In this document: positions 1 through 64,000 of the stretch, piece by piece
Layout of the letters: each line of letters starts with the position of its first letter
How positions within the stretch are numbered: position 1 is the first letter of the stretch
IMG/VR virus record: IMGVR_UViG_3300045115_000211
Coordinates: 32,001-96,000 of that record
Origin: a virus
Length of the DNA: 64,000 nucleotides
Strand: one strand, 5' to 3'
Made by a program: the position numbers and the translations under genes
Notes under the pieces: model-generated
Told to the model about the DNA's origin: nothing
What the model saw: only the letters and a program-made list of their open reading frames with translations
Databases searched by the model: none

Positions 1-2
1 AT

Positions 3-677
3 TTGCCTTACGGGACGACCCAAAATCAGTGGGACTCCGTCATACCGTTGGAGCCACTGTGGGCGCAGTACGACAGGCTGCTGTCCAAGGACGGGGTCGT
101 GGTCCTCACGGCGCAGGGGAAGTTCTCCGCTATGCTGATCCTTGCGGCCCCGGAATCGATCCCGTACAGGTACTCCGCCGTCTGGTGCAAGCGCAACCAC
201 ACGAACCAGCTCAACGCCAAGAGGCAACTCCTCCGCAAGCACGAGGACGTGCTCGTGTTCTACCGCGGGGACCCGGCCTACAACCCGCAGGGACTCGTCA
301 GGAAGGGCACGCTCACCAAGCAAGGCAAGACCTCCACGACCTGCTACGGTGAACAAAAGCGTGACCCCTACGTGCAGGAGTGGACGAACTGGCCCACGAC
401 GCTCATCGAGGTCGACGGGAAGACCAGCAGAACCCACCCGACTGAAAAGCCATTGGCATTGTGGGTTTATTTGATGAGGACATTCAGCAACGAGGGAGGC
501 TTGGTTTTAGATAACTGTTCTGGCTCTGGTACAACTGCCGTGGCGGCCAGGATGTTCGGAAGGCGTTTTGTTTGTATCGAAAAGGACGCAGACATACACG
601 CAAAATCGCTGGTCAGACTGGAACAAGAGGCTCCAGTTTGTGACCTATTTGGCTCAACGATTCCAGGGTCTTCCTGA
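3..677 (+). CDS. DNA N4/N6 methyltransferase (beta class), 5' truncated by window edge
   Basis: LPYG catalytic motif remnant, HEDVLVF, HPTEKP, VLDNCSGSGTT SAM-binding motif. Confidence 0.9.
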   Translation: MPYGTTQNQWDSVIPLEPLWAQYDRLLSKDGVVVLTAQGKFSAMLILAAPESIPYRYSAVWCKRNHTNQLNAKRQLLRKHEDVLVFYRGDPAYNPQGLVRKGTLTKQGKTSTTCYGEQKRDPYVQEWTNWPTTLIEVDGKTSRTHPTEKPLALWVYLMRTFSNEGGLVLDNCSGSGTTAVAARMFGRRFVCIEKDADIHAKSLVRLEQEAPVCDLFGSTIPGSS

Positions 678-1568
678 TGCTGTCTTTGACCATCTCCTTG
701 GACTGACTCACATCGTGCTCCCAAAAACGCAGAACAGTGTACCCGCACTTGCGCATGTATGCGTCTTGTGACCTGTCGAGGTTCATTCTTTTGGTCTGTC
801 TTGGGCCCGGATTTCGATAGCCATGCCAGTAGTCTCCGTCCCATTGAATGACGAGGCTTGTCCCATCAACAACCGCATCTACGACGAATTTGTCGGAGAT
901 CAGCACTTGGGTCGAGAACGAGAGACCCAACTCCCGAAGAATGGCAGATCCATTTTCTTCGAGGCTGGTAGGCTTTTGACGCCGTTGTTGTGCAAGGTTG
1001 CCTGCGATGACGGCGTTTCGTTTCCAGTCTGGGCATGCGTTTCTGCACGCCATTGAGCAGTACAGAACGGCAGCGAATTTCTTTTTGCACGGGCTGCGTC
1101 TGAACACCTTTCCGCATGTTTTGCAGGTGTGCTCAACCTTGTGTCTTCCTTGATAGTCGTTGTGGCATTTTGGGTCACAAAAGCAGTTTTTGATAGCCTT
1201 CCCAAGGGGATGTAGATTGGAACGCCGCAGTTTTTGCACCTCGATTCTGTTCCCGTAAGTCTTGTTTGCCCGAAACAGGCCCCAGAGCAATAGATCTGCT
1301 TGTCGTGGCTTGGTTGAAATTTCTTGCCGCATCGCTTGCAAACCTTGGGCGTGCTTCGAGAGGCAACGCCGGCGCATTTTCTCGAACAGTATTTGCCTGT
1401 GCGATGCTGGTTGACCACGAATCCCCTCCCGCACACGCGGCACTCTTCCATTCTTGACATCGCATCTGGGCGATAGCACCGCATTGAGCAGAAACGATAC
1501 GGTTTGTATCCGACGCGGGAAAACCCTTTTCCGCACCTCTGGCAAACATATTGACTGATGTGTCTCAT
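613..1568 (-). CDS. Zn-finger-repeat + Vsr/DUF559-like endonuclease (free-standing homing-endonuclease-like), frameshifted near 1190
   Basis: CxxC...YCSxxC repeats start in one frame (MRHISQYVC) and continue in another, ending in VDAV...QWDGDYWHG...GYTVLRFWEHD; low GC. Confidence 0.75.
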
Positions 1569-1693
1569 GACTTGCTCTTTGGCACATCCCAATATGCCGT
1601 CTTGCACTTTGGGCACATCCTCACGTCGCTTTTCCTGGGAACCCACTTCCAATCGCATTTCAGGCACTTGAGGAATTGGAGTTTGACTTTCAT
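1565..1693 (-). CDS. 42-aa zinc-ribbon protein (not in ORF track)
   Basis: MKVKLQFLKCLKCDWKWVPRKSDVRMCPKCKTAYWDVPKSKS; ATGA overlap with the nuclease gene. Confidence 0.75.
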   Translation of the reverse strand: MKVKLQFLKCLKCDWKWVPRKSDVRMCPKCKTAYWDVPKSKS

Positions 1694-1730
1694 GGACACT
1701 CATACGATGTTACATAGGTAAATCCCTGCA

Positions 1731-1759
1731 TTGACTTTCGGTAGCGAGGCGCCTATAAT
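1731..1759 (+). promoter_or_regulatory. sigma70-like promoter, leaderless start of vsr
   Basis: TTGACT-17bp-TATAAT, GTG 6 nt later. Confidence 0.85.
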
Positions 1760-1765
1760 GCCAGC

Positions 1766-2179
1766 GTGAGAAAAGAAACCAAAGCGCAGATCAGCCACCG
1801 GATGGCCCTCATCCGCGGCAAGTGGACCCTGCCGGAGAGGCAGGCCCATGGGTTCCTGAAGTCCATCCACGCCAGGCACAGGATGCACCCCACGATGCCT
1901 TCCAAGGACATGGGGCATCCTGACGTCGCCCTGTCGGGGACGCGCACCGTCCTGTTCGCCCACGGATGCTTCTGGCACGACTGCCCGGCGTGCGCCAGGG
2001 ACAAGGCGAGGATGAAGCCCTTCTGGAGGGACAAGGTCACGAGGAACGCCGCCAGGGACGGGCGCCAACTCGCCGCCTTGCGATCCGCCGGGTGGAACCC
2101 CGTCGTCATCTGGGAGCACGACTTCAGGAGCGGCGCCTACAAGGGGTTGTTGAGGCTGGCAGTGGACGGGGCACGATAG
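1766..2179 (+). CDS. vsr: Very short patch repair endonuclease
   Basis: T.PE, GHPDV, FAHGCFWH, NAARD, GW..VVIWE motifs. Confidence 0.9.
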   Translation: MRKETKAQISHRMALIRGKWTLPERQAHGFLKSIHARHRMHPTMPSKDMGHPDVALSGTRTVLFAHGCFWHDCPACARDKARMKPFWRDKVTRNAARDGRQLAALRSAGWNPVVIWEHDFRSGAYKGLLRLAVDGAR

Positions 2180-2192
2180 GGCGAGGCATGGG

Positions 2193-2987
2193 ATGCTGGT
2201 CATCGATGCGAACGGAAGGCTGAAGACGCCGGACGGCGTCCCCCTGGACGATTACGTGTGGCGCCGCCAGTACCGGGTCGGCGCCGACGGGACGTCGCGC
2301 CTCGCATTCTCGATGATGGGGGTCACGCGCGAGTCGTACATGGGGACCCCAGAGCCCAACCCGCGAGGGCCATTGCGGGTCATGTTCGTGCCGCCGGACG
2401 GCGTCTTCGTGCCTTCCAGCAGGCTGGTCGCGCTGAGGCCCTGCTGCGAGCACATCTCCGTCACCTTGTCGAGGGGATACCACGCCAGCGAGGACGTCAA
2501 CCCCGTCGCGGCCGATCCTTCCAGGATGTCCTACGAGATCGACGCCATAGCCGCCGTGATCTGCGAACCCGCCTCGCCTGCCGCTCCAGCCCCGTCGCCG
2601 CTGGAAGCCGTGGCCGCGGCGCGCATAGTCGCGGGATCCATATTGACGATCGATGACTCCACTTGTCTCGTGCGGCTCGCCATCGGAGGCGAGCACCCCA
2701 TCGGGGTCGCCACCGCCGCCCCCGACTCCGACGGCAACGTGGAGGCTTTCCTGTCGTCGGGAGAGACCGTCAGACTCCAGTCCAGGCAGGCCATCGTCGT
2801 CGAGCACGGCGAGCGCCTGCCGACGGTGCCCGCCGAACAGTGGCTTATCCGCGAGAGGATGCGGGAGGCCATGCGAGCCGCCCGACCGACCAGCAAACCC
2901 GGCAACCCCTTCGGCGGGCCGGCCGTCCCTTCCGATCCTGAAGTCGGCGACTTCAGGATCGCGGAGGAGGACGAGTTGCTGGGGTAG
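2193..2987 (+). CDS. hypothetical protein
   Basis: long ORF with phage-typical GC3 codon use. Confidence 0.6.
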   Translation: MLVIDANGRLKTPDGVPLDDYVWRRQYRVGADGTSRLAFSMMGVTRESYMGTPEPNPRGPLRVMFVPPDGVFVPSSRLVALRPCCEHISVTLSRGYHASEDVNPVAADPSRMSYEIDAIAAVICEPASPAAPAPSPLEAVAAARIVAGSILTIDDSTCLVRLAIGGEHPIGVATAAPDSDGNVEAFLSSGETVRLQSRQAIVVEHGERLPTVPAEQWLIRERMREAMRAARPTSKPGNPFGGPAVPSDPEVGDFRIAEEDELLG

Positions 2988-3016
2988 TTGACTCCGGATC
3001 GGCCAGCCCCTATAAT
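2988..3016 (+). promoter_or_regulatory. sigma70-like promoter
   Basis: TTGACT-17bp-TATAAT. Confidence 0.85.
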
Positions 3017-3070
3017 GGGCGCCTGAAGGACGGAAATCTGAAAGGCTGGCAATCCACAAAGGAGGACGGG

Positions 3071-3691
3071 ATGAACGGGTTCGGATCGAGGAACGGCGGG
3101 GTCGGGCTGTACGTGCTGCTGGGGATCGGTGTCGTGGCGGTGTTCCTGGCGTTTATGCTGATGGGCTGGAGCAACGCCGAGCGGGCGCAGCGCAACCTGC
3201 TGACGGCCAAGCAGAAGGACAACACGTCCGAGTTCGACAACCTCAAGAAGAAGATCAACGGCATCGTGTCCATCCCCGAGGCCAAGATGGACGCGCTCAA
3301 GTCGATCTTCGTCGAGCACGCCCAGGCCCGCACGTCCGGCGGCAGCCAGGACGGCTCGCTGATGAAGTGGGTCACGGAGTCCGTGCCCAACGTCGGCGAC
3401 GCCGCCGGCATCTATGACCAGGTGCTGAACCTCGTCGTGGCGTCCCGCGACTCGTGGACGCAGCGCCAGAAGGAAATCCTCGACATGAAGAGGGTGCACG
3501 ACAACATCCTCGACCTCGGGTTCCGCGGCCTGTTCCTGACGTCGGTGCTCGGCAGGCAGAAGATCGAAGTCGTAATCGTGACGTCCGTCGCGACGAAGCG
3601 CGCCTTCGAGACCGGCGAGGACAACGACGACGGCACCCTGTTCAAGCGCAGGGCCGACAAGCCCTCCGAGAAGACCGCCGTCGAGAAGTAG
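3071..3691 (+). CDS. LemA-like membrane-anchored protein
   Basis: N-terminal TM helix, coiled body, W..ESVPN; strong SD GGAGG. Confidence 0.55.
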   Translation: MNGFGSRNGGVGLYVLLGIGVVAVFLAFMLMGWSNAERAQRNLLTAKQKDNTSEFDNLKKKINGIVSIPEAKMDALKSIFVEHAQARTSGGSQDGSLMKWVTESVPNVGDAAGIYDQVLNLVVASRDSWTQRQKEILDMKRVHDNILDLGFRGLFLTSVLGRQKIEVVIVTSVATKRAFETGEDNDDGTLFKRRADKPSEKTAVEK

Positions 3692-3960
3692 GGGACCATG
3701 ATCTTCACGCTCGGCAGGAAGGACATCTACGAGCCGCTCTTCGTCGACCCGGACAAGCCTCCGAGGAAGGCGAAGGGCGGTAGCGTCTGGCAGACCTGGG
3801 GCGGGGCCGAGAAGCACAGGCTCTCGATGCCGAAGCCCAACGACTTCGCCGTGTACGGCGTCGGCGCCGACTGGCACAGCTCGCAGGTAAGGGCCGAGGA
3901 GAGGGGCGTCGAATGGCGCTCCTTGACGGTCGATGCTCCCCTCGTGAGGATAGCCGTCTG

Positions 3961-5190
3961 ATGAGCGACATGGGCATGTCCTTCTTCTACGGGATGGCGA
4001 TGCTGCCGATCCTGATCGGCCTGTTCCTCTTCGCCAAGAAGCGCGAGGTCGTGTGGTGGGAGTGGCTCGCGGGCTGCGGCCTCGCCCTGCTGATGGCGGT
4101 CATATTCCATTGGATCGCCCTTGAGGCGCAGTGCCGCGACCACGAGGTCTTCTCCGGCAAGGTCGTCTCGGCGACACATCACCCCTGGTGGCAGGCCCGC
4201 GAGGAGGTTGACGACTACGAGGACGAGGAGTACACGGACTCCGAAGGCAACAAGCACACCAGGCGCAAGAAGGTCGGTTCGCACTACGAGTACCACGACC
4301 ATCCCGAGCATTGGACGTGCGAGGCGGACTTCGGATCGTACTCCTCGACCGTCGAGTACGAGATCGACCAGGCGTTCTTCCGCCAGATCGCGGCCAACTT
4401 CTGCGGCGGCAGCCTGCGGACCGTGCAGCCGTGGAAGTCGGACTTCTACAAGGGCGACAAGAACGAATACGTCGCCGACAACAAGACGGGCTACGTCTAC
4501 CCAACGACCCGCTGGATGGCCTTCAAGAACCGCGTCAAGGCGTCCCCCAGCCTGTACTCCTTCGCCCCGGTCCCCAAGGACGCCAAGGTCTTCCCGTACC
4601 CGGCCTGCAAGGACCCGTTCGCCTCCGACAGGCTCGTGGGGACGGCGAGGCAGACCATCCCCTTGAGGGACTTCGACGTGATGTGCTCGTCCCTCGGCCC
4701 AAGGAAGAAGGTCAACCTGATCATGGTCGGGTTCGGCGAGGCCGGATCCGAGGCGGCCCACGTGCAGGAGGCTGCCTGGGTTGGCGGCAAGAAGAACGAC
4801 CTCGTCCTCTGCTACGGCGGCAAGGACCAGAGGAAGCCGTCCTGGACGTACGTGTTCGGCTGGACGGACAAGGCCATCGTGAAGGTCAACCTCCAGTCCA
4901 TCCTGCTGAAGAACCCCATCGACGCGACGATCCTGCCACTCGTCGAGGCGGAGGTCTCCAGGAACTACGAGATCAAGGAATGGAGGGACTTCAGCTACCT
5001 CCAGGTCGAGCCGCCGGCGTGGTCGTACTGGGTCTACATCTTCGTGATGGTCGGCGCCCAGGTCGGGTTCTGGTTCTGGGCCAGGTCGAACGAGTTCGGG
5101 AAGGACACGCCGCGCGGATCCGGCCCGAGGAACCCCTTCGACAGGACCTTCGGCGGGTTCGGGTCGGGCGGCAGGAGGCTGTTCCGGTGA
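3961..5190 (+). CDS. membrane protein (N-terminal TMs, C-terminal TM, GGKKND motif)
   Basis: hydrophobic segments at both ends; WVGGKKNDLVLC. Confidence 0.6.
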   Translation: MSDMGMSFFYGMAMLPILIGLFLFAKKREVVWWEWLAGCGLALLMAVIFHWIALEAQCRDHEVFSGKVVSATHHPWWQAREEVDDYEDEEYTDSEGNKHTRRKKVGSHYEYHDHPEHWTCEADFGSYSSTVEYEIDQAFFRQIAANFCGGSLRTVQPWKSDFYKGDKNEYVADNKTGYVYPTTRWMAFKNRVKASPSLYSFAPVPKDAKVFPYPACKDPFASDRLVGTARQTIPLRDFDVMCSSLGPRKKVNLIMVGFGEAGSEAAHVQEAAWVGGKKNDLVLCYGGKDQRKPSWTYVFGWTDKAIVKVNLQSILLKNPIDATILPLVEAEVSRNYEIKEWRDFSYLQVEPPAWSYWVYIFVMVGAQVGFWFWARSNEFGKDTPRGSGPRNPFDRTFGGFGSGGRRLFR

Positions 5191-5984
5191 AGGATGGCGA
5201 CAAGACCTGCTGGAAGACCTGGAACCCCGACGGGCGCGGCCCGCGCGGAACATGCTGCTGCAACTGCGCGAGCCACAGGTCGCTCTGGTCGCACCCGTGG
5301 GTCGACGGCAAGCCCGTGACCCACAGGACCGGGTGGGCTTGCGTGTCCTCCGGACTGAGCACGCGCAAGGCCACGTTGAGCAACAGGCATGGGCTGTGCG
5401 AGCTGTACGAGCCGAGGGCAGCCGCCAAGGCGGAACGGAGGTTGTCATGAAACAGGAAGTTGTTCTCGACTGCGGGGAGGCGAACAAGACGCCGGTCTAC
5501 TGCGTGTGGTTCGGTCCAGTACAGAGCCCGATGCCAGAGTTCTCTCTCGGAGTTCCCGTCGCAAAGGCCGAGTTCTTGGCTGCGCTGAAGAGGTTCGACA
5601 AGAACTACACCACATACGTCATTCGCACCGTCAAGATGGCGTCCAGTCCAGACGAGGACAGAAACCCGCCTGATCGGTACTCCCAAGAGTTCATCCGGCC
5701 AAATGGGAGGCTGTTCAGGGTGTGGATACTGCACACTCACATGACATCACTCGTCGTACGGGCAAACGACCCCGGCAATGTCGCCCCCGTGGTCGTGGGG
5801 TGGCTGTCGAACAACGAAAAGATGGGCCGCATCCAGAAGGTGACTGAGCTCCCCCTGTACATCGAGGACGACGACGGGGAGGAATGCGGCGACCTGGACT
5901 ACAGGAGGTTCGATGGGCCTCCGAAGACGGCCGGGGACTTCGACATCGTGGCGTACGCGAGCATCTTCGACGACAGGAGGAAGG

Positions 5985-6461
5985 ATGAGGATCGCAAGCA
6001 TAGTAAGCGGCGGTCAAGCCGGCGCTGACCGTGCGGGGCTTGACGCGGCCATCTCCAGTGGCGTCCCCCACGGAGGGTGGGTGCCGAGGGGCAGGCGTTC
6101 CGAGGACGGCACGGTCCCGGAGAAGTATGCCCTCAAGGAGACTGGGGCTCCCGGATACCTCGTCAGGACGCGGCTCAACGCGACGATCTCGGACGCCACG
6201 GTGGTCTTCACGCACGGAACCCCGCGGTCAGGATCGGCCAGGACGATCGAGATCGCGGCCAGCCTCGGCAAGCCGTGCCTGCACGTCGACCTGGACGGCC
6301 AGGGTGACCACATCGCCGCCGTGCTGGGATGGCTCGAAGGCTTGCCCCAGGGGCGCGGCGTCCTCAACGTGGCCGGCAGCCGCGAGTCGTCGTGGCCCGG
6401 CATCGGGGACGAGGTGCGGCGTATAATGCTGGTCGTCATCGAGAGGGGGACGAAGGCATGA
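5985..6461 (+). CDS. putative molybdenum-carrier/SLOG family protein
   Basis: IVSGGQAGADRAGLD, HGGWVPRGRRSEDG, RT..N...SDAT, LNVAGSRES. Confidence 0.85.
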   Translation: MRIASIVSGGQAGADRAGLDAAISSGVPHGGWVPRGRRSEDGTVPEKYALKETGAPGYLVRTRLNATISDATVVFTHGTPRSGSARTIEIAASLGKPCLHVDLDGQGDHIAAVLGWLEGLPQGRGVLNVAGSRESSWPGIGDEVRRIMLVVIERGTKA

Positions 6462-6967
6462 GTGCCAAGAACGGGTTCACGCTGATCGAACTTCTGGTGG
6501 TCATCGCGATCAAAGGCGTCACGGGAGTGACGACCGAAGGGAGGAACGTACCGTGAACGCACTGGTTCGGATTTTCCATCGACACACGTGGGCCTACGCG
6601 CTTGGAGTATCGCCAGGCGTGTTCAGTGGCGATCCGCGCCCGCTGTGGCGTCCGCCGCGCTTGTCCGGTTTGTGGGAGACGCGAAGAGATCGAGCACTAT
6701 GGCCGCGTCGTCACGGTTGACGGCGTGGAGTACATGGCAGACCCACAATGGCGGGAGAGTGAGCCGAACATCTGCATCATGGCGAGCATCATCGTGCCGG
6801 CGGTCAAGGGGTTCAGGAGCGGGGAGTCTGGGCGCGTCCATTCGGCTCCCCCAGCGTCGACCCAGTCGTCAGCCCCGGCGTCGCATGGAAATGGCGATGC
6901 CTCCGTCGTCGTCGATGGGCACTCGTATGTCCACGACCCGGCGTGCCGCGACGCCTCGCACAGGTAG
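6458..6967 (+). pseudogene. type IV prepilin-like gene interrupted by a 258-bp insert (6513-6770)
   Basis: GFTLIELLVVIAI before the insert joins in frame to ICIMASIIVPAVKG after it. Confidence 0.75.
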
Positions 6968-6973
6968 GAGTGG

Positions 6974-7726
6974 ATGGAACTCGACCGCAGGACGGAGGGG
7001 GTCAGGGCAAGCTGCCGCGTTGCGGCGGCCGTCATGGCGGCGGTTCAGCCGACCGTCAGGGCAGGGTCGTCCACGCTCGACGTGGACGCCGTGGCCGCCG
7101 AGACCATGCGCAGGATGGGAGTCAGGAGCGCCTTCCTCGGGCACCACGGGTTCCCAGGCTCCGTGTGCATCTCGATCAACGAGGAGGTGCTGCACGGCAT
7201 CCCCTCGCGGACGAGGACCATATCCCCCGGTGACATCGTCAAGGTTGACCTCGGGGTGGTCAAGGACGGCTTCTACAGCGACATGGCGCAGACGTTCGTC
7301 ATCGACGACGGCGAGGATGCGACCAGGCGGAAGAGGTCGCTGATGGACGCCGCCTTGTCCGCCCTGATGGCTGGGATAGCCGCCGTCAAGGACGGGGAGA
7401 AGGTCCTAGCCGTCGCCACAGCCATCAGCGGTGTCCTCAGGTCGAGGGGCTACGAGCCGATCGATGGGATGTCTGGCCACGGCGTCGGCGTCAGGCTCCA
7501 CGAGCCGCCGCAGGTCCCGAACAGGATCGAGGGTTGGGACTGCAGTGCGGTCATGCGGAGGGGCATGACCCTGGCCATCGAGCCGATGGTCGGGCTGGGG
7601 TCTCCAAAGGCCAGGTTCAGGAGCGACGGGTGGACGGTCGTCATGTCAGACGGGCTTCCTTCCGCCCACTTCGAGCACACGGTGCTCGTCACCGACGGGC
7701 AGGCAGAGGTGCTGACGGTAGTCTGA
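6974..7726 (+). CDS. map: methionine aminopeptidase type I
   Basis: GFPGSVCISINEEVLHGIP, DLG...D, GHGVG..LHE, AIEPM, AHFEHT (all metal ligands). Confidence 0.95.
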   Translation: MELDRRTEGVRASCRVAAAVMAAVQPTVRAGSSTLDVDAVAAETMRRMGVRSAFLGHHGFPGSVCISINEEVLHGIPSRTRTISPGDIVKVDLGVVKDGFYSDMAQTFVIDDGEDATRRKRSLMDAALSALMAGIAAVKDGEKVLAVATAISGVLRSRGYEPIDGMSGHGVGVRLHEPPQVPNRIEGWDCSAVMRRGMTLAIEPMVGLGSPKARFRSDGWTVVMSDGLPSAHFEHTVLVTDGQAEVLTVV

Positions 7727-7955
7727 CGTCCGGAGAACACGATGGGCAAGCCTCGCGACGAATGGGGCGGTGACGACGGGCGCGACAGGCGCGACCGCCA
7801 CGAGAAGGTCAACTCTTGCGAGGACTGCGGCGAGAACGGCGGCCGCAGGAGGTTCGAACGCGGCATCGACCTCGGGTTCCTGTGCGACTCCTGCTGGCGC
7901 GAGTCGCAGGCCGAGGCAGACCTCGCATCCGAATAGCCTGCTGTATAATGCCCGC

Positions 7956-9038
7956 ATGGCAACCATCTTCAGCCTCTTCACCGGAGCCGGAGGCCTTGAC
8001 CTCGGGTTCGCACAGGCTGGGTTCCGCACGACCCTCGTCGTCGAGACCGACAAGGCCTGTTGCGACACGTTCGTAGCGAACTTCCACGGCGACCTGACGT
8101 CGGTCAACGGTCCCGTCGAGAACGTGTCGTTCTCCGAGGATTCCCCGGGATTGCTGGAGGTTGCGTTCCGTGGAGCGGAATTCGAGAACCGCTTCCTTCA
8201 GCCACATCCAGACGTCGTGATAGGAGGGGCCCCTTGCCAGGCGTTCTCGGTGGCTGGCCTTCAGAACCCAGACGACCCGAGGGGCACCCTGGTGGGCGAG
8301 TTCGTCAGGATCGTCAGGGAGGTCAGACCGAAGGCGTTCGTCCTGGAGAACGTGCCCCGCCTCCTGACCTCGACGAAGCCCCATGCCGAAGCCGCCAGGC
8401 TGTCCGTGCTTGCCCTGCATGACGTCGGCTACTCCGTCACGACGCACGTCCTGAACGCCAGGGACTTCGGCATCCCGCAGTCCCGCGAGAGGGTCTTCTT
8501 CGTCGGGATGATGAGTCCACTCCCCCACCTCCGGGCCTCTTCCACCGACGGCCACATGTTCCCCCACAGGACTGCCGGCGAAGTGCTGCGCGAGATCGGA
8601 AGGGAAGGAAGGGGAAACGTGCCGAACGCCAAGGTCCAGCCGTCCAAGAAGCCCATCCTCCGTCTGACCCCGTACGCCGGGATGCTGTTCAACGGGACAG
8701 GCAGGCCGATCAGGCTGGACGGGTTGTCTGGCGCCCTGCCGGCATCGATGGGAGGGAACCGCACGCCCATCATCGACGACGAGGAACTGTACGACGGGGC
8801 AGAGCCGTGGGTCGTCCGGTACCACTCCAGGCTCGTGGCCGGCGGGGCACCGGAAGCCTCGGCGCCTGTGAGGCTGCGCAGGATGACGACCGTCGAGGCG
8901 GCGGCCTTCCAGGGGTTCCCGTCCGGCTTCAAGTTCCGTGGGAGCCAAAGCAGCGTGTTCAGGCAGATCGGCAACGCCGTCCCTCCCCCGATGGCGCGCG
9001 CCGTGGCGATGGCGGTCAAGGAGCACATGGGGCTTTGA
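7956..9038 (+). CDS. DNA cytosine-C5 methyltransferase
   Basis: SLFTGAGGLD, GGAPCQAFS, ENV, QSRERVF, QIGNAV; TATAAT 6 nt before ATG. Confidence 0.95.
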   Translation: MATIFSLFTGAGGLDLGFAQAGFRTTLVVETDKACCDTFVANFHGDLTSVNGPVENVSFSEDSPGLLEVAFRGAEFENRFLQPHPDVVIGGAPCQAFSVAGLQNPDDPRGTLVGEFVRIVREVRPKAFVLENVPRLLTSTKPHAEAARLSVLALHDVGYSVTTHVLNARDFGIPQSRERVFFVGMMSPLPHLRASSTDGHMFPHRTAGEVLREIGREGRGNVPNAKVQPSKKPILRLTPYAGMLFNGTGRPIRLDGLSGALPASMGGNRTPIIDDEELYDGAEPWVVRYHSRLVAGGAPEASAPVRLRRMTTVEAAAFQGFPSGFKFRGSQSSVFRQIGNAVPPPMARAVAMAVKEHMGL

Positions 9039-9257
9039 GGAGGCAGTCATGAGGCAGGCCGTGTTCGGGTTCGCTGGCACACAGTCGCTCGCGCTGAAGT
9101 TGATGAACGTGTTCGAGCGCCACGGGGCGAGCATCGTTGCGATAACCGAGTCGCCGTGCAAGCACGACATCGACAGGTTCAAGGTGTTCGGGTTCGTCGA
9201 GGAGCAGTCGCAGGCCGATGCCATCGCGAAGGAAATCGATAAGTTGCGGCAGGGGGC

Positions 9258-9286
9258 TTGACTCCGCATCGGACATGTCGTATCGT
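9258..9286 (+). promoter_or_regulatory. sigma70-like promoter
   Basis: TTGACT-17bp-TATCGT. Confidence 0.7.
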
Positions 9287-9306
9287 GTTGGCGAACGGAG
9301 AATCGC

Positions 9307-9399
9307 ATGCCGAAGACAGCCAAGCCAGTTAGCGGGACGGGAGAGTGGGCGGCCCACGTCGCCAACATCCAGAACGGGTGTGAGCACGACTGGCGATAA
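9307..9399 (+). pseudogene. orphaned original 5' end of the radical-SAM-like gene at 10374
   Basis: MPKTAKPVSGTGEWAAHVANIQNGCEHDW(R*) aligns with MTKPVSGTKEWACHSVNIQTGCENDC; GGAG SD. Confidence 0.85.
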
Positions 9400-9486
9400 A
9401 TCGTGGCAGGGATTTGACGATGTATTCGAGAATGACCATAGCAATGACCTCAACGGCTGCAAACACGGCAGTCGAAAGGAGTTGCT

Positions 9487-10377
9487 ATGGAACAGACGCT
9501 CGTATGCAGGAAGTGCGGAAAGGACTGCGGCCATCGTCGGGCGATGCTTGGGTATGTGAAGCAACGAATCCTGGTCAAGTCCTGCGACCAATGTCGGGCG
9601 GATTCCAAGACCAAGATGCGGGCGTTGATGGCGGAACGCAATCGCAGTCCAAAGATGCGGGCGTTGAGCTCGAAGAGAATGCGTCGGCTCAACCCAATGC
9701 ACGATGCCAGAGTTGCTTTGCGGGTGGCCGAGACGAACAGAGAGGCGTATCGGACTGGACAAAGGCGTTCGTCGTTCTGCGATCCGGAGACGAAGTCCAA
9801 GGCGGAGGATGGCTCCAGAAGGTTTTGGGGGAGCGAACGGTCAAGAGAACTGAAGGAACGATTCAGGAAGAGAATGTCTCGGTCGAACCCAATGTTCGAT
9901 CCGCAGACCGTAGAGAGGGTTCAAGCAACCCTACGGGATGGTCGCTCCTCAGGACGCATCATCACCCCAAGAGGGAAGTTGCATTGGCTATGGAAGGGGA
10001 ACCGTTCGTTCAACCTTGTGGTTCGATCAAGGCTCTACAAAGTGTGGACAATCCCTGCCGTGGTCAGGGACGGATTTGCTTGCGTACTGTGCGGCAGAGG
10101 ACAATGCTCGTTGCAGGTTCATCATCTCAAGCCACTATCCGTCATCATCGGGGCGGTTCTAGCAAGAGAGGGAGTGCTGGATGTCGAGAGTTTGGCTGGT
10201 TCAGAGCGATACTCTCAACTGGCCGATTTGGTTGTCTCGGAGCATCGTTTGGAGGATGGAATCACGGTTTGCAGGCGGTGTCACGCTTCCATAGATCGTC
10301 AGTATCGTGGGCATGAGATGCTGAACCAAGACAGATTGAGCAACGGGATGCAAGCCGTTAGGCAGAGGACTTCATGA
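9487..10377 (+). CDS. HNH endonuclease (free-standing homing-endonuclease-like)
   Basis: RDGFACVLCG...VHHLKP...GITVCRRCH; NPM repeats; lower GC. Confidence 0.85.
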   Translation: MEQTLVCRKCGKDCGHRRAMLGYVKQRILVKSCDQCRADSKTKMRALMAERNRSPKMRALSSKRMRRLNPMHDARVALRVAETNREAYRTGQRRSSFCDPETKSKAEDGSRRFWGSERSRELKERFRKRMSRSNPMFDPQTVERVQATLRDGRSSGRIITPRGKLHWLWKGNRSFNLVVRSRLYKVWTIPAVVRDGFACVLCGRGQCSLQVHHLKPLSVIIGAVLAREGVLDVESLAGSERYSQLADLVVSEHRLEDGITVCRRCHASIDRQYRGHEMLNQDRLSNGMQAVRQRTS

Positions 10378-11174
10378 CAAAACCAGTTAGTGGAACCAAA
10401 GAATGGGCTTGCCATTCCGTCAACATTCAGACGGGATGCGAAAACGACTGCAGATATGGGTATTGCAAGGCCCAAGCCATCAGGTTCGGGAAGGCGACTC
10501 CCGAGTCTTGGAGCCATCCAGTAATCAACCAAAAGGCAGTCAACCAAAAGAGAAGGAAATTGGACGGAACCGTGATGTATCCTACCCAGCACGACATCAC
10601 TCCCGCCAATCTATTGCCATCCATCGGGGTGCTCTGCAAGATGCTGGCCGCCGGCAACAAGGTCCTGATCGTGTCCAAGCCCCACCTGGAATGCGTGCAG
10701 GCCATGGTCACGCAGCTCGACCAGTGGAGGGGACGGGTTCTCTTCCGCTTCACCATCGGCTCGGTCGATGACGATGTGCTCGGCTTCTGGGAGCCGCACG
10801 CCCCCAAGTTCGGCGAACGCCTCAAGGCGTTGCGGCACGCCTATGCCAACGGGTTCGAGACCAGCGTATCGTGCGAGCCGATGCTGGACGACCACGTCCG
10901 GGATGTCATCGAGGAGGTCAGGCCGTATGTCACGGACGCCGTCTGGATCGGCAAACCCAACAAACTGATGTTGCGCGCCGGCATGAACATGGGGTCGCTA
11001 CCTGAGGCGTCGGAGACAATCAAGAGAGCCAACATCCTGATCTCTACGTTCACGGACGACTTCGTCTGGACCCTGTACCGCCAGTACGATGACGACCCGA
11101 TGGTGAAGTGGAAGGACTCGATCAAGCAGGTCATCGGCCTGCCGCGACCGACGGTCAAGGGGATGGACAAGTGA
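10374..11174 (+). CDS. radical-SAM-like protein (SplB/DUF5131-like)
   Basis: NIQTGCENDCRYGYC, LIVSKP, RFTIGS, WEP.AP, SVSCEPML. Confidence 0.75.
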   Translation: MTKPVSGTKEWACHSVNIQTGCENDCRYGYCKAQAIRFGKATPESWSHPVINQKAVNQKRRKLDGTVMYPTQHDITPANLLPSIGVLCKMLAAGNKVLIVSKPHLECVQAMVTQLDQWRGRVLFRFTIGSVDDDVLGFWEPHAPKFGERLKALRHAYANGFETSVSCEPMLDDHVRDVIEEVRPYVTDAVWIGKPNKLMLRAGMNMGSLPEASETIKRANILISTFTDDFVWTLYRQYDDDPMVKWKDSIKQVIGLPRPTVKGMDK

Positions 11175-11349
11175 AGGAAGATGAACGGGCGTTTGGATTC
11201 GGGCAAGACCCACAGGTTCGCCTTCTCCCCAGGGCCGCCAGGTGGCCGAGGATGGTCACGCGGGAGGAATTCGAGACGATGGAGAGGGCAAGGAAAGAAA
11301 CCAAGTGCGTACTGTGCGAGGCTGGGATACCCCTCAGGAGGGCAATGGC

Positions 11350-11826
11350 ATGACGACCGACACGTCCGCGGTAGACAGGGACATCGAGCGCGAACTTTCT
11401 GATCAGGATGTCTACCCTCCCGACCTCGTGGTCGCCATGACCATCTGGGGAGAGGCGAGGGGCGAGCCGGTCGATGGCAAGCGGGCCGTGGCGGGAGTCA
11501 TCAGCAACCGCGCCGTCCGGCGCAGCATCAGGACGGGCTATCCCGTCTTCCTGGCCGCGTCGGAGGTTTGCCTCGCCCCGCGCCAGTTCAGTTGCTGGAA
11601 GGACGGCAAGTTCGTCCAGCAGAAGCCCGACGAGTCCTCGGACGCCTGGGTCGACTGCGTCGCGGCCGCCAAGGAAATCTTCCTCGACTCCTACGACCCG
11701 CCCACTGGCGCCACGCACTACTACGCCGTGGGGGCGTGCGAGCGTCCAAGCTGGGCCGACAGGATGGAGTACGTCGGCAAGGTCGGAAGGCACCTGTTCT
11801 ACTTCGAGGACGGATGGAGGGGCTGA
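11350..11826 (+). CDS. cell wall hydrolase (SleB/Hydrolase_2)
   Basis: TIWGEARGE, VAGVISNR, QFSCW, TGATHYY, GRHLFY. Confidence 0.9.
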   Translation: MTTDTSAVDRDIERELSDQDVYPPDLVVAMTIWGEARGEPVDGKRAVAGVISNRAVRRSIRTGYPVFLAASEVCLAPRQFSCWKDGKFVQQKPDESSDAWVDCVAAAKEIFLDSYDPPTGATHYYAVGACERPSWADRMEYVGKVGRHLFYFEDGWRG

Positions 11827-12522
11827 CCATGGGCGAGAATTGCGGCTTCGAGCCTATCCTGTGCTTCGCTAGGAACGCCAGGCAGACGCCTGACGAGGTC
11901 TTCGACATGCTGCAGGAGCGCATGATGGCCCTGCTCGGCAAGGCGTACGCCGACAAGGGGATGGGGACCTGCGTGTGGGACGGCAAGGCGAGCGAAGAGG
12001 AGTCCGGGGCGCTGTCGGACTGGCAGGCGTCTTCCGTCCTGCTCACGGCCGAAGACTTCGACCGCCTCGGGGCACCCCTTGGCCTGTCCATGGCGGACGT
12101 GCTCGGGCGGCCGCGGGTGCCCAAGGCGTACGGGGACGCCATCGCGAGGCGCATCAAGGCCTCGCGCGACGCCGGCATCGATCCCGTGGCGTGCTTCGTC
12201 ACGCTGTCGGCGTTCGACCGGATTGGCGACATGGTGGCCGACCGCAAGGCGATGAGCGAGACGCAAAGGGAGGGCATGGCATGACTGGCATAGCTGGATG
12301 GACCTCGTGGATTCTTCGGCTGAACGGCCGGTACGACTCCCTCAAGGACAGGGCAAGGCTGGCGATCCTGGTCGCCCTCGTCATGCCCTTCATCGTTCTC
12401 GTCAACGTGGGATGTGCCATCTGGTCGTTCCCCGTGCTATTGCTTGGTTTCGCATGGTTCGGGGTGTTGTTCTGCTTCAGGATGGCGTGGCTGTGCGGAT
12501 CCAGGACGAGGAGGGCCGGCTG

Positions 12523-13041
12523 ATGGGCAACACGAAGTCCGCATGGACAAGGACATCGGACGGCGAGGCGAAGGGCGAGGCCACCCTCGTCATCCTCAAG
12601 CCCGACGCGGTCGCCCGCGGCCTGATCGGAGAGATCGTGGGGAGGCTGGAGCGCAAGGGTCTTGAGATCCTGGCAATGCGGATGCACCCCATCAGCAAGG
12701 CGGAGGCCGTCGCGCTCTACTCCGAGCACGAGGGGAAGCTGTTCTTCGACAGGCTGGTCGGGTTCACGGTGTCCGGACCGTCCGTTCTCATGGTCGTCCG
12801 CGGCAACAACGCCATCGACGTCGTGAGGGCGATGATGGGGGCGACCGACTGCGCGAAGGCGGCCCCAGGGACGATCCGCGGCGACCTCGGAATCACGTCC
12901 TTCGAGAAGACCCTGGTGCATGCCTCAAGGACGCCGCAGGACTTCGACAGGGAGTGGCACATCTTCGAATGGCATGGCGACGCCCATCGGCTTCCCTACA
13001 GGTCGGATCGCGGTTCGGCCTATTCGGAGATGGACGAATGA
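12523..13041 (+). CDS. ndk: nucleoside diphosphate kinase
   Basis: TLVILKPDAVARGLIGEI, APGTIRGD, VHAS catalytic His. Confidence 0.93.
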   Translation: MGNTKSAWTRTSDGEAKGEATLVILKPDAVARGLIGEIVGRLERKGLEILAMRMHPISKAEAVALYSEHEGKLFFDRLVGFTVSGPSVLMVVRGNNAIDVVRAMMGATDCAKAAPGTIRGDLGITSFEKTLVHASRTPQDFDREWHIFEWHGDAHRLPYRSDRGSAYSEMDE

Positions 13042-13497
13042 GCGGCGACAAGGACGGCGGGTTGCCAAGGTTCTTCTGCGGCCAATGCGGGGGGCTTTGG
13101 TGCGTGTGGTGGGGAGGGGACGCCCCGTACGTCTACGGGTTCGTCGACCGGGCCACGGCCGAGCGACTGACGAACGAACTCAACAGGCGCCTCGATGCCC
13201 TGGTCAAGGGAAGGGATGGGGCGAAATGATCGAGGCACGCGACACGGAGAAGTACGGCAGGCTCAGCGACGGCGAGCGCGAGAGGCTTGGAAGGCAGCTC
13301 GGCATGCTCGGCGACCGCGGAAGGATATGCTCCGGCACGAAGGGGGAGGTCGAGGACGAGATCGTCAAGTGGGTCGAGGAGCTCCGGATGGAGTTCCCAT
13401 CGACCTACAGGTCGCACAGCACCTGCAGGGCCCATGCCGTGAGGCTGGCGAACCGTATAATGGGGATAGTCGAGGCAAAGAAAGGGAAGGAAGCAAC

Positions 13498-14091
13498 ATG
13501 AGGACGAGCGGCAACCTGGTCCCGATCGTGATCGAGCAGACGCAGCGCGGGGAGAGGGCATACGACATCTACTCGCGGCTCCTCAAGGACCGCATCCTGT
13601 TCATCGGCACCGGGATCGATGACGAGGTCGCGAACAGCGTCATCGCCCAGCTCCTCTTCCTGCAGGGCGACGACGCCGAGAAGGAGGTCAGCCTCTACAT
13701 CAACTCGCCCGGCGGGCACGTCACGGCGGGGCTGGCGATCTACGACACCATCCGGTTCCTCAAGTGCCCCGTGGCGACCTACTGCGTCGGGCAGGCCGCC
13801 AGCATGGCGGCGGTGCTCCTGTCGGCCGGCACGAAGGGCAAGCGGTTCGCCCTCCCGAACGCGAGGGTGATGATCCACCAGCCGTGGGGCGGGGCGCAGG
13901 GGCAGGCGTCCGACGTCGAGATCCAGGCGAGGGAGATCGTCAGGGTCAAGGCCCGCATCAACGAGATCCTCGCCGCCACGACCGGCAAGCCCCTCAAGGC
14001 CGTCGAGAAGGACACGGACCGCGACTTCTTCATGGACGCCGACGAGGCCGTCAAGTACGGCATCGTGGACAAGGTCGTCGGGAAGCCGTGA
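13498..14091 (+). CDS. clpP: ATP-dependent Clp protease proteolytic subunit
   Basis: [36 protein letters not shown]. Confidence 0.97.
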
Positions 14092-14313
14092 GCCCTGATC
14101 TCGTCAGAGTGGCCGCGATCCTGCCGTTCTGGCGGTACGCGGTCGGGCCCGCGTCGTCGCACTCCGCGGCCGTCCCGTTCTACAGGCTCGGGTCGGCAGA
14201 GGCGTTCTTCGAGGAGACGAGGCGCAGTCTTCCTTGGGCCGGGTGCGTGCTCTACCGGAGGCGAGGATGGAGCGGGATCGAGACGTTGAGGGAGCACGAG
14301 CCGGCAAAGGCGG

Positions 14314-14342
14314 TTGACTCCCAAGGGAACGGATGATAGGAT
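14314..14342 (+). promoter_or_regulatory. sigma70-like promoter, leaderless start of ligase
   Basis: TTGACT-17bp-TAGGAT, ATG 7 nt later. Confidence 0.75.
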
Positions 14343-14349
14343 TCTGCCC

Positions 14350-16296
14350 ATGGGAACGAACCTCCACCAGCATTCCTGGCACACGAACGTCGCCGAGCTC
14401 GAAGGCCTGATCCGCTACCACCAGCGGCTCTACTATGATCTGAACGCCCCCGAGATCAGCGACGCCGACTTCGACGCGATGTGGGAGAGGCTCAACGAGC
14501 TGGCCCCCCATTCGCCCGTCCTCATGGAACGGTCGCAGTTCGACGCCGACTACCAGCACGCCTTCCCCATGGGGTCGCTGGAGAAGTGCAAGACCCCCGA
14601 GGAGATCGTCCGCCGCCTGGGCGGCAAGTCCAGGGACAACAAGGGCACGGTCACGGCCAAGCTGGACGGGGCGTCCCTGACGGTCCACTACGAGAACGGC
14701 AGGATCGTCCGCGCCGTCACCCGCGGCAGGACGGAGACGGGCAAGGGCAAGATCGTGACGGCGAACGCCCTGGCCATCCCGTCCATCCCAAGGACCATCC
14801 CGATCAACAACCCCGTCGAGGTCCGCGGCGAGTGCGTCATCCTCCTGTCCGACTGGGCGTCCATCGCCGACAAGTACAAGAACCCCCGCAACGCCGCCAG
14901 CGGCGGCCTGTCGTGCCAGGACCCCCGCGAGACGGCGGCGAGGAAGATCACCTTCGTCGCCTGCAAGGTCGTCAGGTACATGCGGACGATCATCGACACG
15001 CAGCCGCTCGCCGAGCTCGTCAACTGGGGCTTCGTCGTTCCCAGGGCGATGGACGTCGACCTGTCGAGCGTCGAGGGCGTCAAGGAGCTCATCGAGACCT
15101 GGCTGGAATGCCGCAGCTCTCTGGACTACTGGAACGACGGCATCGTGGTCCGCATCGCCGACCAGGACGTCTACAACAGCCTCGGGTTCTCCGGCGTGTG
15201 CCCCAACGGGGCCTGCGCCTACAAGTTCGAGAACGAGAGGGCGAGGACCGTCCTGCGCAGGATCGAGACGGAGACCGGCAGGCTGGGCTTCGTGACCCCC
15301 GTGGCGGTCTTTGACCCCGTCGAGCTCGGCGGGGCGACGGTCGAGCGATGCTCGCTCCACAACTGGGAGTGGATGAGGGTCCACGGCAACCCGTCCATAG
15401 GGGCCGAGATCACGGTCGAGAAGTGCGGGGACATCATCCCCGGCCTCGCGTCGGTCGAGAAGCCCGGCAACGGGGACACGGGCGAGCCGGTCGCCTGCCC
15501 GTCGTGCGGGTGCTCTCCCCTCGTCAGGGTCGACACGCAGGACGGCGAGGGCCGCAAGCTCAAGTGCGCCAACGGAATGGCGTGCCCGGCGCAGCGCCGC
15601 GACGCGATCCTCAACATCCTCCGCAAGCTGGAGATCAAGGGGATGGCGGAGACGACCCTCGACAAGATCGTGGCGGCAGGGCTCGTCAAGGACCCGTGGG
15701 ACATCTTCGCCGTCAGCGACGACCTCTCGAAGGCCGGACTCGGGGACGGCGAGATCCGCAACATCCTGGGCGAGCTGCGGGGGCGCCAAGGCAAGCCGAC
15801 CAACATCCTGGCCGCCGTGGGGGTCGAGGGCTGGGGGCGCAGGATGTTCGCCAAGCTCCAGAAGAACGCCCCGGCGTTCACGGACGACCGCCTTCTGTCG
15901 GGAGACTTCCCGTACGAGGAGGTCAGGGACGCCGTCGGCCCGGCGAAGGCGCGGGTGCTGTCCCTGGCGTTCGCCGAGGGGTCGTACCACAGGCTGTTCC
16001 TGCAGGGTCTGCTCAAGTGGGTCGCGCCCGTCGCCAAGGAAGCTGGCGATGCGACCAACGCCGTTGGCGGAAGCCTTTCCGGCAAGACCTTCCTGCTCAC
16101 GGGCACGCTGTCCAAGTCCCGCAAGCTCGTCGAGGCGGACATCGTGGCCGCCGGCGGCGCGATCGCCTCGGGGGTCAGCAAGAACCTGGACTTCCTCGTC
16201 GTCGGAGACGACCCGGGGTCGAAGGTCGACAAGGCCGCGAAGCTGGGAGTGAAGACGCTGGACGAAGCGGAACTGTACGCGATGATCGGCGGATGA
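14350..16296 (+). CDS. ligA: NAD-dependent DNA ligase
   Basis: ISDADFD, MGSLEK, KLDG, EVRGE, NPRNAASG, DGIV, AYKF, Zn finger, C-terminal BRCT. Confidence 0.95.
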   Translation: MGTNLHQHSWHTNVAELEGLIRYHQRLYYDLNAPEISDADFDAMWERLNELAPHSPVLMERSQFDADYQHAFPMGSLEKCKTPEEIVRRLGGKSRDNKGTVTAKLDGASLTVHYENGRIVRAVTRGRTETGKGKIVTANALAIPSIPRTIPINNPVEVRGECVILLSDWASIADKYKNPRNAASGGLSCQDPRETAARKITFVACKVVRYMRTIIDTQPLAELVNWGFVVPRAMDVDLSSVEGVKELIETWLECRSSLDYWNDGIVVRIADQDVYNSLGFSGVCPNGACAYKFENERARTVLRRIETETGRLGFVTPVAVFDPVELGGATVERCSLHNWEWMRVHGNPSIGAEITVEKCGDIIPGLASVEKPGNGDTGEPVACPSCGCSPLVRVDTQDGEGRKLKCANGMACPAQRRDAILNILRKLEIKGMAETTLDKIVAAGLVKDPWDIFAVSDDLSKAGLGDGEIRNILGELRGRQGKPTNILAAVGVEGWGRRMFAKLQKNAPAFTDDRLLSGDFPYEEVRDAVGPAKARVLSLAFAEGSYHRLFLQGLLKWVAPVAKEAGDATNAVGGSLSGKTFLLTGTLSKSRKLVEADIVAAGGAIASGVSKNLDFLVVGDDPGSKVDKAAKLGVKTLDEAELYAMIGG

Positions 16297-18397
16297 CATG
16301 GCGACAGCCACGGGTAAGGTCAAGATGGCGGTTGCGGTCGTCAAGGCGCTCCGCGCGTCCTGGGAGACGCCGTCCGCGTCCGACCCGGATGTCAAGCGAT
16401 GGGCCGGCAAGCCGCTCAACGAGCTCAAGAGGAAGCACGACTGGGCCGTCCAGGCGATAAGCGCGATGACGTGGAACACGATGCTGGCCGGAGGGCCAGT
16501 CACTCCGCTCGGGAGGCGGAAGCGATAGCCAACGGGAGCCGAAAACATGTCACACACGACACAGGGAAGGGTGGCGACGTTCATCCACGACGGAGGCGTC
16601 GAAGGGGTGGAACTGCTTCCAAGGGAGGTCACATGAGGACCCAGGTATTCGCCCATCGCGGCATCGTGGGCATCAAGTCGAACCCGGACGCCGAGGGGCT
16701 GCTCAACAGGCCCATGGACCCCGGACAGCTCGGCTTCGTCGTGGACGGCGCACACGTGGACATCCACCCCGACGCCATCGAAGCCCTGAAGACGGTCAAG
16801 AAGTCTGCCGACTGCATCGGCGACGTCGATGTGTTCAGGGGGAACGACGGCAAGGTCGTCTTCTCATGGCTGGGCGGGCCCATGCGCATAATCGATCCCG
16901 CCACCTGCGACGGGAGCCGCGACTATGACCCGAGCCTGCTTGTGCCCAACCCGGGCGTGCAAGTCGATCCCGACTTCGTGGCATGCGTCGAGAGCAAGTT
17001 CGCGGGGGCGCCAACCCAAGCGGGACCCGGCGCGAAGGAGGAATGACGATGCACCTTCAATACGAGCACCACGGGACGATGGTCTGGGTCAGGGAAGACC
17101 TCAAGGGCAAGCACAGGTCGTTCCGCCTGTGCCACTCGTGCGCCAGGTTCAAGCCTGGGCAGCCCGACAACTGCCACATCGCAAACGACACCTACCAGAA
17201 CTGCGTCAGGCACGGCCTGACGACCCCCGTGTTCGAGTGCCCAGCCTTCGACCACCGCAAGGACAGGCCGACGTCGGGGCAGGTCGTCACGCTGGAGGAG
17301 GCCAAGCAGGACGAAGGGCTGCGCAAGGAGCTGGCGGGAGCCATGGTCATGATCCGCTCGCGGGAGCATGGCGCCTTCTGGCGGGAGAACTGCTGCGGAT
17401 ACACCGACCAGGCGTGGCAGGCAGGCGCCTACAGGTTCGAGGACGCCTACGAGAACACGTCCCATTGCGACAGGAGCAAGGGCATCGAGTTCGTCGTGCT
17501 CTAGGAGGACCGCCATGGGAAAGCTATACGTCGTGAGGGACGCCACCGGCAGGCAATGGCTGTGCCCGTCGAAGCCTGTGCTCGTCGGCTCTCCGCCGAA
17601 CAGGCGTTGGGAGATCAAGGTAAGCCCGATCGACACGGTGGGGGTGTGCAAGGAGAACGGCTGCATCATGCTGGGGCCGGTAGACGCCCTCGACAGGTCG
17701 TGCTTCGACGGCGAGGACGAGTGGAAGGCATACCCGGTCGGGATCGCCCTGTGACAGCGGGACGAACATTGGAGCGCGGATGGACCGGGGCTTGACCGTC
17801 GGCTGTAGAATGCCAGTATGTCGAAGTTCATGAGACAAGAGCAGGGGGATCGAGTTCGTCATCCTGCGGGATGCGTTGTGGGCGGCGAAAGGACAAACGG
17901 GAAGACCTGCAAGAGGCAGGACGGGTGCTCCACTCACGCATGGACGAGCCTCAAAAGCGGTCCTTGCCAATCCAAGGACTCGTGCAAGGACTACAAGCCC
18001 GTGTCCGCCACCTCGCTTCTTCCTCGGCTTCACAGCCACCCGACGCTTGAGCGCAAGCTCGGCGTTCCAGAGGGGCATGCCATCATCGACTCCGAGGCGT
18101 TCCTCTTGCTGCGCGAAATCCACGGCATGGGTCCCATCCGCCGCAAGCCCGACGTGCCGCGCGACAGGCGCGGCGTGAACGTCGGCGAATGGATCGACGC
18201 GAACTGAGGCGAGCATCCATGGCCGACTGCGTCATGTGTGGAGCCCCAATCCCGGACCGGCAGCGCACCTGCAGCATGTGCTACGGCGATCCCGACCACG
18301 GGAGCGACGGCTACTACAGGCGGTGGCTTGAGGAACAGGCAAGACAGGCCGAGGAACGCCGGCAAGAGCCGGAACCGCAGGAGCGGTAGAATGGGAT

Positions 18398-18997
18398 ATG
18401 CCGAAGTTCAGCGTCATCCTGGCGGATCCTCCCTGGCGCTTCGCCCCCATGGGCATAGACCCGTCGGTCGTCGCCGACAGGTACAAGGGCAGGTCTGCCG
18501 AGAGCCACTACGACACGATGGGCAGCCAGGAGTTGACGAGTCTCCCGGTGGCGAGCATAGCCGGCAATCCGTCCGTGCTGTTCCTGTGGACGACCAGCCC
18601 CTTCCTGTCGCACGCCATCTGCACGATGTCCGCATGGGGGTTCCGGTACAAGACCGTCGCCTTCGCATGGATCAAGCAGAACAAGGCGGGGACTGACTGG
18701 GCTTCCGGGATGGGGTGGTACACGCTGTCCAACGTCGAGCTGTGCATCCTCGGGACCAAGGGGGCCACCCTCAAGCGGCAATGCCGGAACGTGAGGCAAC
18801 TCGTCGTGGCACCGAGGCGCGAGCACAGCAGGAAGCCCGACGAGGTCAGGGCACGGATCGAGCGGATGTACGGCCCCGTGCCCAAGGTCGAGCTGTTCGC
18901 GCGGGAGCGGGCCGACGGGTGGACGTGTCTCGGCAACGAGGTGACTGGGAACGACATGGCCGAGGACATCATGGCCTTGGCGGAGGAGCGGCGATGA
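18398..18997 (+). CDS. MT-A70 family adenine methyltransferase
   Basis: VILADPPW, LFLWTT, WGFRYKT.AFAW.K, EHSRKP, ELFAR. Confidence 0.93.
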   Translation: MPKFSVILADPPWRFAPMGIDPSVVADRYKGRSAESHYDTMGSQELTSLPVASIAGNPSVLFLWTTSPFLSHAICTMSAWGFRYKTVAFAWIKQNKAGTDWASGMGWYTLSNVELCILGTKGATLKRQCRNVRQLVVAPRREHSRKPDEVRARIERMYGPVPKVELFARERADGWTCLGNEVTGNDMAEDIMALAEERR

Positions 18998-19256
18998 GCA
19001 CGAACTACGTCCAGCATGGCAAGATCGGGTGCCCGGTGTGCGGTAAGCAACGCGACCACCTCAAGATATGGCGCAACATAGGCGGGGTTCCATACTGCGC
19101 CTGCGAGGACTGCATCGACCTGTCCTTGGACGACCCATGCGAGACGAAGGAGAAGCTCGTCGAGGCGCTGCTCAGGATGGGGTTCAGGGCCGGCAGGGAG
19201 CACACTTCCGGGCAGGTCACAGGCTTCCTGTCCCGCCTCTCGGATCCTAAAGGCCG

Positions 19257-19285
19257 TTGACTCCACCCTGCGGATTTGGCATCAT
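19257..19285 (+). promoter_or_regulatory. sigma70-like promoter
   Basis: TTGACT-17bp-CATCAT. Confidence 0.7.
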
Positions 19286-19810
19286 CGCTGTGGTCACGGC
19301 GACAGGCAATCCATGCGCATCCTCGTGGACAGGGAGAACGCGGTGGTGGACGAGCTCAGGGCCAAGATGGCCAAGCCCGACCGCAGGCCGGCGTACCGCA
19401 CCGCCACCAGGGACTTCGTCGTGGACGGGTGGGACGGCGAAATGCCGATCCTTCGGGGGATGGGGCAGGTGGCCGTCGCGAGGGGGCAGACCCTGAAGAT
19501 CCCCAGGATGATGAGGCACGGGTACCTCGGCGTCACGGCGGACCTCGACGGGGACGGGACGGTGCAGGCCGTGATGCCGCATCGCGACGACAGGATCGCC
19601 GACCTGCGCTGGACGCGGGAGCCGACGGGCTTCGACCCGCAGGACGACGCCGACAGGAGGTTCGACGAGATGGTCGGGGGACAGGAGGACATCTTCCAAT
19701 GAGCGACTTCGAGAAGGACAGCGACTGTGTGGCGTACGCCCTCAACCTGTGGGCCAACTTCATCGAGACGGGAGACCTCACGTTGACGCACGACGATGTC
19801 GTCGGCCATC

Positions 19811-20923
19811 TTAAGGCTCTTGAATCCAACGACCAGACGTTCTCATGCCGCCACGAGAGGCAGACTCTGTTCGGCAAGCTGAAGGTCCTGACTGGGGACC
19901 AGAAGGCGTTCGTGGCGAGGCTGCGGGAACTTGCCAAAAAGCACAGGACTGCGTCTTGATGTGACGAGACAACGCATCTGAAGAGCATTTGAATTTCCTG
20001 TCCAGAAAAACGGTGGCATCGTGATAGAGGTATTGGTACATCCGAAAGAAGTTGCGCATCCCGTTGTGCTCGATCCTTACGACCCTTCCGCTTCGGGAGT
20101 TGTTTCTCGGTTTGGCTCTCCTCATTCCGCACTCGCGGCACACGACTTCATCAACATGGTTGATGAATTCAATCGTTCCTATCATTCCGAACGAGCAACT
20201 GCCAGAGTTTGTCTTACTGATAGACCACCAGCCATCCCCATCGAAGTACCCCCGGATGAAATGCCTAACAAGGTTTTCTCTGATGTGGGGGAATGTCAGG
20301 CTTTCGGATTTCCTTGGCGTAACGCCACACGAAATAAGAGCCTTTGCAACAAGGCTGGAAAAGACTTTCAAATGAGTTCTGTGCCGAGTTTTCCCCGTTT
20401 GTTTGTCAATGTACTGGTCGAAGGAGATGGGATGGTCGGATTTCATAGCCGACCTAATCTTTTCCAAGTGCCCACAGTCCTTCCTGTTCAAACACAGCCT
20501 GAACCCTCGTGTTTTGTTGTCGTTGTCGACGCACCCGTCGGCGGCAATGAACCCAAGCCAATAGGCCTTATCCTCGGAATCGATGCTATCAAAGAAGTGC
20601 TCATCGACGGCATGAGTTCTGCGATGTCTTGTCTCAAAGACGCCTTGTGTTTCGAGGATTTGCTTGACCTTGTTGTAATGGAGGTCAAAACTTCGTGCTA
20701 TCTTGCTGGTTGGACATCCATCAGCAAACATCCTTATGACCGCTTGGAGGGTCTCGTGTGGAACGGGACACTGATCTTGGGCTATCAGGGCCGCTCTCCT
20801 CAAACAACTCTTGACCGTATTGCGGCCCAACCCCATCTCGACGGACAGCCTTCTTATCGCTTGTCCCGCATTGAATCTACGGATGATTTCTTCCGTCACT
20901 TGCTCGGACAGTTTGGCTGGCAT
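19811..20923 (-). CDS. LAGLIDADG homing endonuclease with N-terminal HTH repeats
   Basis: KAYWLGFIAADG and HFIRGYFDGDG motifs; low GC; antisense to flanks. Confidence 0.9.
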   Translation of the reverse strand: MPAKLSEQVTEEIIRRFNAGQAIRRLSVEMGLGRNTVKSCLRRAALIAQDQCPVPHETLQAVIRMFADGCPTSKIARSFDLHYNKVKQILETQGVFETRHRRTHAVDEHFFDSIDSEDKAYWLGFIAADGCVDNDNKTRGFRLCLNRKDCGHLEKIRSAMKSDHPISFDQYIDKQTGKTRHRTHLKVFSSLVAKALISCGVTPRKSESLTFPHIRENLVRHFIRGYFDGDGWWSISKTNSGSCSFGMIGTIEFINHVDEVVCRECGMRRAKPRNNSRSGRVVRIEHNGMRNFFRMYQYLYHDATVFLDRKFKCSSDALSRHIKTQSCAFWQVPAASPRTPSGPQSGPSACRTESASRGGMRTSGRWIQEP

Positions 20924-20994
20924 ATTTCATCCTTCGATGCCGTCAATCAAAAACCCTTCTCGGGATGCTGGATGTTTCAACCATAGGAGATCAC

Positions 20995-22161
20995 ATGAGA
21001 ATAGGCCTATATGCCGCAACTCTTGACCCCATCACGAAGGGCCACCGCTGGATCATCGACGAGGCCGCCGGAATGTTCGACAAGCTCGTGGTCGCGGTCG
21101 CCGACAACCACGAGAAGCGCGGCAAGGTCATGTTCAGCGCCGAGGAGCGCGTCGCCATGGTCAAGGACACCCTCCCCCTTGGCCTCGAACTCGGCAATGA
21201 CGTCGAGGTCGTGACGTACGCCGGCGGGCATACCCCGCCGTTCACGGCGCGGTTCGCCAAGGCCATCGGGGCGACGCACCTCATCCGCGGCATCCGCAAC
21301 GAGGCGGACTTCACGGCGGAGCAGGCAATCCGTCACGTCAACCAGGACATCTGCCCGGAGGTCAGGACCGTCTTCCTCGTGCCGCCGCGGCACCTCTCGG
21401 AGGTCAGCTCCAGCATGGTCAAGGGCCTTGTCGGGTTCGACGGGTGGCGGGACGTCGTGGAGCGGTACGTCGATTCGCCTGTCGTGAAGCGGTTCCAGGC
21501 CAGGCGGCTGGAGGCCAGCGAGGTCCTGATGCGCCTGGGAGCGTCATACTCGTGCGCCTTCGCCGCCAAACAGTTCCTCGACAAGGCGTACGGGGACATG
21601 TCCGAGTCCAGCCGGGTCTACCACAACGACCGCCACATCAGGGAGTGCCTTGGGCTGATGGACATGGTGGTTTCCGACAGCCACGTCAGCCCCCAGGACT
21701 TCGACGAGATCGCCGCCGCCCTATGGTTCCACGACTGCGTCTACGACGTCGGGTCGAAGAACAACGAGACCCGCAGCGCTGGGGAGTTCGGGAGGTTCGC
21801 CTCCGAGATCAACACGGACGTCGTGGCGACCGTCAAGAGGATGATCGAAGGCACGAGGGAGCATGCGTTCAGCGGCGAGCACAAGGCGAACGTCGTCAGC
21901 GACATCGATATGGCGATCCTCGCGGCGCCGGCGGCGAGGTTCGGAGAGTACGAGGACGCGATCCGGCGCGAGTACGGCCACATCCCCGACCCAATGTTCT
22001 ACCCAGCCCGAAGGAGGTTCCTTGAGAGCTGCCTAGCCGGGCCGGTCTACTATGCCGAGAAGTTCCGGCCGCTTCGCGCGCGGATGGCCGAAAACGTCCG
22101 GCGGCTGCTGGCGACCGAGCCGTACGCCAAGAGGTGGGATCTGCAAGGCAATGAGGGATAA
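20995..22161 (+). CDS. coaD: phosphopantetheine adenylyltransferase fused to HD-domain phosphohydrolase
   Basis: DPITKGH, IRGIRN.ADF..E, VSSSMVK; then RVYHN..HI, WFHDCVY, DIDMAIL, IRREY. Confidence 0.9.
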   Translation: MRIGLYAATLDPITKGHRWIIDEAAGMFDKLVVAVADNHEKRGKVMFSAEERVAMVKDTLPLGLELGNDVEVVTYAGGHTPPFTARFAKAIGATHLIRGIRNEADFTAEQAIRHVNQDICPEVRTVFLVPPRHLSEVSSSMVKGLVGFDGWRDVVERYVDSPVVKRFQARRLEASEVLMRLGASYSCAFAAKQFLDKAYGDMSESSRVYHNDRHIRECLGLMDMVVSDSHVSPQDFDEIAAALWFHDCVYDVGSKNNETRSAGEFGRFASEINTDVVATVKRMIEGTREHAFSGEHKANVVSDIDMAILAAPAARFGEYEDAIRREYGHIPDPMFYPARRRFLESCLAGPVYYAEKFRPLRARMAENVRRLLATEPYAKRWDLQGNEG

Positions 22162-22693
22162 GTCCACCATAACAACGGCCGACGCCGAGAGGCTCCTGTC
22201 GAAGGGGTGGAGACTGACGGAACACAAGTGCGTCTTCCATGGCCATTCCTACTACGTGCATGACGAGTCCAGAAGGGGGCTTTGTGGCAGCGCGGCTTAC
22301 ATCAACAGGGACGTCTTCGATGCGCTCGTCAAGCGCGGACATCGTCCAGTCCGCCGCACGCATGCGTGACCCGTCCTTCGCGTCTCTTTTCCTGTCCGAG
22401 CCGTCAGGATGGAGCGACCGCGACCGCAGGGCCGACGCAGCGACCGAGGAATACGAGTCGCGGTGCGAGTCCTTCGACAGGGCCGTGTGCCGGAGGAGGA
22501 ACGAGAGGGGAATAGCCATCCCGACGCTTCCCGGCGAACTGTGGGAGATCAACAGGCACGCCAGGAAGGTCCAGAAGGACGTCTGCGACAGGCACGGGGT
22601 GGAATGGAAGGCATTGAGGGAGGCCTTGTGGCGCCTCGACAGGAGCGGAACGATCGTCCGTCGCGCCGCCGCGCCGCCGAAGGAGAGACAGCG

Positions 22694-23023
22694 ATGTGCG
22701 ACATGAGGATCCAGGACAAGGCGGAGTACCGCCGCCTGCTCGACGAGATCGGAGCCGACTACTGCCCCGAGGGGAGGTACTGCATCTTCAAGGAGTTCCT
22801 CGTGGCGTCGCACCCCTCGCGTCGCCTGCTCGTCCAACTCAAGTGCTGCGACAAGGCAAAGTTCGCGTGGAGCAAGGACGGCGGCAAGGACATCGGATGG
22901 GAGGAGACGCTAAAACGCTGGGTAGATTCGGGATTGGCAAGGCGCTTTGCGGAGGTCTACGCGGACTCCCTTTCTCCAAGGGAAGTGTTCAGAATGACAT
23001 TCGAACAGCCGCAAGTCTCTTGA
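22694..23023 (+). CDS. hypothetical protein with low-GC 3' end
   Basis: SD AGGAG; codon use shifts after ~22895. Confidence 0.65.
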   Translation: MCDMRIQDKAEYRRLLDEIGADYCPEGRYCIFKEFLVASHPSRRLLVQLKCCDKAKFAWSKDGGKDIGWEETLKRWVDSGLARRFAEVYADSLSPREVFRMTFEQPQVS

Positions 23024-23706
23024 TCGTCGGCACCTTCACGATGCTTGGCTCCATTCGTGTTCCCCATCAGAGCTTTTCTGATTTTGTCCCTAGTTTCTTG
23101 GGATACTGGGTGTCCCATTCTTGCAGCACTCATCTTGGCTCGTGTGACGTCAGATATGATCTTGCCAGTTTCAGATTGACTGATCTTCAGACGCACCGAT
23201 GCTGGGATATGCCGACCCCAGTTGGGGCTTTTCGACCCCCTGAAAGCCTTGGATATTTTCGCTTTAGTCGCTTCCGACTGTGGGTGTCCTGGTTTCCCCA
23301 GTTTCGCAACTCGCATCAGCATCTTTGTATGCTCTGAATGAGGTCCGCGTTTCTTCCCAAGTTTGGCAATGCTCATCCTCCTGCGACTTTCTTCGCTATG
23401 CCTTGGCGCATGACCGCCGCCCATCATATTGTATCCATGGGCCCTGTCGGTAGTCCTATATGCGGCAATCAGGCGAGATTCTGCCTCGTCCAAGTTTTCA
23501 GGAGCGCAGTGCTCCAAGACTTCGAAAACAAAAGCATCCTCTCCGTGCTTGTTCCATGCGGCCTGAAGGTGGCGATTTGGATGGAATCCACGACGCAGTT
23601 GTCCCCTGTGCCCATTCCATCTGTTCCTGATGTCCATGGATTGACCGATGTTCCGCTTCCCGTTGACGGTGTTCGTGATGCTGTATATGCCGCTCATCTT
23701 GCTCAC
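22957..23706 (-). CDS. GIY-YIG endonuclease with NUMOD3 repeats
   Basis: SGIYSITN..NGKRNIGQS, R, GYN, repeated HSEE...MS.AK.G; low GC. Confidence 0.9.
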   Translation of the reverse strand: MSKMSGIYSITNTVNGKRNIGQSMDIRNRWNGHRGQLRRGFHPNRHLQAAWNKHGEDAFVFEVLEHCAPENLDEAESRLIAAYRTTDRAHGYNMMGGGHAPRHSEESRRRMSIAKLGKKRGPHSEHTKMLMRVAKLGKPGHPQSEATKAKISKAFRGSKSPNWGRHIPASVRLKISQSETGKIISDVTRAKMSAARMGHPVSQETRDKIRKALMGNTNGAKHREGADDQETCGCSNVILNTSLGERESA

Positions 23707-23861
23707 TTCGCGCCTCCTTCGACCCTTTCGAATGCTTCTTTGATAAGGTTCCTGACGAGTTGGGAAAGGTTCACGGAATGCTTTTTCTTGAGGACGTCGA
23801 GCATGCGTCTCTCTTCGACCCCTATTTCGACATAGAATCCAATGCGCTTGTCTGTATTCAT
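23703..23861 (-). CDS. 52-aa ribbon-helix-helix-like protein (not in ORF track)
   Basis: MNTDKRIGFYVEIGVEERRMLDVLKKKHSVNLSQLVRNLIKEAFERVEGGAK; GTGA overlap with GIY-YIG start. Confidence 0.7.
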   Translation of the reverse strand: MNTDKRIGFYVEIGVEERRMLDVLKKKHSVNLSQLVRNLIKEAFERVEGGAK

Positions 23862-23911
23862 GCCCTATGGTTCTCTATAACGACTGGGAAATCCTTCGTC
23901 CATTTTGACCG

Positions 23912-23940
23912 TTGACTTCCCTGTCGGGGCATGCTACGAT
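23912..23940 (+). promoter_or_regulatory. sigma70-like promoter
   Basis: TTGACT-17bp-TACGAT. Confidence 0.75.
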
Positions 23941-24007
23941 GCAGGGCGAAAGGAAGGTCAGGACCGATGGGCGAGGCGATTGAGATGGTGGAAGAGGAGG
24001 TGTTCCC

Positions 24008-24901
24008 ATGATCAGCAGGAGCAGGTCGAGCGGTGATTGGGCGTTGAACGTGTTCGAGGGGTTCCGCATCGATACGATGCTGCCGAAGCACACGAGGGTC
24101 CGCGAGCTGGCGAAGCAGGCCCAACAGGGCGGGATCATCCAGAACGCGGTCGGCGACGGCGCATCGTCCGACCCGTTCGTGTCCATGAAGGTCCAGAGGT
24201 GGGGCACCTTCAACGGCTGGGCCGATGGCGACTCCAAGGATCTGCCAGGATGGCGCCGCAAGGCCGTCAGGTTCTTCGAGCGCGCCCTCGGCGTCGCCCC
24301 GGCCCGCAGGGACGACCCTCCGAGCGGCAGGATCGACCCCCTCAGGGTTCTCATGGAGGCGAAGGTGTCCCTCGCGGAAGTCCGCAACTGCATGGACAGG
24401 ATGGCGGCCTACGACGAGGCGATACGGCAGGCGGCGCAGGGAGGCCAGACCGCGCGGGTCGAGAAGCTGATGCTGGCCCGCAAGACAGTCCAGCAGGAGA
24501 GCGTCCTTCTCGCCGGCGGCTTCGGCAGGTTCCTGTCCGAGGCCCAGGCGATAGAGTTCGCGTCGAAGTGCCAGAAGGGGTTGCGGCTCGACTGGGCGGC
24601 CAACTTCGTCCGCCCCTTCCCTCCGGACGCCCTCGCCCGCAAGAAGGCGGCCGACGAGCTGATGGTGTTCGACAACTACGCCTTGCTGCACTACGACCCC
24701 AAGGCGAAGGCGTTCTCGCTGACGGCCGCGCAGGAGGCGGCCAAGCGCGACCCCATCCTGTTCGGGCTGATCGAGGGGGTCAGGAAGCTGTACTTCGTGG
24801 CGGACTGGAAGGACGACGAGTGCGACCTGACGATGGACGAGGTCGCGAGGGTGCTGGGGCACGGCCCAGGGGAAATCGGGATCGATCCGACGAGGGAATA
24901 G
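24008..24901 (+). CDS. hypothetical phage protein
   Basis: strong SD GAGGAGGT; C-terminal RDPILFG...KLYFVADW..D.CDLT. Confidence 0.7.
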   Translation: MISRSRSSGDWALNVFEGFRIDTMLPKHTRVRELAKQAQQGGIIQNAVGDGASSDPFVSMKVQRWGTFNGWADGDSKDLPGWRRKAVRFFERALGVAPARRDDPPSGRIDPLRVLMEAKVSLAEVRNCMDRMAAYDEAIRQAAQGGQTARVEKLMLARKTVQQESVLLAGGFGRFLSEAQAIEFASKCQKGLRLDWAANFVRPFPPDALARKKAADELMVFDNYALLHYDPKAKAFSLTAAQEAAKRDPILFGLIEGVRKLYFVADWKDDECDLTMDEVARVLGHGPGEIGIDPTRE

Positions 24902-24914
24902 GAAGGCGACCGCG

Positions 24915-25496
24915 ATGGGCGACGAGCACGAGTGGATGGGCAGGGTGGCCGGCGAGGCGAGGTTCGCCGCCAACCACAACGGCAGGGAGTGGTTCGAGAC
25001 CAAGTTCGTCCCTTCCCTGCCCGAGGAGCACAGGGCGTTCGCCCTGGGGAAGCTGGCGGAGTACGAGCGGAGGCGCGCCAACGCGGGAGCGGCGGCAGGC
25101 GAGAAGCACGCCAGAAGCTGCCCCTACCGCCGCGCCGGGCTCGTGCCGATCCGGACCGTCCTGGCCAACGTGGGCGGACGCGTGGTCGTCGAGGGGAACG
25201 TGGTCAGTTGCGACTCGTGGCGCATCCACCTGTACGCCGCGAAGGGCGTCAGGTGCGCCCATTGCGGGATGGAGGGCACCACGTTCGCCGCCGAGAGGGC
25301 CAAGTCGCAGTCCACGCCCAAGTACCACCTCAACCTCTACCACGTCGCCGAGGGCGGCGAGGAGACCATGATCACGGTCGACCACATCGTGCCCAAGTCG
25401 AGGGGCGGCGGGAACCACGTCTCCAACCTCCAGCCCCTCTGCATCAAGTGCAACGGGCGCAAGGGCGACAGGATGCCGTCCGACGAGGCGGCATAG
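24915..25496 (+). CDS. HNH endonuclease
   Basis: CAHCG...TVDHIVPKSRGG.N..SNLQPLC..CN..KG; native codon use. Confidence 0.9.
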   Translation: MGDEHEWMGRVAGEARFAANHNGREWFETKFVPSLPEEHRAFALGKLAEYERRRANAGAAAGEKHARSCPYRRAGLVPIRTVLANVGGRVVVEGNVVSCDSWRIHLYAAKGVRCAHCGMEGTTFAAERAKSQSTPKYHLNLYHVAEGGEETMITVDHIVPKSRGGGNHVSNLQPLCIKCNGRKGDRMPSDEAA

Positions 25497-25518
25497 GGAA
25501 AGGAAGCCTGGTGAAGCC

Positions 25519-26034
25519 GTGGACGACATGGGACTCGCTAGGGCCTTCGCGGAGTCCGATCCTGGGCTCAGGGTCTTCGTCCGGTCATGCCTGCGCGACG
25601 ACTCCGACGCGGACGACGTCGTGCAGGAAGTCTGGCTCACGGTCGTCCGCAAGCTGCCGTCGTACGACAGCTCAAGGTCGTTCAGGGCATGGGTCTTCGG
25701 CATCGCGAGGATGCAGGTGCTCAAGTGGCGCCAGTCCAAGGCCAGGCGCCGGGAGTTCGCCGTGCCGGACGAGACCATCGCCCAGATGTCGCAGGCCGTC
25801 GAGGACGGGCCTGTCGGGCCCAGCGCGTGCGAGGACGCCATACGCAGGTGCCTCGAAAGGATGGGCGGAAGGCCGAGGGAGATGCTGCGCCTCAAGTACG
25901 CCGTCGGGCTGAAGTCGGCCGAGATCGCCAGGAGGCTGGGGATGACGTCGGGGGCGGTGGACATGGGGCTGACGAGGGCCCGCAGGGCCCTGCGCGCGGC
26001 GGTCACGGGCATGTTGAGGAGGGAGGGGGAATGA
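25519..26034 (+). CDS. ECF-type RNA polymerase sigma factor
   Basis: DADDVVQEVW, SFRAWVFGIAR, region 4 EIARRLG....V...L.RAR..LR. Confidence 0.9.
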   Translation: MDDMGLARAFAESDPGLRVFVRSCLRDDSDADDVVQEVWLTVVRKLPSYDSSRSFRAWVFGIARMQVLKWRQSKARRREFAVPDETIAQMSQAVEDGPVGPSACEDAIRRCLERMGGRPREMLRLKYAVGLKSAEIARRLGMTSGAVDMGLTRARRALRAAVTGMLRREGE

Positions 26035-26859
26035 GCATCGCTGTTTTCGGGGACATCGTCGAGGGCAACGGCAGGACGATCCGGCAGAACAACATGGCAA
26101 GGGCGCACGCCATCCCGCTGGGGGCGTTCGTGGAGATCGACTGCCCGGACGTCCCGGAGTGGCACGGGTGCCGCCTGTTCGTCGTCAGGCACGACAGGGA
26201 CTGCGACGGGACCCCCCTCTATTCCCTCGGGAAGAAGGGCGAGGACAACCCCTATGCCCTCCGGCTCAACCAGTGCAACGGGTGGAGCGAGGAAAGCCTG
26301 AAGGTCGTCAGGAACCCGCAGGAGGAGACATGCAAAGGAAGTGCGTCTGCAACGGCGGCGGCCATATGTGGTACGCCGACTCGTTCGACAAGGACAACGG
26401 CAAGCCTTGCTCGTGGTGCAATCCCGCAGGGCTTGCCAAAAAGCACGGCGGCAGGCTTGGCGAGATCAGCGTCTGCGGCGTGTGGTCGGGGGCCAAGAGC
26501 CACAGGCTGACCGCCAGGTACGCCTGCGGATGCTCCTCCGCGATCCACGGGAACGGGCACCTGTCCCGCAAGCCGACGAGGATGCCGACCCTGTGCGCCA
26601 GGCACAAGAAGCCCATGACGTCGTTCCGCGAGTCGATGGTGATGGAGTGATGCGACCGGAAGGTGGAATCAGGAAGGGGACGCGTGTCCGGGTGCTGCTG
26701 GACGGCGAGGACGAGCCTTGCCTCGGCGAGCTGCTTGAGTCCCACGTCCAGGGATCCGAGGACATGACCCACTCCACGTCCATCCTGCTCGACGACGGGA
26801 GGGTCGTCCAGTCCGACGGGTGCTGCTGGCTGCCTTGCAACCAGCTCGCCCCTTTGCCG

Positions 26860-26888
26860 TTGACTCCGTGACGGTATTCCGCTATGAT
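26860..26888 (+). promoter_or_regulatory. sigma70-like promoter
   Basis: TTGACT-17bp-TATGAT. Confidence 0.8.
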
Positions 26889-26917
26889 GTCGTTGCCCTG
26901 AAGGAGGGGAACCGAAC

Positions 26918-27553
26918 ATGAAGACGGCAGAATACGCGATCGACCGCAAGGAGTTCGAGAGGTTCTGGGAGCGCGTCCAGAAGGAGGCCAAGCGCCTCTT
27001 CCCGGACGACAGCGGCGGCTCGCGCGTCGAGGTCAGGATGCGCGACTGCACCCGGGAGACAAGCACCGACGGGCTGCCCGTGCCCCACGCTCACAACATC
27101 GAGACGGACGTCGAGTGGCGCGCCGCCATCGGCTACCTGTCCTGCAACGCCAAGTCCGCCGCCGAGCGCCTCGACACGTACCTGCGCCTGCACGACATGG
27201 AGAGGCGAGCGGCCGAAGGCAAGGCGGCCCTCGCCAGCGAGTTCGAGGCCCTCGCCCAGTCCCTCGGGGTCACGATCCGCTTCGGAATTCGGCCTGTCCT
27301 GCCGAAAGGAACGACGTGGGATCACGCCCCGTTCGGCTCCTCGCGCACGGTGGCTGGGCACCCGTCCTCCTTCAGTTGCGACAACCTCTGGGAGTACCGC
27401 GATGGCGACCGCAAGAAGATGGTGGCCTGGGCGAAGGACGGGATTTCCGCCGTCCTCAAGACGGGCGGGGCGACTCCCAAGTTCTTCCTGATCGAGCCTC
27501 ACGAGTCGTCGGGGTCGCTGTGGGCGTCCGTCGCCAAGGAGACGCAGGCATGA
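26918..27553 (+). CDS. hypothetical protein
   Basis: SD GGAGG, codon use. Confidence 0.65.
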   Translation: MKTAEYAIDRKEFERFWERVQKEAKRLFPDDSGGSRVEVRMRDCTRETSTDGLPVPHAHNIETDVEWRAAIGYLSCNAKSAAERLDTYLRLHDMERRAAEGKAALASEFEALAQSLGVTIRFGIRPVLPKGTTWDHAPFGSSRTVAGHPSSFSCDNLWEYRDGDRKKMVAWAKDGISAVLKTGGATPKFFLIEPHESSGSLWASVAKETQA

Positions 27554-27713
27554 AGGTCCACATCGTCAGGATGTACGGGAACGTCGAGGCCATCTGCGAC
27601 AACGAGGCCGACGTCGGGCGCATCAGGAGGGAACTCCTGGAAGGCGAGGAGCTCAAGGAAGACATCGTCGAGGTCGAGACTGTCGAGACGAACCAGGTCA
27701 TCGGAGACCACGG

Positions 27714-28505
27714 ATGAAGGTACTGCTGACGAGCGGAGGGACGCGTACGGCGATCGATGCGGTGCGCCATGTGGGCAACATGTCCTCTGGCACCTTCGGG
27801 AACCACCTCTGCAGGGCGTTCCTTGAGGCTGGCCACGACGTGACGTTCCTGTACGCCAAGGGCAGCAAGTGCCCGCACGAGCTGCGTCTGTCGCTTGGGC
27901 AGGCATTGCTGGAACCCCAAAGCGACGACTGGACGTCCTGTGTCCAGCACGGTCTTGGCGATCTCGTGGCGGAACAGTTCGGCTTCCTGGCGTCGTGCCG
28001 GGACAGGTATCGCCCCACTTGGTACGACAACTTTGACGGCTACGCCGCCGAATTGTTCCGGCTCATCGGGAGCGTCCGCCCCGACATCGTCGTCCTGGCC
28101 GCCGCCGTGAGCGACTACGCCCCCGTCAAGGCGGAGGGCAAGATCAGCTCCGAGCTGGACGAGATGACGATACGGCTGGAGAAGACCCCGAAGCTCATCC
28201 GCAAGGTCAAGGATGTCCTGCCGGAATGCTTCCTCGTCGGGTTCAAGCTCCTCGTCGACAGCACGCAGGAGCAACTCGAAGCCGCGATGGCGGACCAGAT
28301 GGCGAAGGCGAGGACGGACATGGTGGTCGGCAACGACCTGCGGGACATCAAGGCCGCGAGGCACGTCCTGACGATCCTCGGGATCGACCAGCTCTTCTAC
28401 CGGTTCGATCCTATGCCGGGCGCCGAGCTGGCGAGGGAACTGGCGGAGGAGATCACGACGCAGGCGAGGACGCTCCGCGGCGAGCACCGCCGCATCGGGG
28501 CGTAG
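27714..28505 (+). CDS. coaB: phosphopantothenoylcysteine synthetase
   Basis: VLLTSGGT..AIDAVR..GNMSSG.FG, AAAVSDY, GKISS, TPKLI, LVGFKL, VVGND. Confidence 0.9.
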   Translation: MKVLLTSGGTRTAIDAVRHVGNMSSGTFGNHLCRAFLEAGHDVTFLYAKGSKCPHELRLSLGQALLEPQSDDWTSCVQHGLGDLVAEQFGFLASCRDRYRPTWYDNFDGYAAELFRLIGSVRPDIVVLAAAVSDYAPVKAEGKISSELDEMTIRLEKTPKLIRKVKDVLPECFLVGFKLLVDSTQEQLEAAMADQMAKARTDMVVGNDLRDIKAARHVLTILGIDQLFYRFDPMPGAELARELAEEITTQARTLRGEHRRIGA

Positions 28506-29025
28506 GAGGACGACGATGGCATTCACGTGCAAGGATTGTGCGCCAGAGAGCGCCGGATGGCTGTTCGACTTGGCGATGGGTGTCAGCCGTGGACCGTGCG
28601 AGGACTGCGGCAGGGTCTCCGACTGCATCGACTGGCACGGGGACTCGCGTTCCACCGGCGACAAGCCGAAGGGAGAACCCCTTGACGCGCACAGGTACGA
28701 CAGCCGCGAGGACGAATGAGCCCGAAGCTCGACAGGAAGGACTGGCCCAAGCCGCCTCCGTTCGTGAGGCCGGACAGCCTGTGGCTGGTCGTCTACGAGT
28801 GCCGGTACGACGTGATCAGGGTGTCGCCCCAGGGGGACGGGTTCTTCGCGCCGGGCCAGGACGTCCTGTGGGGGTTCAGCAGCGTGACGGAGTGGGTCAG
28901 GGAGATCGTGCCGCCGGGCGAGGAGGCTGCGAGGGCGGCGTGCCCGAGGTGCGGATGCTAGGCGATGGACCCCTTCGGGATGGGCGTCGTGGTACACGAC
29001 ATCGGGAAATGCGGAGGGATCAGGG

Positions 29026-29430
29026 ATGTCAAGCACTAGGATGGCGATAGTCGTACGGCGTGACCTGAACATGCCGCCGGGGCTGCTGGCGGCGCAGGTC
29101 CTGCACGTGGGGATGCTGTTCGTGCAGGACTCATGGAAGGTGTGCCGCCACGAACTCGGCGAAGACCGGTATTCCCTTGAGTTCGAGCCTGGCGAATGCG
29201 AGTGGATACAGCAGCCATACGTCGCCGTGCTAGGCGTGGACACGCCCGAGGAGCTCGCGGCCGTCCAGAAGATGGGCGAGGACGAGAAGTTGCCCGTGAG
29301 GGTTTGGAAGGACGTCATACCGTCCAAGGTCCTCGAAGGGCGCGTTCTGGAGTGCGTGGTCGGCATATCCATCGGGCCCGCCGACTCCGACCGGATCAGG
29401 AAGGCGACGGGGACGCTGCCGCTGTTCTGA
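29026..29430 (+). CDS. peptidyl-tRNA hydrolase Pth2-like
   Basis: IVVRRDLNMPPG.LAAQV.H, GISIGP......TG.LPL. Confidence 0.8.
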   Translation: MSSTRMAIVVRRDLNMPPGLLAAQVLHVGMLFVQDSWKVCRHELGEDRYSLEFEPGECEWIQQPYVAVLGVDTPEELAAVQKMGEDEKLPVRVWKDVIPSKVLEGRVLECVVGISIGPADSDRIRKATGTLPLF

Positions 29431-29440
29431 GGAGGACGAC

Positions 29441-30598
29441 ATGAAGGTGCTGGTGGGCATGACCGGGAGCGTGGCGACGACCATAGCCCCCAAGATCGTC
29501 AAGGCGATCGAGGATGGCGTCCCACTTCTGGACTCCGTCGAGGTCGTGATGACCGACAAGGCCCAGATGTTCTTCGGGGCGGATGCCCTGCGGCGTCAGG
29601 CTGGGGTCAGGGTCTACACGGAGCGGGACGAGTGGATATGGAGCAGGAGAGAGCACCCGAACTTCAACAGCCCATACCCCATCCCACCCGAGGACAAGTG
29701 GCAGAAGGGAGACCCCATCCTGCACGTCGAGCTCGCCAAGCGGTCGTCCTGCCTCGTCATCGCCCCGGCGTCGGCCAACACCCTAGGCAAGATGGCGCAC
29801 GGCATCTGCGACAACCTCCTGACGTCCGTGTTCCTCGCGTGGCGGAGGAGCCGCCCCGTCGTCGTCGCCCCGTCGATGAACTCCCACATGTGGTCGTCCC
29901 CCGTTGTGCAGGCCAGCCTCAAGGACCTGCGGGCGACGAACCCCAACATCGTCGTCGTGCCTCCCGTCGAGAAGGAACTCGCGTGCGGGGACGTGGGGGT
30001 CGGGGCGCTCGCCGACGCGGGCGACATAGCCAAGGCGGTGGCTTGCGCCCTGCGCTGGGACTTCCCCCTTCCGGAGACGACCTGCCCTGGCATCCCCGTC
30101 GGGAACCACCTCGGCTCGTTCGGGATCGTCCGCCGGCATGGCAAGCGCCATTGCGGGGTCGACCTGTACTGCCGGAACGGGACGATGGTCACGGCGGTCG
30201 AGCCCGGGGTCGTCGTCGCCATCGATGGCTTCACCGGGGCGTCCGTCGGCTCGCCATGGTGGAACGAGACCAAGGCGGTCAAGGTGGAGGGGGCGAGCGG
30301 GGTCGTCTGCTACGGTGAAATCAGGCCGTACTTGAGCCTCAAGGTCGGCGACATGCTCGGCAGGGGAGACCCCTTGGGGCAGGTGGAGCAGGTCCTGCCG
30401 GACGGACAGTTGCGCGGCGACATCCCCGGCCACTCGCTATCGATGCTCCACATCCAGCTCTACGAGCATGGCCGCGTCCACAAGGACGAGTCGTGGCTGG
30501 AGGGGCAGCCCCAGCCCGGCGGCGTCCTCGACCCCACGCCCTTCCTGCTGGACTGCTGGAAGGGCCTGACGCTGGACATGCCGGAGGCAAAGGCGTGA
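29441..30598 (+). CDS. coaC: PPC decarboxylase (CoaC, flavoprotein) fused to M23-peptidase-like domain
   Basis: TGSVA, APASANTLGKMAHGICDNL, PSMN..MW, LACGD.G.GAL; then HCGVDL...VTAVEPGVV...DPTPFL. Confidence 0.85.
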   Translation: MKVLVGMTGSVATTIAPKIVKAIEDGVPLLDSVEVVMTDKAQMFFGADALRRQAGVRVYTERDEWIWSRREHPNFNSPYPIPPEDKWQKGDPILHVELAKRSSCLVIAPASANTLGKMAHGICDNLLTSVFLAWRRSRPVVVAPSMNSHMWSSPVVQASLKDLRATNPNIVVVPPVEKELACGDVGVGALADAGDIAKAVACALRWDFPLPETTCPGIPVGNHLGSFGIVRRHGKRHCGVDLYCRNGTMVTAVEPGVVVAIDGFTGASVGSPWWNETKAVKVEGASGVVCYGEIRPYLSLKVGDMLGRGDPLGQVEQVLPDGQLRGDIPGHSLSMLHIQLYEHGRVHKDESWLEGQPQPGGVLDPTPFLLDCWKGLTLDMPEAKA

Positions 30599-31254
30599 AC
30601 ATCCTGATCATCGCAAGGCACAGGATGCGGTACTGGTGGCGCAGGTCAGTTAAGGCCTTGGGGTTCTGCCCAGATTGCTGGAGCATCCTGAACTACACGA
30701 CGAGGGGCAGGCCGATATGCCCGAGGTGCGGGAGGTAGACCTCCACGTGAAGTGGCACGGCAAACGGTTGCGTGGCGTGACGCGGTGGGAAGTCCGGCAT
30801 TCCGAGGGCGCTGACCACGGTCTGCGCCCGCAGAGGTTCGGTTCGCGACGCGAAGCAGTGCTCCGCGCCCGCGAGTGGAACAAGGACTTTCCGGGACACG
30901 TCGTGTGCCCGGTGTTGCCACACGCCCAGCCTCGCCCTGTTCGTCACATCAAATGAGACAGACGCAGCGGTCAGGACATGCCGCGCCGAAGCGAAAGGAA
31001 ACGGGGATGAGAAAGCACACGGTCAAGGTGACGGTGTCTGGGTCGAGGGGGACAGGGCTCACGACGATCGCCGAAGTTATCCGCCAGGCCCTTGAGCAGG
31101 CCGACTTCGAGTGCGAGGTCTCGTCGGGATTGCAGAGGGAGTTCGACGACCTTCCCGGCGGCTCCTTCGACCTTCGCTGCGGCGCCGTCAGGGAAAAGAC
31201 CATGGTCGTCATCGGGGAACTCGCCTGCCGCCCTGGCAAGGCGGGGAAGTAGGC

Positions 31255-31626
31255 ATGGGCTGCATCGAATATCCCGACATGCCGGCCGACGTCGTGCCAG
31301 ACAAGTGCAGGTCGTGCGACGGGCATTGCTGCAAGATATACGCCGACCACGATCACGGAGGCGGCAGGCCGTGGACGGTGTGGTTCGAGGAGTGGTGCGA
31401 GAACTGGCTCGCCGAGTTCGCCGCGACGGAGGCCGACAAGCGCTTCGTCCCGTTGTTCGATCCGCTTGAGGTCCACATGGGAGGCAACGAGCATATGCTC
31501 GCCGACCTGCGGGCGAGGGGCATCGATCCTGACTCGTGCCAGTACCGGGGACAGTCGGGATGCTTGCTTCCGAGGGAGTTCCGACCGAAGGTGTGCAGGC
31601 TGTATGTCTGCAAGGAGGCTCAATGA
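31255..31626 (+). CDS. CxxCxxCC (YkgJ-like) Cys-cluster protein
   Basis: CRSCDGHCC ... C....GC.....RP.VC..Y.C. Confidence 0.7.
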   Translation: MGCIEYPDMPADVVPDKCRSCDGHCCKIYADHDHGGGRPWTVWFEEWCENWLAEFAATEADKRFVPLFDPLEVHMGGNEHMLADLRARGIDPDSCQYRGQSGCLLPREFRPKVCRLYVCKEAQ

Positions 31627-32267
31627 AAGAAGTTGTTGAGGCGCGGGCGACCATGAAGGTCCGCAACTTCATGCAAGGGGCGGCGATAGGGGTTCTTCTT
31701 CTTTCGATCGTCGTTGGCGTGCTGTGCGCCATCGGGAACGACCGCCGCAAGGCGACCGCCAGGGGCGTCAGGGTCGGATCGTCGAGCCTGTCCGTCAAGT
31801 TCTCCCCCAAGGGCGGCTGCGCCGACGCCATCGTGGCGGAGATCGGCAAGGCGAAGGAGTCCGTCCTCGTGCTCGCCTACTCGTTCACGTCGCGGCCCAT
31901 CTTCGCCGCCCTGCTGGAGGCCAAGAGGAGAGGGATCGACGTCAAGGTCGTCGTGGACGGCGGCCAACTGGAGGTGAGGTCGCTGGTCTGGGAGTCCTAC
32001 TCCAACGGCATACCGACGCTCGTGGACTGCAGGCACGCGATAGCCCACAACAAGGTGATCGTCATCGACGACAGGGTGGTCATCACGGGGTCGTTCAACT
32101 TCTCGGCGGCGGCCGAGAACAGCAACGCCGAGAACCTCCTCGTCATCAGGTCGAAGGACGTCGCGGCGCTGTACGGGTCGAACTGGGCCGAGCACGCTGG
32201 GCACTCCGTGGCGCCGATGGGAGTATCCGACAGGCCGAAGAGGCGCACCATCGAGGAGCAGGAATAA
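31623..32267 (+). CDS. phospholipase D-family nuclease (Nuc-like) with N-terminal TM
   Basis: FSP.GG, AYSFTS, AHNKVIVID, TGSFNFS, NAEN. Confidence 0.9.
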   Translation: MKEVVEARATMKVRNFMQGAAIGVLLLSIVVGVLCAIGNDRRKATARGVRVGSSSLSVKFSPKGGCADAIVAEIGKAKESVLVLAYSFTSRPIFAALLEAKRRGIDVKVVVDGGQLEVRSLVWESYSNGIPTLVDCRHAIAHNKVIVIDDRVVITGSFNFSAAAENSNAENLLVIRSKDVAALYGSNWAEHAGHSVAPMGVSDRPKRRTIEEQE

Positions 32268-32321
32268 TGTTTTCAGGAGCAACTTGCAGGGATTACAGTC
32301 CTTGTTGCCGAATACAAGGAC

Positions 32322-33227
32322 ATGAAGACAAGACTGCAACTGCTCGATGCCCCACATGAAGTCCACGAATCAATACTGGTTGACGAGACAATCGCCAAGT
32401 TTGGCTATGATCCGCGGCTACTCAAGGCGGCCAGCCAGAAGTTGGTAGTCAAGAGGTTTGGTTGCTGCGGACTCGTGGCTGACAGGGGGTATAGAGCCGC
32501 ATCGCAACAGCATTCTTGCCAGAGATGCGCGAACAAGCGTCGCTCGATTGAAACGGCATCCATAAGGTCGGAGCGAATCAAGACATGGCTCAAAACACAT
32601 ACCCACTCCCGCCTCGGCATCAAACATACGGCGGAATCAAAAGCCAAGATGAGCGCCTCTCAAAGAGGACGAGTCATACCTCCAGAGACGCGCATCAAAT
32701 GGATGGGGAAGAAACTATCTCCAGAATCGCGAGCCAAGTTGAGCCAAGCATTGATGGGCAAGCCCTGTCCCCAAAAGGCCTTGGATTACTGGAAGGACCC
32801 CGCTCATCTAGGTGTCAATCATCATCGGTATGGCGTTCGTCCGCCACATGCCCACAAGGTTTGGTACACATGCCAAAATGGAATGCGGATTTGCTTCCGA
32901 AGCACCTGGGAGGCTCGCGTAGCCCGTCACTTCGATGAACAAGGAACAACATGGGAATATGAAACCAAGATGTTCCCAGTCTCGTACGAATGGAACGGCT
33001 CAAGAAAGGAATCAACTTACCGATCTGATTTCTGGTTGCCAAGCCTTGGTTGCTATGTCGAAGTCAAGGGATTGTGGAGAGAAGAGTATGCGACCAAGTT
33101 CAGGGCTTTCCGTGAACAATACCCAGAAGTTGTTGTCGAGGTTTGGGACAGGGCCGTCTTGCGGTCAAAAGGGATCAGAACTGGGTATGTAGCCTATGGA
33201 GAATTCAATGAGGACGACGTACGGTGA
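32322..33227 (+). CDS. NUMOD3 + PD-(D/E)xK endonuclease (free-standing homing-endonuclease-like)
   Basis: HTAESKAKMS; FRSTWE...WEYE...Y.SDFW....YVEVKG; low GC. Confidence 0.8.
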   Translation: MKTRLQLLDAPHEVHESILVDETIAKFGYDPRLLKAASQKLVVKRFGCCGLVADRGYRAASQQHSCQRCANKRRSIETASIRSERIKTWLKTHTHSRLGIKHTAESKAKMSASQRGRVIPPETRIKWMGKKLSPESRAKLSQALMGKPCPQKALDYWKDPAHLGVNHHRYGVRPPHAHKVWYTCQNGMRICFRSTWEARVARHFDEQGTTWEYETKMFPVSYEWNGSRKESTYRSDFWLPSLGCYVEVKGLWREEYATKFRAFREQYPEVVVEVWDRAVLRSKGIRTGYVAYGEFNEDDVR

Positions 33228-33717
33228 GTGTATTTCGGAATTGAAACCAAACGAGGTCATGGTGTTTGGGGCAAATTTATCGGGCTTCCATGGCGCCGGC
33301 TCCGCAGGCTTCGCCTCCTTCGGCGTTCCCGGCAACCGCTGGCGCGAGTTCGACTACGCCAACAAGCCCAAGGGCTGGAAGGGCAAGTGGAACGTCAAGG
33401 GGCAGGGCGAGGGCCTCCAGGAAGGCACCGAGGGCAAGTCCTACGCCCTCCCCACGGTCTGGAAGGCGGGACAGAAGCGCTCGCTGTCGCGCGAGGAGAT
33501 CGTCGGGAACATCCGCAGGATGTACGCCTGCGCCAAGGCCCATCCGCAGTGGCGCTTCCTGGTCGCCGGCTCCACCAGCGGCAGGCTGCTGTGCGGCTAC
33601 TCGCACGAGGAACTGTGTGCGATGTACCGCGTCGCCGGCCCGATCCCGGACAATGTCGTCTTTTCTGTATCATACACGGATATGATCGAAAAGGAGAATC
33701 GAGATGAAGTTGGTTAG
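33208..33717 (+). CDS. phage protein with VFG.N..G.HGAG / G.SYALPT motifs (macro-like family)
   Basis: motif recognition. Confidence 0.65.
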   Translation: MRTTYGECISELKPNEVMVFGANLSGFHGAGSAGFASFGVPGNRWREFDYANKPKGWKGKWNVKGQGEGLQEGTEGKSYALPTVWKAGQKRSLSREEIVGNIRRMYACAKAHPQWRFLVAGSTSGRLLCGYSHEELCAMYRVAGPIPDNVVFSVSYTDMIEKENRDEVG

Positions 33718-34485
33718 GAAGGGCGGTTTTGGAGGAGTCAACCTGTTTGGATACCCAGATCCCGACACGACAAGGGAAAGCCTGGGTCGGGCAATCGAGT
33801 TGGCCGTGATCCGCGATCACAACCTGAAGGCCCCAAGCCACATCATAGCCAGGGGAGAGCCGCTGGTGGATGTCGTCTACCCCGTCGCGAGGAAGATGGT
33901 CGAGGTGATGAGGTCACCCCGTACCAGTATGTCGGACAGGGGTCGGAAACCTCCGACTTCCGCGCAAGGCGCCGCGATTCCGGGGCGGAGGCCCTCGCCG
34001 AGTTCAAGGGGTATTCCGGGAAGGTCGCGAAGGTGTGTCCGAACGTGTGCGGCCAGGGGAACAAGGGGTTCCTGGATCACGTCGTCGCTCCGGTCGCGAT
34101 CCGACCCGACAGGCTGACCAAGTCGTTCTTGAGCAGGTTCCTGCTGGAAAACACCCGGCACATCGTCCGCACCATGTGGATGATGACATTCAAGGACGAC
34201 TACCTCGGCATCGCCGTCAGGGTGCGTGGAGGATTCGAGTATGTCGTGTTCGACGGGGACGTCGCCAGGATGCGTACCGAATCGTTCTCCGACTGCGGCC
34301 TCGGTCTCTCCCACCCGACGAGCGACTGGGAAGGCAAGACCTGCACCAACATACTGCTGAACGGCGTGCCCTTGGCCCATTGCCAGTTGGTCAGGGAAGG
34401 AGTGAACTTCAGGTTCTACTTGCCAGCTCTCATCCGCATTGCCAAGGATGCTGTCGTCGAGAGCGGAAATTGCCCTGCGGGATGA
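33704..34485 (+). pseudogene. frameshifted putative PD-(D/E)xK restriction-endonuclease-like gene
   Basis: coding-like frame switches near 33910 (VEVM / EVTPYQYVGQGSETSDF...AEFK...KVCPNVCGQ). Confidence 0.45.
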
Positions 34486-34489
34486 CGGG

Positions 34490-34518
34490 TTGACTCCGCC
34501 AAGAGCCTGTGGCATAAT
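34490..34518 (+). promoter_or_regulatory. sigma70-like promoter
   Basis: TTGACT-17bp-CATAAT, ATG 8 nt later. Confidence 0.8.
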
Positions 34519-35175
34519 CACCCGCCATGGAAGCAAACCCCATGGCAGTCGATTCGAGCGTCGGGACGCCAGAACCACAAATGGGCGTGGCGTCCGCCGT
34601 CCCGACCGGAGAGCCGATGTTCTGCGAGGTGTCCGTGGTCGACTGCTCCGACATCAGGAGCCAATGGCAGGCACGCTTCTCGGGAAGGTGCCCGCTCGGG
34701 ATGGATCGCCTCCCGCAGCAGCACGAGAGCGACAAGGCGTTCTTCGAGAAGAACTGGAGGGGACCGAAGGACTGGCACGGCCTGCCCTACACCTACGCGA
34801 CCTTCATGCTCCTGCATTGCCCCAGCCAGGCCCCCAACCTTGTCGTCAGGAAGAGGTCCGGGAAGCCGTTCAAGTCGGGCGGGAAGATCGCCCACGTCAA
34901 GCGGCTCATCAGGATCCAGCAGCCGTCGGCGATGCGACCGGGCGGGGTCAGGGAGATCGTCACGAGGCCGGCATACGAGTTCTACGAGGAGCAGGACGGG
35001 TACTTCGTCAACGCCCTGATGTGCGAGGCGGTCGAATGAACAGGAAGGCGCTCAAGGAGGACTTCAGGACGGCCGTCAGGGTCCTGGGATGGCCATGGGC
35101 CATCCTGATGCTCCTCGCGTTCGGCCTGCTCGTCGCCATGTGGCTCGTCGGGCCTCCACATTGGAGCCCAAGACC

Positions 35176-36003
35176 ATGAGACTGATAGCCTCGAACAGGG
35201 ACTACTACGACCATTACGCCCGCGACCGCCGGCTGTCCGACCAGGCGTACAAGTGGGAGCGCAAGCCGCGGGTCGTCCCCATCGACTTCGCCATCCCCGA
35301 GGTCGTCCACAACGGGCTATGGGGGGTCGGCGTCCCGAGGCTCCGGCACGTCAACTTCGACTCCTATGGGTTCGTCGTGTGGTTCTGCGGGCGCCCCGTG
35401 CCCGTCGTCAAGGTCGTCCGCTTCCCCTTCCAAGGCGGCAGGATCGTGGAATACTTCTACGGCTTCGACGAGTTGCCCGATGAAGTGAGGGGGGACAGGC
35501 CGCTCCGCGGCAAGCTGCACGCCAGGTACAGGAACCCCTACCAGCGGTACCAGGACCTGTTCGCCCTCAAGGATGGCTGGGGGAAGGTCGCGTTCGAGTC
35601 GGTGTCGTACTCGGGGAGGGTGCTGCCCAAGGTTCCGGTCGCCGAGATGCACAGGCGCGTTGGCTCGCCCGTCTTCTGCCATCCCACGATGATCGATGAG
35701 CACCTGCAGGAGTTCCACGATGCCGGCGTCGAGATCAAGGTCATGGCGAGGGGCTGGCGCGTCCCGGAGAAGCCCTGCGTCCTCGTCAACCCGGTGCTGT
35801 CACACATCGAGTTCAACAGGGCCGTCAACGCCTTCGAGGCGTTCCAGGAGCTGGAGCGGTACGTGGCGAACGAGATGGCGCCGGTCGACGGGAGAATGGA
35901 CAAGCCCATCCCCGACGCCATCAAGGCGCAGTCGAAGGGCTTCGACAAGATGTCGTTCAGGAGAGAGCCTGGGGGGAAGAGGGGACGAGGACAACGCATT
36001 TGA
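35176..36003 (+). CDS. hypothetical phage protein
   Basis: MRLIAS..DYYD N-terminus; AFQELE..., K..SKGFD..SFR C-terminus. Confidence 0.7.
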   Translation: MRLIASNRDYYDHYARDRRLSDQAYKWERKPRVVPIDFAIPEVVHNGLWGVGVPRLRHVNFDSYGFVVWFCGRPVPVVKVVRFPFQGGRIVEYFYGFDELPDEVRGDRPLRGKLHARYRNPYQRYQDLFALKDGWGKVAFESVSYSGRVLPKVPVAEMHRRVGSPVFCHPTMIDEHLQEFHDAGVEIKVMARGWRVPEKPCVLVNPVLSHIEFNRAVNAFEAFQELERYVANEMAPVDGRMDKPIPDAIKAQSKGFDKMSFRREPGGKRGRGQRI

Positions 36004-36297
36004 TGCGGGCAAGGAGTCCGAATGCCAATTCCAAGCAAAGGGCAGGACGGCCATCACCGAGTTCTGGAGGCTCGGGCCGAAGGCCGCCGACCTCATCTTC
36101 GACAAGCACTTCTCGACCATCGAGCTCGCCACGGTCGCCCTCGAAGACGACGGCATGATCCCGATGGCCGTGACCGGGCTGGAGAAGGTGGCGCGCGGCA
36201 TCGCGTCCCTCGACGGGGCCATCAAGGGGGTCGGGGTGGAGTCCATCCGGGCGCACAAGCACGCCATCATGAGGGCGTACTTCCCGAAGGAGGGCAA

Positions 36298-36660
36298 GTG
36301 AACCGCATCAGGAGCCATGTGTTCCGCGGGCGCCGCTATGCCGTCAGGATAGAGCCGATCGACAGTGGCGTCAAGAAGGCATGCCCGAAGGCCATCGCCA
36401 CGTGCGAAGGTCCTCCGTCGTCGAAAAACAAGGCCATCACCATCGATCCGAAGGTCACGGGCATCACGCTGCTGAAGGTCGCCATCGATGAGGGGCTGCA
36501 CGCCTGCTTGGGGGACCTCGACAACACTGCAGTGGACGAGATGTCGGAAAGCATCTCTAGGTTCCTGTGGCGCCTAGGGTTCCGCGAGACGATGATGGTG
36601 GGCGGGAAGCCAAGCCTGTTCCCGCAGGACGCCCTTGACTCCGGCGTCAGGATGGGGTAG
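36298..36660 (+). CDS. zincin-like small protein (DEGLH in place of HExxH)
   Basis: ITIDP...L..AIDEGLHA...LWRLG. Confidence 0.45.
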   Translation: MNRIRSHVFRGRRYAVRIEPIDSGVKKACPKAIATCEGPPSSKNKAITIDPKVTGITLLKVAIDEGLHACLGDLDNTAVDEMSESISRFLWRLGFRETMMVGGKPSLFPQDALDSGVRMG

Positions 36661-36663
36661 CAT
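36635..36663 (+). promoter_or_regulatory. sigma70-like promoter, leaderless
   Basis: TTGACT-17bp-TAGCAT, ATG 6 nt later. Confidence 0.75.
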
Positions 36664-36669
36664 TCCGCC

Positions 36670-37506
36670 ATGAGCAACAAGCCGATCGATATGATGGACA
36701 CGGACGACCTGGTCAGGGCGTGGGTCCAAGAATCCGACGTCAAGACCCCCCTCGACGAGACGGCATACAAAACCCTCGTGACCATGTGCCGTTCCATGAT
36801 GACCGACCTTCGCGACGTCAGGCGGAAGGGAAACGACGGCAAGTTCGACGCCAAGGGGATGGTCATGCCCGCCTTGGTCTCGTGGTGCAACCGCTTCTCC
36901 ATTCCGTATCCCAAGGACGCCGTGCCCAGGCTCGTGAGCGGGCTGTGCGCCTTGGCAGGCTGGGACAGGCCCAGCCACGCCGACCCCGTCCTAGGAGAGT
37001 ACGGCACGCCCTATTCCGTCGAGGAGGCGCGCCTGATGGCGGAGGAGGGCGGGCTCGACGAGCACCACAAGGAGATCATCCTGTGGTTGTGCGACAGGGT
37101 GGAGCGACTCCAGGCGGAGCTGGCGGCCGCGACGCCCAAGCCCCTCGACAAGCAAGAGGTCCTGCAGGCGAAGCATGGTGCCCGGCTGGAGCACCTCTTC
37201 ATATCGTCCTTCGTGGCGACCTTCCCGGAGATGGCGAAGCGGGATCCGAGGATCAAGGCCATCGTCGACGCCGACAAGCTGACGATGACCCTCGTCGTGA
37301 ACGGCGTGCCGCTGGACGCAGGCAAGGCCTGCCTGGAGTGGGAGAAGCAGAGCGAGCGGATCGTGGCCGAGGCGGCCGGCAAGCTGCTGCTGGAGAAGCT
37401 GGGCGAGAAGCGCAACGCCATCCTGGAACTGATGGACGAGATCAGGGACTCCATCATGGACAAGATGCGGACCGCAGGAATCCGCCTCCCCGAGGACGAG
37501 GGATAG
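36670..37506 (+). CDS. hypothetical protein
   Basis: long ORF, codon use. Confidence 0.65.
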   Translation: MSNKPIDMMDTDDLVRAWVQESDVKTPLDETAYKTLVTMCRSMMTDLRDVRRKGNDGKFDAKGMVMPALVSWCNRFSIPYPKDAVPRLVSGLCALAGWDRPSHADPVLGEYGTPYSVEEARLMAEEGGLDEHHKEIILWLCDRVERLQAELAAATPKPLDKQEVLQAKHGARLEHLFISSFVATFPEMAKRDPRIKAIVDADKLTMTLVVNGVPLDAGKACLEWEKQSERIVAEAAGKLLLEKLGEKRNAILELMDEIRDSIMDKMRTAGIRLPEDEG

Positions 37507-37543
37507 CCATGGGAACCGGGGTGTGACAACAAGGGAGGACACG

Positions 37544-38731
37544 ATGGCAAGCAAGAAGGCGTGCGAACCGGGAATACACAGGAAGCCTGCGAAGATCGAC
37601 TTGAAGGCGTTGGCGGCAAAGCTTGGGGTCGAAAGGATTCCGGTCCCCAAGGCGTTGCCCAGCCTCAAGCGCATGTCAGAAACGGCAGGCCTCACGAAGG
37701 ACAACCCCATCCGGGGGCTGACGCTTGCCGAGTTCCTCGGGATGGTGGTGGAATGCTCCAGCACGATGTGCGTCCTGTGGGTGGAGATAACCCCGCCCCT
37801 CGCCCAGTTCATCCTCGAAAACTTCAACCTCGTCAACCGCAGGTTCAGGCGCCGCCGGTTCCACGACCTGCTCGCCATGATGCTCGCCGGGGAGTTCTAC
37901 GAGACTACCGTCACGGTCAGGTTCGACTCCAACGGGGTCTTCTTCGACGGCCAGCACAGGCTGAAGATGATCGCGCACAGCGGCAAGTCGATGGTGCTCC
38001 CCATCGGGTTCGGGGAGCACCCCCTGCTCGCGCAGTTGAACACTGACACCGGGGCTCCCAGGCTGGTGAGGGACCATGGGTACGTGGCCACCGGGCGCGA
38101 CATGTCGCCAGCCTCGACCTTCATCTCCCGCCATATGTTCCAGAGCTCGCCCGCCTTCGCCAACGGACGGGGGCTTTCCGGGAGGCCGATGTCCACGAGC
38201 GAGACGACGAAGGCATACGAGGACTACTGCGTCGTCATCGAGCGCGCCGCCGACAAGGTGCTGCGCCGCGACAAGCGCCACGGGGTGTGGTTCCCCAAGG
38301 CGGTCGCCGCCGCGGTCGCGAGGGCCTACCTGTCCCATCCGTGGGACGTCATCGACAGGTTCTGCGAGATCATCTGCCTCGACGGATCGGACATGTCGGC
38401 GATGCCGAAGGAGAGTTGGGAGATCGCCGCGATCATGTTCCGCGACGAGGTCAGGAAGCCGTGCTACATCGAGGCAAGGCATGACGAGGATTACGTGCTG
38501 GTCTACGCCCTCGCCGAGCAGGCAATCCACAACTTCATCCACAAGATCACCCCTTCGCGCCTCGCGCATGCCACCAAGGAACTGTTCCCGCTCAAGCAGT
38601 CAACCAAGCTCACGATAAGCCTGGAGGACGACGACAGGGCGATGGTTGAGCAGCGCAAGTCCGTCGCCTATGACGTGCCCGAAGGCAGGATCGTGACGGA
38701 AAGGGCGACCAAGGAGAGGGTCGCCGGATGA
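37544..38731 (+). CDS. ParB/Srx-like DGQHR-domain protein
   Basis: ITP.LA..IL..N..NR, FD.NG...DGQHRL, DTG.PR. Confidence 0.7.
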   Translation: MASKKACEPGIHRKPAKIDLKALAAKLGVERIPVPKALPSLKRMSETAGLTKDNPIRGLTLAEFLGMVVECSSTMCVLWVEITPPLAQFILENFNLVNRRFRRRRFHDLLAMMLAGEFYETTVTVRFDSNGVFFDGQHRLKMIAHSGKSMVLPIGFGEHPLLAQLNTDTGAPRLVRDHGYVATGRDMSPASTFISRHMFQSSPAFANGRGLSGRPMSTSETTKAYEDYCVVIERAADKVLRRDKRHGVWFPKAVAAAVARAYLSHPWDVIDRFCEIICLDGSDMSAMPKESWEIAAIMFRDEVRKPCYIEARHDEDYVLVYALAEQAIHNFIHKITPSRLAHATKELFPLKQSTKLTISLEDDDRAMVEQRKSVAYDVPEGRIVTERATKERVAG

Positions 38732-38966
38732 ACAGGGATTGCCACGGGGATCTGGTCGAGGTCGAGGGACGGACGTACTACCGCTGCATGCTCGATGGCA
38801 AGTTCATGGAGGCCTCGGCATCCATCGACGGCACGGGATGCCCGAACTGCGGGAGGATGGTCGTGTGCCAGCCTGGCGTGAGCAAGACGAACGTCAGGAC
38901 CGTCAAGGAAGTCCAGTTCGACGACCGCCTGGGGTGGGTCAGGTTCGAGGTCACGGAGGCCAAGCG

Positions 38967-39758
38967 ATGATCCAAGGAACCGCGCCGAAGACGATCAGGT
39001 GCCCCTGCGGCAACCTGATGATGTACCACGACCGGGAAGACGACGTGGCCAAGTTCGGGCTGACGGTCGATGAGATCGCCTCCGCGACGGGCGCCATGCC
39101 CATCGTCGACCGGGAGAAGGGCACCGTGTCGTGGCTGTGCCGCGACTGCGTCAACCGGGCGAGGAGGAAGCCGCGCTGGTACAGCGTCAAGGAGCGTCTG
39201 CCAACACTCAAGGATGGTCAGAACGATCGCCAAGTCCTCGTGTGGCTCAAGCGGCCATCCAAAGACATCATGACGGAGGTCCTGTACTACCGGGCAAAGG
39301 GGTTCGCTCCGGTCGAGGAGTTCGGAAACGGCACGGTGTCCCATTGGGCCGAGATGCCCGGCCCATACGACCCGCCCGACGACGAGCTGTACGGCGTCAG
39401 CCCCGAGGACCATTCCAAGGCCCTCTTCGCAGCGTCGCGCGTCATGCTCAGCCCGCACGAGTGGACATGGAAGCAGGACGAGCAGGAGGCGATGGCGAGG
39501 CTGTGCCACTGGGCAGCCTGCCTGTTGCCCCTCCCCAGGCGTCCGCTCCGCTGCTCCCTCTGCAAGGGGACGAGGATCAGGACGACCGAGGACGTCGGCT
39601 ACGACATCGACACGTCGGGCGAGGAGACCCAGCACGAGGACAGGTGCCTCGACTGCGGCGCCACGAGGCTCTGGGGCAGGCGCGCCCATAACTTCACCAC
39701 GCCCACGGTCTGGTGGGGCGAATGGGAAGGCAAAGGAGACGGCCATGCCGACGAATAG
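38967..39758 (+). CDS. DUF551-like multi-module phage protein
   Basis: WYSVKERLP...VLVW...VSHWAEMP. Confidence 0.6.
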   Translation: MIQGTAPKTIRCPCGNLMMYHDREDDVAKFGLTVDEIASATGAMPIVDREKGTVSWLCRDCVNRARRKPRWYSVKERLPTLKDGQNDRQVLVWLKRPSKDIMTEVLYYRAKGFAPVEEFGNGTVSHWAEMPGPYDPPDDELYGVSPEDHSKALFAASRVMLSPHEWTWKQDEQEAMARLCHWAACLLPLPRRPLRCSLCKGTRIRTTEDVGYDIDTSGEETQHEDRCLDCGATRLWGRRAHNFTTPTVWWGEWEGKGDGHADE

Positions 39759-40018
39759 CAGTCCGCTTCCTTGCCCCCGCTGCGGGGGCGAGATGAGGGT
39801 CGGCCACAAGCACGGGAACATGAGGTCCTTCCCTTGCGTCAGCCTCAAGTGCTCGAACTATCCGAAGTCCTGCTCCTGGAGGCTGTCGGTCGATTACAAC
39901 GAGATGGTCGGCTACGCGGCCGAGGAAGTGGCGGAGGAACTGGTCGCCCACTACAACGAGGGAGTCCGCAACGCCATCGCTTCCGGGAAGAGGTAGGCAT
40001 GGGCGTCAGGCTCAAGCA

Positions 40019-40412
40019 ATGACGTTGGCCAGAAAGACGCCGTGGGCCAAGGGCAGGAGGCTGGCTTGGGTCAGCCACGGCGACCAGGCTCACCGTTGCT
40101 GGCACGTGCCGTACGCCGTGCCGCCTAGGACGGCGGTCTGCGGCTACCACATACATCGACAACGTGGAGACGGTCCCCGAGATGGTCACGCAGGATGTGG
40201 CGTCGGGGCTTGCGAAGTGGGTCAGGTGGATTGGCGACAGGCATGCGGCTCCAAGGGTCATGGTCGGGAAGGCCCACAGCAGGGGCATACTGGACGGCCA
40301 AGGATTTCGCGACGCCTCCATCACCCTGCGCGAGCTGATGGGGGACATGCCGGAGGGCTCACGAGACTATGCCGACGTCTGCTCCAGCGGAGCATGGGAG
40401 CACGCCCCATGA
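40019..40412 (+). pseudogene. hypothetical gene disrupted by 4-bp ACAT duplication
   Basis: CAC ATA CAT CGA; removing one ACAT joins the frames as ...GYHIDNVETVPEM. Confidence 0.55.
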
Positions 40413-40704
40413 CGTCCCGGAAGATCGCTCCTGCGACAACCACAGGAAGGCCCACACGCCGCGAGAGGCGGCGTCCATCGTGGACGTCGCCAGGAGGACG
40501 GGTGGCGAGGCGTTCTTCGACGCCCTGTCCTGCCTCGCCGCGGACGGCCTGACCAAGTCCCAGTTCGATCTCATCCGCAGGGCCGCCGCGTCCGCCGTCG
40601 TCAGGAACTCGGCTTGCCCCTTCTGCAAGGGCGAATCCACTGTGCTCGCCGCAAGGGCGAGCGAGGCGTCATGCCGCTGGTGCCTGAGGGCCTGATCTTC
40701 GCCG

Positions 40705-40733
40705 TTGACTCCGCCGCCGTCCTGTGCCATCAT
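40705..40733 (+). promoter_or_regulatory. sigma70-like promoter
   Basis: TTGACT-17bp-CATCAT. Confidence 0.7.
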
Positions 40734-40772
40734 CTTGGCATCGAGACAACCCATCGCGAGAGGAGAAACCAT

Positions 40773-41951
40773 ATGCCGTTCGTCAAGGGATCCGAGCACC
40801 GCTTCGCCATGAGGGGAGCCGACAGGACGCCCACGTTCCCCGACCGCTGGTACAACACGAAGGACGGCATCGCGAGGTCGGCGAAGACGCTCGCCGGCCT
40901 GAACGCCCTATTCAGCGCCAGGCGCGACGCGGGATATTGCCGCAACGAGCGCCTCGCCGAGTTCGTGGTCCTCGGCATGTGGTACCTCGACACCTGCGGC
41001 AACGCCATGAAGGCGATGTCCGACGCCCGGGACTTCAACGTGACGCCCAGGAAGGCGTTCACAGACGCCGGCATGGCCATCCCCGACGCCATCGGGATGG
41101 ACGAGATGCACGCCGCCCTCAAGCCCCACTATGCCGAGGACAAGTACCCGCACATGTCGTTCGCGGCGGGGAGCGACCTTCCACAGGCCTATTTCCTGTG
41201 CGCTGGGTGCGGCCGCCCGTGGACCATCGCCGACTGCGACGACGCCGTGTGCGAGCGGGAGGAGGAGGTGGCGAAGGCCGAAGGCTGCGCCGGGATGACG
41301 CTCGGGGACTTCCGCAGGTCGTTCGATGGGCGCAACGACGCCTTGTTCGTGTTCCAGCCCGAACTCGCCGTCCGCAACGACCGCTTCATCGACCTGTCGC
41401 CGAAGTACCCCGGCACGGACAAGGATTGGGAGAAGGGCGTCCCCAAGAACGAGCACGGATGGAAGTCGGAGGGGGAACTCTCTGCCTCGATGGACGCGGG
41501 GGAAATCCACGCCCCGGCGTCATCCCAGCCGAACGTCGACACCTACGTCCTGCAGCCCGGCGACGAGGTCTTGGTCAACGTGTTCCGCTACAGCCACAGG
41601 GCATGCCTCCAGGCCAAGGTCGACCGGGCCGCCATGGCGGCGTTCGCCAAGGCGTTCGAGGACGCCGGCCTGCGGACGGGGATCGGGCTGGCGGAGGTCG
41701 AGAACGAGTACGGCTCCCGCTCGTACCGCGGGCCGTGGTACGTCGCCATGACCGAGATCGGCGAGGTCCGCGTCGGATGGCGCAAGCGGGTCATCGAGGT
41801 CGTCTTCCCCGACTGGGTCCCCGTCGGCACCCTGTTCGCCAAGGAGGACGTCACCAAGTCGGCACACCTGATCCACGCCTGGGGCTACGACAAGCTGGCC
41901 GAGTACCTCAAGGCGGCGAAGAAAGCGGCGAAGGAAGCGAGGAAGACATGA
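40773..41951 (+). CDS. hypothetical phage protein
   Basis: SD AGGAG; N.Y....PW...T..G...VGWRKRVI...EDVTK...IHAW. Confidence 0.7.
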   Translation: MPFVKGSEHRFAMRGADRTPTFPDRWYNTKDGIARSAKTLAGLNALFSARRDAGYCRNERLAEFVVLGMWYLDTCGNAMKAMSDARDFNVTPRKAFTDAGMAIPDAIGMDEMHAALKPHYAEDKYPHMSFAAGSDLPQAYFLCAGCGRPWTIADCDDAVCEREEEVAKAEGCAGMTLGDFRRSFDGRNDALFVFQPELAVRNDRFIDLSPKYPGTDKDWEKGVPKNEHGWKSEGELSASMDAGEIHAPASSQPNVDTYVLQPGDEVLVNVFRYSHRACLQAKVDRAAMAAFAKAFEDAGLRTGIGLAEVENEYGSRSYRGPWYVAMTEIGEVRVGWRKRVIEVVFPDWVPVGTLFAKEDVTKSAHLIHAWGYDKLAEYLKAAKKAAKEARKT

Positions 41952-42337
41952 GGAAGCAGGAGAAGTTCGTCCCATCCCTCAACGACCGCGGCTACAGGTT
42001 CCGCTGCCATGCCAAGGGCGCGCCTGGGGCGTCCGTCGTGTTCGACGTCAGGACCCACCCCCAGTGCTTCGGAACGGGCGACATCCCCGCCCGCTCGACC
42101 TGCCTCATCGATGGCAAGGGGCGGGAGGTCTTCGAGCACGACGTGCTTGAGCTCAGGTCGACAGTCACCGACATGCACAAGCGCAACGCGACGGGCGAGT
42201 ACGGCCCGATGCTGTTCCTCGTGGCGTGGCGCCACGGCGACCCCGTCCTGATCGACCAGGACGCTGTAGAATGGCTTATGGCAGGTAGGGTCGCTCGCCA
42301 CGGGCGAGCGTGGATTGAAACGATGGAAGGGGATTGA
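41948..42337 (+). pseudogene. YopX-like protein whose 3' end is replaced by the CRISPR mini-array
   Basis: YRFR...STCLIDGKGREVFEHDVL (YopX-like); ORF reads through the repeat (VARHGRAWIET). Confidence 0.6.
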
Positions 42338-42378
42338 CAAGGCGCGACTTCGCCCCGCAAACGGGGCGTATATTGGAC
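42290..42378 (+). CRISPR. mini-array: perfect repeat, 27-nt spacer, degenerate repeat (candidate cas-regulating crRNA-like RNA)
   Basis: GTCGCTCGCCACGGGCGAGCGTGGATTGAAAC (42290-42321); TTCGCCCCGCAAACGGGGCGTATATTGGAC (42349-42378) keeps a 7-bp stem. Confidence 0.85.
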
Positions 42379-42462
42379 GGGTCATGGACTGTGGCTACCA
42401 TGGGATTTCTCAATGCCACTTCTTGGGTCGTTGCGAAAAAAAAAAGATTCTATGGAAAGGGG

Positions 42463-42492
42463 TTGACTCCCGACCCATAGTTGTGAGATACT
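42463..42492 (+). promoter_or_regulatory. cas operon promoter
   Basis: TTGACT-18bp-GATACT with TG extension, A-tract UP-like element upstream. Confidence 0.75.
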
Positions 42493-42556
42493 GTTGCCAG
42501 TTGGACCAAGGTGGTTCAACGTGTCGTAGAAACGAAGGAAGAACAGGAGAGTGAGT

Positions 42557-43459
42557 ATGTCGCAGAAGTCGCAGAAGGTCGAGTTCGAGGTTAATGGAGT
42601 TCGCTATGTGGTGTTCGTCGATGCGCGGAGGTCCAACCCTAACGGGCAGGGACAGGGCGAGAACCAGCCCAGGCACTTCGACGACGGCACCGTGTGGGCC
42701 AGCGCAGAAAGCATCAAGCGCGGCATCAGGGACACGTGGATCGCAGAACTGGATGGCGTCCCCGGCTGCGACGTGTTCGTCTACCCCAGGCGCCCCATCG
42801 TGGAGGCCATCGCTGCGGCCCGTCCCGGACGCCAGCGGTTCGACGACGCCGGCGAGATGGCTGCGGCGGTACGCCAGAAGTACATCGACGCACGGGCGTT
42901 CGGTGTCGTCCTGGCAGACGGCAAGGCCGAGAGCGGCGACGATGACGATGGCGGCTCCAAGAAGAAGTCAAAGCAGCTTTCGATCGGGCTCAGGGGGCCA
43001 GTCGTCGTCACCGACGCCGACTCCGTCGAGCCCACGCCGATCGAGGAAATGGACATCTCTCGCTGCTGTCCCCACAAGGACGACAACGACAAGGACCACA
43101 ACCAGGGGAAGAAGTGGTTCGTCCGCTACGGCCGCCTGCGCTTCTGCGTCTATGTCGAGCCGCACATGGCTCGCCAGAGCGGGTTCAGCAAGGAAGACCT
43201 CGGGCGCCTGGAGGATGCCCTGAAGGACGTCTACAAGCACAGGCGCACCGCCAGCCGCCCCGACATGAGGACCGTGGCCGTCTACCGGCTGACCCCTCGC
43301 GAAGGCATGAAGCCCTCGTCGAGGGCGATGGACGAGATCACCGACCGCATCCAGTCCAAGCGGGTCGTCCCCGGAGACGTCCCGACCGAGGGGTGCTACT
43401 CCCTGCCCAACGCCGAGGAGTTCTGCACCGAGCAGGTTCTCGTCGAAAGGATCGACTGA
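42557..43459 (+). CDS. cas7: type I-C Cas7 (Csd2), divergent
   Basis: SNPNG...N.PR, IKR.IRD, YID.RAFG.V, RGPV, G.KW.V.YG, A...GFS.EDL. Confidence 0.85.
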   Translation: MSQKSQKVEFEVNGVRYVVFVDARRSNPNGQGQGENQPRHFDDGTVWASAESIKRGIRDTWIAELDGVPGCDVFVYPRRPIVEAIAAARPGRQRFDDAGEMAAAVRQKYIDARAFGVVLADGKAESGDDDDGGSKKKSKQLSIGLRGPVVVTDADSVEPTPIEEMDISRCCPHKDDNDKDHNQGKKWFVRYGRLRFCVYVEPHMARQSGFSKEDLGRLEDALKDVYKHRRTASRPDMRTVAVYRLTPREGMKPSSRAMDEITDRIQSKRVVPGDVPTEGCYSLPNAEEFCTEQVLVERID

Positions 43460-43466
43460 CCGACAC

Positions 43467-43503
43467 GATTGCCGCCTGTGGCTGCTTGCCACAGGCGGCA
43501 ATC
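43467..43503. terminator. perfect 16-bp inverted repeat between cas7 and cas5
   Basis: GATTGCCGCCTGTGGC-TGCTT-GCCACAGGCGGCAATC; no clear U-tract. Confidence 0.6.
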
Positions 43504-43520
43504 AACCAAGGGAGGCAACC

Positions 43521-44201
43521 ATGGCTACCAGCAGCAACGTCAGGGTCCTGGTCGGGATTCGCGGGCGCAGGGCCTGCTTCTCCAACCCGTCCGCCGGCAA
43601 GATCAACAAGTTCTCGTACCCGTTCATCACGGTGTCGGCGGCGCGAGGAGTGGTGGCGTCCGTGTTCCATCGCCCGCAGATGGACTGGGTGCCGACCCGC
43701 ATTGCGGTCATGAGGGCCGGACGGTCCGCCAACGTCGCCAGCAACGAAATCGACTTCGATCTGTCGTCGACCGATCCCGTCTTCGCCGACGAGGCAAGGA
43801 TGCAGGTCAGCGCGCGGATTCTCGTTGACGTCGACTACATCATCGAGGCCGAGCCGGTCGTGCTCTGCCCCGGAACCACCGATGACCCGAACACGCCGGA
43901 GAAGTATGCCGCACAGTTCAACCGCATCTTGGTGGACGGCAAGGGGCTGTACTACTCCACGCCGTGCCTTGGCCCGCGCCAGTACGTCGGGCGGCTCTAT
44001 CCCGTCGAGCGGTTCCCGGAGCGGGGGTGCGCGATCCCCGACCTGGAGGTCCGATCCATGTTGGTCGGCATCTCCAAGGGCGCCGACAGGCGCGACGGCG
44101 GACGGGACTATCCCGTTTTCGCCGACATCCGCCTCGTAGATGGGATCTTCTCCGCCCCGAGGTTCGTGTCGTCCATGTTCAACCCTGGAGAATCGGCATG
44201 A
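43521..44201 (+). CDS. cas5: type I-C Cas5 (Cas5d)
   Basis: G.RACFS.P, SYPFIT.SAARG, L.DVDY.IEA, KY...F.R, PCLG.R. Confidence 0.9.
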   Translation: MATSSNVRVLVGIRGRRACFSNPSAGKINKFSYPFITVSAARGVVASVFHRPQMDWVPTRIAVMRAGRSANVASNEIDFDLSSTDPVFADEARMQVSARILVDVDYIIEAEPVVLCPGTTDDPNTPEKYAAQFNRILVDGKGLYYSTPCLGPRQYVGRLYPVERFPERGCAIPDLEVRSMLVGISKGADRRDGGRDYPVFADIRLVDGIFSAPRFVSSMFNPGESA

Positions 44202-46030
44202 TTTCGATGAGCCCGGTCCAGGAGGTCATCGCCCTGTATGACGCGCTTTCGGCGGCTGGCCAGATGCCGCCCCTTTGTTGGGGGCAGGCGACGATCGGAA
44301 TGACGGTGAAGATCGACGATCATGGGGGCGTCAGGACCGCCATGCCGCTCGGCAATGACTGCTCGATGGTCGTCCCCATCCCGTTCGTGTCCAGGTCCTC
44401 TGGCCTGGCGCCGACATTCGGGACGGACAACGCCAAGTACCTCGTGGGCGAGGCATGGGAGGCGTGGCGCGAACACCACCTCGCCTTCTCCGACAAGGCC
44501 GCGTTCCCTCCCGCATTCGTCCACTTCCTCAAGAACGGGAAGACCCCGTTCGTCCCCACCAAGGAACCCAAGATCATCAGGCTCTCGGGTTCGGACTTGT
44601 CGGGGACGTTCGTCATCGAGTTGCCTGACGGCACCTACCTGCACGAACACGCCAGCGTCAAGTCGTTCTGGCAGCCGGACAACATCATCGATTGGGAGAA
44701 CCACGGCAGGCTGTCCCAGGGTCGAGACCCGATCCGCACCGTCGAGGGGTATTCATCGGTCGACGGCAAGTGGGGCAAGCTCGTCGAGTTCCACGCCGCG
44801 ATCGGGATGGTCGTACCCGAGGCCCAAGGCTCCGCCAAGCTGGGGGCGGTAAACACCAGTGGCGGGGGGTACTCTTCGTACGGAATGGACGGCGGCTTCA
44901 CTTCCCCCATGACCATCGACCAGACGTTCAAGTTGGCATCGACGATCAGGTTCCTTGGCAACAGGGACAAGGCCGCAGGAGACCGAACGTCGTGCAGGCC
45001 GATCGTCGCGCGGGGAAGGAAGATCAGCATCATGTCCGACAGGATGAAGGCCGTGAAGGCCCTCGTCCTGGGCTGGGGCGAGCCGACGGCGGTGTCGTGG
45101 ATGAACGAGGAGTTCGCCAAGGACGACGACTCCATGAGGAAGGCCATCGACGTCATCGATGGGATCATGTGCGGCAAGGCCGAGGTTCCTGGCGTGACGC
45201 AGGACGACCGGGTGTGCTTCATGGCGATGTCCGCCCCGACCAAGGGTCGGATAGCCATTGACGAGTTCTGGTCTGGGGACGCGCCGACCGTCGCCGTCAA
45301 GATGGCCAAGTGGCACGCCGCATCGATGACCACGGATCCCGACATGACCCGGCAGGTGCAGACGAGGTACCAGTTCGTGAAAAGCCTCGGGATTGGCCAC
45401 GACAAGGCGCTGAACGAGAGCGAGGCGCACGTCGTCAGGGGACTGTTCCAGTCCGCCATCGAAGGCGAGCAGATGCCGGTCGACATCGCATACCATGTCA
45501 GGAGGGCATGCCAGAGGGTTCTGGCCACAGGGGACGCATTTGTCCACGGGCGTTCGAGCCTGTACAGCCCACTGCGCACGCTCCGGGGCTGCATGGCTAG
45601 GGCGGGAGTGGGGTTCAATGAGGGAGGATACGAGATGATCGATAAGACCGCGGCATACCAGTTGGGCGTCCTGCTGATAGCGTTCGACGACGCCGTGCGG
45701 AGCGACGAGTGGAGGCGGACGAGGAAGTGGAGCCGCAGCAGCGTTAACGGCCTGCACTCGAACACGAAGAGCATCCTTCCGACGTGCCTGGCGAAGCCGT
45801 CGGCGGCGGTGGCCACAATGCGGCATAAGCATATGCAATACTACGCGCGGTATTGGCCGCAGGACGCCGTCAACATCAACGACGAGTGCTTCTCCGCTCT
45901 GCCCGCAACCCCTCTTTCGCAGCAGCAGCGGGACGAGTTCTTCGCCGGCACCGCACACGGCCTCGAACTGCGCTCCAGGAAGATCGCCGCCATCAAGGCG
46001 GCAAAGACCCAGAGGGAAGCGCGTGAATAG
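44198..46030 (+). CDS. cas8c: type I-C Cas8c (Csd1)
   Basis: RSSG.AP....DNAKY..G, AKL...N....SYG, GRIA...F, AY.LG. Confidence 0.85.
   Translation: MISMSPVQEVIALYDALSAAGQMPPLCWGQATIGMTVKIDDHGGVRTAMPLGNDCSMVVPIPFVSRSSGLAPTFGTDNAKYLVGEAWEAWREHHLAFSDKAAFPPAFVHFLKNGKTPFVPTKEPKIIRLSGSDLSGTFVIELPDGTYLHEHASVKSFWQPDNIIDWENHGRLSQGRDPIRTVEGYSSVDGKWGKLVEFHAAIGMVVPEAQGSAKLGAVNTSGGGYSSYGMDGGFTSPMTIDQTFKLASTIRFLGNRDKAAGDRTSCRPIVARGRKISIMSDRMKAVKALVLGWGEPTAVSWMNEEFAKDDDSMRKAIDVIDGIMCGKAEVPGVTQDDRVCFMAMSAPTKGRIAIDEFWSGDAPTVAVKMAKWHAASMTTDPDMTRQVQTRYQFVKSLGIGHDKALNESEAHVVRGLFQSAIEGEQMPVDIAYHVRRACQRVLATGDAFVHGRSSLYSPLRTLRGCMARAGVGFNEGGYEMIDKTAAYQLGVLLIAFDDAVRSDEWRRTRKWSRSSVNGLHSNTKSILPTCLAKPSAAVATMRHKHMQYYARYWPQDAVNINDECFSALPATPLSQQQRDEFFAGTAHGLELRSRKIAAIKAAKTQREARE
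45635..46030 (+). CDS. cas11: internally translated Cas11c small subunit
   Basis: in-frame ATG preceded by GGGAGGA SD, followed by MID...AYQLG, the position where I-C Cas11 is known to start. Confidence 0.75.
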   Translation: MIDKTAAYQLGVLLIAFDDAVRSDEWRRTRKWSRSSVNGLHSNTKSILPTCLAKPSAAVATMRHKHMQYYARYWPQDAVNINDECFSALPATPLSQQQRDEFFAGTAHGLELRSRKIAAIKAAKTQREARE

Positions 46031-48428
46031 GCGCGACAAGACCCGATACGTCGGGATGGTCGAGGGCCTCGGCCTCAACCCCTATTCCCGCCCCGCGCAT
46101 CTGGAAAACGGCTTGCTGGCCCCGCGGGAGCGGTGGGAGGTGATGCCGGAACACCTGGGCGCCGTCGCGGCCTTGGCCAAAGCGTTCGGAGACAAGATCG
46201 GTCTCGGAGACATATGCGAGGTGGCGGGAGGCGGGCACGACACGGGAAAGTTTGACCTCCAGATGCTTGGCAGGTTCCTTGGCCGCGTCGAGTCGTTCGA
46301 CCATCCCGCCCTCGGCGCCGCCCTGTTGGACGCCGCCACGGAAGGCATACTGACGCAGCCGATCCTAGGGCACCACCGCTACATCCCCGACGAGACGGAG
46401 GAGGACGCCTCGGAATGCGTGTCTGCAAGGCTGGAGAAGGCAGCCACCCATCGGCATTCCATCGAACTGATACCCTTTCTGGATCGCGCCGCCGAGGCAG
46501 CCAGGACGGCGAAGTCCGTCCTGAAGGCGGCGTTGCGGTCGGAATTCCCGAACGCCGCCGACCAGGAGCGCTTCTTCCCGATGTTCTTCTTCGCGATGCA
46601 GAAGTTCATCAACTCGGCCCTCGTCGATGCGGACTGCCTGTCAGCCGAGAGGTTCCACAAGGGTCACGGACGCCGGAACAGGTTCCCCCCGATGTCCGTC
46701 CTCCTGGATCGACTCGTGAGGTTCCAGGCCCGGGTTGCCGCCGCAGGAGCGGCGACGGCGGAGCCTTGGCTTGTTGAAATGCGCAACGACGTGTGGGCGT
46801 CCGCGATCTCCGCCGCCCGGCTGGAAGCCTCGTTGTACTTCCTGACCGCCCCGACGGGAAGCGCCAAGACGCTGGCCTACGTCGTGCTTGCGATGATGAA
46901 GGCCGTCAGCTTGGGCCTCGACAGGGTGATCATCGTGCTGCCCTATTGCGCGGTCACGTCCCAGGTCAGCGACGTCCTTCGGGCCGCCATCGGCAGGGGC
47001 AATGTGATAGAGCACCACACGGGCTACGACCCCAAGGAACGAGTCAAGTCTTTCCGCTCGTACCGCCAGATACTGGCGAACACCCCAAGGAACACATCGG
47101 CGTTGCACAAGGAGTCCTCCAGCCTGCAGGAGGAGATGAGGCAGACTTTCGAGAACTGGGACGCCCCCGTGATCGTCACCACGCGCGAGCAGTTCGACGA
47201 GTCCTTCTTCTGCCGGCTCCCAGGGCGCAGCCGCAAGGTCCACAACATGGCCAGGAGCGCCATCGTGTTCGACGAGATCCAGGCCGGCAACAGGGACCTG
47301 ACCATACCGTTCGTCGGGATGCTGCACGTCCTGCGGTCGCTGTACCGCTCGGTCGTCATCTGCTCCACGGCCACCCAGCCGTCCTATCACAAGTCTGACG
47401 ACAGGCAGTGGGGACTGGAAGGAGGGGTCGATGTCGTCGCCAGGCATCGCGAGTATTTCGCCATCGCTTCTCGACGCACCAGCATGACCAGGATAGGCAG
47501 GAAGTCATCCCGAGAAGTGGCCGAGATGGTCGCCGAGCACCGCCAGGTCATGTGCGTCCTGAACACGCGCCTCAACGCCGTTCTCGTCTCGACACAACTG
47601 GAGAGGATGGGGGTTCCACACATCCTGCTGTACTCCTTGCGCTGCAAGCGCGAGCGCAACCGGGTGGTTCGCCTGGTGGCGAGGTGCCTGGCAGCAGGCA
47701 TCCCCATCAGGCTGGTCACCACCCAGGCGGTCGAGGCGGGGACTGACTTCGACTTCCCGGTCGGGTATTCCGAGGACGCCCCGTTGGACTCCCTCGACCA
47801 GCGCCGCGGTCGAGTCAACCGGCACGGAAGGCGTGGGACGAGCCAGTTCTACGTGTTCACCCTGTGTGACGGCAACAGCAACCCCTCGTACGTAGCGGGC
47901 TTGGCCTCCACCGAGACCGTCCTCTCATCGACGGGGGACTTCAACGTCGTCGACGTCGGGACGATGGACGCCTACTACGCCAGGATGTTGAGGAGCGAGA
48001 AGCCGCTCGACAAGCACAGGATCGTCCCCGACAGGCACATGTCGATGTCCGGGCGCGGCGGTCTTTTCAGGTCGAAGTCGAAGTATCCTCCGACCGCCGG
48101 GGCCAATGTCTACAGGACGAGGTTCGCCTCGTACGACGAGTTCAAGTACATCGGCGGAAAGTGCAGCGTCGTGATCCCTACCAACGCCGAGTGCAGGCGG
48201 GCGATAGCCGACATGGATGCCGCCATGGCATCGGGAAAGAAGCCCGCTCGAAAGACGTTGGCCACCTTGAGCGGATACGTCGTCAGCATCTATGAGAACG
48301 AACTGGATGATCTCGCCCGTAAGACCATCTTGGAGAACCACAATGGGTTCTTCGTCCTGCGCGATGTGGCTGGCTTCTATAATGCCAAGAGGGGTCTGCT
48401 GATCGCTGGGATGGATGGAGTGGATTGA
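46023..48428 (+). CDS. cas3: Cas3 HD nuclease-helicase
   Basis: EHL, HDTGK, DH, GHH, LVDAD; APTGSAKT, ENWDAP, DEIQ, STATQP, TQ.VEAG.D.DF, Q.RGRVNR.G. Confidence 0.93.
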   Translation: MNRRDKTRYVGMVEGLGLNPYSRPAHLENGLLAPRERWEVMPEHLGAVAALAKAFGDKIGLGDICEVAGGGHDTGKFDLQMLGRFLGRVESFDHPALGAALLDAATEGILTQPILGHHRYIPDETEEDASECVSARLEKAATHRHSIELIPFLDRAAEAARTAKSVLKAALRSEFPNAADQERFFPMFFFAMQKFINSALVDADCLSAERFHKGHGRRNRFPPMSVLLDRLVRFQARVAAAGAATAEPWLVEMRNDVWASAISAARLEASLYFLTAPTGSAKTLAYVVLAMMKAVSLGLDRVIIVLPYCAVTSQVSDVLRAAIGRGNVIEHHTGYDPKERVKSFRSYRQILANTPRNTSALHKESSSLQEEMRQTFENWDAPVIVTTREQFDESFFCRLPGRSRKVHNMARSAIVFDEIQAGNRDLTIPFVGMLHVLRSLYRSVVICSTATQPSYHKSDDRQWGLEGGVDVVARHREYFAIASRRTSMTRIGRKSSREVAEMVAEHRQVMCVLNTRLNAVLVSTQLERMGVPHILLYSLRCKRERNRVVRLVARCLAAGIPIRLVTTQAVEAGTDFDFPVGYSEDAPLDSLDQRRGRVNRHGRRGTSQFYVFTLCDGNSNPSYVAGLASTETVLSSTGDFNVVDVGTMDAYYARMLRSEKPLDKHRIVPDRHMSMSGRGGLFRSKSKYPPTAGANVYRTRFASYDEFKYIGGKCSVVIPTNAECRRAIADMDAAMASGKKPARKTLATLSGYVVSIYENELDDLARKTILENHNGFFVLRDVAGFYNAKRGLLIAGMDGVD

Positions 48429-48465
48429 AATTGGACGAGCCGTCTGCCGGATGAGGACAGAGCAA

Positions 48466-49872
48466 GTCGCTCGCCACGGGCGAGCGTGGATTGAAACGAC
48501 TCCACCCGTCGGGATCAATGGCGGACAGAGGTCGCTCGCCACAAGCGAGCGTGGATTGAAACCCCGACTCGTTCCTGCTGCCCGAGTTCGACGAGTCGCT
48601 CGTCACAGGCGAGCGTGGATTGAAACTGTTCGGGCTTTTGCGACCAAGCCTGATAGCGCTTGTCGCTCGCCACAGGCGAGCGTGGATTGAAACAGGTTGT
48701 TGCCGAGCGCCGCGAGCCGCAACACGAGTCGCTCGCCACAAGCGAGCGTGGATTGAAACGACTCTCGCCGCCGGCATCAATGAAGGTCATGGTCGCTCGC
48801 CACAGGCGAGCGTGGATTGAAATGCGCGCTCGCCGTACGCCTGCCCAAGCTCAGGGGCGTCGCTCGCCACATGCGAGCGTGGATTGAAATGGGTCTTCGG
48901 GCAGGCACAGACCCTGTAGGTATGTCGCTCGCCACAGGCGAGCGTGGATTGAAATAGCGCCTGCTTGGCGGCGATGTAGGCGTCCAGTTGTCGCTCGCCA
49001 CAGGCGAGCGTGGATTGAAATGAGAGCGAACGCCGCGGACATCGCGGCACGACGGGTCGCTCGCCACAGGCGAGCGTGGATTGAAATATCTGGGTTCGGT
49101 CCCTGTCGCCGATGACGCGACGTCGCTCGCCACAGGCGAGCGTGGATTGAAACCTCCCGTACCCGCCGGGCATGCTCAGGTGCTACGGTCGCTCGCCACA
49201 GGCGAGCGTGGATTGAAACGACCGTGAGGGCCTGCCCCAATGTATGTGGCGGTCGCTCGCCACAGGCGAGCGTGGATTGAAACGCGTACGTGCAACTCGT
49301 ACGAAAGCTGGCCAACGGTCGCTCGCCACAGGCGAGCGTGGATTGAAACCTTCACTTGCCCCCGTCTCGCCGCTCGGCGTGTCGCTCGCCACAGGCGAGC
49401 GTGGATTGAAACGCCCTGCATGCCGTCAGGGCCGAGGCGGTGAAGATCGCTCGCCACAGGCGGGCGTGGATTGAAACGTGACGAACGGGGAGACAACGGT
49501 CGACCCTCTGCGTCGCTCGCCACAGGCGAGCGTGGATTGAAACGCCTCCAAAGCGCCGCGCCACGGCCGCCATGGAGTCGCTCGCCACAGGCGGGCGTGG
49601 ATTGAAATATGATGTTCGAACTGGACTGCCCGATCCCGTCTGGTCGCTCGCTACAAGCGAGCGTGGATTGAAACATGTCGAGTCCCTCCTGATACGCGCC
49701 CACCATGGAGTCGCTCGCCACTGGCGAGCGTGGCATTGAAACAAGGTCCGCAGGATATCGATGTGGCCCGACGAGGTCGCTCGCCACAGGCGAGCGTGGT
49801 ATTGAAACCGCAAGCCCCGCTGATCGACATCACCTGCCCGGTCGCTCGCCACAGGCGAGCGTGGATTGAAAC
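48466..49872 (+). CRISPR. type I-C CRISPR array, 22 repeats / 21 spacers (31-35 nt), plus a degenerate repeat at 48400-48431 and a 34-nt spacer before it
   Basis: consensus GTCGCTCGCCACAGGCGAGCGTGGATTGAAAY, 32 bp. Confidence 0.98.
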
Positions 49873-49904
49873 GAGGATTGAACACAAACAAACCCTCTTT
49901 GCCG

Positions 49905-49985
49905 TTGACTCCGCACCGCCCCGTGACAACCTCGTCTGGTCGCCATACAAAAGCGGTTGACTCCGCATGCCAACGATGCCATAAT
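49905..49985 (+). promoter_or_regulatory. tandem promoter motifs downstream of the array
   Basis: TTGACTCC at 49905 (weak -10) and TTGACT-17bp-CATAAT at 49957. Confidence 0.75.
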
Positions 49986-50012
49986 GCCCGCGACAGAAGA
50001 GAGGAGAGACAC

Positions 50013-50726
50013 ATGGGCGACGAAACCAAGGCGTTGACGGGCGAGGCGGAGGTGCCGAGGAACACGGGGCCCGACGAGCACGAGTCCTACGGGCTGGCGC
50101 GCTTCTCCAGGGTCCAGGGCAGCCCCGGCAGGCTCTTCGGGTCCGCCATCGACCACCACCACTTCATCGAGCTGACCATCAGCCGCGGCGCCCGCCGCAG
50201 GGATTTCCAGCGCGACTGGTACTCCCCCAAGGACGAGATCGTCAGCGTTATCATGTCGCCCACCCAGTTCGCCGAGCTGCTCACCAACCTGAACGTGGGC
50301 GAGGGCGTGCCCTGCACCATCCAGCACGTCAACCGGAAGACGATGGCCAAGTGCCCCGAGAAGACCTTCGCCGAGCAGACCCACGACGACCTGAAGGGCG
50401 AGTTCAAGAGGCTCGCCCAGCGGATCGCCGCCCTGTCCAGGACGGCCGACACGATGCTGTCCGGCCCTGGCGCCCTCAAGGCGTCCGACAAGGCCAGGGT
50501 CAAGGCGGAGATCGCCGCCATCCTCCAGGAGGTCGGCAGCAACATCCCCTTCATCCACGAGTGCTTCCAGGAGGCCTGCGACAAGACCGTCGCCGACGCC
50601 AAGGCGTCCGTCGACGCCGCCGTCCTCCACGCCCAGGTCACCCTCGGCAAGGAGGCATGCGCAAGGCTCGGCCTAGGGGGCGAGTCCGCCAGGGCCGCCA
50701 TCGAGGCTCCCAAGCCGAACGTATGA
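50013..50726 (+). CDS. hypothetical phage protein
   Basis: HESYG...SR..G....LFGS, MS..QFAEL.T..N.G.GVPCTI. Confidence 0.75.
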   Translation: MGDETKALTGEAEVPRNTGPDEHESYGLARFSRVQGSPGRLFGSAIDHHHFIELTISRGARRRDFQRDWYSPKDEIVSVIMSPTQFAELLTNLNVGEGVPCTIQHVNRKTMAKCPEKTFAEQTHDDLKGEFKRLAQRIAALSRTADTMLSGPGALKASDKARVKAEIAAILQEVGSNIPFIHECFQEACDKTVADAKASVDAAVLHAQVTLGKEACARLGLGGESARAAIEAPKPNV

Positions 50727-51587
50727 CGGGGACCAGAGGAAAGCGGGAGGAGCCATGGACATCAAGGTGCGAAGGATCGATCCGACCGAGAGCGGGAAGT
50801 TCGACGACCCCACGACCCCCTATGGGGCTCTCGCCTCGGAGGGGCTGCTCCTGTACGCGTTCGTCGAGCGCGTCCCGCCGGACAGGTGCATGGACGGCAT
50901 CGGGGCCCTCGTCCTGCCAAGGCCAATGGCCGTCAGGATCGGCGACGACCTGATCCTCGACCAGCATGGCCCCATGCGGGTCACCAATGTCCGTGGCCCC
51001 TACGGGCCCGGGCACATGCCCGAAGTCCACCTCAAGTGCCGATGCGACAGGCACAGGGCCCCGCCAGCCGCCGACAAGAACGATGCGCTCGTCGCCCCCA
51101 TCAACGAGCTGATCGCCGCCGCCGAGCACCACCTGGTCGTCTTGATGGGGGTCACGGAAGGCGTCCTTTCCTCGGACGCAACCGACGAGTCTTCCGGAAG
51201 GCTTTCCAGGGCGATCGCCAACGCCCGCAAGGCGAGGGAGTCCGCCGCATAAGCCCGTCGACCCGCATGGACGACGCCGACACCTGGGACATCGTCGGCG
51301 GCAGGAGGAGGAAGACCGTGACGAAGTGCCGCCATGCCAATGCCGTCAGCCGCCGCACGCCCATCGGCCGCATCTGGTCGTGCCCCTGCGGGGCCTACCG
51401 CTGGAACGCCAGCAAACGCTGGTTCTCCGGCGGCCCGTGCCATCGACAGGTCAGCCACCAGTCGAGCCTCCACAAGGAACCCCACCACCACACGCCCGAG
51501 CCCCGCGCGATCCTCAACCCCGCAGGATGGCTCGTCAAGTCCAGGCTGCACCTCAACGGGCAGGGATGGCTCGTGCCCTGAATGCCG

Positions 51588-51616
51588 TTGACTCCCGCGG
51601 CCAGACGGCCCATAAT
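51588..51616 (+). promoter_or_regulatory. sigma70-like promoter, leaderless
   Basis: TTGACT-17bp-CATAAT, ATG at 51623. Confidence 0.8.
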
Positions 51617-51963
51617 GGGGGCATGAACAGGCAGGAGAAGACCCACAGGCTCGCGCGCAGCCGCACCGCCATCATCGACGACGCGTGCGCCGGCAGGCCC
51701 ATGCGCCTGTCCATCGCCGGCAGGAACCTCAAGACGCGTCCCGGACAATGCTGGGTGACGACCGTCTTCAAGCACGCCGACCGCGCCACCTTCGAGTCCA
51801 AGGCCGGACCCCTGCTCGACAAGGTCGCCCGCCCCATGGACGGACACGGCTTCCACATCGACAACCAGACCGAGGCCCCCGTCGCCATCGCAGGGTTCCC
51901 CGTCGTCCCCCCGAGGTCGAGCGTGAGCGTGGGGCTCAAGGACGGCAAGTGGGAGGCGAACCC

Positions 51964-52317
51964 GTGACCGTCTACCACGGGACAGGCGCGTGCTCCGTCC
52001 AGGCCATCCTCGACGGCAAGGCCTTCCTGTCCCCCCGCCACTACCTCAGGCGCAGGTCGTTCAGCACGACCACGTCCTTCGACGTCGCATCCATCTTCGC
52101 CGTCCGCAAGACCCCCGCCGTGGACTTCCGCAGGGGGGAGATCACGGGGGCCGTCATCGAGTTCGAGCTGTCGGGGGCGGAAGGCAAGGACTTCGCCCCA
52201 GCCCGCGACCCGTCCTGCATGCAGGAGGAGCAGGAGATCGCGGTCTTCAACATCAAGGCACTCAAGCCCGTGGCGACATATCGCCACGTCCGGGGGCGCT
52301 GGACAAGGACGTTGTAA
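51964..52317 (+). CDS. putative ADP-ribosyltransferase
   Basis: VYHGT, FSTTTS..VA..FA, G.VIEF, EEQEI. Confidence 0.6.
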   Translation: MTVYHGTGACSVQAILDGKAFLSPRHYLRRRSFSTTTSFDVASIFAVRKTPAVDFRRGEITGAVIEFELSGAEGKDFAPARDPSCMQEEQEIAVFNIKALKPVATYRHVRGRWTRTL

Positions 52318-53556
52318 GGAGGACCACGTGGGACGCGCAGCATGGGGCCGAGGATCGGGACCATCTGGTCCTGACGCGAACATCAGGAAGCACGCCGCCA
52401 TCCGCATCGGCGAGCGCACGTCGCTCACCGCCGGGGAGGTCAGGAGGATGCTCTCCGAGGGCCGGTACTACCCCATCGGGGCCGACGGCCAGAAGGAGCA
52501 CGTCCACAAGGCCATCTACAGCCCCAAGGACGACAGGCTGTTCGTCGTCGTCCAGGACTCCGACAACCACGACGTCATCACCCTCCTGCCCCTCGAATAC
52601 CACAACGCGTGGAGGATCGACCACGAGGCCATCGAGGTCCTCGCCCGCGAGGCCCTCGGCGCCCCGCCCCTGATGCCCCAGGGGATCCCGGAGCCGCCAG
52701 CCAGGCTCCCCGTCTACGTCAACCTCATCGGCGCGGCGGGAGTGGGGGAGGACGGCAGGAAGACCGCCCCGCCCACGACGTGCGTCATGGCTGGCCACGT
52801 CTACGGGCACAGCCTCCGCATCATCGGCATCGACCCCGGCGAGCCTCCCGACCACGCGACCCTGTCGGCGTCCCTTGCCTCCGCGACCGCGGAGGCGCTG
52901 GCGGCCCTCGACGACGCCATAGACGAGGTGATCGGAAGCGACGAGGAACTGGCGGCGTCCGTCGCGGCGGCGACGGCCGTGCGGGTCGCCATGGACTGCG
53001 GCGCCAGGCATGTGTCCCACCGCAGGTACGCCGGCGCCCATTCCGACGCCAGGAGGAAGGCGACCGCCGCATGAGGAGCAGGCCATGATGATCGCCAAGG
53101 CAAGAAGGGCAAGGACGGAACACCCCTGCGCCGGCTGCAGGGGGACGATCCCCTCCGGGCTGCGCCACGTCGAGGTCAAGCACCACGACGACTCCGTGCC
53201 GTTCCGCCCCACGAGGCCGTTCAAGACCGAGAGGTTCCACTCCTCATGCGTCCCCGAGGACGCCAAACCCGCGCGGGGCAGGCCGGCTGGCGCGGAGAAG
53301 CAGCGGCTCGTGGCCACCTTCAGGGAGGCGGGCGTCGACTTCGGGTCGGGATCGAAGTGCAAGGCGTCCCTCAAGGACCTCCGCACGCTCGCCCGACGGG
53401 AGGAGACCCTCGTGTCCGCCCTCAACGACCTCATCGGGGCCGCCGAGGGCCACATGCAAGCCCTGCTCCACAGCACGGTCGGAAGCGAGATCCAGGCGGC
53501 AAGGGAAAGACTGACGATCGCCATCGCCGGGGCAAGGAAGGCAAGGGAGAAGAACA

Positions 53557-54170
53557 ATGAGGCTTGAGTGGCACGACACGCCGGAGGCGATGAGGGGAAT
53601 GAGACTCGACTCGCCCGAGTTCGAGGCGGCCGTCGAGGCGTGGATCTCCGACAACGCCAGGGACGGACTCGCCTGCGTCTTCCTCAACCTCCACGGCAGG
53701 AGCCTCTTCCGCCGCGTCGCCGACAGGGAAGAGAAGCCCCCATCCTGCCCCTACTGCGGCAGGACGTCCGAGCGCACCACCGGCGACCTCATCTACCGCG
53801 GCAGGCCCGACCTCTCCGACAAGACCTTCTTCCGCTGCGCCCCCTGCGACGCCTACGTCGGCTGCGACGCCCGCGGCAGGCCGCTCGGCACGCTCGCCGA
53901 CCGCGACCTCCGCAGGGCCAGGGCCGACGCCCACCAGACCTTCGACCCCCTCTGGAGAAGCGAGGGCATGTCCCGCTCCGACGCCTACGCCTGGCTCGCC
54001 AGCGAGCTCGGCGTCGCCAAGGACGAGTGCCACATCGGGATGTTCGACGAGGACAGGTGCCAAAGGACGGTCATCGCATGCCTCGCGCGGAAGAGGAAGG
54101 GGACGGATCGCAAGGCCCCAAGGCGAGCGACGGGATGGACGAGAGGGACGAGAGCGGCCTGCCCTTCTGA
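53557..54170 (+). CDS. DUF3268-like zinc-finger protein (probable frameshift at 54116-54119)
   Basis: CPYCG, C..CDAYVGC, PLGTLAD..LR.AR..AH..FDPLW, CHIGMFD. Confidence 0.75.
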
Positions 54171-54175
54171 CGGCG

Positions 54176-54204
54176 TTGACTCCTCCGTCGGAATCCGGCA
54201 TAGT
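54176..54204 (+). promoter_or_regulatory. sigma70-like promoter
   Basis: TTGACT-17bp-CATAGT. Confidence 0.7.
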
Positions 54205-54233
54205 CCTCTCATGACATCCAAGGGGAGGGACGA

Positions 54234-55226
54234 ATGACGTCGGCGAACGTGACACACTACGCAGTCAGGGACAGGGACGGCAAGGTCGTCTTCGAGGGCA
54301 GCCAGCACGCCTGCTGCAAGGACACGATCAGGGGAAGGCTCGCCGCCCTGCCCGACAAGGACAGCCTCACCCTGCACGCCACCTGGCTCGACGAGAACGA
54401 GGTCGACCAGGAAGCCATCCCCATCCCGCTCGAAGACTACCTCGCCGGGAAGCGCCTCGTGTTCCCATCGACGATGGGATGGGAGCTCCACGAGGAGAAC
54501 CTGCTGCTCAAGCAGGCCCTCGCCAAGGCCCACTCCGCCATCTCCGTCCTGCGACGCGACAGGGCATGCGACCGGCCACAGCCCTCCGAGCCGGAATGCG
54601 GATGCCTGTCGGAGTCCTGCCTGCACTGCAGGTCGCTCGACGTCCTGCGCGAGATCGAGGTGGCGATCGGGGGAGCCGAGCCCCGCGACACGGCCCGCCT
54701 CATGGCCGAGACCATCGACGCCGACCTCGCCAGGCCCGGCGACCCGCCACCGGGGACCCTCGAAGACCTCCTCAAGCGCCGCCTGAACGAGCCGTCCCCG
54801 ACCGGAGGAGGCACGGTCTTCGACGTCGCCGCAGCCGTCGTCGAGAAGACCATCCTCGACGCCAAATGCCACGCGGGCGACGTCCCGTCCGTCGCCAGGA
54901 AGATCGCCAAGGACGTCCTTGAGGCCGCCAACCTCGGCAAGCTGGACGGGATCGGAGAGCCGGACTTCATGCCCGGCAAGGATGCGGAACGCCTGCTCGC
55001 GGGGGACCTCCTGCGCCTCACCGACGGGACATGGGCCGAGGTCGTCGGAGGCCCCTCCGCCCTATGCTCGCAACGCGAAGGAACGCTCATCGTCCTCCAG
55101 GTCGCCACGGACGGCGGCGAGACAAGGATCGTAACCAACCGCGAGATCGAGCGCCTGCTCCATGACCAAGAGGCGGAGTTCTGGATCAAGAGCAAGGAAG
55201 CCAAGCGCAGGACGGAGGACGCATGA
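54234..55226 (+). CDS. hypothetical protein
   Basis: long ORF, SD, codon use. Confidence 0.65.
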   Translation: MTSANVTHYAVRDRDGKVVFEGSQHACCKDTIRGRLAALPDKDSLTLHATWLDENEVDQEAIPIPLEDYLAGKRLVFPSTMGWELHEENLLLKQALAKAHSAISVLRRDRACDRPQPSEPECGCLSESCLHCRSLDVLREIEVAIGGAEPRDTARLMAETIDADLARPGDPPPGTLEDLLKRRLNEPSPTGGGTVFDVAAAVVEKTILDAKCHAGDVPSVARKIAKDVLEAANLGKLDGIGEPDFMPGKDAERLLAGDLLRLTDGTWAEVVGGPSALCSQREGTLIVLQVATDGGETRIVTNREIERLLHDQEAEFWIKSKEAKRRTEDA

Positions 55227-55554
55227 TCAGGTCGACAGGACTGGAATGGAAGCGCTTCTACGGCGACCCCTCCGTCTGGAAGGACGGCGCCTACCACGAC
55301 GACTCCAAGATCCTCGTCGACGGCGTGGACGCCGAAGAGAACCAGATCGACCTGTCGCTCATCGACGACGCCGCCAAGGTCGAGCTGCACTCCGGGGCGT
55401 TCTTCCCGGACGGCTCCGGCGACCCCGAGGAGCTCAACGACGTGTTCAGGAAGTGGCGCAAGGCCCAGACCATGTCCTCCTTCGTCGTCGAGGTGCCCAA
55501 CGACCGCGTCGAGGAGGCCAAGGCCGCCATCCGGGGTCTCGGAGGGAGGACGAC

Positions 55555-55821
55555 GTGACCAGGCCCCTGCCATGCCCCTGCTGCGAAGCCGCCCCCAAGG
55601 TCGGGCCATCCGGCAACGCCGAGGAGGGCGTGTCCTGCCCCTGCGGCCTCAACGTCAGGGAAAGGTGGGACTTCTCCCTGTCGAGGAGCCTGCCGAAGGA
55701 CACGGCCATCGAAGCGAGGTACGACGCCATGCGCAACGACGCCCGGAGGAGGGCGATCGCCAAGTGGAACCGACGCCCGACAGGGGGGAAGGACGCCGCC
55801 AGGCGGGGAAGGAAGACATGA
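55555..55821 (+). CDS. Lar (restriction alleviation)-like zinc-finger protein
   Basis: PLPCPCC...V.C.CG...AIAKWNRR. Confidence 0.6.
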   Translation: MTRPLPCPCCEAAPKVGPSGNAEEGVSCPCGLNVRERWDFSLSRSLPKDTAIEARYDAMRNDARRRAIAKWNRRPTGGKDAARRGRKT

Positions 55822-56093
55822 GCACCAGCCTCAAGGACCTGATCGAGGCCCTGCACGCCGCGGACTGCACCTTCGAGGAGGAGGACGCCAGCGAAGGCTC
55901 CAGCCTCGCGGCCCTCGGGTTCGACACCCATAGCCTCGCCCAGGCCCAGGCCCTCCAAGACTGCGAGGCCGTCTGCCGCCCCTCCGGCGAGGCCGAGCGC
56001 GACCAGCTCGAAGCCCTCCGCTGCTGCCGCACCCTCGGCGACCTGCTCGCATGGTGCAACGGAGACGACCGCAAGGGAAGGGGAGAGCCATGA
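55818..56093 (+). CDS. acyl-carrier-protein-like small acidic protein
   Basis: 91 aa, acidic, SSL..LGFDT(HS)L, TLGDLL.. Confidence 0.5.
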   Translation: MSTSLKDLIEALHAADCTFEEEDASEGSSLAALGFDTHSLAQAQALQDCEAVCRPSGEAERDQLEALRCCRTLGDLLAWCNGDDRKGRGEP

Positions 56094-57268
56094 GCCCCGT
56101 CGCCCGTCAGACTCGAAGAACGCCCGCCACGGAAGACGGGAAGCGCCCCAACCACCACCTCGTCCTCAAGGAGATCGAGGACATATTCGGCGAGCCCTGC
56201 GTCCTGCGCGAGCACAGGGACATCCACATCTCCAACGGCAAGCCCACGGAGAGGGACCTCATCGTCTCCACCCACCCCCTCCTCGGACAACCCTACGTCC
56301 ACTGCTCACTGTCGAGGTGCAACGTCGTGGCGCCGGGCCAGGGCGTCACCGTCATGGCCTGCCGCAGCCGCCCGAACCTCAAGTACGCCTTCGCCTACGG
56401 CCCGGTCTCAGACGTCCAGATCATGATGGCGTTCCCCAGGCGCCACCAGCTCGACATCCTGCTCTGCCTCTCCAGGAGGGCTAGGAAGGAGAACCCCGAC
56501 ATCGCCATCCCGGTCATCGAAGCCTCGACCATGAGGATCTTCGAGGCCGCCACCCTTGGCTTCCTCTCCAGGCGCAGGAAACTGATGGACATGGGCATCC
56601 GCATGTCCAGGGGCGTCGTCCTCTCGGGACCCCCGGGCAACGGCAAGACCATGCTGTGCGCGTGGCTGCAGGAGAAGGCCAAGTCCATGGGACTGTCCGT
56701 GTCCCGCATCGAGGGAGGCGCCCTGCACACCATCTACGGCAGGGGACAGCTCACCGACCACCTCGCCTCCCACGACATCACCATCCTCGACGACTTCGAC
56801 GTCGATGTCCTCCGGCGCAAGGGCGCGTCGGCCCCCCTCGCCTGCGCCCTGCTCACCGCCATGGACTTCGACAAGGCAAGGAAGCCCTGCCTGCGCGTCG
56901 TCACGACCAACGAGGAGCCCAGCGACATCGACCCCGCCTTCCTCCGGCCGGGCAGGCTGGAAACCATCATCCGCATCGACCCCCCGACCGACGACATGCG
57001 CTCCGCCCTCGCCATGTCGTGGCACCCCGCCCTCTCCACCCGCCTGCTCGACGCCCCCGGCAACGGCTCAACCATCGATGACCTCGTCAGGGCCACGAGG
57101 GGCATGTCCTTCGCCGAGATGGACCTCGTCAAGGCGGAGCTCGCCACCGTCCTCATCGAGAGGGACGAGTGGAGCCTCCCCGACGCCCTCGCGTCCTTCA
57201 GGTCCAAACGCGCCGGCGTCGCCGAGATGTCGTCAGGAGGCAAGGGGCTGAAGGGGTTCAAGGAATGA
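56090..57268 (+). CDS. AAA+ ATPase
   Basis: RGVVLSGPPGNGKT, ILDDFD, TTN, IDPAFLRPGRL. Confidence 0.92.
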   Translation: MSPVARQTRRTPATEDGKRPNHHLVLKEIEDIFGEPCVLREHRDIHISNGKPTERDLIVSTHPLLGQPYVHCSLSRCNVVAPGQGVTVMACRSRPNLKYAFAYGPVSDVQIMMAFPRRHQLDILLCLSRRARKENPDIAIPVIEASTMRIFEAATLGFLSRRRKLMDMGIRMSRGVVLSGPPGNGKTMLCAWLQEKAKSMGLSVSRIEGGALHTIYGRGQLTDHLASHDITILDDFDVDVLRRKGASAPLACALLTAMDFDKARKPCLRVVTTNEEPSDIDPAFLRPGRLETIIRIDPPTDDMRSALAMSWHPALSTRLLDAPGNGSTIDDLVRATRGMSFAEMDLVKAELATVLIERDEWSLPDALASFRSKRAGVAEMSSGGKGLKGFKE

Positions 57269-57274
57269 CAGCCG

Positions 57275-57303
57275 TTGACTCCCGAAGACGCCAACGCTAG
57301 AAT
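57275..57303 (+). promoter_or_regulatory. sigma70-like promoter, leaderless
   Basis: TTGACT-17bp-TAGAAT, ATG at 57310. Confidence 0.8.
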
Positions 57304-57614
57304 GCCCCCATGAGACCCAAGTCGGCACTCAGGAACAGGGCGGAATGGCTCGCCACCCGCGAGGCGTGGGACGAGGAAAGGGGCATCCAGCTCGCCGCCC
57401 TCCAGGTCGAGCTCGCCCGCCGCATCGAGGAGAAGTCCCAGAAGACCCTCAACCGCCTCGAAGGCCTCGGCGACCACGCCGCCATCACGGCGATCGCCCA
57501 CGCCATGCCCGACTCCGTCATGAAGTTCTATGCCCTCCAGTCCGCCTCGAAGGCCAAGGAAAAGACCAAGGGAAAGGCCGCCCGCGGAGGGGACGCTGCC
57601 GGCGGGGACAAGCC

Positions 57615-58014
57615 ATGAGCACGGACAGGAAGCCAACCCTCGTGACGGGAAAGGCGGCCGTCCTCCGCGTCCACCCCGACGAAGGACTCGTCCTCGTCTT
57701 CGCCCCGGCGGGGGACCCCCTGCATACCTTCCTGCCGACCGCGGCCGTCCACTACGGCCCCAAGGGCCGCCGCCGAAGCCTACGTCAGACGCAGGGATGA
57801 CTACAGGGACGCCAAGGAAGAAGCCCACATCGGATGGAAGCACGCCTGGCAAGGCACCATGCGCGACGCCGAAGGACTCCTCAACGTCGTCACCGCCGTC
57901 TCCGACGCCAAGGACGCCGACGGGGAGACCAGGATCCAACTGTCCCGCGAGGACGCCGAGTTCGTCGGCAGGCACACGGATGCCCTGGACGCGCAACCCA
58001 AGGAGGCACAGTGA
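57615..58014 (+). pseudogene. hypothetical gene with +1 frameshift in GGG at 57764-57766
   Basis: removing one G gives continuous GC3-rich frame ...YGPKAAAEAYVRRRDDY...EAQ*. Confidence 0.55.
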
Positions 58015-58534
58015 GCATCGGGACCTGGAAGAAGGAGTTCTACCCCACCACCGCCGCCGAGGCCTGCGACGAGTCCAAGGCCGCAGGCAGCGACCTCCCT
58101 GCCATCCTCCACTCGATCCGGAAGTGGGAAGGCCTGCGCCCCAAGAACCTAGCCAGGCATTGCCTCAGCAAGGACGGAGGCAACAACCGCCTGCTCAGCC
58201 TAGGCCAGCAATCCTTCGTCGTCAACGACGACACCTGCGCCCTCTGCCATGCCCATACCCCCGGCCAGCATGGCCAGCCCCCTCGCGTCGCCAGGCCCCA
58301 ATGCCACGAGCCCCCGAGGTGCCCCGTCGTCCTGCTGGCGAACGACTGCGACGACTACTCCAGCCCCTATCTCCACTGGTGCGACACGGGCAGCCCAATG
58401 AGAATGCTCAAGGTCCTCAAGGAAGCCGCCAGGATGGCCGCCAGGGCGTCCAAGGCGGCCAAGGCAGCCAGGAAGGCATCGAAGCCCAGGGACGGCCGCC
58501 GCGACGCCCAGAAGGGCAAGGAAGCCCACGGGGG

Positions 58535-58578
58535 CGCACGGGAAGAGCGGGAAGCACGGGAAGCACGGGAAGCGCGGA
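58535..58578 (+). repeat. 9-bp tandem repeat (GCACGGGAA-like) in coding sequence
   Basis: encodes ARE-ERE-ARE-ARE-AR. Confidence 0.7.
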
Positions 58579-59452
58579 ACGAAGGAGGAACGCCATGAGA
58601 CACGACTGCCCCAACCCCATGTCGTTGTGCGGCGACAGGACGCTCCGACAGTCCAAGGCCCTCGCCAACGACAGGAAGACCGTCATCGCCTCGGCGACCG
58701 GCCAAGCCGCGCACATCGCAAGGATACTCTCCGCCGTCGCCGCCAACGCAAGGACAGCCAAGGCCACCGTGTCAAGGCCCGACGCCAACGGGGACATGTC
58801 CATCGCCACCACGACGGATGAGCTGGGGATCACCGGCAGCGATTGGGTCGCAATGGCGGGCAAGTCCGCCGGCAGCAGGATCGTGTCGGAGCTCGTCGGC
58901 ACCGCCCTGCTGCTCGCCAACCTCCAGGAGGCGGCCGCCAAGGCAGGCGAGACGGACTTCCACGGATACAGGCATGTCTCGTTCGGCCTGAAGATCGTGC
59001 CGTCCAACAGGGGAGTGACCACCCTGTTCCACGGCTCGCTGATCGATGACCTGGCGGAATGCTTCTCCGCCGACAACTCCCAGGCGTACTGGCCACCGGG
59101 GTCGGATCCATGCTGTCCTTGGAAGCCCGCGTCCTGCGCTCCCAGGCAAGGACGCGCCAAGCGAGGGAAGCCCCGGTGGAGTCCCGTCCGGAGGAGTCCC
59201 GTCCGGAGGGGCAGGGATGCCCAAGTTTGACGTCAAGGACGAAGGAGGAACGCCATGAGCGACGGACAGATCGGCCTGCACACCCTGCTGCTCGGCAAGC
59301 AGGCGACGCTTTGCACGGGGGAAAAGACCACGATAGTCGCCGTGTGGACGGACGGCGGGATTCTGTGCTTGGCCTTGGCGAACGAGCAAGGCAGGCTACA
59401 GGTAGCCCTCTTCGGCAAGCACTCGTCGAGCGACCTGAAGGTCATCCTGTAG

Positions 59453-59600
59453 GCGGCACAGTGGCCTATATGCCTCATCGCGGGGGCGACATGTTCTCCG
59501 GGTGCCCACCCACTCGCTCGCAGGCGGGCTTGTGCACCCACTCCAGAAAGGCTCGTTGGGCTTCCGCGTCCGGACACCCACCCACTTCGGCTACCATATG
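59453..59600. other. intergenic GC-skew inversion point (candidate origin or genome-end junction)
   Basis: C-rich before, G-rich after, same coding strand; three CACCCACT motifs. Confidence 0.55.
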
Positions 59601-60647
59601 GGTGCCATGAAGTCAACGAAGCACCGGCATGTCGCCGGGCGGGCGGCCGAAAGGCTGGACGCCGCCCTGCGGGTGGACGCCGACGCCGCCAGGCGCGAGC
59701 ACGCCCTCGTGGCGATGGCGACGCTGCTCGTCTCCGGGGGCTGCCGCGCCTGCTCGTCCCCGCGGGAGGTGAACCGGCTGATGCCCGACGGGGAGTGGTT
59801 CCGCACGCGGCACGAGCTGAGGCGCGTCACGGGCGGGCGGAAGGCGGCGCTGCGGAGGCTCGCCGCCGGCGGGATCGTGCCTGCCGGCCGTTTCGGGGCA
59901 TGGTCGCCCGACTTCTGGGCTGGCTTGCGGCTTTCCGGCGCGATCCATCCCGACAGCCATCCGAGGGAGTGGGTCGTGAGGTTCCCGCGCAGGCACGAGG
60001 CGTTGCTGGAGGACATGCTGGGCGAGGCGCCGTTCATGCGCCGCTGGTCGGACTCCAAGCGTGGGGTGACGCTCTGGTCGCTGTGGGCGGCGGAGATGGG
60101 GGCCGACGATCCGGCGGGCGCCGGCGTGCTGGCGGGGCTGATGGCTGGGGCGCGCAGGCTGGACGACGGACAGGGGATGGGGTGGGCCGTGGTGACGGAC
60201 TCCTTGGGCGCCAGGCGGCTTCTGGGGGATCTGATGGTGCCTTTCGTTGTGGAGCGGCGGAGGCGGGGGCTGGCGTTGAGCCCGTTCTGGGGGGCGCTGG
60301 TGGCGCACATGATGCCTGCGGCGAGCGCGGAGAGGTACAGGCTGTGGCTTCGGCCGGCGTGCTGTCCCTTGCTGCCGTGGGCGTTCCTGGCGCACGCCTG
60401 GGGGAAGGGGTTCGCCGGGATGAGGCGGCACGTGCCGTGGGCGTCGGCGCGTCCGTGGGCGATCAGGGGCAGGTTCCCCACGGAGGGCAGGCGGCTCCGG
60501 AGGGCTGGCCTGGACAGGCTGGGGTTCCTGGGCGTGTCGCCCGTGTTGAGGGCCGCCTGGCTGGAGGGGGCGCGTCGGAAGGGGCTTGACTTCGAAGGGG
60601 GGATGTGTCATGATGGTCTCGTGAAAGGGGAGGAAGGGACGCCATGA
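59598..60647 (+). CDS. hypothetical basic protein next to the skew switch
   Basis: long ORF; start uncertain. Confidence 0.55.
   Translation: MGAMKSTKHRHVAGRAAERLDAALRVDADAARREHALVAMATLLVSGGCRACSSPREVNRLMPDGEWFRTRHELRRVTGGRKAALRRLAAGGIVPAGRFGAWSPDFWAGLRLSGAIHPDSHPREWVVRFPRRHEALLEDMLGEAPFMRRWSDSKRGVTLWSLWAAEMGADDPAGAGVLAGLMAGARRLDDGQGMGWAVVTDSLGARRLLGDLMVPFVVERRRRGLALSPFWGALVAHMMPAASAERYRLWLRPACCPLLPWAFLAHAWGKGFAGMRRHVPWASARPWAIRGRFPTEGRRLRRAGLDRLGFLGVSPVLRAAWLEGARRKGLDFEGGMCHDGLVKGEEGTP
60586..60614 (+). promoter_or_regulatory. sigma70-like promoter
   Basis: TTGACT-17bp-CATGAT. Confidence 0.7.
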
Positions 60648-61099
60648 CGAGGGACTGGACGAGGGTGGACTGGGGGCTGCAGGACGTGGAGATCGCCTGC
60701 GGGATGGGCGTGACGCGCCAGGCGGTGCACCAGCGGCGTCCCGAGGGGTCCGTGGCGGCGAGGAAGAGGCGGCGCGTCGTGCCGACGGCGATGGCGCGGA
60801 TCGAGGCGATGGACACGTCGGGGATGGAGCTCCCGAGGGTGGCCTTGCTGGCGGGGTGCACGGAGCGGCACGCGATGAAGGTGCTTTCGGGGATGGGGAA
60901 GGCGTACAGGCGCCGTCCGAGGGGGAACGCGAGGTACGACTGGGGGAGGTTCCCAGAGGGGTGGCGGCGGATGACGGACAAGCAGATAGCGGCCGAGGTG
61001 GGCGTGGGGGACCCGGCCGTGGTGACGCAGTGGCGCAACAGGCATGGCTACCGCCGGCGCGGGGTGGCCGTGGAGGCGGGGAAGGAGCGTGCGGGTTGA
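60644..61099 (+). CDS. HTH-repeat DNA-binding-like protein
   Basis: DW...D.EIA..MGVTRQAV and W..MTDKQIAAEVGV....V.QWR. Confidence 0.6.
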   Translation: MTRDWTRVDWGLQDVEIACGMGVTRQAVHQRRPEGSVAARKRRRVVPTAMARIEAMDTSGMELPRVALLAGCTERHAMKVLSGMGKAYRRRPRGNARYDWGRFPEGWRRMTDKQIAAEVGVGDPAVVTQWRNRHGYRRRGVAVEAGKERAG

Positions 61100-61971
61100 G
61101 CGTGCTGTTCATGCTGGGATGGCTGTGGTGGGGGCTGCTGGGGCTGGCGAGCGTGCTGGTCGCCGTCGCCGGGGTGTGCACCGTCATCCGGGAGTCGTCC
61201 GAGACGGAGATGGACTTCAAGAACGGGATCGCGTGGCGGAGGCAGGAGACCAGGCATCGCGACCGTTGGCTGCGGCAGCACTTCGGGGAGGAGGGGCGTC
61301 GGCGCTGGCTCCTGAACCTTGAGGCGTGGGAGGCGTTCAAGGCCGTGATGGTCTTCGACGAGAAGGGGAAGGCCGTCAGGCGGCTTGAGGCGTTCAAGGC
61401 GGCGTACCCCGGGTGGTACGACGGGGCGAGGCGGAACGCGGCCGGGGGGAGCGACGGGTTCGTGCCGTTCGCCTATTCCCCGGCGCCTTGGGGGACGCGT
61501 CCCATGGTGCTGCGCCGCAAGCCGCAGTGGGGCGACGACGAGGACAGGGAGTATCCCTCCAGGCATTCGGCGAAGGGCAACAGGGTCAGGGGGAGGGAGC
61601 CCACCGGCGGCATGGGCGTGCATGGGGAGCCGATGGGGATCGACTGGCTGGCGGCGGGCTTCTGGGATCCCGTCGTGGTCGATGGGGCCGTGGTCGACCC
61701 GATCGACGAGCTGCGTCGCGACTACAGGTCGTACTGGCTCCATGAGGGCTTCCTCTTCGGGAACAACCTCGCCGACAGGGACTTCGAGGCGAGGCTGGTC
61801 GATGAGGCGAGGGAGGCATGCCTGCGGACGAGCGGGGGCACCGCCCCGGGGACGCTCAACGAGGGCCCTGCCGAGCGGCGTCCCCTCTACCTGCACAACC
61901 CGAGGCTGGCGCGCGTGCCGCCCAGGAAGCCGTGACGGTCGCGTGGCGTGCCCACTGGATGCGCCTGGGGG

Positions 61972-62000
61972 TTGACTCGCGGGCGTCCCCGTGGCATGAT
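61972..62000 (+). promoter_or_regulatory. sigma70-like promoter
   Basis: TTGACT-17bp-CATGAT. Confidence 0.7.
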
Positions 62001-62025
62001 GCGGGCATGAAGGGAGGGATCCGCC

Positions 62026-62577
62026 ATGGCTGAGATGGGAAGGTTCCAAGGGAGTCTGGACGGCGAGGTGATGCCCCGGCTGGTCGTCGGGGCGACGGGG
62101 CGCAGGTTCCGGGGCCGCGAGGTGGTGTCGTTCAGGCATCCGCCGGGGCTGTTCGGGACGCGGGCGACGGGGAGGGAGCGGGTGCGCGAGGGGACGGTGG
62201 CGAACGGGCTGCTGAACCAGTGCGCGATCACGGACCCCCCGACGCCGTACTGGGCGGTGATGGACGCGATGTGCTCGCTCAAGTCGGGCTTCACGAAGCG
62301 GCAGGCGATCGACGCCGCGGTGGGGCACGTGGGCGAGGGCAAGCGGCGGGCGTGCGAGATCGCGTGGGACGTGCTGCGCAACCACCACAGGCACGAGCGC
62401 AAGCGCGACGCGGGGATGGGGTTCATGGTCGACACGCTGGAGGGCGGCAGGATGGCGGTGCGCGCGAGGGCGCCCGGCGAGACGCTGGCGTACTTCGCGG
62501 CGGAGCGCGGCCGCAGGGAGGCGGCGGAGGCGGTGCTGGCGGGGGACGGGCAGGGCGGGGCGCAGGACGGAGGGTGA
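62026..62577 (+). CDS. hypothetical protein
   Basis: SD GGAGG, codon use. Confidence 0.6.
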   Translation: MAEMGRFQGSLDGEVMPRLVVGATGRRFRGREVVSFRHPPGLFGTRATGRERVREGTVANGLLNQCAITDPPTPYWAVMDAMCSLKSGFTKRQAIDAAVGHVGEGKRRACEIAWDVLRNHHRHERKRDAGMGFMVDTLEGGRMAVRARAPGETLAYFAAERGRREAAEAVLAGDGQGGAQDGG

Positions 62578-64000
62578 CGATGGTCAGCGAAGGAGGCTTG
62601 CCGGGCGGCATCCTGAGGGTCAGTCTCGCCCCGCGGGCGAGGACGGCGGCCCTTCCAAGGCCACGCTCGTCTTCGGGATCGGCGACGCCAGGGACGTGAG
62701 CGCGTCGGCGGTGGAGGCGGCGAGGCCCGTGCCCGGGAGCCGTCGCGTGGAGGCGATCATGGGCGGGCGCGGGGGGAAGGCAGTGGGACGGGAGGAGTCC
62801 CGAAAGGCGGAGGTTCTGGGGCTCGCCGGCAGGCTCGCCGACCTCGTGGCGGCGGGCGACGCCGTGACGGGCGAGATGAGGGCCCTCGCCATGGCGATCC
62901 GCTCGGCCCTCGGCGCAGGGCCGCTGGGGGAGTCGGCGCAGGGCAGGGCGAAGGCGGGAGACCTGGTGCCGGGCGGCATCTACGTGGCGAAGGGCAGGCC
63001 GCAGGGCGAGTTCGACTGGGAGTACGTCGGCAAGGTGGATGGCGATCCGGCGAGGTTCCGGATGAGGCGCGAGGGGATGGGCCCGACGGTCGAGCTGCTG
63101 GGCGACCACGGCCTTGCGCCCTACGACGCGCAGGGGAAGTTCTGGCATCCGACGAACTGGACGGAGGGGACGGGAGTGGGTGCGGGCACGGCGAGGGCCG
63201 TGGCGGAGGCGGCTGGCCGCGACGCCCCGGACGTGTCGTTCCCGACGGAGGACGGGGATGGGTTTCCTGGAGTTGGCGCTTGAGGACTCGCCGTATTCCG
63301 AGTGGCTCGTCGATGACGAGGACCGCGGGAGGAGGCTCGTGCACGCCTCGATGGGGCGTCTGGACGAGTCGTGGGCCTCGGCGCGCAGGACGACGCTGTC
63401 GGTGATGTGCGTCGTCGTGGCGTGCGCGGGCCGCGCCGACCGTCCCCTGGCGAGGCGGCTGGTGCTCTCGATGGCGGGGATGATGTCCAGGATGTGCGAC
63501 TTCTGGTCGTCGAACGCCGGGTCGGTGACGGCGGGGCTGCCGGAGACGTCGGAGCTCAAGGCGGAGTCGGACGCGACCGACGTCCTTGGCCAGGAGCTGG
63601 GCGGGAAGGCCGACGGGCTGCTCGCGGGGGTGATGGTCACGATGCTGGTGGAGCTGCCGGCGTCGTGGCGGGCGCACTTCGGGCTGGCGGCGGACGCCGT
63701 CAGGTCGCTGGGCGGGCTGCTGTCGCCCGACGACGCGTCGTGGGCGGCGAGGCAGGCGGCGGAGGAGCAGCGCGCGATGATGGCTGGCCTCGTGGCCGAG
63801 CTGGAGGACGCGACGTCGCCGGGGTCGGCGGCCTTGCGGGCGGCGGAGTCCTGGGCCGGCAGGGCGAGGGCGACGCACGCCGCGCACGCGGGGCTGGGGC
63901 AGCGCGCCGCGATGGCGGCTGTGGTGAGGGCGGCTGGGTTCCCGAGCGCGGGGTGAGGGTGAGGCATGCCTTTCGGGGTGGACGTCAAGGTGAGGGGGAC

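Follow-up and report, generated by a model that had tools for sequence, protein, structure and literature searches.

Free-Standing Homing Endonuclease Genes Lie Beside Probably Imported, AT-Richer Copies of Neighboring Gene Ends in a GC-Rich Phage Genome

Five low-GC islands and their nuclease genes

The window analyzed here, a stretch of 64,000 nucleotides, is part of a 113-kb record of an uncultured phage with a GC content of 65%. Five islands in the window (~440-1780, 9400-10620, 19960-21025, 22900-24000, and 32250-33285) have a GC content of 0.48 to 0.55 versus a background of 0.65, and each of the five contains one intact free-standing homing endonuclease gene identified with Pfam and PHROG. 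The nucleases are of the DUF559, HNH, LAGLIDADG, GIY-YIG plus NUMOD3, and NUMOD3 plus endonuclease-I-like types. All of their ORFs are intact with full domains and are positioned between genes, in neither an intron nor an intein, and the DNA-binding modules found in them are NUMOD3, HTH, or zinc-ribbon modules. In every island, exactly one adjoining end of a neighboring gene is recoded, from a native GC3 of ~0.9 to a cassette-like ~0.5, with switches in codon usage at window positions 441, ~10620, ~21025, ~22910, and ~33285. The nuclease ORF overlaps the recoded gene end in four of the five cases. According to the cassette-versus-native log-likelihood, codon usage in the recoded ends is the same as in the nuclease genes, and all five ends still encode the conserved sequence of their families. 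The features are as follows.

441-677, + strand: recoded 3' end of an N6/N4 DNA methylase gene, from HPTEKP to the stop, containing the SAM-binding motif
613-1587, - strand: DUF559 (Vsr-like) homing endonuclease gene, with N-terminal zinc ribbons
9307-9399, + strand: relic, 30 codons long, of the radical-SAM gene's native 5' end (breaking in the Cys motif, then a stop)
9487-10377, + strand: putative HNH homing endonuclease gene (CxxC...HH...CxxCH, motif read in the translation)
10374-10620, + strand: recoded 5' end of the radical-SAM (SplB-like) gene, codons 1-82, Cys cluster included
10621-11174, + strand: native remainder of the radical-SAM gene (GC3 0.87-0.93)
19960-20923, - strand: LAGLIDADG homing endonuclease gene, with an N-terminal HTH
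20995-21024, + strand: recoded first 10 codons of the CoaD-HD gene (ATG AGA ATA GGC CTA TAT GCC GCA ACT CTT)
22910-23023, + strand: recoded 3' end (~37 codons) of a 109-aa gene at 22694-23023
22957-23706, - strand: GIY-YIG plus NUMOD3 homing endonuclease gene (Pfam; PHROG homing endonuclease, 4e-37)
32322-33227, + strand: NUMOD3 plus phage endonuclease-I-like (PD-(D/E)xK) homing endonuclease gene (Pfam; PHROG endonuclease)
33208-33285, + strand: recoded 5' end (~25 codons, to the HGAG motif) of a gene at 33208-33717 (phrog_2072 family)

The DUF559 ORF (GC3 0.57) scores 41 bits in Pfam (cut-off 20.6) and matches PHROG endonuclease and homing endonuclease families, and its 3' end overlaps that of the methylase gene by 65 nt. 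The HNH ORF matches a PHROG HNH endonuclease (5.8e-8) and reaches 16.9 bits for Pfam HNH_2, which is under the cut-off of 21; its stop overlaps the start of the radical-SAM gene (ATGA). The LAGLIDADG ORF matches phrog_4645 end to end on 19960-20923 (1e-57) and Pfam LAGLIDADG_3 at 36.5 bits (cut-off 22.5). Its open frame continues to 19811, a read-through into the antisense of a native neighbor gene, and the last ~45 codons are of native GC and low complexity. The GIY-YIG ORF scores 31.7 bits (cut-off 22.6), and its gene overlaps the 22694 gene by 67 nt, 3' end to 3' end. The endonuclease-I-like ORF matches Phage_endo_I at 39.2 bits (cut-off 29.1) in addition to NUMOD3, and its 3' end overlaps the start of the 33208 gene.

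An initial annotation had spoken of all five cassettes, from five nuclease families. Five is the number in the window but understates the whole record, in which there are at least 11; likewise, the families are five in Pfam, but DUF559 and endonuclease I are both of a single PD-(D/E)xK-type superfamily. Over the whole record, 8 of 22 endonuclease-facing gene ends are recoded versus 8 of 176 control ends (Fisher p = 4.7e-5), and the recoded tracts range in length from 30 nt to >1 kb. A tRNA cluster outside the window houses one of the cassettes.

Codon-usage switches inside the neighboring genes

A GC3 change-point test with permutation, run inside the five neighbor genes, found a significant breakpoint in each (p ≤ 0.001). 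Four of the change points, at 441 (HPTEKP), 10620, 21025 (just before DPITKGH), and 22910, agree with switches that had been read by eye in the methylase gene at ~440, in the 5' end of the radical-SAM gene beside the HNH gene, in the start of coaD up to DPITKGH, and in the 22694 gene from ~22895. For the 33208 gene, a 5' end recoded up to HGAG had been proposed, but the test chose the 3' end, splitting the gene at 33661 (p = 0.0005); the 5' switch at ~33285 was placed from the codon pattern and is backed by the terminal-25-codon and codon-usage tests. A few low-GC3 gene ends, including the 3' end of the 33208 gene, adjoin AT-rich spacers without a nuclease gene.

Controls for the GC3 of the terminal 25 codons were 70 5' ends with tightly constrained starts and 106 3' ends. 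The four focal 5' ends had values of 0.48 to 0.68, whereas all 70 controls lay at 0.72 to 1.0; the 33208 gene, at 0.60 in its first 25 codons, was thus matched by none of the 70. The methylase 3' end (0.40) was lower than all 106 controls, and that of the 22694 gene (0.60) was matched by 4 of 106. Codon usage was further scored as a cassette-versus-native log-likelihood (LLR) and compared against native windows of equal length, every one of which was exceeded by each of the five recoded stretches.

GC3 in the methylase gene is 0.79 before codon 189 and 0.49 after it (p = 0.0005), and the LLR of the recoded end, 0.97, is reached by no native window. The corresponding values are 0.59 (recoded) versus 0.90 in the radical-SAM gene (p = 0.0005; LLR 0.64), and 0.93 (native) versus 0.57 in the 22694 gene (p = 0.001; LLR 0.68); the 33208 gene has an LLR of 0.83, and all three LLRs lie above all native windows. 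In CoaD (0.30 versus 0.91; p = 0.0005), the recoded codons stop just short of DPITKGH, and 9 of them give an LLR of 1.30, with none of 6316 native 9-codon windows as high; the spacer between the LAGLIDADG and CoaD genes (20924-20994) is likewise low in GC. About 200 homologs of the 22694 gene product align out to residues ~100-108 of 109, across the recoded part, and phage homologs of the 33208 gene product align starting at residue 1-6. The Pfam match of CoaD begins at ORF residue 17. Conservation at the junction windows lies at the 83rd to 89th percentile, so that the proposed switching at conserved motifs holds as a trend and no more.

A displaced native gene end and mosaic proteins

The relic, at 9307-9399 and upstream of the HNH gene, shares 72% identity over 25 aa with the new, recoded start of the radical-SAM gene (tblastn, E = 1e-8), and in the DNA alignment the similarity stops at GACTG.GATA. 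Seven of the 25 residues differ, together with most synonymous sites, and 11 of the 18 identical residues have different codons; the differences are mostly synonymous and AT-directed. Compared with P0131, 22 of 25 residues match in the relic and 18 of 25 in the new end, whose nearest relatives are P0122 and P0124 (21 of 25). In cassette-free high-GC homologs of the radical-SAM gene, the GC3 of the 5' end is uniform. Upstream of the relic, positions 9258-9286 hold a promoter-like site. No relic was found for the other four cassettes at tblastn E < 2, giving one in 5 cassettes in the window and one in 11 in the record.

Mosaicism was tested on the methylase, the radical-SAM protein, and RtcB (outside the window), with the partition of each gene set beforehand by GC3; the tracts of CoaD and of the 33208 and 22694 genes are too short for phylogeny. 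The methylase end is nearer to P0002, and the core is nearer to P0003, P0006, and P0008 (Fisher p = 2.6e-4 to 1.7e-3). In RtcB, identity to P0242 is 75% for the native N-terminal part, against 35 to 56% to the other listed hits; for the recoded C-terminal part, identity to P0242 is 65%, which is no nearer than the best other listed hit (p = 7.5e-5 to 2.5e-3 for mosaicism). The separate affinities expected of native and recoded gene parts are thus significant for the methylase and RtcB and weak for the radical-SAM protein (p = 0.002 to 0.6).

Beside methylase and radical-SAM homologs in the searched loci (L005-L160; homologs 25 to 52% identical), no relatives of the nucleases were found, and a stable nuclease-target association across other genomes is therefore not supported. 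The search found no donor sequence or close-relative cassette-free allele, the closest proteins being 65 to 74% identical.

Origin of the islands and comparison with known systems

Each of the five nuclease genes lies beside a probably imported, AT-richer copy of the end of a neighboring gene, an arrangement noted in the initial annotation and supported by the terminal-25-codon and LLR tests and, at four of the five ends, by the change-point test. We consider it probable that the islands are free-standing homing endonuclease genes that entered via double-strand-break repair copied from a lower-GC donor phage. The free-standing endonucleases of T4 cut hundreds to thousands of base pairs from their own genes and co-convert the flanks, and intronless homing with co-conversion predicts a nuclease plus a replaced gene end (Edgell et al. 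2010, PMC2988022). The composition switches, the contiguity, the homology of the recoded ends, the relic, and the protein mosaicism, all directly observed, are a clear footprint of this already known process rather than of a novel element type; from it we infer cleavage, the direction of transfer, and the immunity of hybrid alleles.

In such a process, the nuclease would cut a nuclease-free allele of the neighboring gene, and repair would copy the donor nuclease gene along with the donor gene segment between it and the break, the co-conversion tract reaching somewhat past the break. The product would be a hybrid gene whose core is native and whose end is foreign, the end having the same family sequence in other codons with some amino acid changes and presumably resisting the resident nuclease. 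Tracts would end in conserved segments because diverged alleles recombine only at residual identity and because a hybrid persists only if it is in frame and functional. In four cassettes, the native end would have been cleanly replaced, as in T4 Seg/Mob-type homing between syntenic genomes. In the HNH cassette, the far junction would lie inside the target gene, so that the native 5' end (promoter plus ~30 codons) would have been pushed aside as the relic. As the relic breaks at codon ~31, in the Cys motif, and codon usage switches at codon ~75-82, the switch would mark the distal limit of the imported tract, with the cut located somewhere between the nuclease gene and the switch. In view of this discrepancy, the proposal that switch points predict cut sites is not supported as worded; they bound candidate cut sites without locating them. 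Nor do junctions in conserved segments favor the proposal, since recombination of diverged alleles or selection for working hybrids would produce them just as well.

We regard it as unlikely that all five sites hold an obligate composite element of the WHO/mORF type, inserted on one side so that gene order need not match, in which the replacement end is a defined part that confers resistance and has its inner boundary at the cleavage position. This is the stronger form of the proposal in the initial annotation. Relic, nuclease, and replacement end are arranged in exactly this way in the HNH cassette, the overlap of nuclease ORFs with replacement ends suggests that the two have been linked for some time, and in WHO elements switch and cut coincide at base 668 (PMC7282813). 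However, four of the five cassettes are without a relic, as expected of ordinary two-sided replacement; in the HNH cassette, the relic breaks and codon usage switches at different places; and the tract lengths given above are variable like those of conversion tracts. Less probable still is recoding in place, by which the ends would have drifted or been selected toward AT-rich synonymous codons for nuclease escape or for nuclease-gene expression signals. The CoaD (30 nt) and 33208 (~75 nt) tracts are roughly as long as a recognition site and a ribosome-binding region together, and nuclease-free AT-rich spacers also have low-GC3 gene ends beside them, but tracts of 240 nt to >1 kb far exceed a recognition site, amino acids change too, ends and core differ in nearest relatives, the codon usage of the recoded ends equals that of the nuclease genes, and the extent to which relic and replacement differ points to old divergence, not local drift. 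That there is no real feature, only chance, general 5' or 3' codon bias, or miscalled starts, we regard as having a negligible probability: first codons often relax GC3 in GC-rich genomes and the starts here are predicted, but the control 5' ends, the permutation results in every gene, and the alignment of homologs across the low-GC parts all argue against it.

Returning to homing with co-conversion, "nuclease plus replacement gene end" describes what moved. The mobile unit proposed in the initial annotation is upheld in this sense by shared foreign composition, contiguity, discordant relatives, and the HNH relic, but the concept is not new. A composite unit of nuclease and gene end has already been described for the yeast WHO elements, through which FBA1 receives another 3' end and fragments stay behind (Coughlan et al. 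2020, eLife, PMC7282813), and for fungal mitochondrial mobile ORFs (Beaudet et al. 2013, PMC3630166). As the mechanism is already established, the value of these loci is in illustration and prediction. Because of the GC contrast, the co-conversion tracts of five nuclease families in a single genome can be resolved to the codon, which predicts the methylase gene, the radical-SAM gene, CoaD, and two small genes as targets of five uncharacterized nucleases. Judging from the sequences, homing may be able to build functional hybrid enzymes across diverged lineages, joined within or next to conserved motifs. More tentatively, homing across very different base compositions might, in this phage lineage, swap sub-genic enzyme pieces (nine gene ends, at 8 of 11 cassettes) as a main source of hybrid genes, by a WHO-like route, so far undescribed in phages, where gene order differs. 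If so, a cassette lacking synteny would land inside its target gene and supply a functional replacement end of its own, and compositional scars would reveal the targets and approximate cut regions of uncharacterized nucleases from sequence alone.

The T4 Seg/Mob genes (Liu et al. 2003; reviewed in PMC2988022) are likewise free-standing genes of GIY-YIG/HNH type between phage genes, with a target in a neighbor gene, and break repair copies the nuclease gene with flanking donor sequence (co-conversion, marker exclusion); the cassette in the tRNA cluster resembles SegB. The present cassettes differ in having predicted nucleases, of five families in one genome, and donors of very different base composition, so that the tracts are visible as codon-usage switches and the products are between-lineage hybrids. 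The phage homing review gives no description of a displaced gene end like that of the HNH case (PMC2988022). Many endonuclease genes of one phage, next to or within important genes, also mark recombination boundaries in the work of Barth, Dunham and Seed 2023 (PMC10448857), but there, islands of >10 kb are exchanged between close relatives, whereas here the pieces are sub-genic (30 nt to 1 kb) and the donors compositionally distinct. WHO elements share the nuclease gene with a replacement end, which in their case confers resistance (PMC7282813), the chimeric target with discordant affinities, and the displaced native end persisting as a fragment. They involve the 3' end of a eukaryotic nuclear gene and one intein-like nuclease family, whereas the phage cassettes involve both 5' and 3' ends and five families, with a fragment in one of five cases and, in that HNH case, the relic break and the switch apart. 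Fungal mORF hybrids (Allomyces macrogynus atp6; Glomus atp6, atp9, cox2, and nad3; PMC3630166) combine a LAGLIDADG or GIY-YIG ORF with a foreign terminus, and there too the native terminus persists beyond the ORF and the replacement differs mostly synonymously. Those hybrids are mitochondrial and have only the C-terminus replaced, in many cases in frame with the host gene, whereas in this phage both gene ends are hit and the native end is mostly lost. The HNH cassette thereby adds a phage example to the relic-plus-replacement layout of yeast WHO elements and fungal mitochondria.

Endonuclease cassettes and recoded gene ends

The phage record, a 113,194-bp IMG/VR virus estimated to be 62% complete, has no close relatives among GenBank phages or in IMG/VR. 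The window (bases 32001 to 96000) is 64.6% GC, with nearly all genes on the + strand and a third-position GC content (GC3) near 0.9. It contains five islands of ~50% GC, here called cassettes, each with one intact nuclease ORF:

613-1587, - strand: DUF559, Vsr-like fold (Pfam/PHROG)
9487-10377, + strand: HNH (PHROG, 5.8e-8; Pfam score under the cut-off; CxxC...HH...CxxCH visible)
19960-20923, - strand: LAGLIDADG (phrog_4645 end to end, 1e-57)
22957-23706, - strand: GIY-YIG plus NUMOD3 (Pfam/PHROG)
32322-33227, + strand: NUMOD3 plus T7-endonuclease-I-like (Pfam/PHROG)

The LAGLIDADG ORF stays open past the cassette edge as far as 19811. Its last ~45 codons (19811-19959) are read-through, antisense to the 3' end of the native neighbor gene, so that the left edge of the cassette is at the neighbor's stop codon (~19960). 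Relatives of this protein, among them enzymes of Staphylococcus and Bacillus phages that are intron-encoded or free-standing, are at most 34% identical and have no neighbor gene in common with it. Just past the DUF559 cassette is a gene for a Vsr mismatch endonuclease, with two C5-cytosine methylase genes nearby (window 1766-2179 and 7956-9038; genome 29941-30978), so that the phage has its own Dcm/Vsr-type pair besides its N6/N4 methylases.

The initial annotation had claimed that codon usage switches inside a gene beside each of the five cassettes, and this was borne out by the third-position codon pattern, change points, and codon-usage controls:

Methylase 3' end: switch at 441, at HPTEKP; GC3 0.79 to 0.49; permutation p 0.0005
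Radical-SAM 5' end: switch at ~10620; GC3 0.59 to 0.90; permutation p 0.0005
CoaD 5' end: switch at 21025, before DPITKGH; GC3 0.30 to 0.91; permutation p 0.0005
22694 gene 3' end: switch at 22910; GC3 0.93 to 0.57; permutation p 0.001
33208 gene 5' end: switch at ~33285, up to HGAG; GC3 0.60 over the first 25 codons; terminal-25 and codon-usage tests

Change-point analysis of the 33208 gene chose the 3' end (33661, p = 0.0005) and not the 5' end. GC3 over the first 25 codons was 0.72 to 1.0 in 70 native 5' ends, limited to starts fixed by the preceding gene, versus 0.48 to 0.68 in the four focal 5' ends. Longest-ORF starts were rejected as a change-point control, since spurious upstream extensions in GC-rich DNA gave huge change points, and tightly constrained starts were used instead. 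Among 106 native 3' ends, none was as low in GC3 as the methylase end and four were as low as the 22694 end. By the cassette-versus-native codon-usage likelihood ratio, every recoded stretch topped all native windows of equal length; for the nine CoaD codons, 0 of 6316 native windows scored as high, and in native genes AGA, ATA, and CTA account for 1%, 9%, and 1% of their respective codon families. Some low-GC3 gene ends in this genome have no adjoining endonuclease: the last ~20 codons of the genes ending at 33717 and 42337 are also low and lie beside AT-rich spacers without a nuclease ORF (33646-33720 and 42390-42550; GC 0.38 to 0.50). Two small islets of low GC, 33660-33720 and 42390-42550, were ruled out as cassettes because they are such spacers.

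The low-GC parts comprise the SAM-binding motif and C-terminal region of the methylase, the Cys cluster of the radical-SAM protein, the first strand preceding the HxGH motif of CoaD (Pfam match from ORF residue 17), the N terminus of the 33208 product (phage homologue alignments begin at residue 1 to 6), and the C terminus of the 22694 product (~200 homologues, with alignments typically reaching residues 100 to 108 of 109). Since all five encode family-conserved sequence, "recoded" is the correct description and accidental new tails are not. Each of the five window cassettes has exactly one recoded flank, which the nuclease ORF overlaps in four of the five cases: the DUF559 and GIY-YIG ORFs by 65 and 67 nt in convergent orientation, the HNH ORF by an ATGA stop/start overlap with the radical-SAM gene, and the endonuclease-I-like ORF by 20 nt. 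The overlaps and the single recoded flank together indicate that nuclease and gene end are one contiguous foreign piece of DNA.

Cassettes across the whole record

At least 11 endonuclease cassettes of this kind are present in the record, and the association of recoded ends with nuclease cassettes was confirmed and extended from the window to the whole genome, with GC3 at or below 0.70 at 8/22 endonuclease-facing gene ends versus 8/176 control ends (Fisher p 4.7e-5). Features outside the window (L002 and L003 are stretches of the same record) include the following:

3241-4260 within L002:2685-4999: NUMOD3 plus TnsA-like (PD-(D/E)xK) endonuclease cassette
L002:7378-9599: RtcB gene and SegE-like GIY-YIG gene; recoded from PDAHQGYG to the stop, >1 kb, GC3 0.53 to 0.80
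L003:3231-4467 (genome 21231-22467): HNH-type endonuclease gene in a tRNA cluster, with a pair of tRNA-Gln genes (ttg, ctg) on one side and two tRNA-Asn(gtt) genes, adjacent to each other, on the other
L003:13155-14017 (genome 31155-32017; window -845 to 17): endonuclease-VII-like gene (phrog_1035) and methylase start, with ATGA overlap

The TnsA-like cassette is the sole one flanked by two recoded ends, namely, ~55 codons at the end of the upstream gene and ~25 to 50 at the start of the downstream gene. The layout of the tRNA cluster is reminiscent of that of T4 SegB in its tRNA region; one of the two tRNA-Asn genes is 99 nt long, and the doubled genes might be a native and imported pair. Native genes in the record use AGG, CGC, and CGG for 43%, 34%, and 16% of Arg codons, which is unusual for a GC-rich genome, and the scanned parts yielded no tRNA-Arg gene.

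Differing histories within single genes

Gene parts were delimited by GC3 change points, fixed before any protein comparison. The first ~48 methylase codons are recoded too (GC3 0.52), with a 5' switch at the DLPYG catalytic motif; lying between two nuclease genes, with the endonuclease-VII-like gene at its start, the methylase is thus recoded at both ends. Those ends are nearer to the homologous protein P0002, whereas the core is nearer to P0003, P0006, and P0008 (Fisher p 2.6e-4 to 1.7e-3), and the unusual N-terminal extension is common to P0002 alone. The native N-terminal part of RtcB is 75% identical to P0242 and 35 to 56% identical to the other hits listed; the recoded part, at 65% identity, is no closer to P0242 than to the best other relative (p 7.5e-5 to 2.5e-3). 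The radical-SAM gene exhibits the same mosaic trend weakly (best p 0.002).

High-GC radical-SAM homologues that are 45 to 52% identical (loci L081, L100, L149, L128, and L151) have uniform GC3 along the gene, and no related nuclease adjoins methylase or radical-SAM homologues in loci L005 to L160. Closer relatives, 65 to 80% identical, are known as proteins (P0002, P0003, P0005, P0006, P0122, P0131, P0134, and P0242). When IMG/VR and metagenomes were scanned with alignments of the methylase and radical-SAM proteins, the relatives among the matches listed were at most 52% identical. Neither donors nor close relatives were detected by megablast of 20965-24901 against GenBank phages, by blastn of the HNH cassette with its target, by tblastn of the HNH or 22694 protein, or by an IMG/VR scan with CoaD.

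A radical-SAM relic and a proposed mechanism of import

A search of the full record with the recoded ends showed that 9322-9396 matches residues 3 to 27 of the new radical-SAM 5' end (72% identity, E 1e-8) and lies within a 30-codon ORF (9307-9399) downstream of a promoter-like site; no such relics were found for the other four cassettes. DNA similarity between relic and new copy stops at GACTG.GATA, within the Cys motif. Of the 18 identical residues, 11 have different codons, the relic nearly always using G/C where the new copy uses A/T. The HNH gene, together with a full foreign 5' end of 82 codons, therefore lies within the old gene, whose start remains upstream as the relic. With P0131, the relic shares 22/25 residues and the new 5' end 18/25; the latter is nearest P0122 and P0124 and has the rarer YGYC cluster form, as in P0127, P0128, and P0150. 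The longest contigs for P0131 and the methylase relative P0003 are both 507,347 bp. Partial radical-SAM matches in IMG/VR, suspected as further relics, were merely diverged, and locus L254 holds a different, DUF5131-like gene.

The initial annotation had also taken the switches to fall at conserved motifs and to predict cut sites. Junction segments do lie in or beside conserved stretches (DLPYG, HPTEKP, HDITP/GNKVLIVSKPH, DPITKGH, KDIGW, HGAG, and PDAHQGYG), but measured conservation reaches just the 83rd to 89th percentile, and this pattern would be equally expected from recombination between diverged alleles and from selection for functional hybrids. Cut-site prediction was not supported for the HNH cassette: the break in the relic is at codon ~31 but the switch is at codon ~75 to 82. 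The switch is therefore where the imported tract ends on the far side, and the cut would lie somewhere between it and the nuclease gene.

Intronless homing is the simplest account. In T4, the Seg and Mob enzymes cleave a neighboring gene at a distance of hundreds to thousands of base pairs from their own gene, and break repair copies the nuclease gene along with flanking donor sequence (PMC2988022). Donors here would have been compositionally distinct, at ~50% GC, which would make the imported tracts visible. The proposed mobile unit of nuclease plus replacement gene end is therefore partly supported: the two form one contiguous foreign piece, but the mechanism is of a kind already known from T4, WHO elements, and mobile ORFs. 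The HNH case, with its relic, matches the last two, namely, the yeast WHO elements, in which the unit is a nuclease plus a resistance-conferring gene end (PMC7282813), and fungal mitochondrial mobile ORFs (PMC3630166).

Follow-up and report, generated by a model that had tools for sequence, protein, structure and literature searches.

An HNH endonuclease cassette next to a phage radical-SAM gene with a foreign 5' end: a probable case of one-sided homing

In fungal mitochondria, mobile ORFs have given rise to hybrid genes, as described for atp6 of Allomyces macrogynus and for atp6, atp9, cox2 and nad3 of Glomus sp. (PMC3630166). Intronless homing by free-standing endonuclease genes has been studied in T4-like phages for SegF, SegG and MobE (reviewed in PMC2988022). 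For T4, it has been demonstrated that homing can be one-sided, with illegitimate repair at microhomology, which results in the same layout as that of the locus presented here, and the endonuclease genes of this phage carry hairpins that hide the ribosome binding site (RBS), with internal late promoters (PMC2988022). In ICP1-like phages, "HEG" islands contain fragments of cargo genes (PMC10055350 / PMC10448857). Genes that were split by insertion of an endonuclease are known as well, such as nrdA/mobE of Aeh1 and the "fractured genes" with split inteins (PMC2677866). Here we describe a phage locus with the layout of the mobile-ORF hybrids, in which an endonuclease ORF, a foreign duplicate of a gene end and the displaced native gene end are adjacent to each other.

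The locus is part of a window of 64,000 nucleotides (the whole stretch of DNA that was analyzed), which corresponds to bases 32001-96000 of a 113-kb metagenomic virus record with an estimated completeness of 62% and a GC content of 64%. A preliminary description had reported a truncated gene start (hereafter the stub), an HNH ORF and a full radical-SAM ORF that overlaps the HNH ORF by ATGA, and all of these elements are present at the positions given (Table 1). The radical-SAM ORF comprises 266 codons on the + strand (10374-11174), is full length, and its ATG overlaps the TGA of the HNH gene. No match was found among viral contigs for the 70-residue product of the upstream ORF, and the cultured-phage records yielded neither a DNA match nor a protein match for the HNH or the radical-SAM protein.

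Table 1. Features of the HNH/radical-SAM locus and its surroundings, in coordinates of the window.
Feature	Position	Strand	Remarks
C-5 cytosine methylase gene	7962-9038		Upstream of the stub locus; Pfam 4e-62
70-codon ORF	9049-9261		Follows the C-5 cytosine methylase gene
Sigma-70-like promoter	9258-9286	+	TTGACT-17-TATCGT; matches the consensus; putative original promoter of the radical-SAM gene, at present preceding the stub
Stub, native radical-SAM 5' end	9307-9399	+	28 family-like codons, followed by W, R and a stop
Junction interval	9393-9405	+	Separates the end of the family-like sequence from the promoter motif of the cassette
Cassette promoter-like motif	9406-9433	+	GCAGG-N19-GAAT; common to other endonuclease cassettes of the genome
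RNA hairpin	9436-9490	+	Covers the Shine-Dalgarno region and AUG of the HNH gene; -29.1 kcal/mol
HNH endonuclease gene	9487-10377	+	296 codons; N-terminal Cys4 zinc ribbon, helical middle, C-terminal HNH core
Foreign 5' part of radical-SAM gene	10374-10620	+	Codons 1-82; GC3 0.585; probably co-transferred with the HNH gene
Native 3' part of radical-SAM gene	10621-11174	+	Codons 83-266; GC3 0.897, host-like
Cell-wall hydrolase gene	11242-11826		Downstream of the radical-SAM gene

The sigma-70-like promoter in front of the stub is the single match in the region 8900-11400, where 0.6 matches are expected from shuffled sequences. The stub itself is readily recognized as a radical-SAM gene start: it matches the full-length radical-SAM gene of its own genome (E 4.2e-7), contains all the N-terminal invariant residues of the family (G, E, W, A, N, and C), and is identical to the N-terminus of the homologue P0011 at 23 of 26 residues. 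Its GC3 of 0.83 equals the median of the coding-like ORFs in the window and is thus typical of the host. The homology to the family stops at 9392, in the second Cys codon of the radical-SAM motif, and past this position the stub reads G CGA TAA and the new copy C AGA TAT. An abrupt break of the native start at GAC TG had been proposed before; the family homology indeed extends to 9392, and the proposal is refined in that the end can be placed only within the interval 9392-9405. The sequence 5' of the promoter motif differs among the endonuclease cassettes of the genome. A search of viral contigs with the back-translated stub peptide, aimed at an element-free allele, returned no match.

The stub and the corresponding start of the new copy are identical at 17 of 23 residues and at 70% of the bases, with 4, 5, and 12 differences at codon positions 1, 2, and 3, respectively. 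The new 5' end had been called "recoded"; the differences are indeed found mostly at third positions, but ordinary divergence of a foreign allele is the better explanation, as 6 of the 23 residues differ. The longest exact match between the two copies is 8 bases, so that loss of the cassette by recombination between the repeats would not be easy, and 7 bases (ACGACTG) are common to both at the left junction.

Base composition delimits the foreign block. The GC content is 0.49-0.58 across approximately 9350-10620, compared to 0.64-0.70 in the flanks, and the cassette has a foreign composition by its GC content of 0.55 against 0.64. The GC3 of the HNH gene is 0.63. Within the radical-SAM gene, the maximum-likelihood change point of GC3 is located at codon 82 (nt 10620), with a likelihood ratio that was reached in none of 2000 permutations, in good agreement with the return to phage-typical codons that had been noted near 10630. 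The earlier view of the locus is thereby borne out to the extent that a foreign block of lower GC content (~9393-10620) comprises the HNH gene as well as a 5' end that substitutes for that of the radical-SAM gene, with the native promoter, Shine-Dalgarno sequence (SD) and 28 codons upstream of it. At the protein level, the N-terminal part of the radical-SAM protein is 10-13 points closer to the homologues P0002, P0004, and P0007 than the C-terminal part, where the mean difference for the family is -4 (sd 6). This discordance in similarity fits a mosaic gene, but is modest and not decisive on its own.

The radical-SAM gene probably belongs to the SPL-like "DNA repair photolyase" group. The downstream ORF opens with its own SD, an ATG and a complete family N-terminus, and the hybrid protein has retained each of the 51 residues found to be invariant when 24 family members were aligned. 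The match of this protein to Pfam Radical_SAM is sub-threshold (E 0.049), and most of the 1625 homologues carry PF04055. In the working copy the Cys motif reads C-x3-C-x4-C, in which the third Cys is shifted by two residues relative to C-x3-C-x2-C. This variant (YGYC) is rare, as it was found in 4 of 120 homologues (P0007, P0008, P0030, and L134) and at none of 80 viral loci. When genomes were scanned with the YGYC alleles, two distant loci were identified, both without an HNH gene. At least three other assemblies (P0001, P0128, and P0129) contain this hybrid gene at 99-100% identity, including both its N- and C-terminal parts, and the HNH gene is recorded on three contigs. The IMG gene call of the radical-SAM gene starts at Met68 and yields a product of 199 residues.

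The HNH protein matches PHROG 8446 "HNH endonuclease" (5.8e-8) and, at 16.9 bits, which is below the cut-off of 21, Pfam HNH_2; PF01844 is matched by 8 of 30 relatives. A profile search of the PDB with the HNH protein identified the HNH domain of IscB (E 5e-4). The protein contains a CxxC...HH...CxxCH arrangement, of which residues C199, C202, H212, H213, H253, C262, C265, and H266 show no variation when 6, 11, or 30 relatives are aligned. Based on these conserved zinc-binding and catalytic residues, the protein is assigned from its sequence to the beta-beta-alpha-metal endonuclease superfamily, and it is predicted to have endonuclease activity. With its AlphaFold model (pLDDT 66.6) as the query, Foldseek returned nothing at E <=0.001; a few HNH domains are found among the weak Foldseek rows.

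An exhaustive search for the HNH family retrieved 1014 cluster representatives at E <=0.001, and 237 at <=1e-10. The C-terminal core (residues ~120-275) is common to these representatives and the N-terminal zinc-ribbon or helix-turn-helix modules vary; such a modular build is usual in homing endonucleases. The closest relatives (P0122, P0123, and P0130) share 58-67% identity with the HNH protein. NUMOD3 does not match the HNH protein of the cassette, whereas it does match other endonucleases of the genome. When the HNH protein alone was used as a query against viral contigs no match was obtained, and a scan of metagenomes with the HNH alignment yielded 50 loci, all at <=45% identity and none adjoining a radical-SAM gene.

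The leader of the cassette contains two elements that may govern expression of the HNH gene. The GCAGG-N19-GAAT motif has 7 exact matches in the 113-kb genome, compared to approximately 0.8 expected from base composition, and 5 of the 7, including the one at this locus, are located directly 5' of endonuclease-type ORFs. As the motif is common to endonuclease cassettes, the cassette seems to be equipped with a promoter of its own, of the type that serves endonuclease cassettes in this phage lineage. The hairpin that follows has a z-score of -7.1, and none of 200 shuffled sequences folds equally well. In the predicted fold of an RNA that starts at 9441, approximately where transcripts from the cassette promoter are expected to begin, the AUG of the HNH gene is unpaired. 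These predictions suggest a model in which read-through RNA from the old sigma-70-like promoter would form the hairpin and allow little or no endonuclease to be made, while the hybrid radical-SAM gene could be expressed from the same RNA via its own SD. Transcripts from the cassette promoter would begin within the 5' arm of the hairpin, and the start codon of the HNH gene would thus be freed.

The genome is rich in endonuclease genes, with four GIY-YIG ORFs, at least two HNH-like ORFs besides that of the cassette, and several ORFs bearing NUMOD3. It contains approximately ten islands of low GC content, each of 1.3-1.5 kb, that mostly coincide with GIY-YIG, HNH or NUMOD3 ORFs, and the HNH cassette of the radical-SAM locus is one of them. 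In a filtered local tblastx analysis, the stub and the radical-SAM gene form the sole short gene-end duplicate across an endonuclease gene in this genome.

With moderate confidence, we attribute this arrangement to a one-off, one-sided homing event, in which a free-standing HNH cassette was copied in by double-strand-break repair. The donor would have been a relative of lower GC content that carried the cassette (promoter-like motif, leader hairpin and HNH gene) directly 5' of its radical-SAM gene. The resident radical-SAM gene would have been broken within native codons 27 to ~82, and it is these codons that are missing, as would be expected if a double-strand break had been followed by resection. 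At the right end, homology would have been found inside the gene, near codon 82, from where repair synthesis probably proceeded leftwards to copy the gene start, the HNH gene and the leader of the donor, in this order. The left end offers only approximately 70 bases at 70% identity and there is nothing homologous 5' of the donor HNH gene, so that this end was presumably joined in a non-homologous fashion, ~13 bases 5' of the cassette promoter. The outcome would be an intact hybrid radical-SAM gene and a non-functional stub of 28 codons, still preceded by the old promoter and SD. The cassette shows both the sporadic presence (an HNH gene is found upstream of the radical-SAM gene at none of the 80 viral radical-SAM loci) and the co-conversion-type tract that characterize homing genes. 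The cassette had been described as inserted in the Cys motif, and the left junction is indeed inside it; that the cut was made there does not follow, because resection after the break can move the junction away from the cut site. As no donor and no element-free sister genome were found, the direction of the event and its mechanism are deduced from composition alone.

The position of the left junction, exactly in the most conserved motif, is where this account needs luck if the join was random, and it favors a reading in which the motif itself is the target. The mobile unit would then consist of the promoter, the HNH gene and a replacement N-terminal segment, would target the DNA encoding the Cys motif, and would be a 5' mirror image of the fungal mobile-ORF hybrids. 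We consider this unlikely, and equally doubtful are its corollaries that a donor's stub provides left-hand homology when the element homes again and that the diverged N-terminus with its shifted third Cys confers immunity on the allele. The junction lies within the invariant G-C-x3-C motif, the HNH-linked allele has the rare YGYC immediately 3' of it, and the stub and the new copy share no more than 8 identical bases in a row, all of which would suit such a unit. The gene hybrids of Allomyces and Glomus provide precedents (PMC3630166), and cargo fragments in phage endonuclease islands have been proposed to be recombination substrates (PMC10055350). A unit of this type would be expected to leave its mark elsewhere, but a stub or duplicated gene end was found at none of the 80 viral radical-SAM loci, nor at any of 11 metagenome and 23 viral loci of HNH relatives, in a scan in which the positive control worked. 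On these counts a built-in cleavage-resistant N-terminus, as put forward in the preliminary description, is possible but unproven. Moreover, an Omnitrophota genome has YGYC with no HNH gene upstream of it, and the foreign tract extends 168 bases past the junction position, which simple co-conversion explains equally well.

The foreign block could also have been acquired without any cut by the HNH protein, through ordinary mosaic recombination with one homologous and one illegitimate crossover; the protein might then be inactive or serve another purpose. Phage genomes are mosaic, the Pfam match of the HNH protein is sub-threshold, and the N/C discordance of the radical-SAM protein is modest. 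These points are offset by the conservation of all catalytic and zinc residues, by the size, low GC content and promoter motif that the cassette has in common with approximately ten other endonuclease cassettes of the genome, and by a start-codon hairpin that is typical of tightly controlled homing endonuclease genes, and we regard acquisition without a cut as improbable. Splicing, in which the stub would be the first exon or extein of an intron, intein or fractured gene and would be joined at the Cys codon at the RNA or protein level, has some attraction in that joining 9392 to 10449 gives an open, family-like frame, that a Cys codon follows the junction, Cys being the residue usually found at position +1 of inteins, and that fractured genes with free-standing endonucleases exist (PMC2677866). 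It is nevertheless very improbable. The absence of an intron, as reported before, was confirmed in an Rfam scan of 9000-11300, in which no group I or group II model matched at E up to 10 and only three chance-level miRNA/snoRNA rows were returned, and the 94 non-coding bases between the stub and the HNH gene are largely taken up by the promoter motif and the hairpin. The earlier exclusion of an intein is likewise upheld: the stub stops two codons after the junction, with several further stops before the HNH frame, Pfam identifies no Hint/intein domain or split-intein half, and the downstream ORF starts with a family N-terminus rather than a C-intein and is annotated with 266 residues in three other assemblies. 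Finally, the record is a metagenome-assembled contig with an abrupt shift in composition, as might result from a chimeric assembly of two related phage populations. This explanation has hardly any credibility, as the 7 bases common at the left junction are far too few for an assembler overlap, and the hybrid gene and the HNH gene recur in the other assemblies and contigs mentioned above.

If one-sided homing is indeed responsible, the locus provides a base-resolved phage example of a homing endonuclease that lands in a conserved gene while the gene keeps working without splicing, by a route in which the start of the donor gene is swapped in and the old gene start is stranded. Stubs and hybrid genes of this kind mislead gene callers, of which the IMG call mentioned above is an example, and confound phylogenies based on single genes. 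The target of the endonuclease is expected between the end of the stub and the GC3 change point, which makes a direct test of the target possible. Should the junction motif instead be the target of a dedicated phage element that enters coding genes without an intron or intein, brings a pre-immunised N-terminus and reuses the stub as a homology arm, a prospect to which we give little weight, the locus would represent a 5' counterpart of the fungal mobile-ORF hybrids and a case in which pressure from an endonuclease reshapes the iron-sulfur cluster-binding motif of an enzyme.

Among the known systems, the fungal mobile-ORF hybrids resemble the locus in that an endonuclease ORF is combined with a diverged foreign gene end, the hybrid gene is, or here would be, the expressed copy, and the displaced native end adjoins it; the two copies of the gene end differ mainly in composition in both. 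In the fungal hybrids, however, it is the 3' end that is replaced, often with a LAGLIDADG or GIY-YIG ORF in frame, whereas here the 5' end is replaced, the endonuclease is of the HNH type and the host is a phage. Replacement of a 5' end also means that the element must supply an SD and an ATG, and recurrence at the same site was not seen among the 80, 11, and 23 loci mentioned above. With the intronless homing of T4-like phages the locus shares an intergenic endonuclease gene and, in the reading favored here, spread by break repair, co-conversion of the neighboring gene and an RBS hairpin with an internal promoter, as well as junctions at microhomology where one flank lacks homology. In those phages homology is normally present on either side, no stub is left, and activity and target have been demonstrated, whereas the cassette described here is known from sequence.

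The HEG islands of ICP1-like phages are similar in that small ORFs beside homing endonuclease genes are pieces of the adjacent full-length gene. Those fragments derive from essential structural and replication genes and have not been dissected to the junction; in the present case the two boundaries are resolved, and so are the native derivation of the stub and the foreign derivation of the 5' end now in use. Aeh1 nrdA/mobE and the fractured genes likewise have a free-standing endonuclease gene inside a formerly single conserved gene, but there the result is two polypeptides or protein splicing, whereas here the DNA itself again encodes one complete polypeptide, for which the upstream piece is not needed. 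The three component processes, i.e., the stranding of a native gene end next to a foreign one, co-conversion, and the occurrence of gene fragments beside phage endonuclease genes, have thus all been documented before. The locus adds to them a clean, boundary-resolved case in a phage, with the 5' end of the gene as the part that is replaced.

The HNH gene, which encodes a predicted homing endonuclease, is overlapped along almost its entire length by an open alternative-frame ORF (see table below), with an ATG at position 9444, 10 bases downstream of the cassette promoter motif. When the codons of the HNH gene were shuffled synonymously, none of 5000 shuffles left this alternative frame open. 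Codons ending in T were found before codons starting with AA, AG or GA in 2 of 79 cases, versus approximately 14 expected. T|A at codon junctions is avoided genome-wide (observed/expected 0.25), and this avoidance accounts for part, not all, of the scarcity of T-ending codons at such junctions. The same frame contains 28–60 stops in AT-rich relatives of the HNH gene, and a Pfam search with the alternative-frame ORF gave no match.

The downstream radical-SAM gene carries the cluster motif C-x3-C-x-Y-G-Y-C instead of C-x3-C-x-Y-C-Y-A, a rare natural variant in which the third Cys is displaced by two residues. This variant is also present in four radical-SAM homologues (P0007, P0008, P0030, and L134); a few unrelated contigs bear it, one of which is an Omnitrophota genome. 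The SPL-like radical-SAM family comprises 1625 homologues from metagenome protein sets and 116 loci on viral contigs, and a tblastn search of 50,697 cultured-phage records (E 1e-5) yielded no match to it. The radical-SAM gene spans 10374-11174, but its public call on the 113-kb contig (P0127) starts at Met68 and is only 199 residues long, leaving out the foreign low-GC 5′ part; in other assemblies the gene is called at 266 residues.

Coordinates of features in the window
Feature	Position	Strand	Remark
Alternative-frame ORF, second frame over the HNH gene	9414-10316	+	300 codons
Radical-SAM cluster motif	10440-10466		
Promoter-like motif copies	9406, 32286	+	
Promoter-like motif copies	23897, 20959	-	
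Low-GC islands	9362-10787; 19647-21202; 22757-24153; 32165-33430		
Tandem repeat array	~48400-49900		genome 80.4-81.9 kb

Across the whole genome, most endonuclease cassettes are preceded by the promoter-like motif GCAGG(G)ATT...N...GAAT. As an ATG often follows the GAAT at 8–11 bases, the arrangement suggests that the cassette transcripts have very short leaders or none.

Comparison of the genome with itself also revealed densely packed tandem repeats at the protein level; the repeat unit measures about 66 or 132 bases, and copies are 55–75% identical.

Approximately ten low-GC islands of 1.3–1.5 kb each (GC 0.53–0.56 versus 0.64) are distributed between genome positions 2992 and 108267. Since the majority of these islands overlap ORFs of the GIY-YIG, HNH or NUMOD3 type, the phage equals T4 in its wealth of predicted homing endonuclease genes.

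Follow-up and report, generated by a model that had tools for sequence, protein, structure and literature searches.

Upstream of the cas genes of a virus-encoded type I-C CRISPR-Cas system lies one CRISPR repeat with a single short spacer. What is this unit for? The first-pass annotation proposed that its spacer guides Cascade to the promoter of the cas operon, which would then be repressed without being cleaved. The CRISPR-Cas systems that viruses encode are seen as weapons, aimed at rival phages or at the defences of the host. The locus touches the question of how a phage controls a costly, potentially self-damaging nuclease during infection. We analyzed the unit, its target, its transcription and its relatives. 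The evidence points to a CreR-type regulatory mini-CRISPR belonging to a virus-encoded, interference-only type I-C system, and we consider this reading probable. All computational predictions of autorepression that were run came out as expected and support it.

Virus record and cas operon

The window is the whole 64,000-nt stretch that was analyzed. It corresponds to bases 32001-96000 of a 113,194-bp IMG/VR virus record with a CheckV completeness of 62%. The GC content of the record is 64.6%, and nearly all genes are on the + strand. Many of the 20 large ORFs scanned against PHROGs matched phage families. The matches included several DNA methyltransferases, an NAD-dependent ligase, the large subunit of ribonucleotide reductase, AAA ATPases and unknown phage families. 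No structural genes were found among these 20 ORFs. The system appears to be phage-borne, judging by the IMG/VR classification and the phage-like gene content.

The operon runs from cas7 to cas3 and contains no additional gene, cas6 included (Table 1). The start of cas7 was set after that of its cluster mate P0001. The ATG of cas8c overlaps the stop codon of cas5 (ATGA). The best matches in Pfam and NCBIfam assign the system to type I-C. All Cas proteins score below the NCBIfam I-C equivalog cut-offs, cas3_HD excepted, and the system is therefore divergent. The canonical I-C order is cas3-cas5-cas8c-cas7, then cas4-cas1-cas2. The order here, cas7-cas5-cas8c-cas3, differs from it. Cas1 and Cas2 were not found anywhere in the 113-kb record (62% complete). 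Together with the non-canonical order, this indicates a variant, interference-only (adaptation-less) type I-C system. Because its Cas3 carries an HD domain, full self-matches would be dangerous.

The main array lies behind cas3. Its 22-repeat part spans 48466-49872. The repeat is of the I-C type, a 32-nt hairpin ending in ATTGAAAC; Rfam gave only sub-threshold CRISPR-DR9 matches, below the gathering score. The 22 array spacers are 31-35 nt long. No protospacers were found for them by blastn against 50,697 phage records, which returned just a related array and sub-threshold matches. The repeat family is ordinary I-C, and a related array is present in a human-gut contig. The exact repeat is absent from the genomes of 185,579 species (GTDB) and from other IMG/VR contigs.

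Table 1. Features of the mini-CRISPR, its target and the cas locus (positions in the window)
Feature	Coordinates	Strand	Details
-10-only promoter motif TGTAGAATG	42265..42273	+	TAGAAT at 42267-72; 18 nt before repeat
Intact CRISPR repeat	42290..42321	+	32/32 identical to array repeat 1 (48466-48497); covariance model 45.2 bits
Pseudo-spacer (guide)	42322..42348	+	27 nt; shorter than the 31-35-nt array spacers
Degenerate downstream repeat	42349..42379	+	hairpin 42351-42368 plus 11-nt tail
A10 tract, UP-element-like	42436..42445	+	upstream of -35 box; unusual at 64.6% GC
TTC, canonical type I-C PAM	42448..42450	+	non-target strand, directly 5' of protospacer
Partial protospacer	42451..42477	+	positions 1-17 match 14/17; positions 18-27 match 1/10
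cas operon promoter	42463..42492	+	-35 TTGACT (42463-68), 18-nt gap, TG-extended -10 GATACT (42487-92)
cas7 (Csd2-like), first gene of operon	42557..43459	+	Pfam Cas_Cas7 5.7e-36; NCBIfam cas_Csd2 1.9e-28
cas5c	43521..44201	+	Pfam Cas_Cas5d; NCBIfam cas_Cas5d 1.6e-15
cas8c (Csd1-like)	44198..46030	+	Pfam Cas_Csd1 2.7e-27
cas3 (HD nuclease and helicase)	46023..48428	+	NCBIfam cas3_HD 47.9 bits (cut-off 43.45); cas3_core 1.8e-28
Main CRISPR array	48402..49872	+	decayed repeat inside cas3 end, then 22 repeats and 21 spacers

Anatomy of the mini-CRISPR

The unit lies upstream of cas7, at a distance of 178 nt, and is 6 kb away from the main array. Outside the array, the 113-kb record contains no repeat other than the intact one of the unit. 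This repeat would supply the 11-nt 5' handle of a crRNA-like RNA. The guide that follows is shorter than a normal spacer by approximately one Cas7 step (6 nt). Guides of 23-27 nt have been reported for CreA and CreR (bioRxiv 10.1101/2024.10.29.618823).

The downstream element forms a perfect 7-bp stem (42351-57 / 42362-68) at an offset equal to that of the repeat stem, from which it differs by three compensatory pair changes. Its 11-nt tail is identical to the repeat at 6/11 positions. The MFE fold contains both hairpins, that of the repeat and that of the downstream element. Outside the array, the density of perfect 7-bp hairpins is 4.7e-4 per nt, and one at the right distance has p~0.007. 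The element also resembles the terminal repeat of a related contig, L010 (see below), and 4/5000 random 32-mers score equally. It is weak as a repeat. Trained on 21 repeats of this record and L010, a covariance model gave it 7.8 bits (E=0.045 within a 239-nt interval) and did not detect it in a window-wide search. A terminator scan did not class its hairpin as a terminator. The decayed repeat would give a 3' hairpin handle bound by Cas5c; 3' processing is uncertain because the element is marginally recognisable. The unit had been described at first pass as a perfect repeat, a 27-nt spacer and a degenerate repeat with a compensatory stem, and these features lie at the coordinates given there, the last of them being weak as a repeat.

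Putative target site in the cas7 promoter

TTC is the type I-C PAM (PMC5602111). The PAM of the divergent system analyzed here was assumed to be TTC from the literature. The guide and the target differ at positions 1, 8 and 12 of the matched segment (42451-67). Position 12 is a sixth position and is flipped out in Cascade. The mismatch at position 8 is an rG-dT wobble in the seed region. Position 1 (G-A) is a true mismatch, also in the seed region, and is the main worry. In the type I-C system of Legionella, the T1A target mutation raised transformation from ~1% to ~9% and left ~90% of interference (PMC5602111). Binding is therefore plausible despite the mismatch at position 1.

The matched 17 nt cover -48 to -32 of the cas7 promoter and overlap its -35 box. 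A TTC-flanked 14/17 match at this place, with these three mismatches, had been reported at first pass and was reproduced here. The promoter is the sole sigma-70-like site in 41800-42700, with a predicted start near 42499. It belongs to a family of ~22 members in the record with the form TTGACT(CC)-N17-TAnnAT. The A10 tract upstream may act in the manner of an UP element.

On the opposite strand, a -10-like TAGAAT overlaps the PAM. It is without a -35 box and without an evident gene.

Match statistics

In the 177-nt interval before cas7, a 14/17 match at a TTC site was reached by 0/20,000 shuffled spacers and by 0/20,000 random 27-mers of the genome. The length of 17 nt (L=17) in this null test was chosen after the fact; the null fraction is 0.4-0.7% with a guide length L of 12 or 27. 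A fair estimate of the overall chance probability is about 1e-3 or lower. The target (42448-42467) is the best TTC-flanked site for the guide in the whole record. Another 14/17 site, at 60574, is without a PAM; it lies in another promoter that shares TTGAC and a purine-rich motif. Part of the similarity between guide and promoter is therefore cheap, coming from TTGAC and a purine-rich motif that is common in the genome. As an internal control, the 22 ordinary array spacers reach at most 9/17 at TTC sites before cas7. The match is non-random and PAM-flanked, and it is limited to the 17 nt next to the PAM.

Predicted transcription of the unit

The 9-mer TGTAGAATG has six copies in the 113-kb record, with 0.24 expected. 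Four of the six lie at most 34 nt before GC3-supported genes, and some of the genes preceded by the motif are leaderless, starting 6-7 nt past the box. The copy at 42265 has no ORF behind it, just the repeat. It is a plausible dedicated promoter that would transcribe the unit. The predicted transcript start is near 42278-80, ~10-12 nt before the repeat. The longer motif GCTGTAGAATG, which the first-pass annotation had placed here and at two other sites, is exact at 42263 and 17802, but near 7944 there is only a one-mismatch TATAAT variant.

A gene lies directly upstream (41948-42337) and is GC3-supported to ~42260. Its frame continues across the promoter motif and the repeat and stops in the spacer. 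The unit is therefore likely to be transcribed by read-through as well. The spacer contains a TTGACA of its own. This was considered as the -35 box of a promoter and rejected, as no -10 box lies at 16-19 nt.

Related loci

An exhaustive HMMER search retrieved four Cas7 relatives at 35-43% identity (P0006-P0009). A word search for Cas7 retrieved near-identical cluster mates only. IMG/VR scans with Cas7, its alignment and P0007-P0009 found nothing further, and a GTDB genome scan found no Cas7 relatives. The near-identical contig L009 differs at 2 bases in the upstream gene and at none in the mini-array or promoter. It therefore gives no covariation information.

(a) Contig L010. P0006, the one relative of the four that was placed on DNA, lies on this metagenome contig of 4,957 bp. 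Its Cas7 is 40% identical. The gene order is cas7-cas5-cas8c, as in the window, and an array of 16 repeats lies directly upstream of cas7. Of its 15 spacers, 13 measure 29-36 nt, and the remaining two, which have almost the same sequence, are only 21 nt. The 21-nt spacers match a TTC-flanked site (1097-1117) at 11/12, and the sole mismatch, at position 6, concerns a base that Cascade flips out. This site lies in the cas7 upstream region, 12 nt after a TAGAAT box. The same spacers also match a TTT-flanked copy of it (1375-1395; mismatches at 6, 12, 13, 14, 18 and 20). This copy belongs to a second, tandem version of the promoter region, directly ahead of the real cas7. TTT is a weaker documented I-C PAM (PMC5602111). 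The 11/12 match was equalled by 1/20,000 shuffles and by 6/20,000 21-mers of the contig. The 13 spacers of normal length reach at most 8/12 at the cas7 upstream region; only the short spacers match. The short spacer had no match in IMG/VR.

The window and L010 have differing guides and promoters. In each, the comparison supports a short spacer aimed at the system's own cas7 upstream region at an I-C PAM. Homology between the two regulatory spacers is not significant, as 5-9% of shuffles score equally. The guides are thus not demonstrably homologous, and we claim a conserved relation, not base-by-base covariation. The first-pass annotation had asked for a spacer-promoter match conserved in homologues. 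The relation is kept in L010, the single informative relative. ATTGGACG, the sequence that follows the window's decayed repeat upstream of cas7, is also present behind the terminal repeats of L010 and behind the other decayed repeat, at the cas3 end. This likeness in repeat and flank suggests that the mini-array is a remnant of an ancestral array upstream of cas7.

(b) Human-gut contigs. Contigs labelled 'Bacteriophage sp.' encode a distant Cas7 (~25% identity) and carry an ordinary I-C array. No upstream mini-array was found in the examined stretch of these contigs.

Alternative explanations

An origin as an array remnant raises the explanation that the unit is an inert relic of the array that still lies upstream of cas7 in L010, and that it matches the promoter by chance and through common motifs. 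The decayed repeat with its L010-like form and flank would fit this, as would its near undetectability, the PAM-less 14/17 match at 60574 and the null probability of only 0.4-0.7% at guide lengths of 12 or 27. Such an origin is compatible with function, however, and the same origin was proposed for regulatory mini-arrays (PMC10120712). The upstream repeat is intact at 32/32 positions although the downstream one has decayed. A relic would also leave the PAM, the seed-proximal match, the promoter overlap and the dedicated promoter to coincide, and the same logic appears independently in L010, where the match is confined to the short spacers. We consider an inert relic improbable. The unit might otherwise produce a counter-defence RNA of the Cracr or Racr type against the I-C system of a host or a rival phage, with the match to its own promoter being secondary. 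Such an RNA would soak up foreign Cas proteins or repress a related cas promoter. Phages are known to use mini-arrays and solitary repeats to silence the cas promoters of hosts or to poison Cas complexes (10.1101/2024.10.29.618823; PMC10651486; PMC10120712), and the predicted phage examples include ones aimed at I-C. The ordinary I-C repeat family, with its related array in a human-gut contig, would suit such a role. The guide, however, has its target in cis: the cas promoter of the phage itself, 100 nt downstream. The repeat is identical to that of the phage's own array. The absence of the exact repeat from the 185,579 species and from other IMG/VR contigs also speaks against a foreign system. 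The guide length of 27 nt is in the CreA/CreR range, whereas viral Cracr guides have a median of 19 nt, as measured for type I-F (10.1101/2024.10.29.618823). A counter-defence role is given a slim chance, though a further target in the host may exist.

The self-match would be incidental if the spacer were an ordinary interference spacer against a foreign target, or if the unit were just a lone repeat and the hairpin behind it served to terminate the upstream gene. Guide positions 2-21 have a 20-nt exact match in a terminase-like gene on two AT-rich IMG/VR contigs. This match is flanked by TTA, not TTC, and only 2/7 of the remaining guide positions match. Approximately 0.1 such chance matches are expected (a rough estimate from the collection size), and both contigs have the same sequence. 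The terminase-like gene was rejected as a protospacer and its match put down to chance, given the TTA flank and the unmatched flanking positions of the guide. A length of 27 nt is also atypical for the array. In favour of a terminator, the 42351-68 hairpin is rich in GC, TATATT comes next, and the stop codon of the gene at 41948-42337 is 14 nt before the hairpin, but the terminator scan did not recognize it. Both forms of this explanation are very unlikely.

Proposed mechanism

The proposal of a CreR-type regulatory unit builds on the observed anatomy, match statistics and parallel in L010. By analogy with CreR, we infer the steps of transcription, processing, binding and repression. RNA polymerase would start at the unit's own -10-only promoter and would probably also enter the unit by reading through the gene upstream. 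Cas5c would cut after the repeat hairpin. In the product, the 27-nt guide would be preceded by the 11-nt 5' handle and followed by the decayed repeat's hairpin. With Cas7, Cas5 and Cas8c, this RNA would form a Cascade one Cas7 shorter than normal. Cas8c would read the TTC at 42448-50, and the guide would pair with positions 2-17 of the site.

Cascade would then be parked on the UP/-35 region, from -51 to approximately -22 relative to the predicted start near 42499. The parked complex would block RNA polymerase as well as transcripts entering from upstream. Pairing would end after position 17. The R-loop would stay incomplete, Cas3 would be unlicensed, and the phage would not cut itself. The outcome would be negative feedback on the synthesis of Cascade and Cas3. 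By the CreR analogy, this feedback would relax when canonical crRNAs or inhibitors occupy the Cas proteins. The main array would be the source of the competing canonical crRNAs. The unit may thereby buffer Cas levels and sense anti-CRISPRs, roles suggested by analogy with CreR (bioRxiv 10.1101/2023.03.10.532045).

The self-repressing guide may also be an ancestral, built-in part of a virus-carried clade of cas7-first, adaptation-less I-C systems. We put this forward tentatively and regard it as doubtful. L010 would keep two copies of the guide inside its main array, and one transcript would give both defence guides and shut-off guides. In the window, the array would have moved behind cas3, and only the regulatory unit would have stayed at the old place. 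A strong early promoter would drive a self-limiting pulse of Cascade and Cas3 during infection. The pulse would re-open when the anti-CRISPRs of rival phages or a flood of crRNAs occupy Cascade. If this reading is true, the locus would be the first case of a virus whose CRISPR weapon is under feedback control.

Novelty and implications

The mechanism is already published for types I-B, I-E, I-F and V-A and predicted for I-C, and the gain here is incremental in that respect. Two things are new. A virus-encoded, adaptation-less, cas7-first I-C system that regulates itself was not described in the literature searched; a 2024 review of CRISPR in mobile elements leaves autoregulation unmentioned (PMC11656645). 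The arrangement in L010, with regulatory spacers embedded in the main array, is the other. If true, our reading extends the CreR logic to subtype I-C and to viruses. The locus would then be a compact, natural pair of guide and promoter for a four-gene I-C Cascade. The implied pairing rules (TTC PAM, 17-nt partial pairing and 27-nt guide) could be used for CRISPRi.

Comparison with known systems

(a) CreR. CreR RNAs arise from degenerate mini-CRISPRs in Salmonella enterica (I-E), Halobacterium hubeiense (I-B) and Moraxella bovoculi (V-A) (Liu et al., bioRxiv 10.1101/2023.03.10.532045). As in those units, a repeat-like element comes first here, then a short pseudo-spacer and then a second element that resembles a decayed repeat, weakly so in the present case, all next to the effector genes. 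In both, the first repeat-like element best preserves the 5' handle, and the guide has partial, PAM-side complementarity to a site at or near the -35 box of the effector promoter that is flanked by the PAM, here the assumed TTC. Neither has an apparent toxin gene, and autorepression without cleavage is predicted. The carrier here is a virus record, not a cellular genome, and the subtype is I-C. The operon is cas7-first and without adaptation genes, and no position of the upstream repeat has decayed. Where Salmonella has 15 consecutive matches, the guide here is mismatched in the seed at positions 1 and 8. The unit here is known from sequence alone.

(b) CreTA. This system also uses a degenerate mini-CRISPR guide to park Cascade on a promoter through partial complementarity. 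It differs from the present locus, in which the interval from the unit to cas7 holds no candidate toxin gene and the target is the cas promoter itself.

(c) Regulatory mini-arrays. A regulatory mini-array was shown for I-F1 (PMC10120712). Shmakov et al. described mini-arrays of Pseudomonas aeruginosa YL84 (I-F1) and Escherichia coli (I-E) that aim at the cas8 promoter (PMC10120712). They too have two repeat-like units with the distal one degenerate, a target downstream at a canonical PAM and tolerated mismatches at every sixth position. Their proposed origin from the terminal unit of an array fits the likeness of our downstream repeat to the L010 terminal repeat. The survey found mini-arrays in 7% of I-C loci and detailed no I-C case (PMC10120712). 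The I-C examples in it and in 10.1101/2023.03.10.532045 were predicted or counted and were untried. The phage mini-arrays of that work copy host regulators and act against host cas promoters, whereas here the phage would regulate its own cas genes.

(d) Viral Cracr and Racr RNAs. These are also phage-encoded, crRNA-like units with a short guide aimed at a cas promoter (10.1101/2024.10.29.618823; PMC10651486). They hijack host Cas proteins against host immunity. Here, the phage itself supplies the Cas proteins and the target promoter, all encoded next to the unit, and self-regulation is therefore predicted, not counter-defence. Viral arrays that multiplex such guides exist, and the short spacers inside the L010 array are reminiscent of them.

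Mini-array surroundings and matches to the guide

The gene upstream of the mini-array contains 129 codons; its coding signal is strong as far as about position 42260 of the window and no farther. It had no match in Pfam, PHROG, or NCBIfam. [quoted passage not shown] Read on the minus strand, the PAM together with target position 1 gives TAGAAT, followed by a T10 run. This TAGAAT resembles a -10 box and points toward the mini-array, with no recognizable -35 box and no evident gene. Divergent promoters are repressed by CreA in Haloarcula, and by analogy this box may drive a transcript that is antisense or toxin-like.

Guide positions 2 to 21 have a 20-nt exact match on two IMG/VR contigs (L017 and L018). 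The site belongs to an AT-rich phage, where it falls within a terminase-like gene, and its sequence is the same on both contigs. It was considered as a real protospacer of the guide and judged a chance match, since its flank is TTA and the neighboring guide positions are mismatched.

Related locus on L010

On L010, a metagenome contig with related cas genes, a tandem duplication covers the cas7 promoter, the protospacer, the ribosome-binding site, and about 20 codons at the start of cas7. The first copy has a TTC PAM and the better match, and only a truncated cas7 start lies behind it. The second copy has a TTT flank and is followed by the real cas7 gene. One 34-nt spacer of this contig also includes a copy of the short regulatory spacer that has diverged in sequence.

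cas operon and main array

The right arm of the cas7-cas5 hairpin is similar to the repeat core. The hairpin may stabilize or attenuate the mRNA and in this way favor Cas7 over later subunits.

The cas3 stop codon is contained in a decayed CRISPR repeat, which the covariance model scores at 18.2 bits (E = 0.014). This repeat lies 34 nt, exactly one spacer length, before the first full array repeat, and the main array therefore has no separate leader. The flank 3' of the decayed repeat, TTGAAATTGGACGAG, is found again after the L010 terminal repeat (from 995 on), and the decayed repeat of the mini-array has a weaker version of it in its tail. There is a clear similarity between array spacers 1 and 5, which have the same start and a common central motif. 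From their sequences, a single target seems to have been captured twice, in two variants that had diverged.

Promoters and other gene content

The whole record contains ~22 near-consensus plus-strand promoters. Many would give leaderless mRNAs, with an ATG or GTG 6 to 7 nt past the -10 box. Promoters of a second class consist of a -10 element only, TGTAGAATG, which has 6 copies in the whole record versus 0.24 expected.

At least three paralogous DNA methyltransferases are scattered over the record, which also encodes an NAD-dependent ligase and a ribonucleotide reductase. As is typical of large phages, much of the gene content thus serves to modify DNA and to supply nucleotides.

Coordinates of features (L014 and L015, DNA carrying methyltransferase genes of the record)
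Feature	Sequence	Position	Strand or location
Gene upstream of mini-array	window	41948-42337	
TAGAAT box	window	42447-42452	minus
Perfect hairpin, 16-17 bp	window	43467-43503	between cas7 and cas5
Decayed repeat (region)	window	48402-48465	end of cas3
Array spacer 1	window	48498-48530	
Array spacer 5	window	48760-48791	
Promoter examples, TTGACT(CC)-N17-TAnnAT	window	1731, 2988, 9258, 14314, 26860, 36635, 57275	plus
DNA methyltransferase, phrog_116	window	7770-9038	
DNA methyltransferase, phrog_116	L014	17372-18349	
DNA methyltransferase, phrog_116	L015	11890-12978	
34-nt spacer	L010	487-520	
Tandem duplicate	L010	1000-1510	
Guide match	L017	4258-4277	
Guide match	L018	4516-4535

Follow-up and report, generated by a model that had tools for sequence, protein, structure and literature searches.

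Canonical type I-C CRISPR-Cas systems, known from Desulfovibrio vulgaris (hence also Dvulg) and Neisseria lactamica and from solved Cascades (7kha, 8dex and 8g9s-8g9u), are encoded in the order cas3-cas5-cas8c-cas7-cas4-cas1-cas2 and have no Cas6. CRISPR systems that lack the adaptation genes have already been described from huge phages, and they include a "type I-C variant" that uses a non-Cas3 helicase (Al-Shayeb et al. 2020, PMC7162821). Regulatory mini-arrays such as CreR (bioRxiv 10.1101/2023.03.10.532045; 10.1101/2023.03.03.530964) lie upstream of effector genes and consist of a repeat (psiR1), a pseudo-spacer (psiS) and a degenerate repeat (psiR2). In CreR, 10-15 consecutive PAM-proximal nucleotides match a PAM-flanked site at the -35 region of the cas promoter. 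Viruses have also been reported to carry solitary repeats, and mini-arrays directed at promoters for use against the host (PMC10651486).

The locus described here lies in a window of 64,000 nucleotides (positions 32,001 to 96,000) from the IMG/VR virus record IMGVR_UViG_3300045115_000211. We consider it likely that a phage here carries an interference-only CRISPR-Cas system from a rare and divergent type I-C lineage, with autorepression of the CreR type included. A bolder proposal, which we put forward tentatively, is that the lineage is distinct and restricted to phages, that its Cascade represses itself through a CreR-type mini-CRISPR, and that its array functions without adaptation genes.

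The carrier and the cas operon

The record is 113,194 bp long and linear, without terminal repeats, and its completeness according to CheckV is ~62%. The preliminary description placed the cas locus among phage-type genes, and this holds: the source is classed by IMG/VR as a virus and did not prove to be chromosomal, it carries jumbo-phage-specific and other phage genes, PHROG matches flank the locus on both sides, and the neighbouring gene at 41948-42337 is YopX-like. Homologues of the protein encoded at 3913-5190 come mostly from phage genomes of ~200-600 kb (Lak, Erwinia, Aeromonas, Tenacibaculum and Xanthomonas phages). The fragment also encodes a virion structural protein (phrog_1383) and a set of genes typical of large phages (HNH cassettes, ribonucleotide reductase, ligase and three methyltransferases), and transcription is almost wholly one-way. 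In the search for phage hallmark genes that had been suggested, terminase, portal and HK97 capsid had no match in the 113-kb fragment (62% complete). The "head protease" is a protein of the ClpP family. The gene at 40773-41951 had no match in Pfam, PHROGs, NCBIfam, PADLOC or Atlas, and a search of Rfam gave no match. The same phage is also present in JGI metagenomes (L004 and L006).

All features of the locus are on the + strand. Gene calls and model matches give the order cas7 (42557..43459; 300 aa, I-C/I-B type), cas5c (43521..44201; 226 aa), cas8c (44198..46030; 610 aa) and cas3 (46023..48428; 801 aa from a GTG start, 790 aa in databases), followed by the array. The complete Cascade with Cas3, and its rearranged gene order, are therefore as first described. 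All four proteins matched type I-C models, at scores far under the NCBIfam curated cut-offs, and the best PADLOC models were Cas3c (1.2e-119), Cas5c, Cas8c (2.5e-25) and Cas7b/c. Cas5, Cas7 and Cas3 also match solved I-C chains (8g9t, 8g9s, 8g9u and 8zns). The four open frames have a strong GC3 signature and a phage-typical codon bias. The locus shares four protein families with canonical type I-C, as well as the absence of Cas6 (no Pfam match in the whole 113,194-bp record), but differs from it in gene order, in having neither an adaptation module nor a leader, and in its low model scores.

Cas7, the backbone subunit (Csd2), was recognized by PF05107 (E 5.7e-36), by TIGR02589 (2e-28, under its cut-off) and, in PADLOC, best by a joint I-B/I-C Cas7 model. 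It bears an acidic/basic insertion loop, and its motif reads NPNGQG, in contrast to NPNGDP in the N. lactamica I-C Cas7 (8g9s_B), which bears out the replacement of NGDP by NGQG noted earlier. The match of Cas5c is to its own family, with HRP in the WKP region. Cas5c is the presumed pre-crRNA endonuclease and would cut pre-crRNA at the repeat hairpins. The presumed Cas5d-like processing without Cas6, a large-phage carrier and the lack of Cas1, Cas2 and Cas4 are all shared with the huge-phage systems of Al-Shayeb et al. 2020; the true HD-Cas3 separates this locus from their I-C variant.

The large subunit, Cas8c (Csd1), is very divergent. It matched PF09709 (E 1.8e-27) and the PADLOC Cas8c model, and its NCBIfam score was 49 bits against a cut-off of 218 bits. 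A sequence search of the PDB found no detectable match to Cas8c. The top 11 Foldseek hits of its AlphaFold model (pLDDT 68) were all I-C Cas8c chains (best E 6.6e-15), and in structural alignment it is ~14% identical to canonical I-C Cas8c. The C-terminal helical bundle of the model resembles the small chain of an I-C Cascade (8dex_J). In D. vulgaris the small subunit corresponds to Cas8c residues 489-612 (PMC7684278), and the phage gene has a Cas11c-sized internal frame as well. This candidate cas11c (45635..46030; 131 aa) would start at the ATG of M480, which is invariant in five Cas8c relatives and is preceded by a strong Shine-Dalgarno sequence (GAGGGAGGA). We infer that an internal start in cas8c yields Cas11c, and that a Cascade of Cas7, Cas5c, Cas8c and Cas11c could find high-GC DNA targets for degradation by the HD-helicase Cas3.

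Cas3 is a single protein with an HD nuclease and an SF2 helicase. The I-C Cas3 chains 8g9u and 8zns match it at ~1e-52, and it has the fused HD domain and the DExQ motif II of canonical I-C Cas3. The HD residues reported as intact (H44, H72-D73, H94 and H117-H118) are conserved, and so are the helicase motifs apart from G281. Walker A reads APTGSAKT, with an atypical A281 (G281A). The PTGSAKT sequence noted in the preliminary description is unique among clade members and is fixed in this phage, in which Cas3 is near-identical across four independent assemblies. The G281A change might weaken the helicase. An alanine preceding the Walker lysine is found in active ATPases, such as MCM.

By sequence comparison, Cas3 and Cas8c fall in a small clade apart from ordinary type I-C. 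Six other Cas3 sequences share 39-47% identity with that of the phage, and the next-closest shares 31%; for Cas8c there were 11 matches among 1.84 billion representatives. No Cas7 or Cas3 in the GenBank phage set was closer than ~25-30%, searching three collections of viral, metagenome or genome contigs with Cas8c and Cas3 yielded no relatives, and word-based homologue searches with Cas8c and Cas7 returned the query itself only. The separate clade and the model scores below cut-off agree with the divergence of the subunits claimed at the outset, and the proteins do not nest in ordinary host I-C clades beside nearby cas1, cas2 or cas4 genes.

The array, its spacers and the adaptation genes

The CRISPR array (48466..49872) has 22 repeats of 32-33 nt and, as first counted, 21 spacers (31-35 nt, 65.5% GC). 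The 32-nt repeat has a 7-bp hairpin and ends in ATTGAAAC as in canonical type I-C, and the array aligns to that of D. vulgaris pDV1. There are 11 sequence variants among the 22 repeats, and two of the repeats have one extra nucleotide in the 5' handle. The changes in the inner stem are wobble or compensatory, and are too few for significance (90 of 500 shuffles were as high). The array adjoins cas3 directly, with no leader. Ahead of it, a degenerate repeat, R0 (48402-48431), keeps both repeat ends, has lost the hairpin, and supplies the codons for the final Cas3 residues as well as the stop; a spacer-like stretch of 34 nt follows it, up to 48465. Spacers 1 and 5 match in register at 22 of 32 positions, a value reached in none of 2000 shuffles, which supports real past acquisition.

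The exact repeat is absent from species genomes and from IMG/VR, and a search with its 3' half gave two chance singletons. JGI metagenomes hold arrays with a sister repeat, 1 nt different from that of the phage. These arrays have no spacers in common with the phage array, and none of their spacers target this phage.

Spacer searches, which the preliminary description had proposed as a route to the targets and the PAM, produced no convincing target among phages, plasmids, IMG/VR or the phage's own genome. Within the own genome no match exceeded 15 consecutive nt. The phage database gave two chance-level hits only, both extending into repeat sequence, and IMG/VR pattern scans with spacers 1/5, 2 and 3 were empty or yielded a single chance hit, which broke down outside the fixed positions. 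Spacer 5 matched an HTH gene of a Rhodococcus plasmid at 29 of 31 positions by BLAST and at 27 of 32 over the spacer (E 0.03). This is a weak lead only; spacer positions 1-3 are mismatched and the site has no TTC PAM. In prophages of Mycobacterium abscessus, distant homologues of that HTH gene occur close to the left end. Because no target was found, no PAM can be derived, and the earlier reading of the system as an inter-phage or anti-host weapon is one that we can only infer. Competing mobile elements or host DNA would be the likely targets.

The absence of cas1, cas2 and cas4 that had been seen in the window extends to the full 113,194-bp record (62% complete), in which Cas1, Cas2 and Cas4 had no Pfam match in the ~74 kb before the locus or in the ~31 kb after it. 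The cas4-cas1-cas2 module of type I-C is thus absent from 113 kb; with the genome 62% complete by CheckV, this is established for those 113 kb and not for the whole phage. Given that absence, the array would have to be maintained through past acquisition, acquisition in trans, or recombination, and the phage may, as the preliminary description suggested, borrow host adaptation machinery.

The mini-CRISPR and the predicted cas promoter

A solitary full repeat, psiR1 (42290..42321), falls within the final 16 codons of the yopX-like gene. All 32 nt of it agree with array repeat 1, so that the 5'-handle nucleotides are kept. After it come psiS (42322..42347), a pseudo-spacer of ~26 nt, and psiR2 (42348..42379), which is a degenerate repeat or a terminator-like hairpin, its resemblance to the repeat having been judged by eye. 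The 7-bp stem of psiR2 (42351-42357 / 42362-42368; its hairpin predicted by MFE and centroid folding alike) is followed by TATATT. The layout and the position upstream of effector genes are those of CreR and the regulatory mini-arrays; unlike in CreR, psiR1 is contained in the 3' end of a gene that codes for a protein. Repeat-derived sequence makes up the end of both the yopX-like gene and cas3.

The first 17 nt of psiS match a site at the cas7 promoter at 14 of 17 positions. Mismatches are at positions 1, 8 and 12, and there is no matching past position 17, so that the match is interrupted whereas that of CreR is consecutive. The site, a TTC PAM plus the 17-nt target (42448..42467), overlaps the -35 hexamer of the predicted cas operon promoter (42463..42492; TTGACT-18-GATACT with TG), and the match is, as in CreR, partial, PAM-proximal and to a PAM-flanked site. 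This is the sole predicted promoter in 900 bp. It belongs to the GTTGACTCC class, which has 13 sites against 0.68 expected; the 12 others match psiS at just 6-10 of 17 positions, and none of the 12 has TTC. In the whole window, 0.24 psiS sites with three or fewer mismatches are expected. A second such site, with 3 mismatches, at 60574 was rejected, as it has no TTC PAM. Two other samples are identical at psiS, so the match, known from one phage population, carries no covariation information.

From this analysis, the mini-CRISPR probably gives rise to a crRNA-like RNA that guides the phage Cascade to its own promoter. The phage-type promoter would drive cas7-cas5c-cas8c-cas3, and probably the abutting array too, and the mini-CRISPR RNA would lead Cascade to bind this promoter and not cut it, giving CreR-type autorepression. 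The published viral mini-arrays aim at host cas promoters, in contrast to this one, which belongs to a virus-encoded CRISPR-Cas system.

Alternative readings and implications

Autorepression has one serious competitor. The mini-CRISPR might be an array recombination scar together with the yopX-like terminator, an RNA acting as a decoy or as a solitary-repeat anti-CRISPR, or one of the Cracr type directed against a host type I-C system, and we regard this family of explanations as a real possibility. Repeat units have clearly moved into the ends of two genes, the hairpin after psiS could just terminate the yopX-like gene, and there is the viral precedent of solitary repeats and anti-host mini-arrays (PMC10651486). 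The mismatches at positions 1 and 8 fall in the seed of psiS, and the other samples, identical at psiS, offer no covariation. However, it is the phage's own cas promoter that psiS matches, at a site bearing the I-C PAM TTC; of the 13 promoters in that class only this one is matched so well, and few sites this close are expected in the window.

The other alternatives concern the locus as a whole, and we find them much harder to accept. An inactive, decaying relic could have the altered Walker A, the heterogeneous repeats with their two insertions, and targets that escape detection, but it is improbable in view of four intact frames with phage-typical codon bias, HD and helicase motifs conserved except at G281, and a sequence that is stable in independent assemblies; an alanine at the Walker A position of G281 is compatible with activity in other ATPases, and the inner-stem changes also lean away from decay, though not significantly. 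We similarly doubt that the system is complete, with cas4-cas1-cas2 located in the 38% of the genome not yet sequenced. The CheckV estimate and the linear record without terminal repeats leave room for this, whereas adaptation genes normally stand beside the effectors and array, where both long flanks are empty of them, the array has no leader, and its many repeat variants differ from the 100% uniform repeats of the environmental sister-repeat arrays. Least credible is a plasmid or host genomic island as the carrier: missing matches to terminase, portal and HK97 capsid and the ClpP-family protease would fit it, but the IMG/VR classification, the large-phage homologues of the 3913-5190 protein, phrog_1383 and the YopX-like protein, the large-phage gene set and the near-uniform direction of transcription all speak for a phage.

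A phage-borne, interference-only type I-C system does not alter the overall view of large phages as carriers of CRISPR systems without adaptation genes. In phage-borne CRISPR, viruses turn parts of host immunity on rivals, and most published cases have merely been catalogued. The present locus packs a self-contained Cascade-Cas3 into four genes. This compact system, which has almost no relatives, may be of interest for genome editing, and its Cas3 is a natural Walker A variant. It also offers a way to test directly whether a virus adjusts the expression of its own CRISPR system by a crRNA-like RNA, which would extend CreR from cells to viruses. If true, the self-repressing phage Cascade would be the first case of a virus-encoded CRISPR-Cas system that regulates itself through a guide RNA.

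A divergent type I-C locus with a true Cas3

The CRISPR array in the 42.5-49.9 kb region of the window lies 3' of four closely packed genes on the + strand, which family scans identify as cas7 (42557-43459; PF05107, E 5.7e-36), cas5c (43521-44201), cas8c (44198-46030; PF09709, E 1.8e-27) and cas3 (46023-48428; matched by both HD and helicase models). The best matches among the PADLOC subtype models (Cas3c at 1.2e-119, Cas5c, Cas8c and the joint I-B/I-C Cas7) agree with these scans. Every subunit scores far under its curated NCBIfam cut-off (for Cas8c, 49 bits vs 218), and thus the subunits are assigned to type I-C by best match, yet are strongly divergent. Cas5, Cas7 and Cas3 can be aligned with I-C proteins of known structure from Neisseria lactamica and Desulfovibrio vulgaris. 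Cas8c has no sequence match in the PDB; its structure was predicted together with four relatives (pLDDT 68), and the top eleven Foldseek matches to the model are all I-C Cas8c chains (best E 6.6e-15, ~14% identity). These scans, alignments and the Cas8c model confirm the four-gene I-C locus and array proposed in the preliminary description, which was also right about two unusual motifs: Cas7 has NPNGQG where solved Cas7 has NPNGDP, and the Cas3 Walker A reads APTGSAKT. All clade relatives and outgroups have SGKT or GGKT at this position, whereas SAKT is found in all four independent assemblies of this phage that cover Walker A, and the change is real and fixed. Motif II of Cas3 is DEIQ, which we consider normal for I-C Cas3 because the solved proteins carry DEAQ.

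The cas8c gene may also encode a small subunit. Cas8c M480 is unchanged across a five-member alignment, GAGGGAGGA lies just upstream, and 131 residues remain from M480; in D. vulgaris the small subunit corresponds to Cas8c 489-612 (PMC7684278). The region from M480 is a confident helical bundle in the predicted structure and matches a small chain of I-C Cascade. From the sequence and the model, we infer a candidate Cas11c translated internally from cas8c.

Relatives are few. Only 11 proteins among 1.84 billion representatives match Cas8c at E <= 1e-3, the best at 36% identity, and Cas3 has six relatives at 39-47% before identity falls to 31%. Contigs of the same three sizes (137,785, 13,159 and 17,617 bp) recur among the relatives of both proteins, and therefore cas8c and cas3 probably travel together in this clade. 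No relatives were found in three contig collections, and GenBank phages contain nothing nearer than about 25-30%.

The phage carrier

The locus is carried on a single linear IMG/VR virus record of 113,194 bp, with a CheckV completeness of 62%; the window covers bases 32001-96000 of this record. Several features mark the carrier as a large phage. The gene directly upstream of the cas locus is YopX-like, and the record also encodes a virion structural protein family, a ClpP-type protease, ribonucleotide reductase, NAD ligase, HNH cassettes and three methyltransferases. Most tblastn matches of a 425-residue protein (3913-5190; phrog_2087) fall in phage genomes of ~200-600 kb (Lak, Erwinia, Aeromonas, Tenacibaculum and Xanthomonas phages), and the protein possibly belongs to a conserved core of jumbo phages. 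The methyltransferases are phrog_116 paralogues (window 7770-9038; genome 17372-18349 and 29890-30978). The ClpP-family protease (13195-14091; PF00574, E 5.5e-83) has a 110-residue N-terminal extension and is labelled head maturation protease in PHROGs, and at 29441-30598 a CoaC-like flavoprotein domain (PF02441) is fused to a weak Peptidase_M23 domain. Terminase and HK97 capsid models match nothing in the 113-kb fragment; the virion module probably sits in the missing part of the genome.

The -35 motif GTTGACTCC occurs at 13 sites in the window, vs 0.68 expected (for example 2987, 14313, 40704, 42462, 49956 and 57274), mostly before + strand genes, and looks like a phage promoter class. One of these sites is the predicted cas7 promoter, so the cas operon is tied into the phage's own set of promoters.

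Models of Cas1, Cas2, Cas4 and Cas6 found nothing in the whole 113 kb of this 62%-complete record, bearing out the earlier statement that cas1, cas2 and cas4 are lacking from the window. The broader interpretation is partly supported: the phage carrier, the divergent clade and the lack of adaptation genes in 113 kb all stand.

The array and its spacers

In the array (48466-49872), 21 spacers separate 22 repeats. The 32-nt repeat is of I-C type, contains a 7-bp hairpin, has ATTGAAAC at its end and aligns with the array on the D. vulgaris Hildenborough plasmid. Cas3 relatives share a C-terminal W-N-L-P-C motif; the C-terminal residues of this Cas3 come from a degenerate repeat in which both repeat ends are kept and the hairpin is lost. 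This degenerate repeat is followed by a 34-nt spacer-like stretch and then by repeat 1, and thus the array adjoins cas3 directly, without a leader.

There are 11 sequence variants among the 22 repeats, whereas a sister repeat differing by 1 nt is uniform in other metagenomes (43/43, 26/26, 20/20 and 15/15). This heterogeneity fits an array that is no longer refreshed by active Cas1-Cas2. Changes in the six inner pairs of the repeat stem are wobble and one change in the closing pair is compensatory, in counts too few for significance. The perfectly uniform sister arrays (15-43 repeats, one loop base off the phage repeat; JGI metagenome contigs L002, L003, L005 and L007) have spacers of ~55% GC, some of which are common to L002 and L007 or to L003 and L005; none targets this phage.

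Spacers 1 and 5 match at 22 of 32 positions in the same register, a score reached in none of 2000 shuffles, which suggests that two genuine acquisitions took place at a single PAM site, from targets that had diverged. The spacers (65.5% GC, vs 64.4% for the phage) have no match in the 113-kb record of the phage itself, and no convincing match emerged from phage, plasmid or IMG/VR searches. Spacer 5 (48760-48791) resembles a stretch (L011 1498-1531) in an HTH regulator gene that is conserved on seven Rhodococcus plasmids; distant homologues of this gene lie close to the left end of Mycobacterium abscessus prophages. The site has no PAM and mismatches at seed positions, and the resemblance is a weak hint of an actinobacterial host or target. 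Because no spacer target is convincing, the roles proposed earlier, as a weapon and as a borrower of host adaptation machinery, are ones that we can still only infer.

A candidate autorepressor of the cas operon

Upstream of cas7, a solitary full repeat (42290-42321) identical to array repeat 1 is followed by a 26-nt pseudo-spacer and a 7-bp hairpin that resembles a decayed repeat. The yopX-like gene (41948-42337, 129 aa) takes its final 16 codons from this repeat and the start of the pseudo-spacer. In one population variant of the phage (contig L004), G42266T replaces Val by Leu shortly before the repeat.

Nucleotides 1-17 of the pseudo-spacer match a site at 42451-42467 at 14 of 17 positions, with mismatches at positions 1 and 8 falling in the seed. 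TTC, described as the I-C PAM (10.1101/2022.06.15.496202), stands directly before the site, which covers part of the -35 of the sole sigma-70-like promoter predicted across 900 bp. Scored as a control, the other twelve promoters with the GTTGACTCC motif match the pseudo-spacer at only 6-10 of 17 positions, none with TTC. Beyond position 17, the pseudo-spacer does not match the cas7 promoter site, and a match ending there would allow Cascade to bind without cutting. The mini-CRISPR has the same layout as CreR elements, crRNA-like autorepressors of cas promoters (bioRxiv 10.1101/2023.03.10.532045). In two further samples of this phage, the mini-CRISPR/promoter region is identical and shows no covariation. 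The viral mini-arrays described in the literature target host promoters, whereas this one would be aimed at the phage's own predicted cas promoter. On the sequence evidence, we lean slightly towards the mini-CRISPR being an autorepressor of the predicted cas7 promoter.

This kind of system is already known (PMC7162821), although the type I-C variant of huge phages has a non-Cas3 helicase and is thus a different thing from this locus. New here are a discrete, very divergent clade, a true Cas3 in a new gene order, and a candidate self-targeting regulatory mini-CRISPR.
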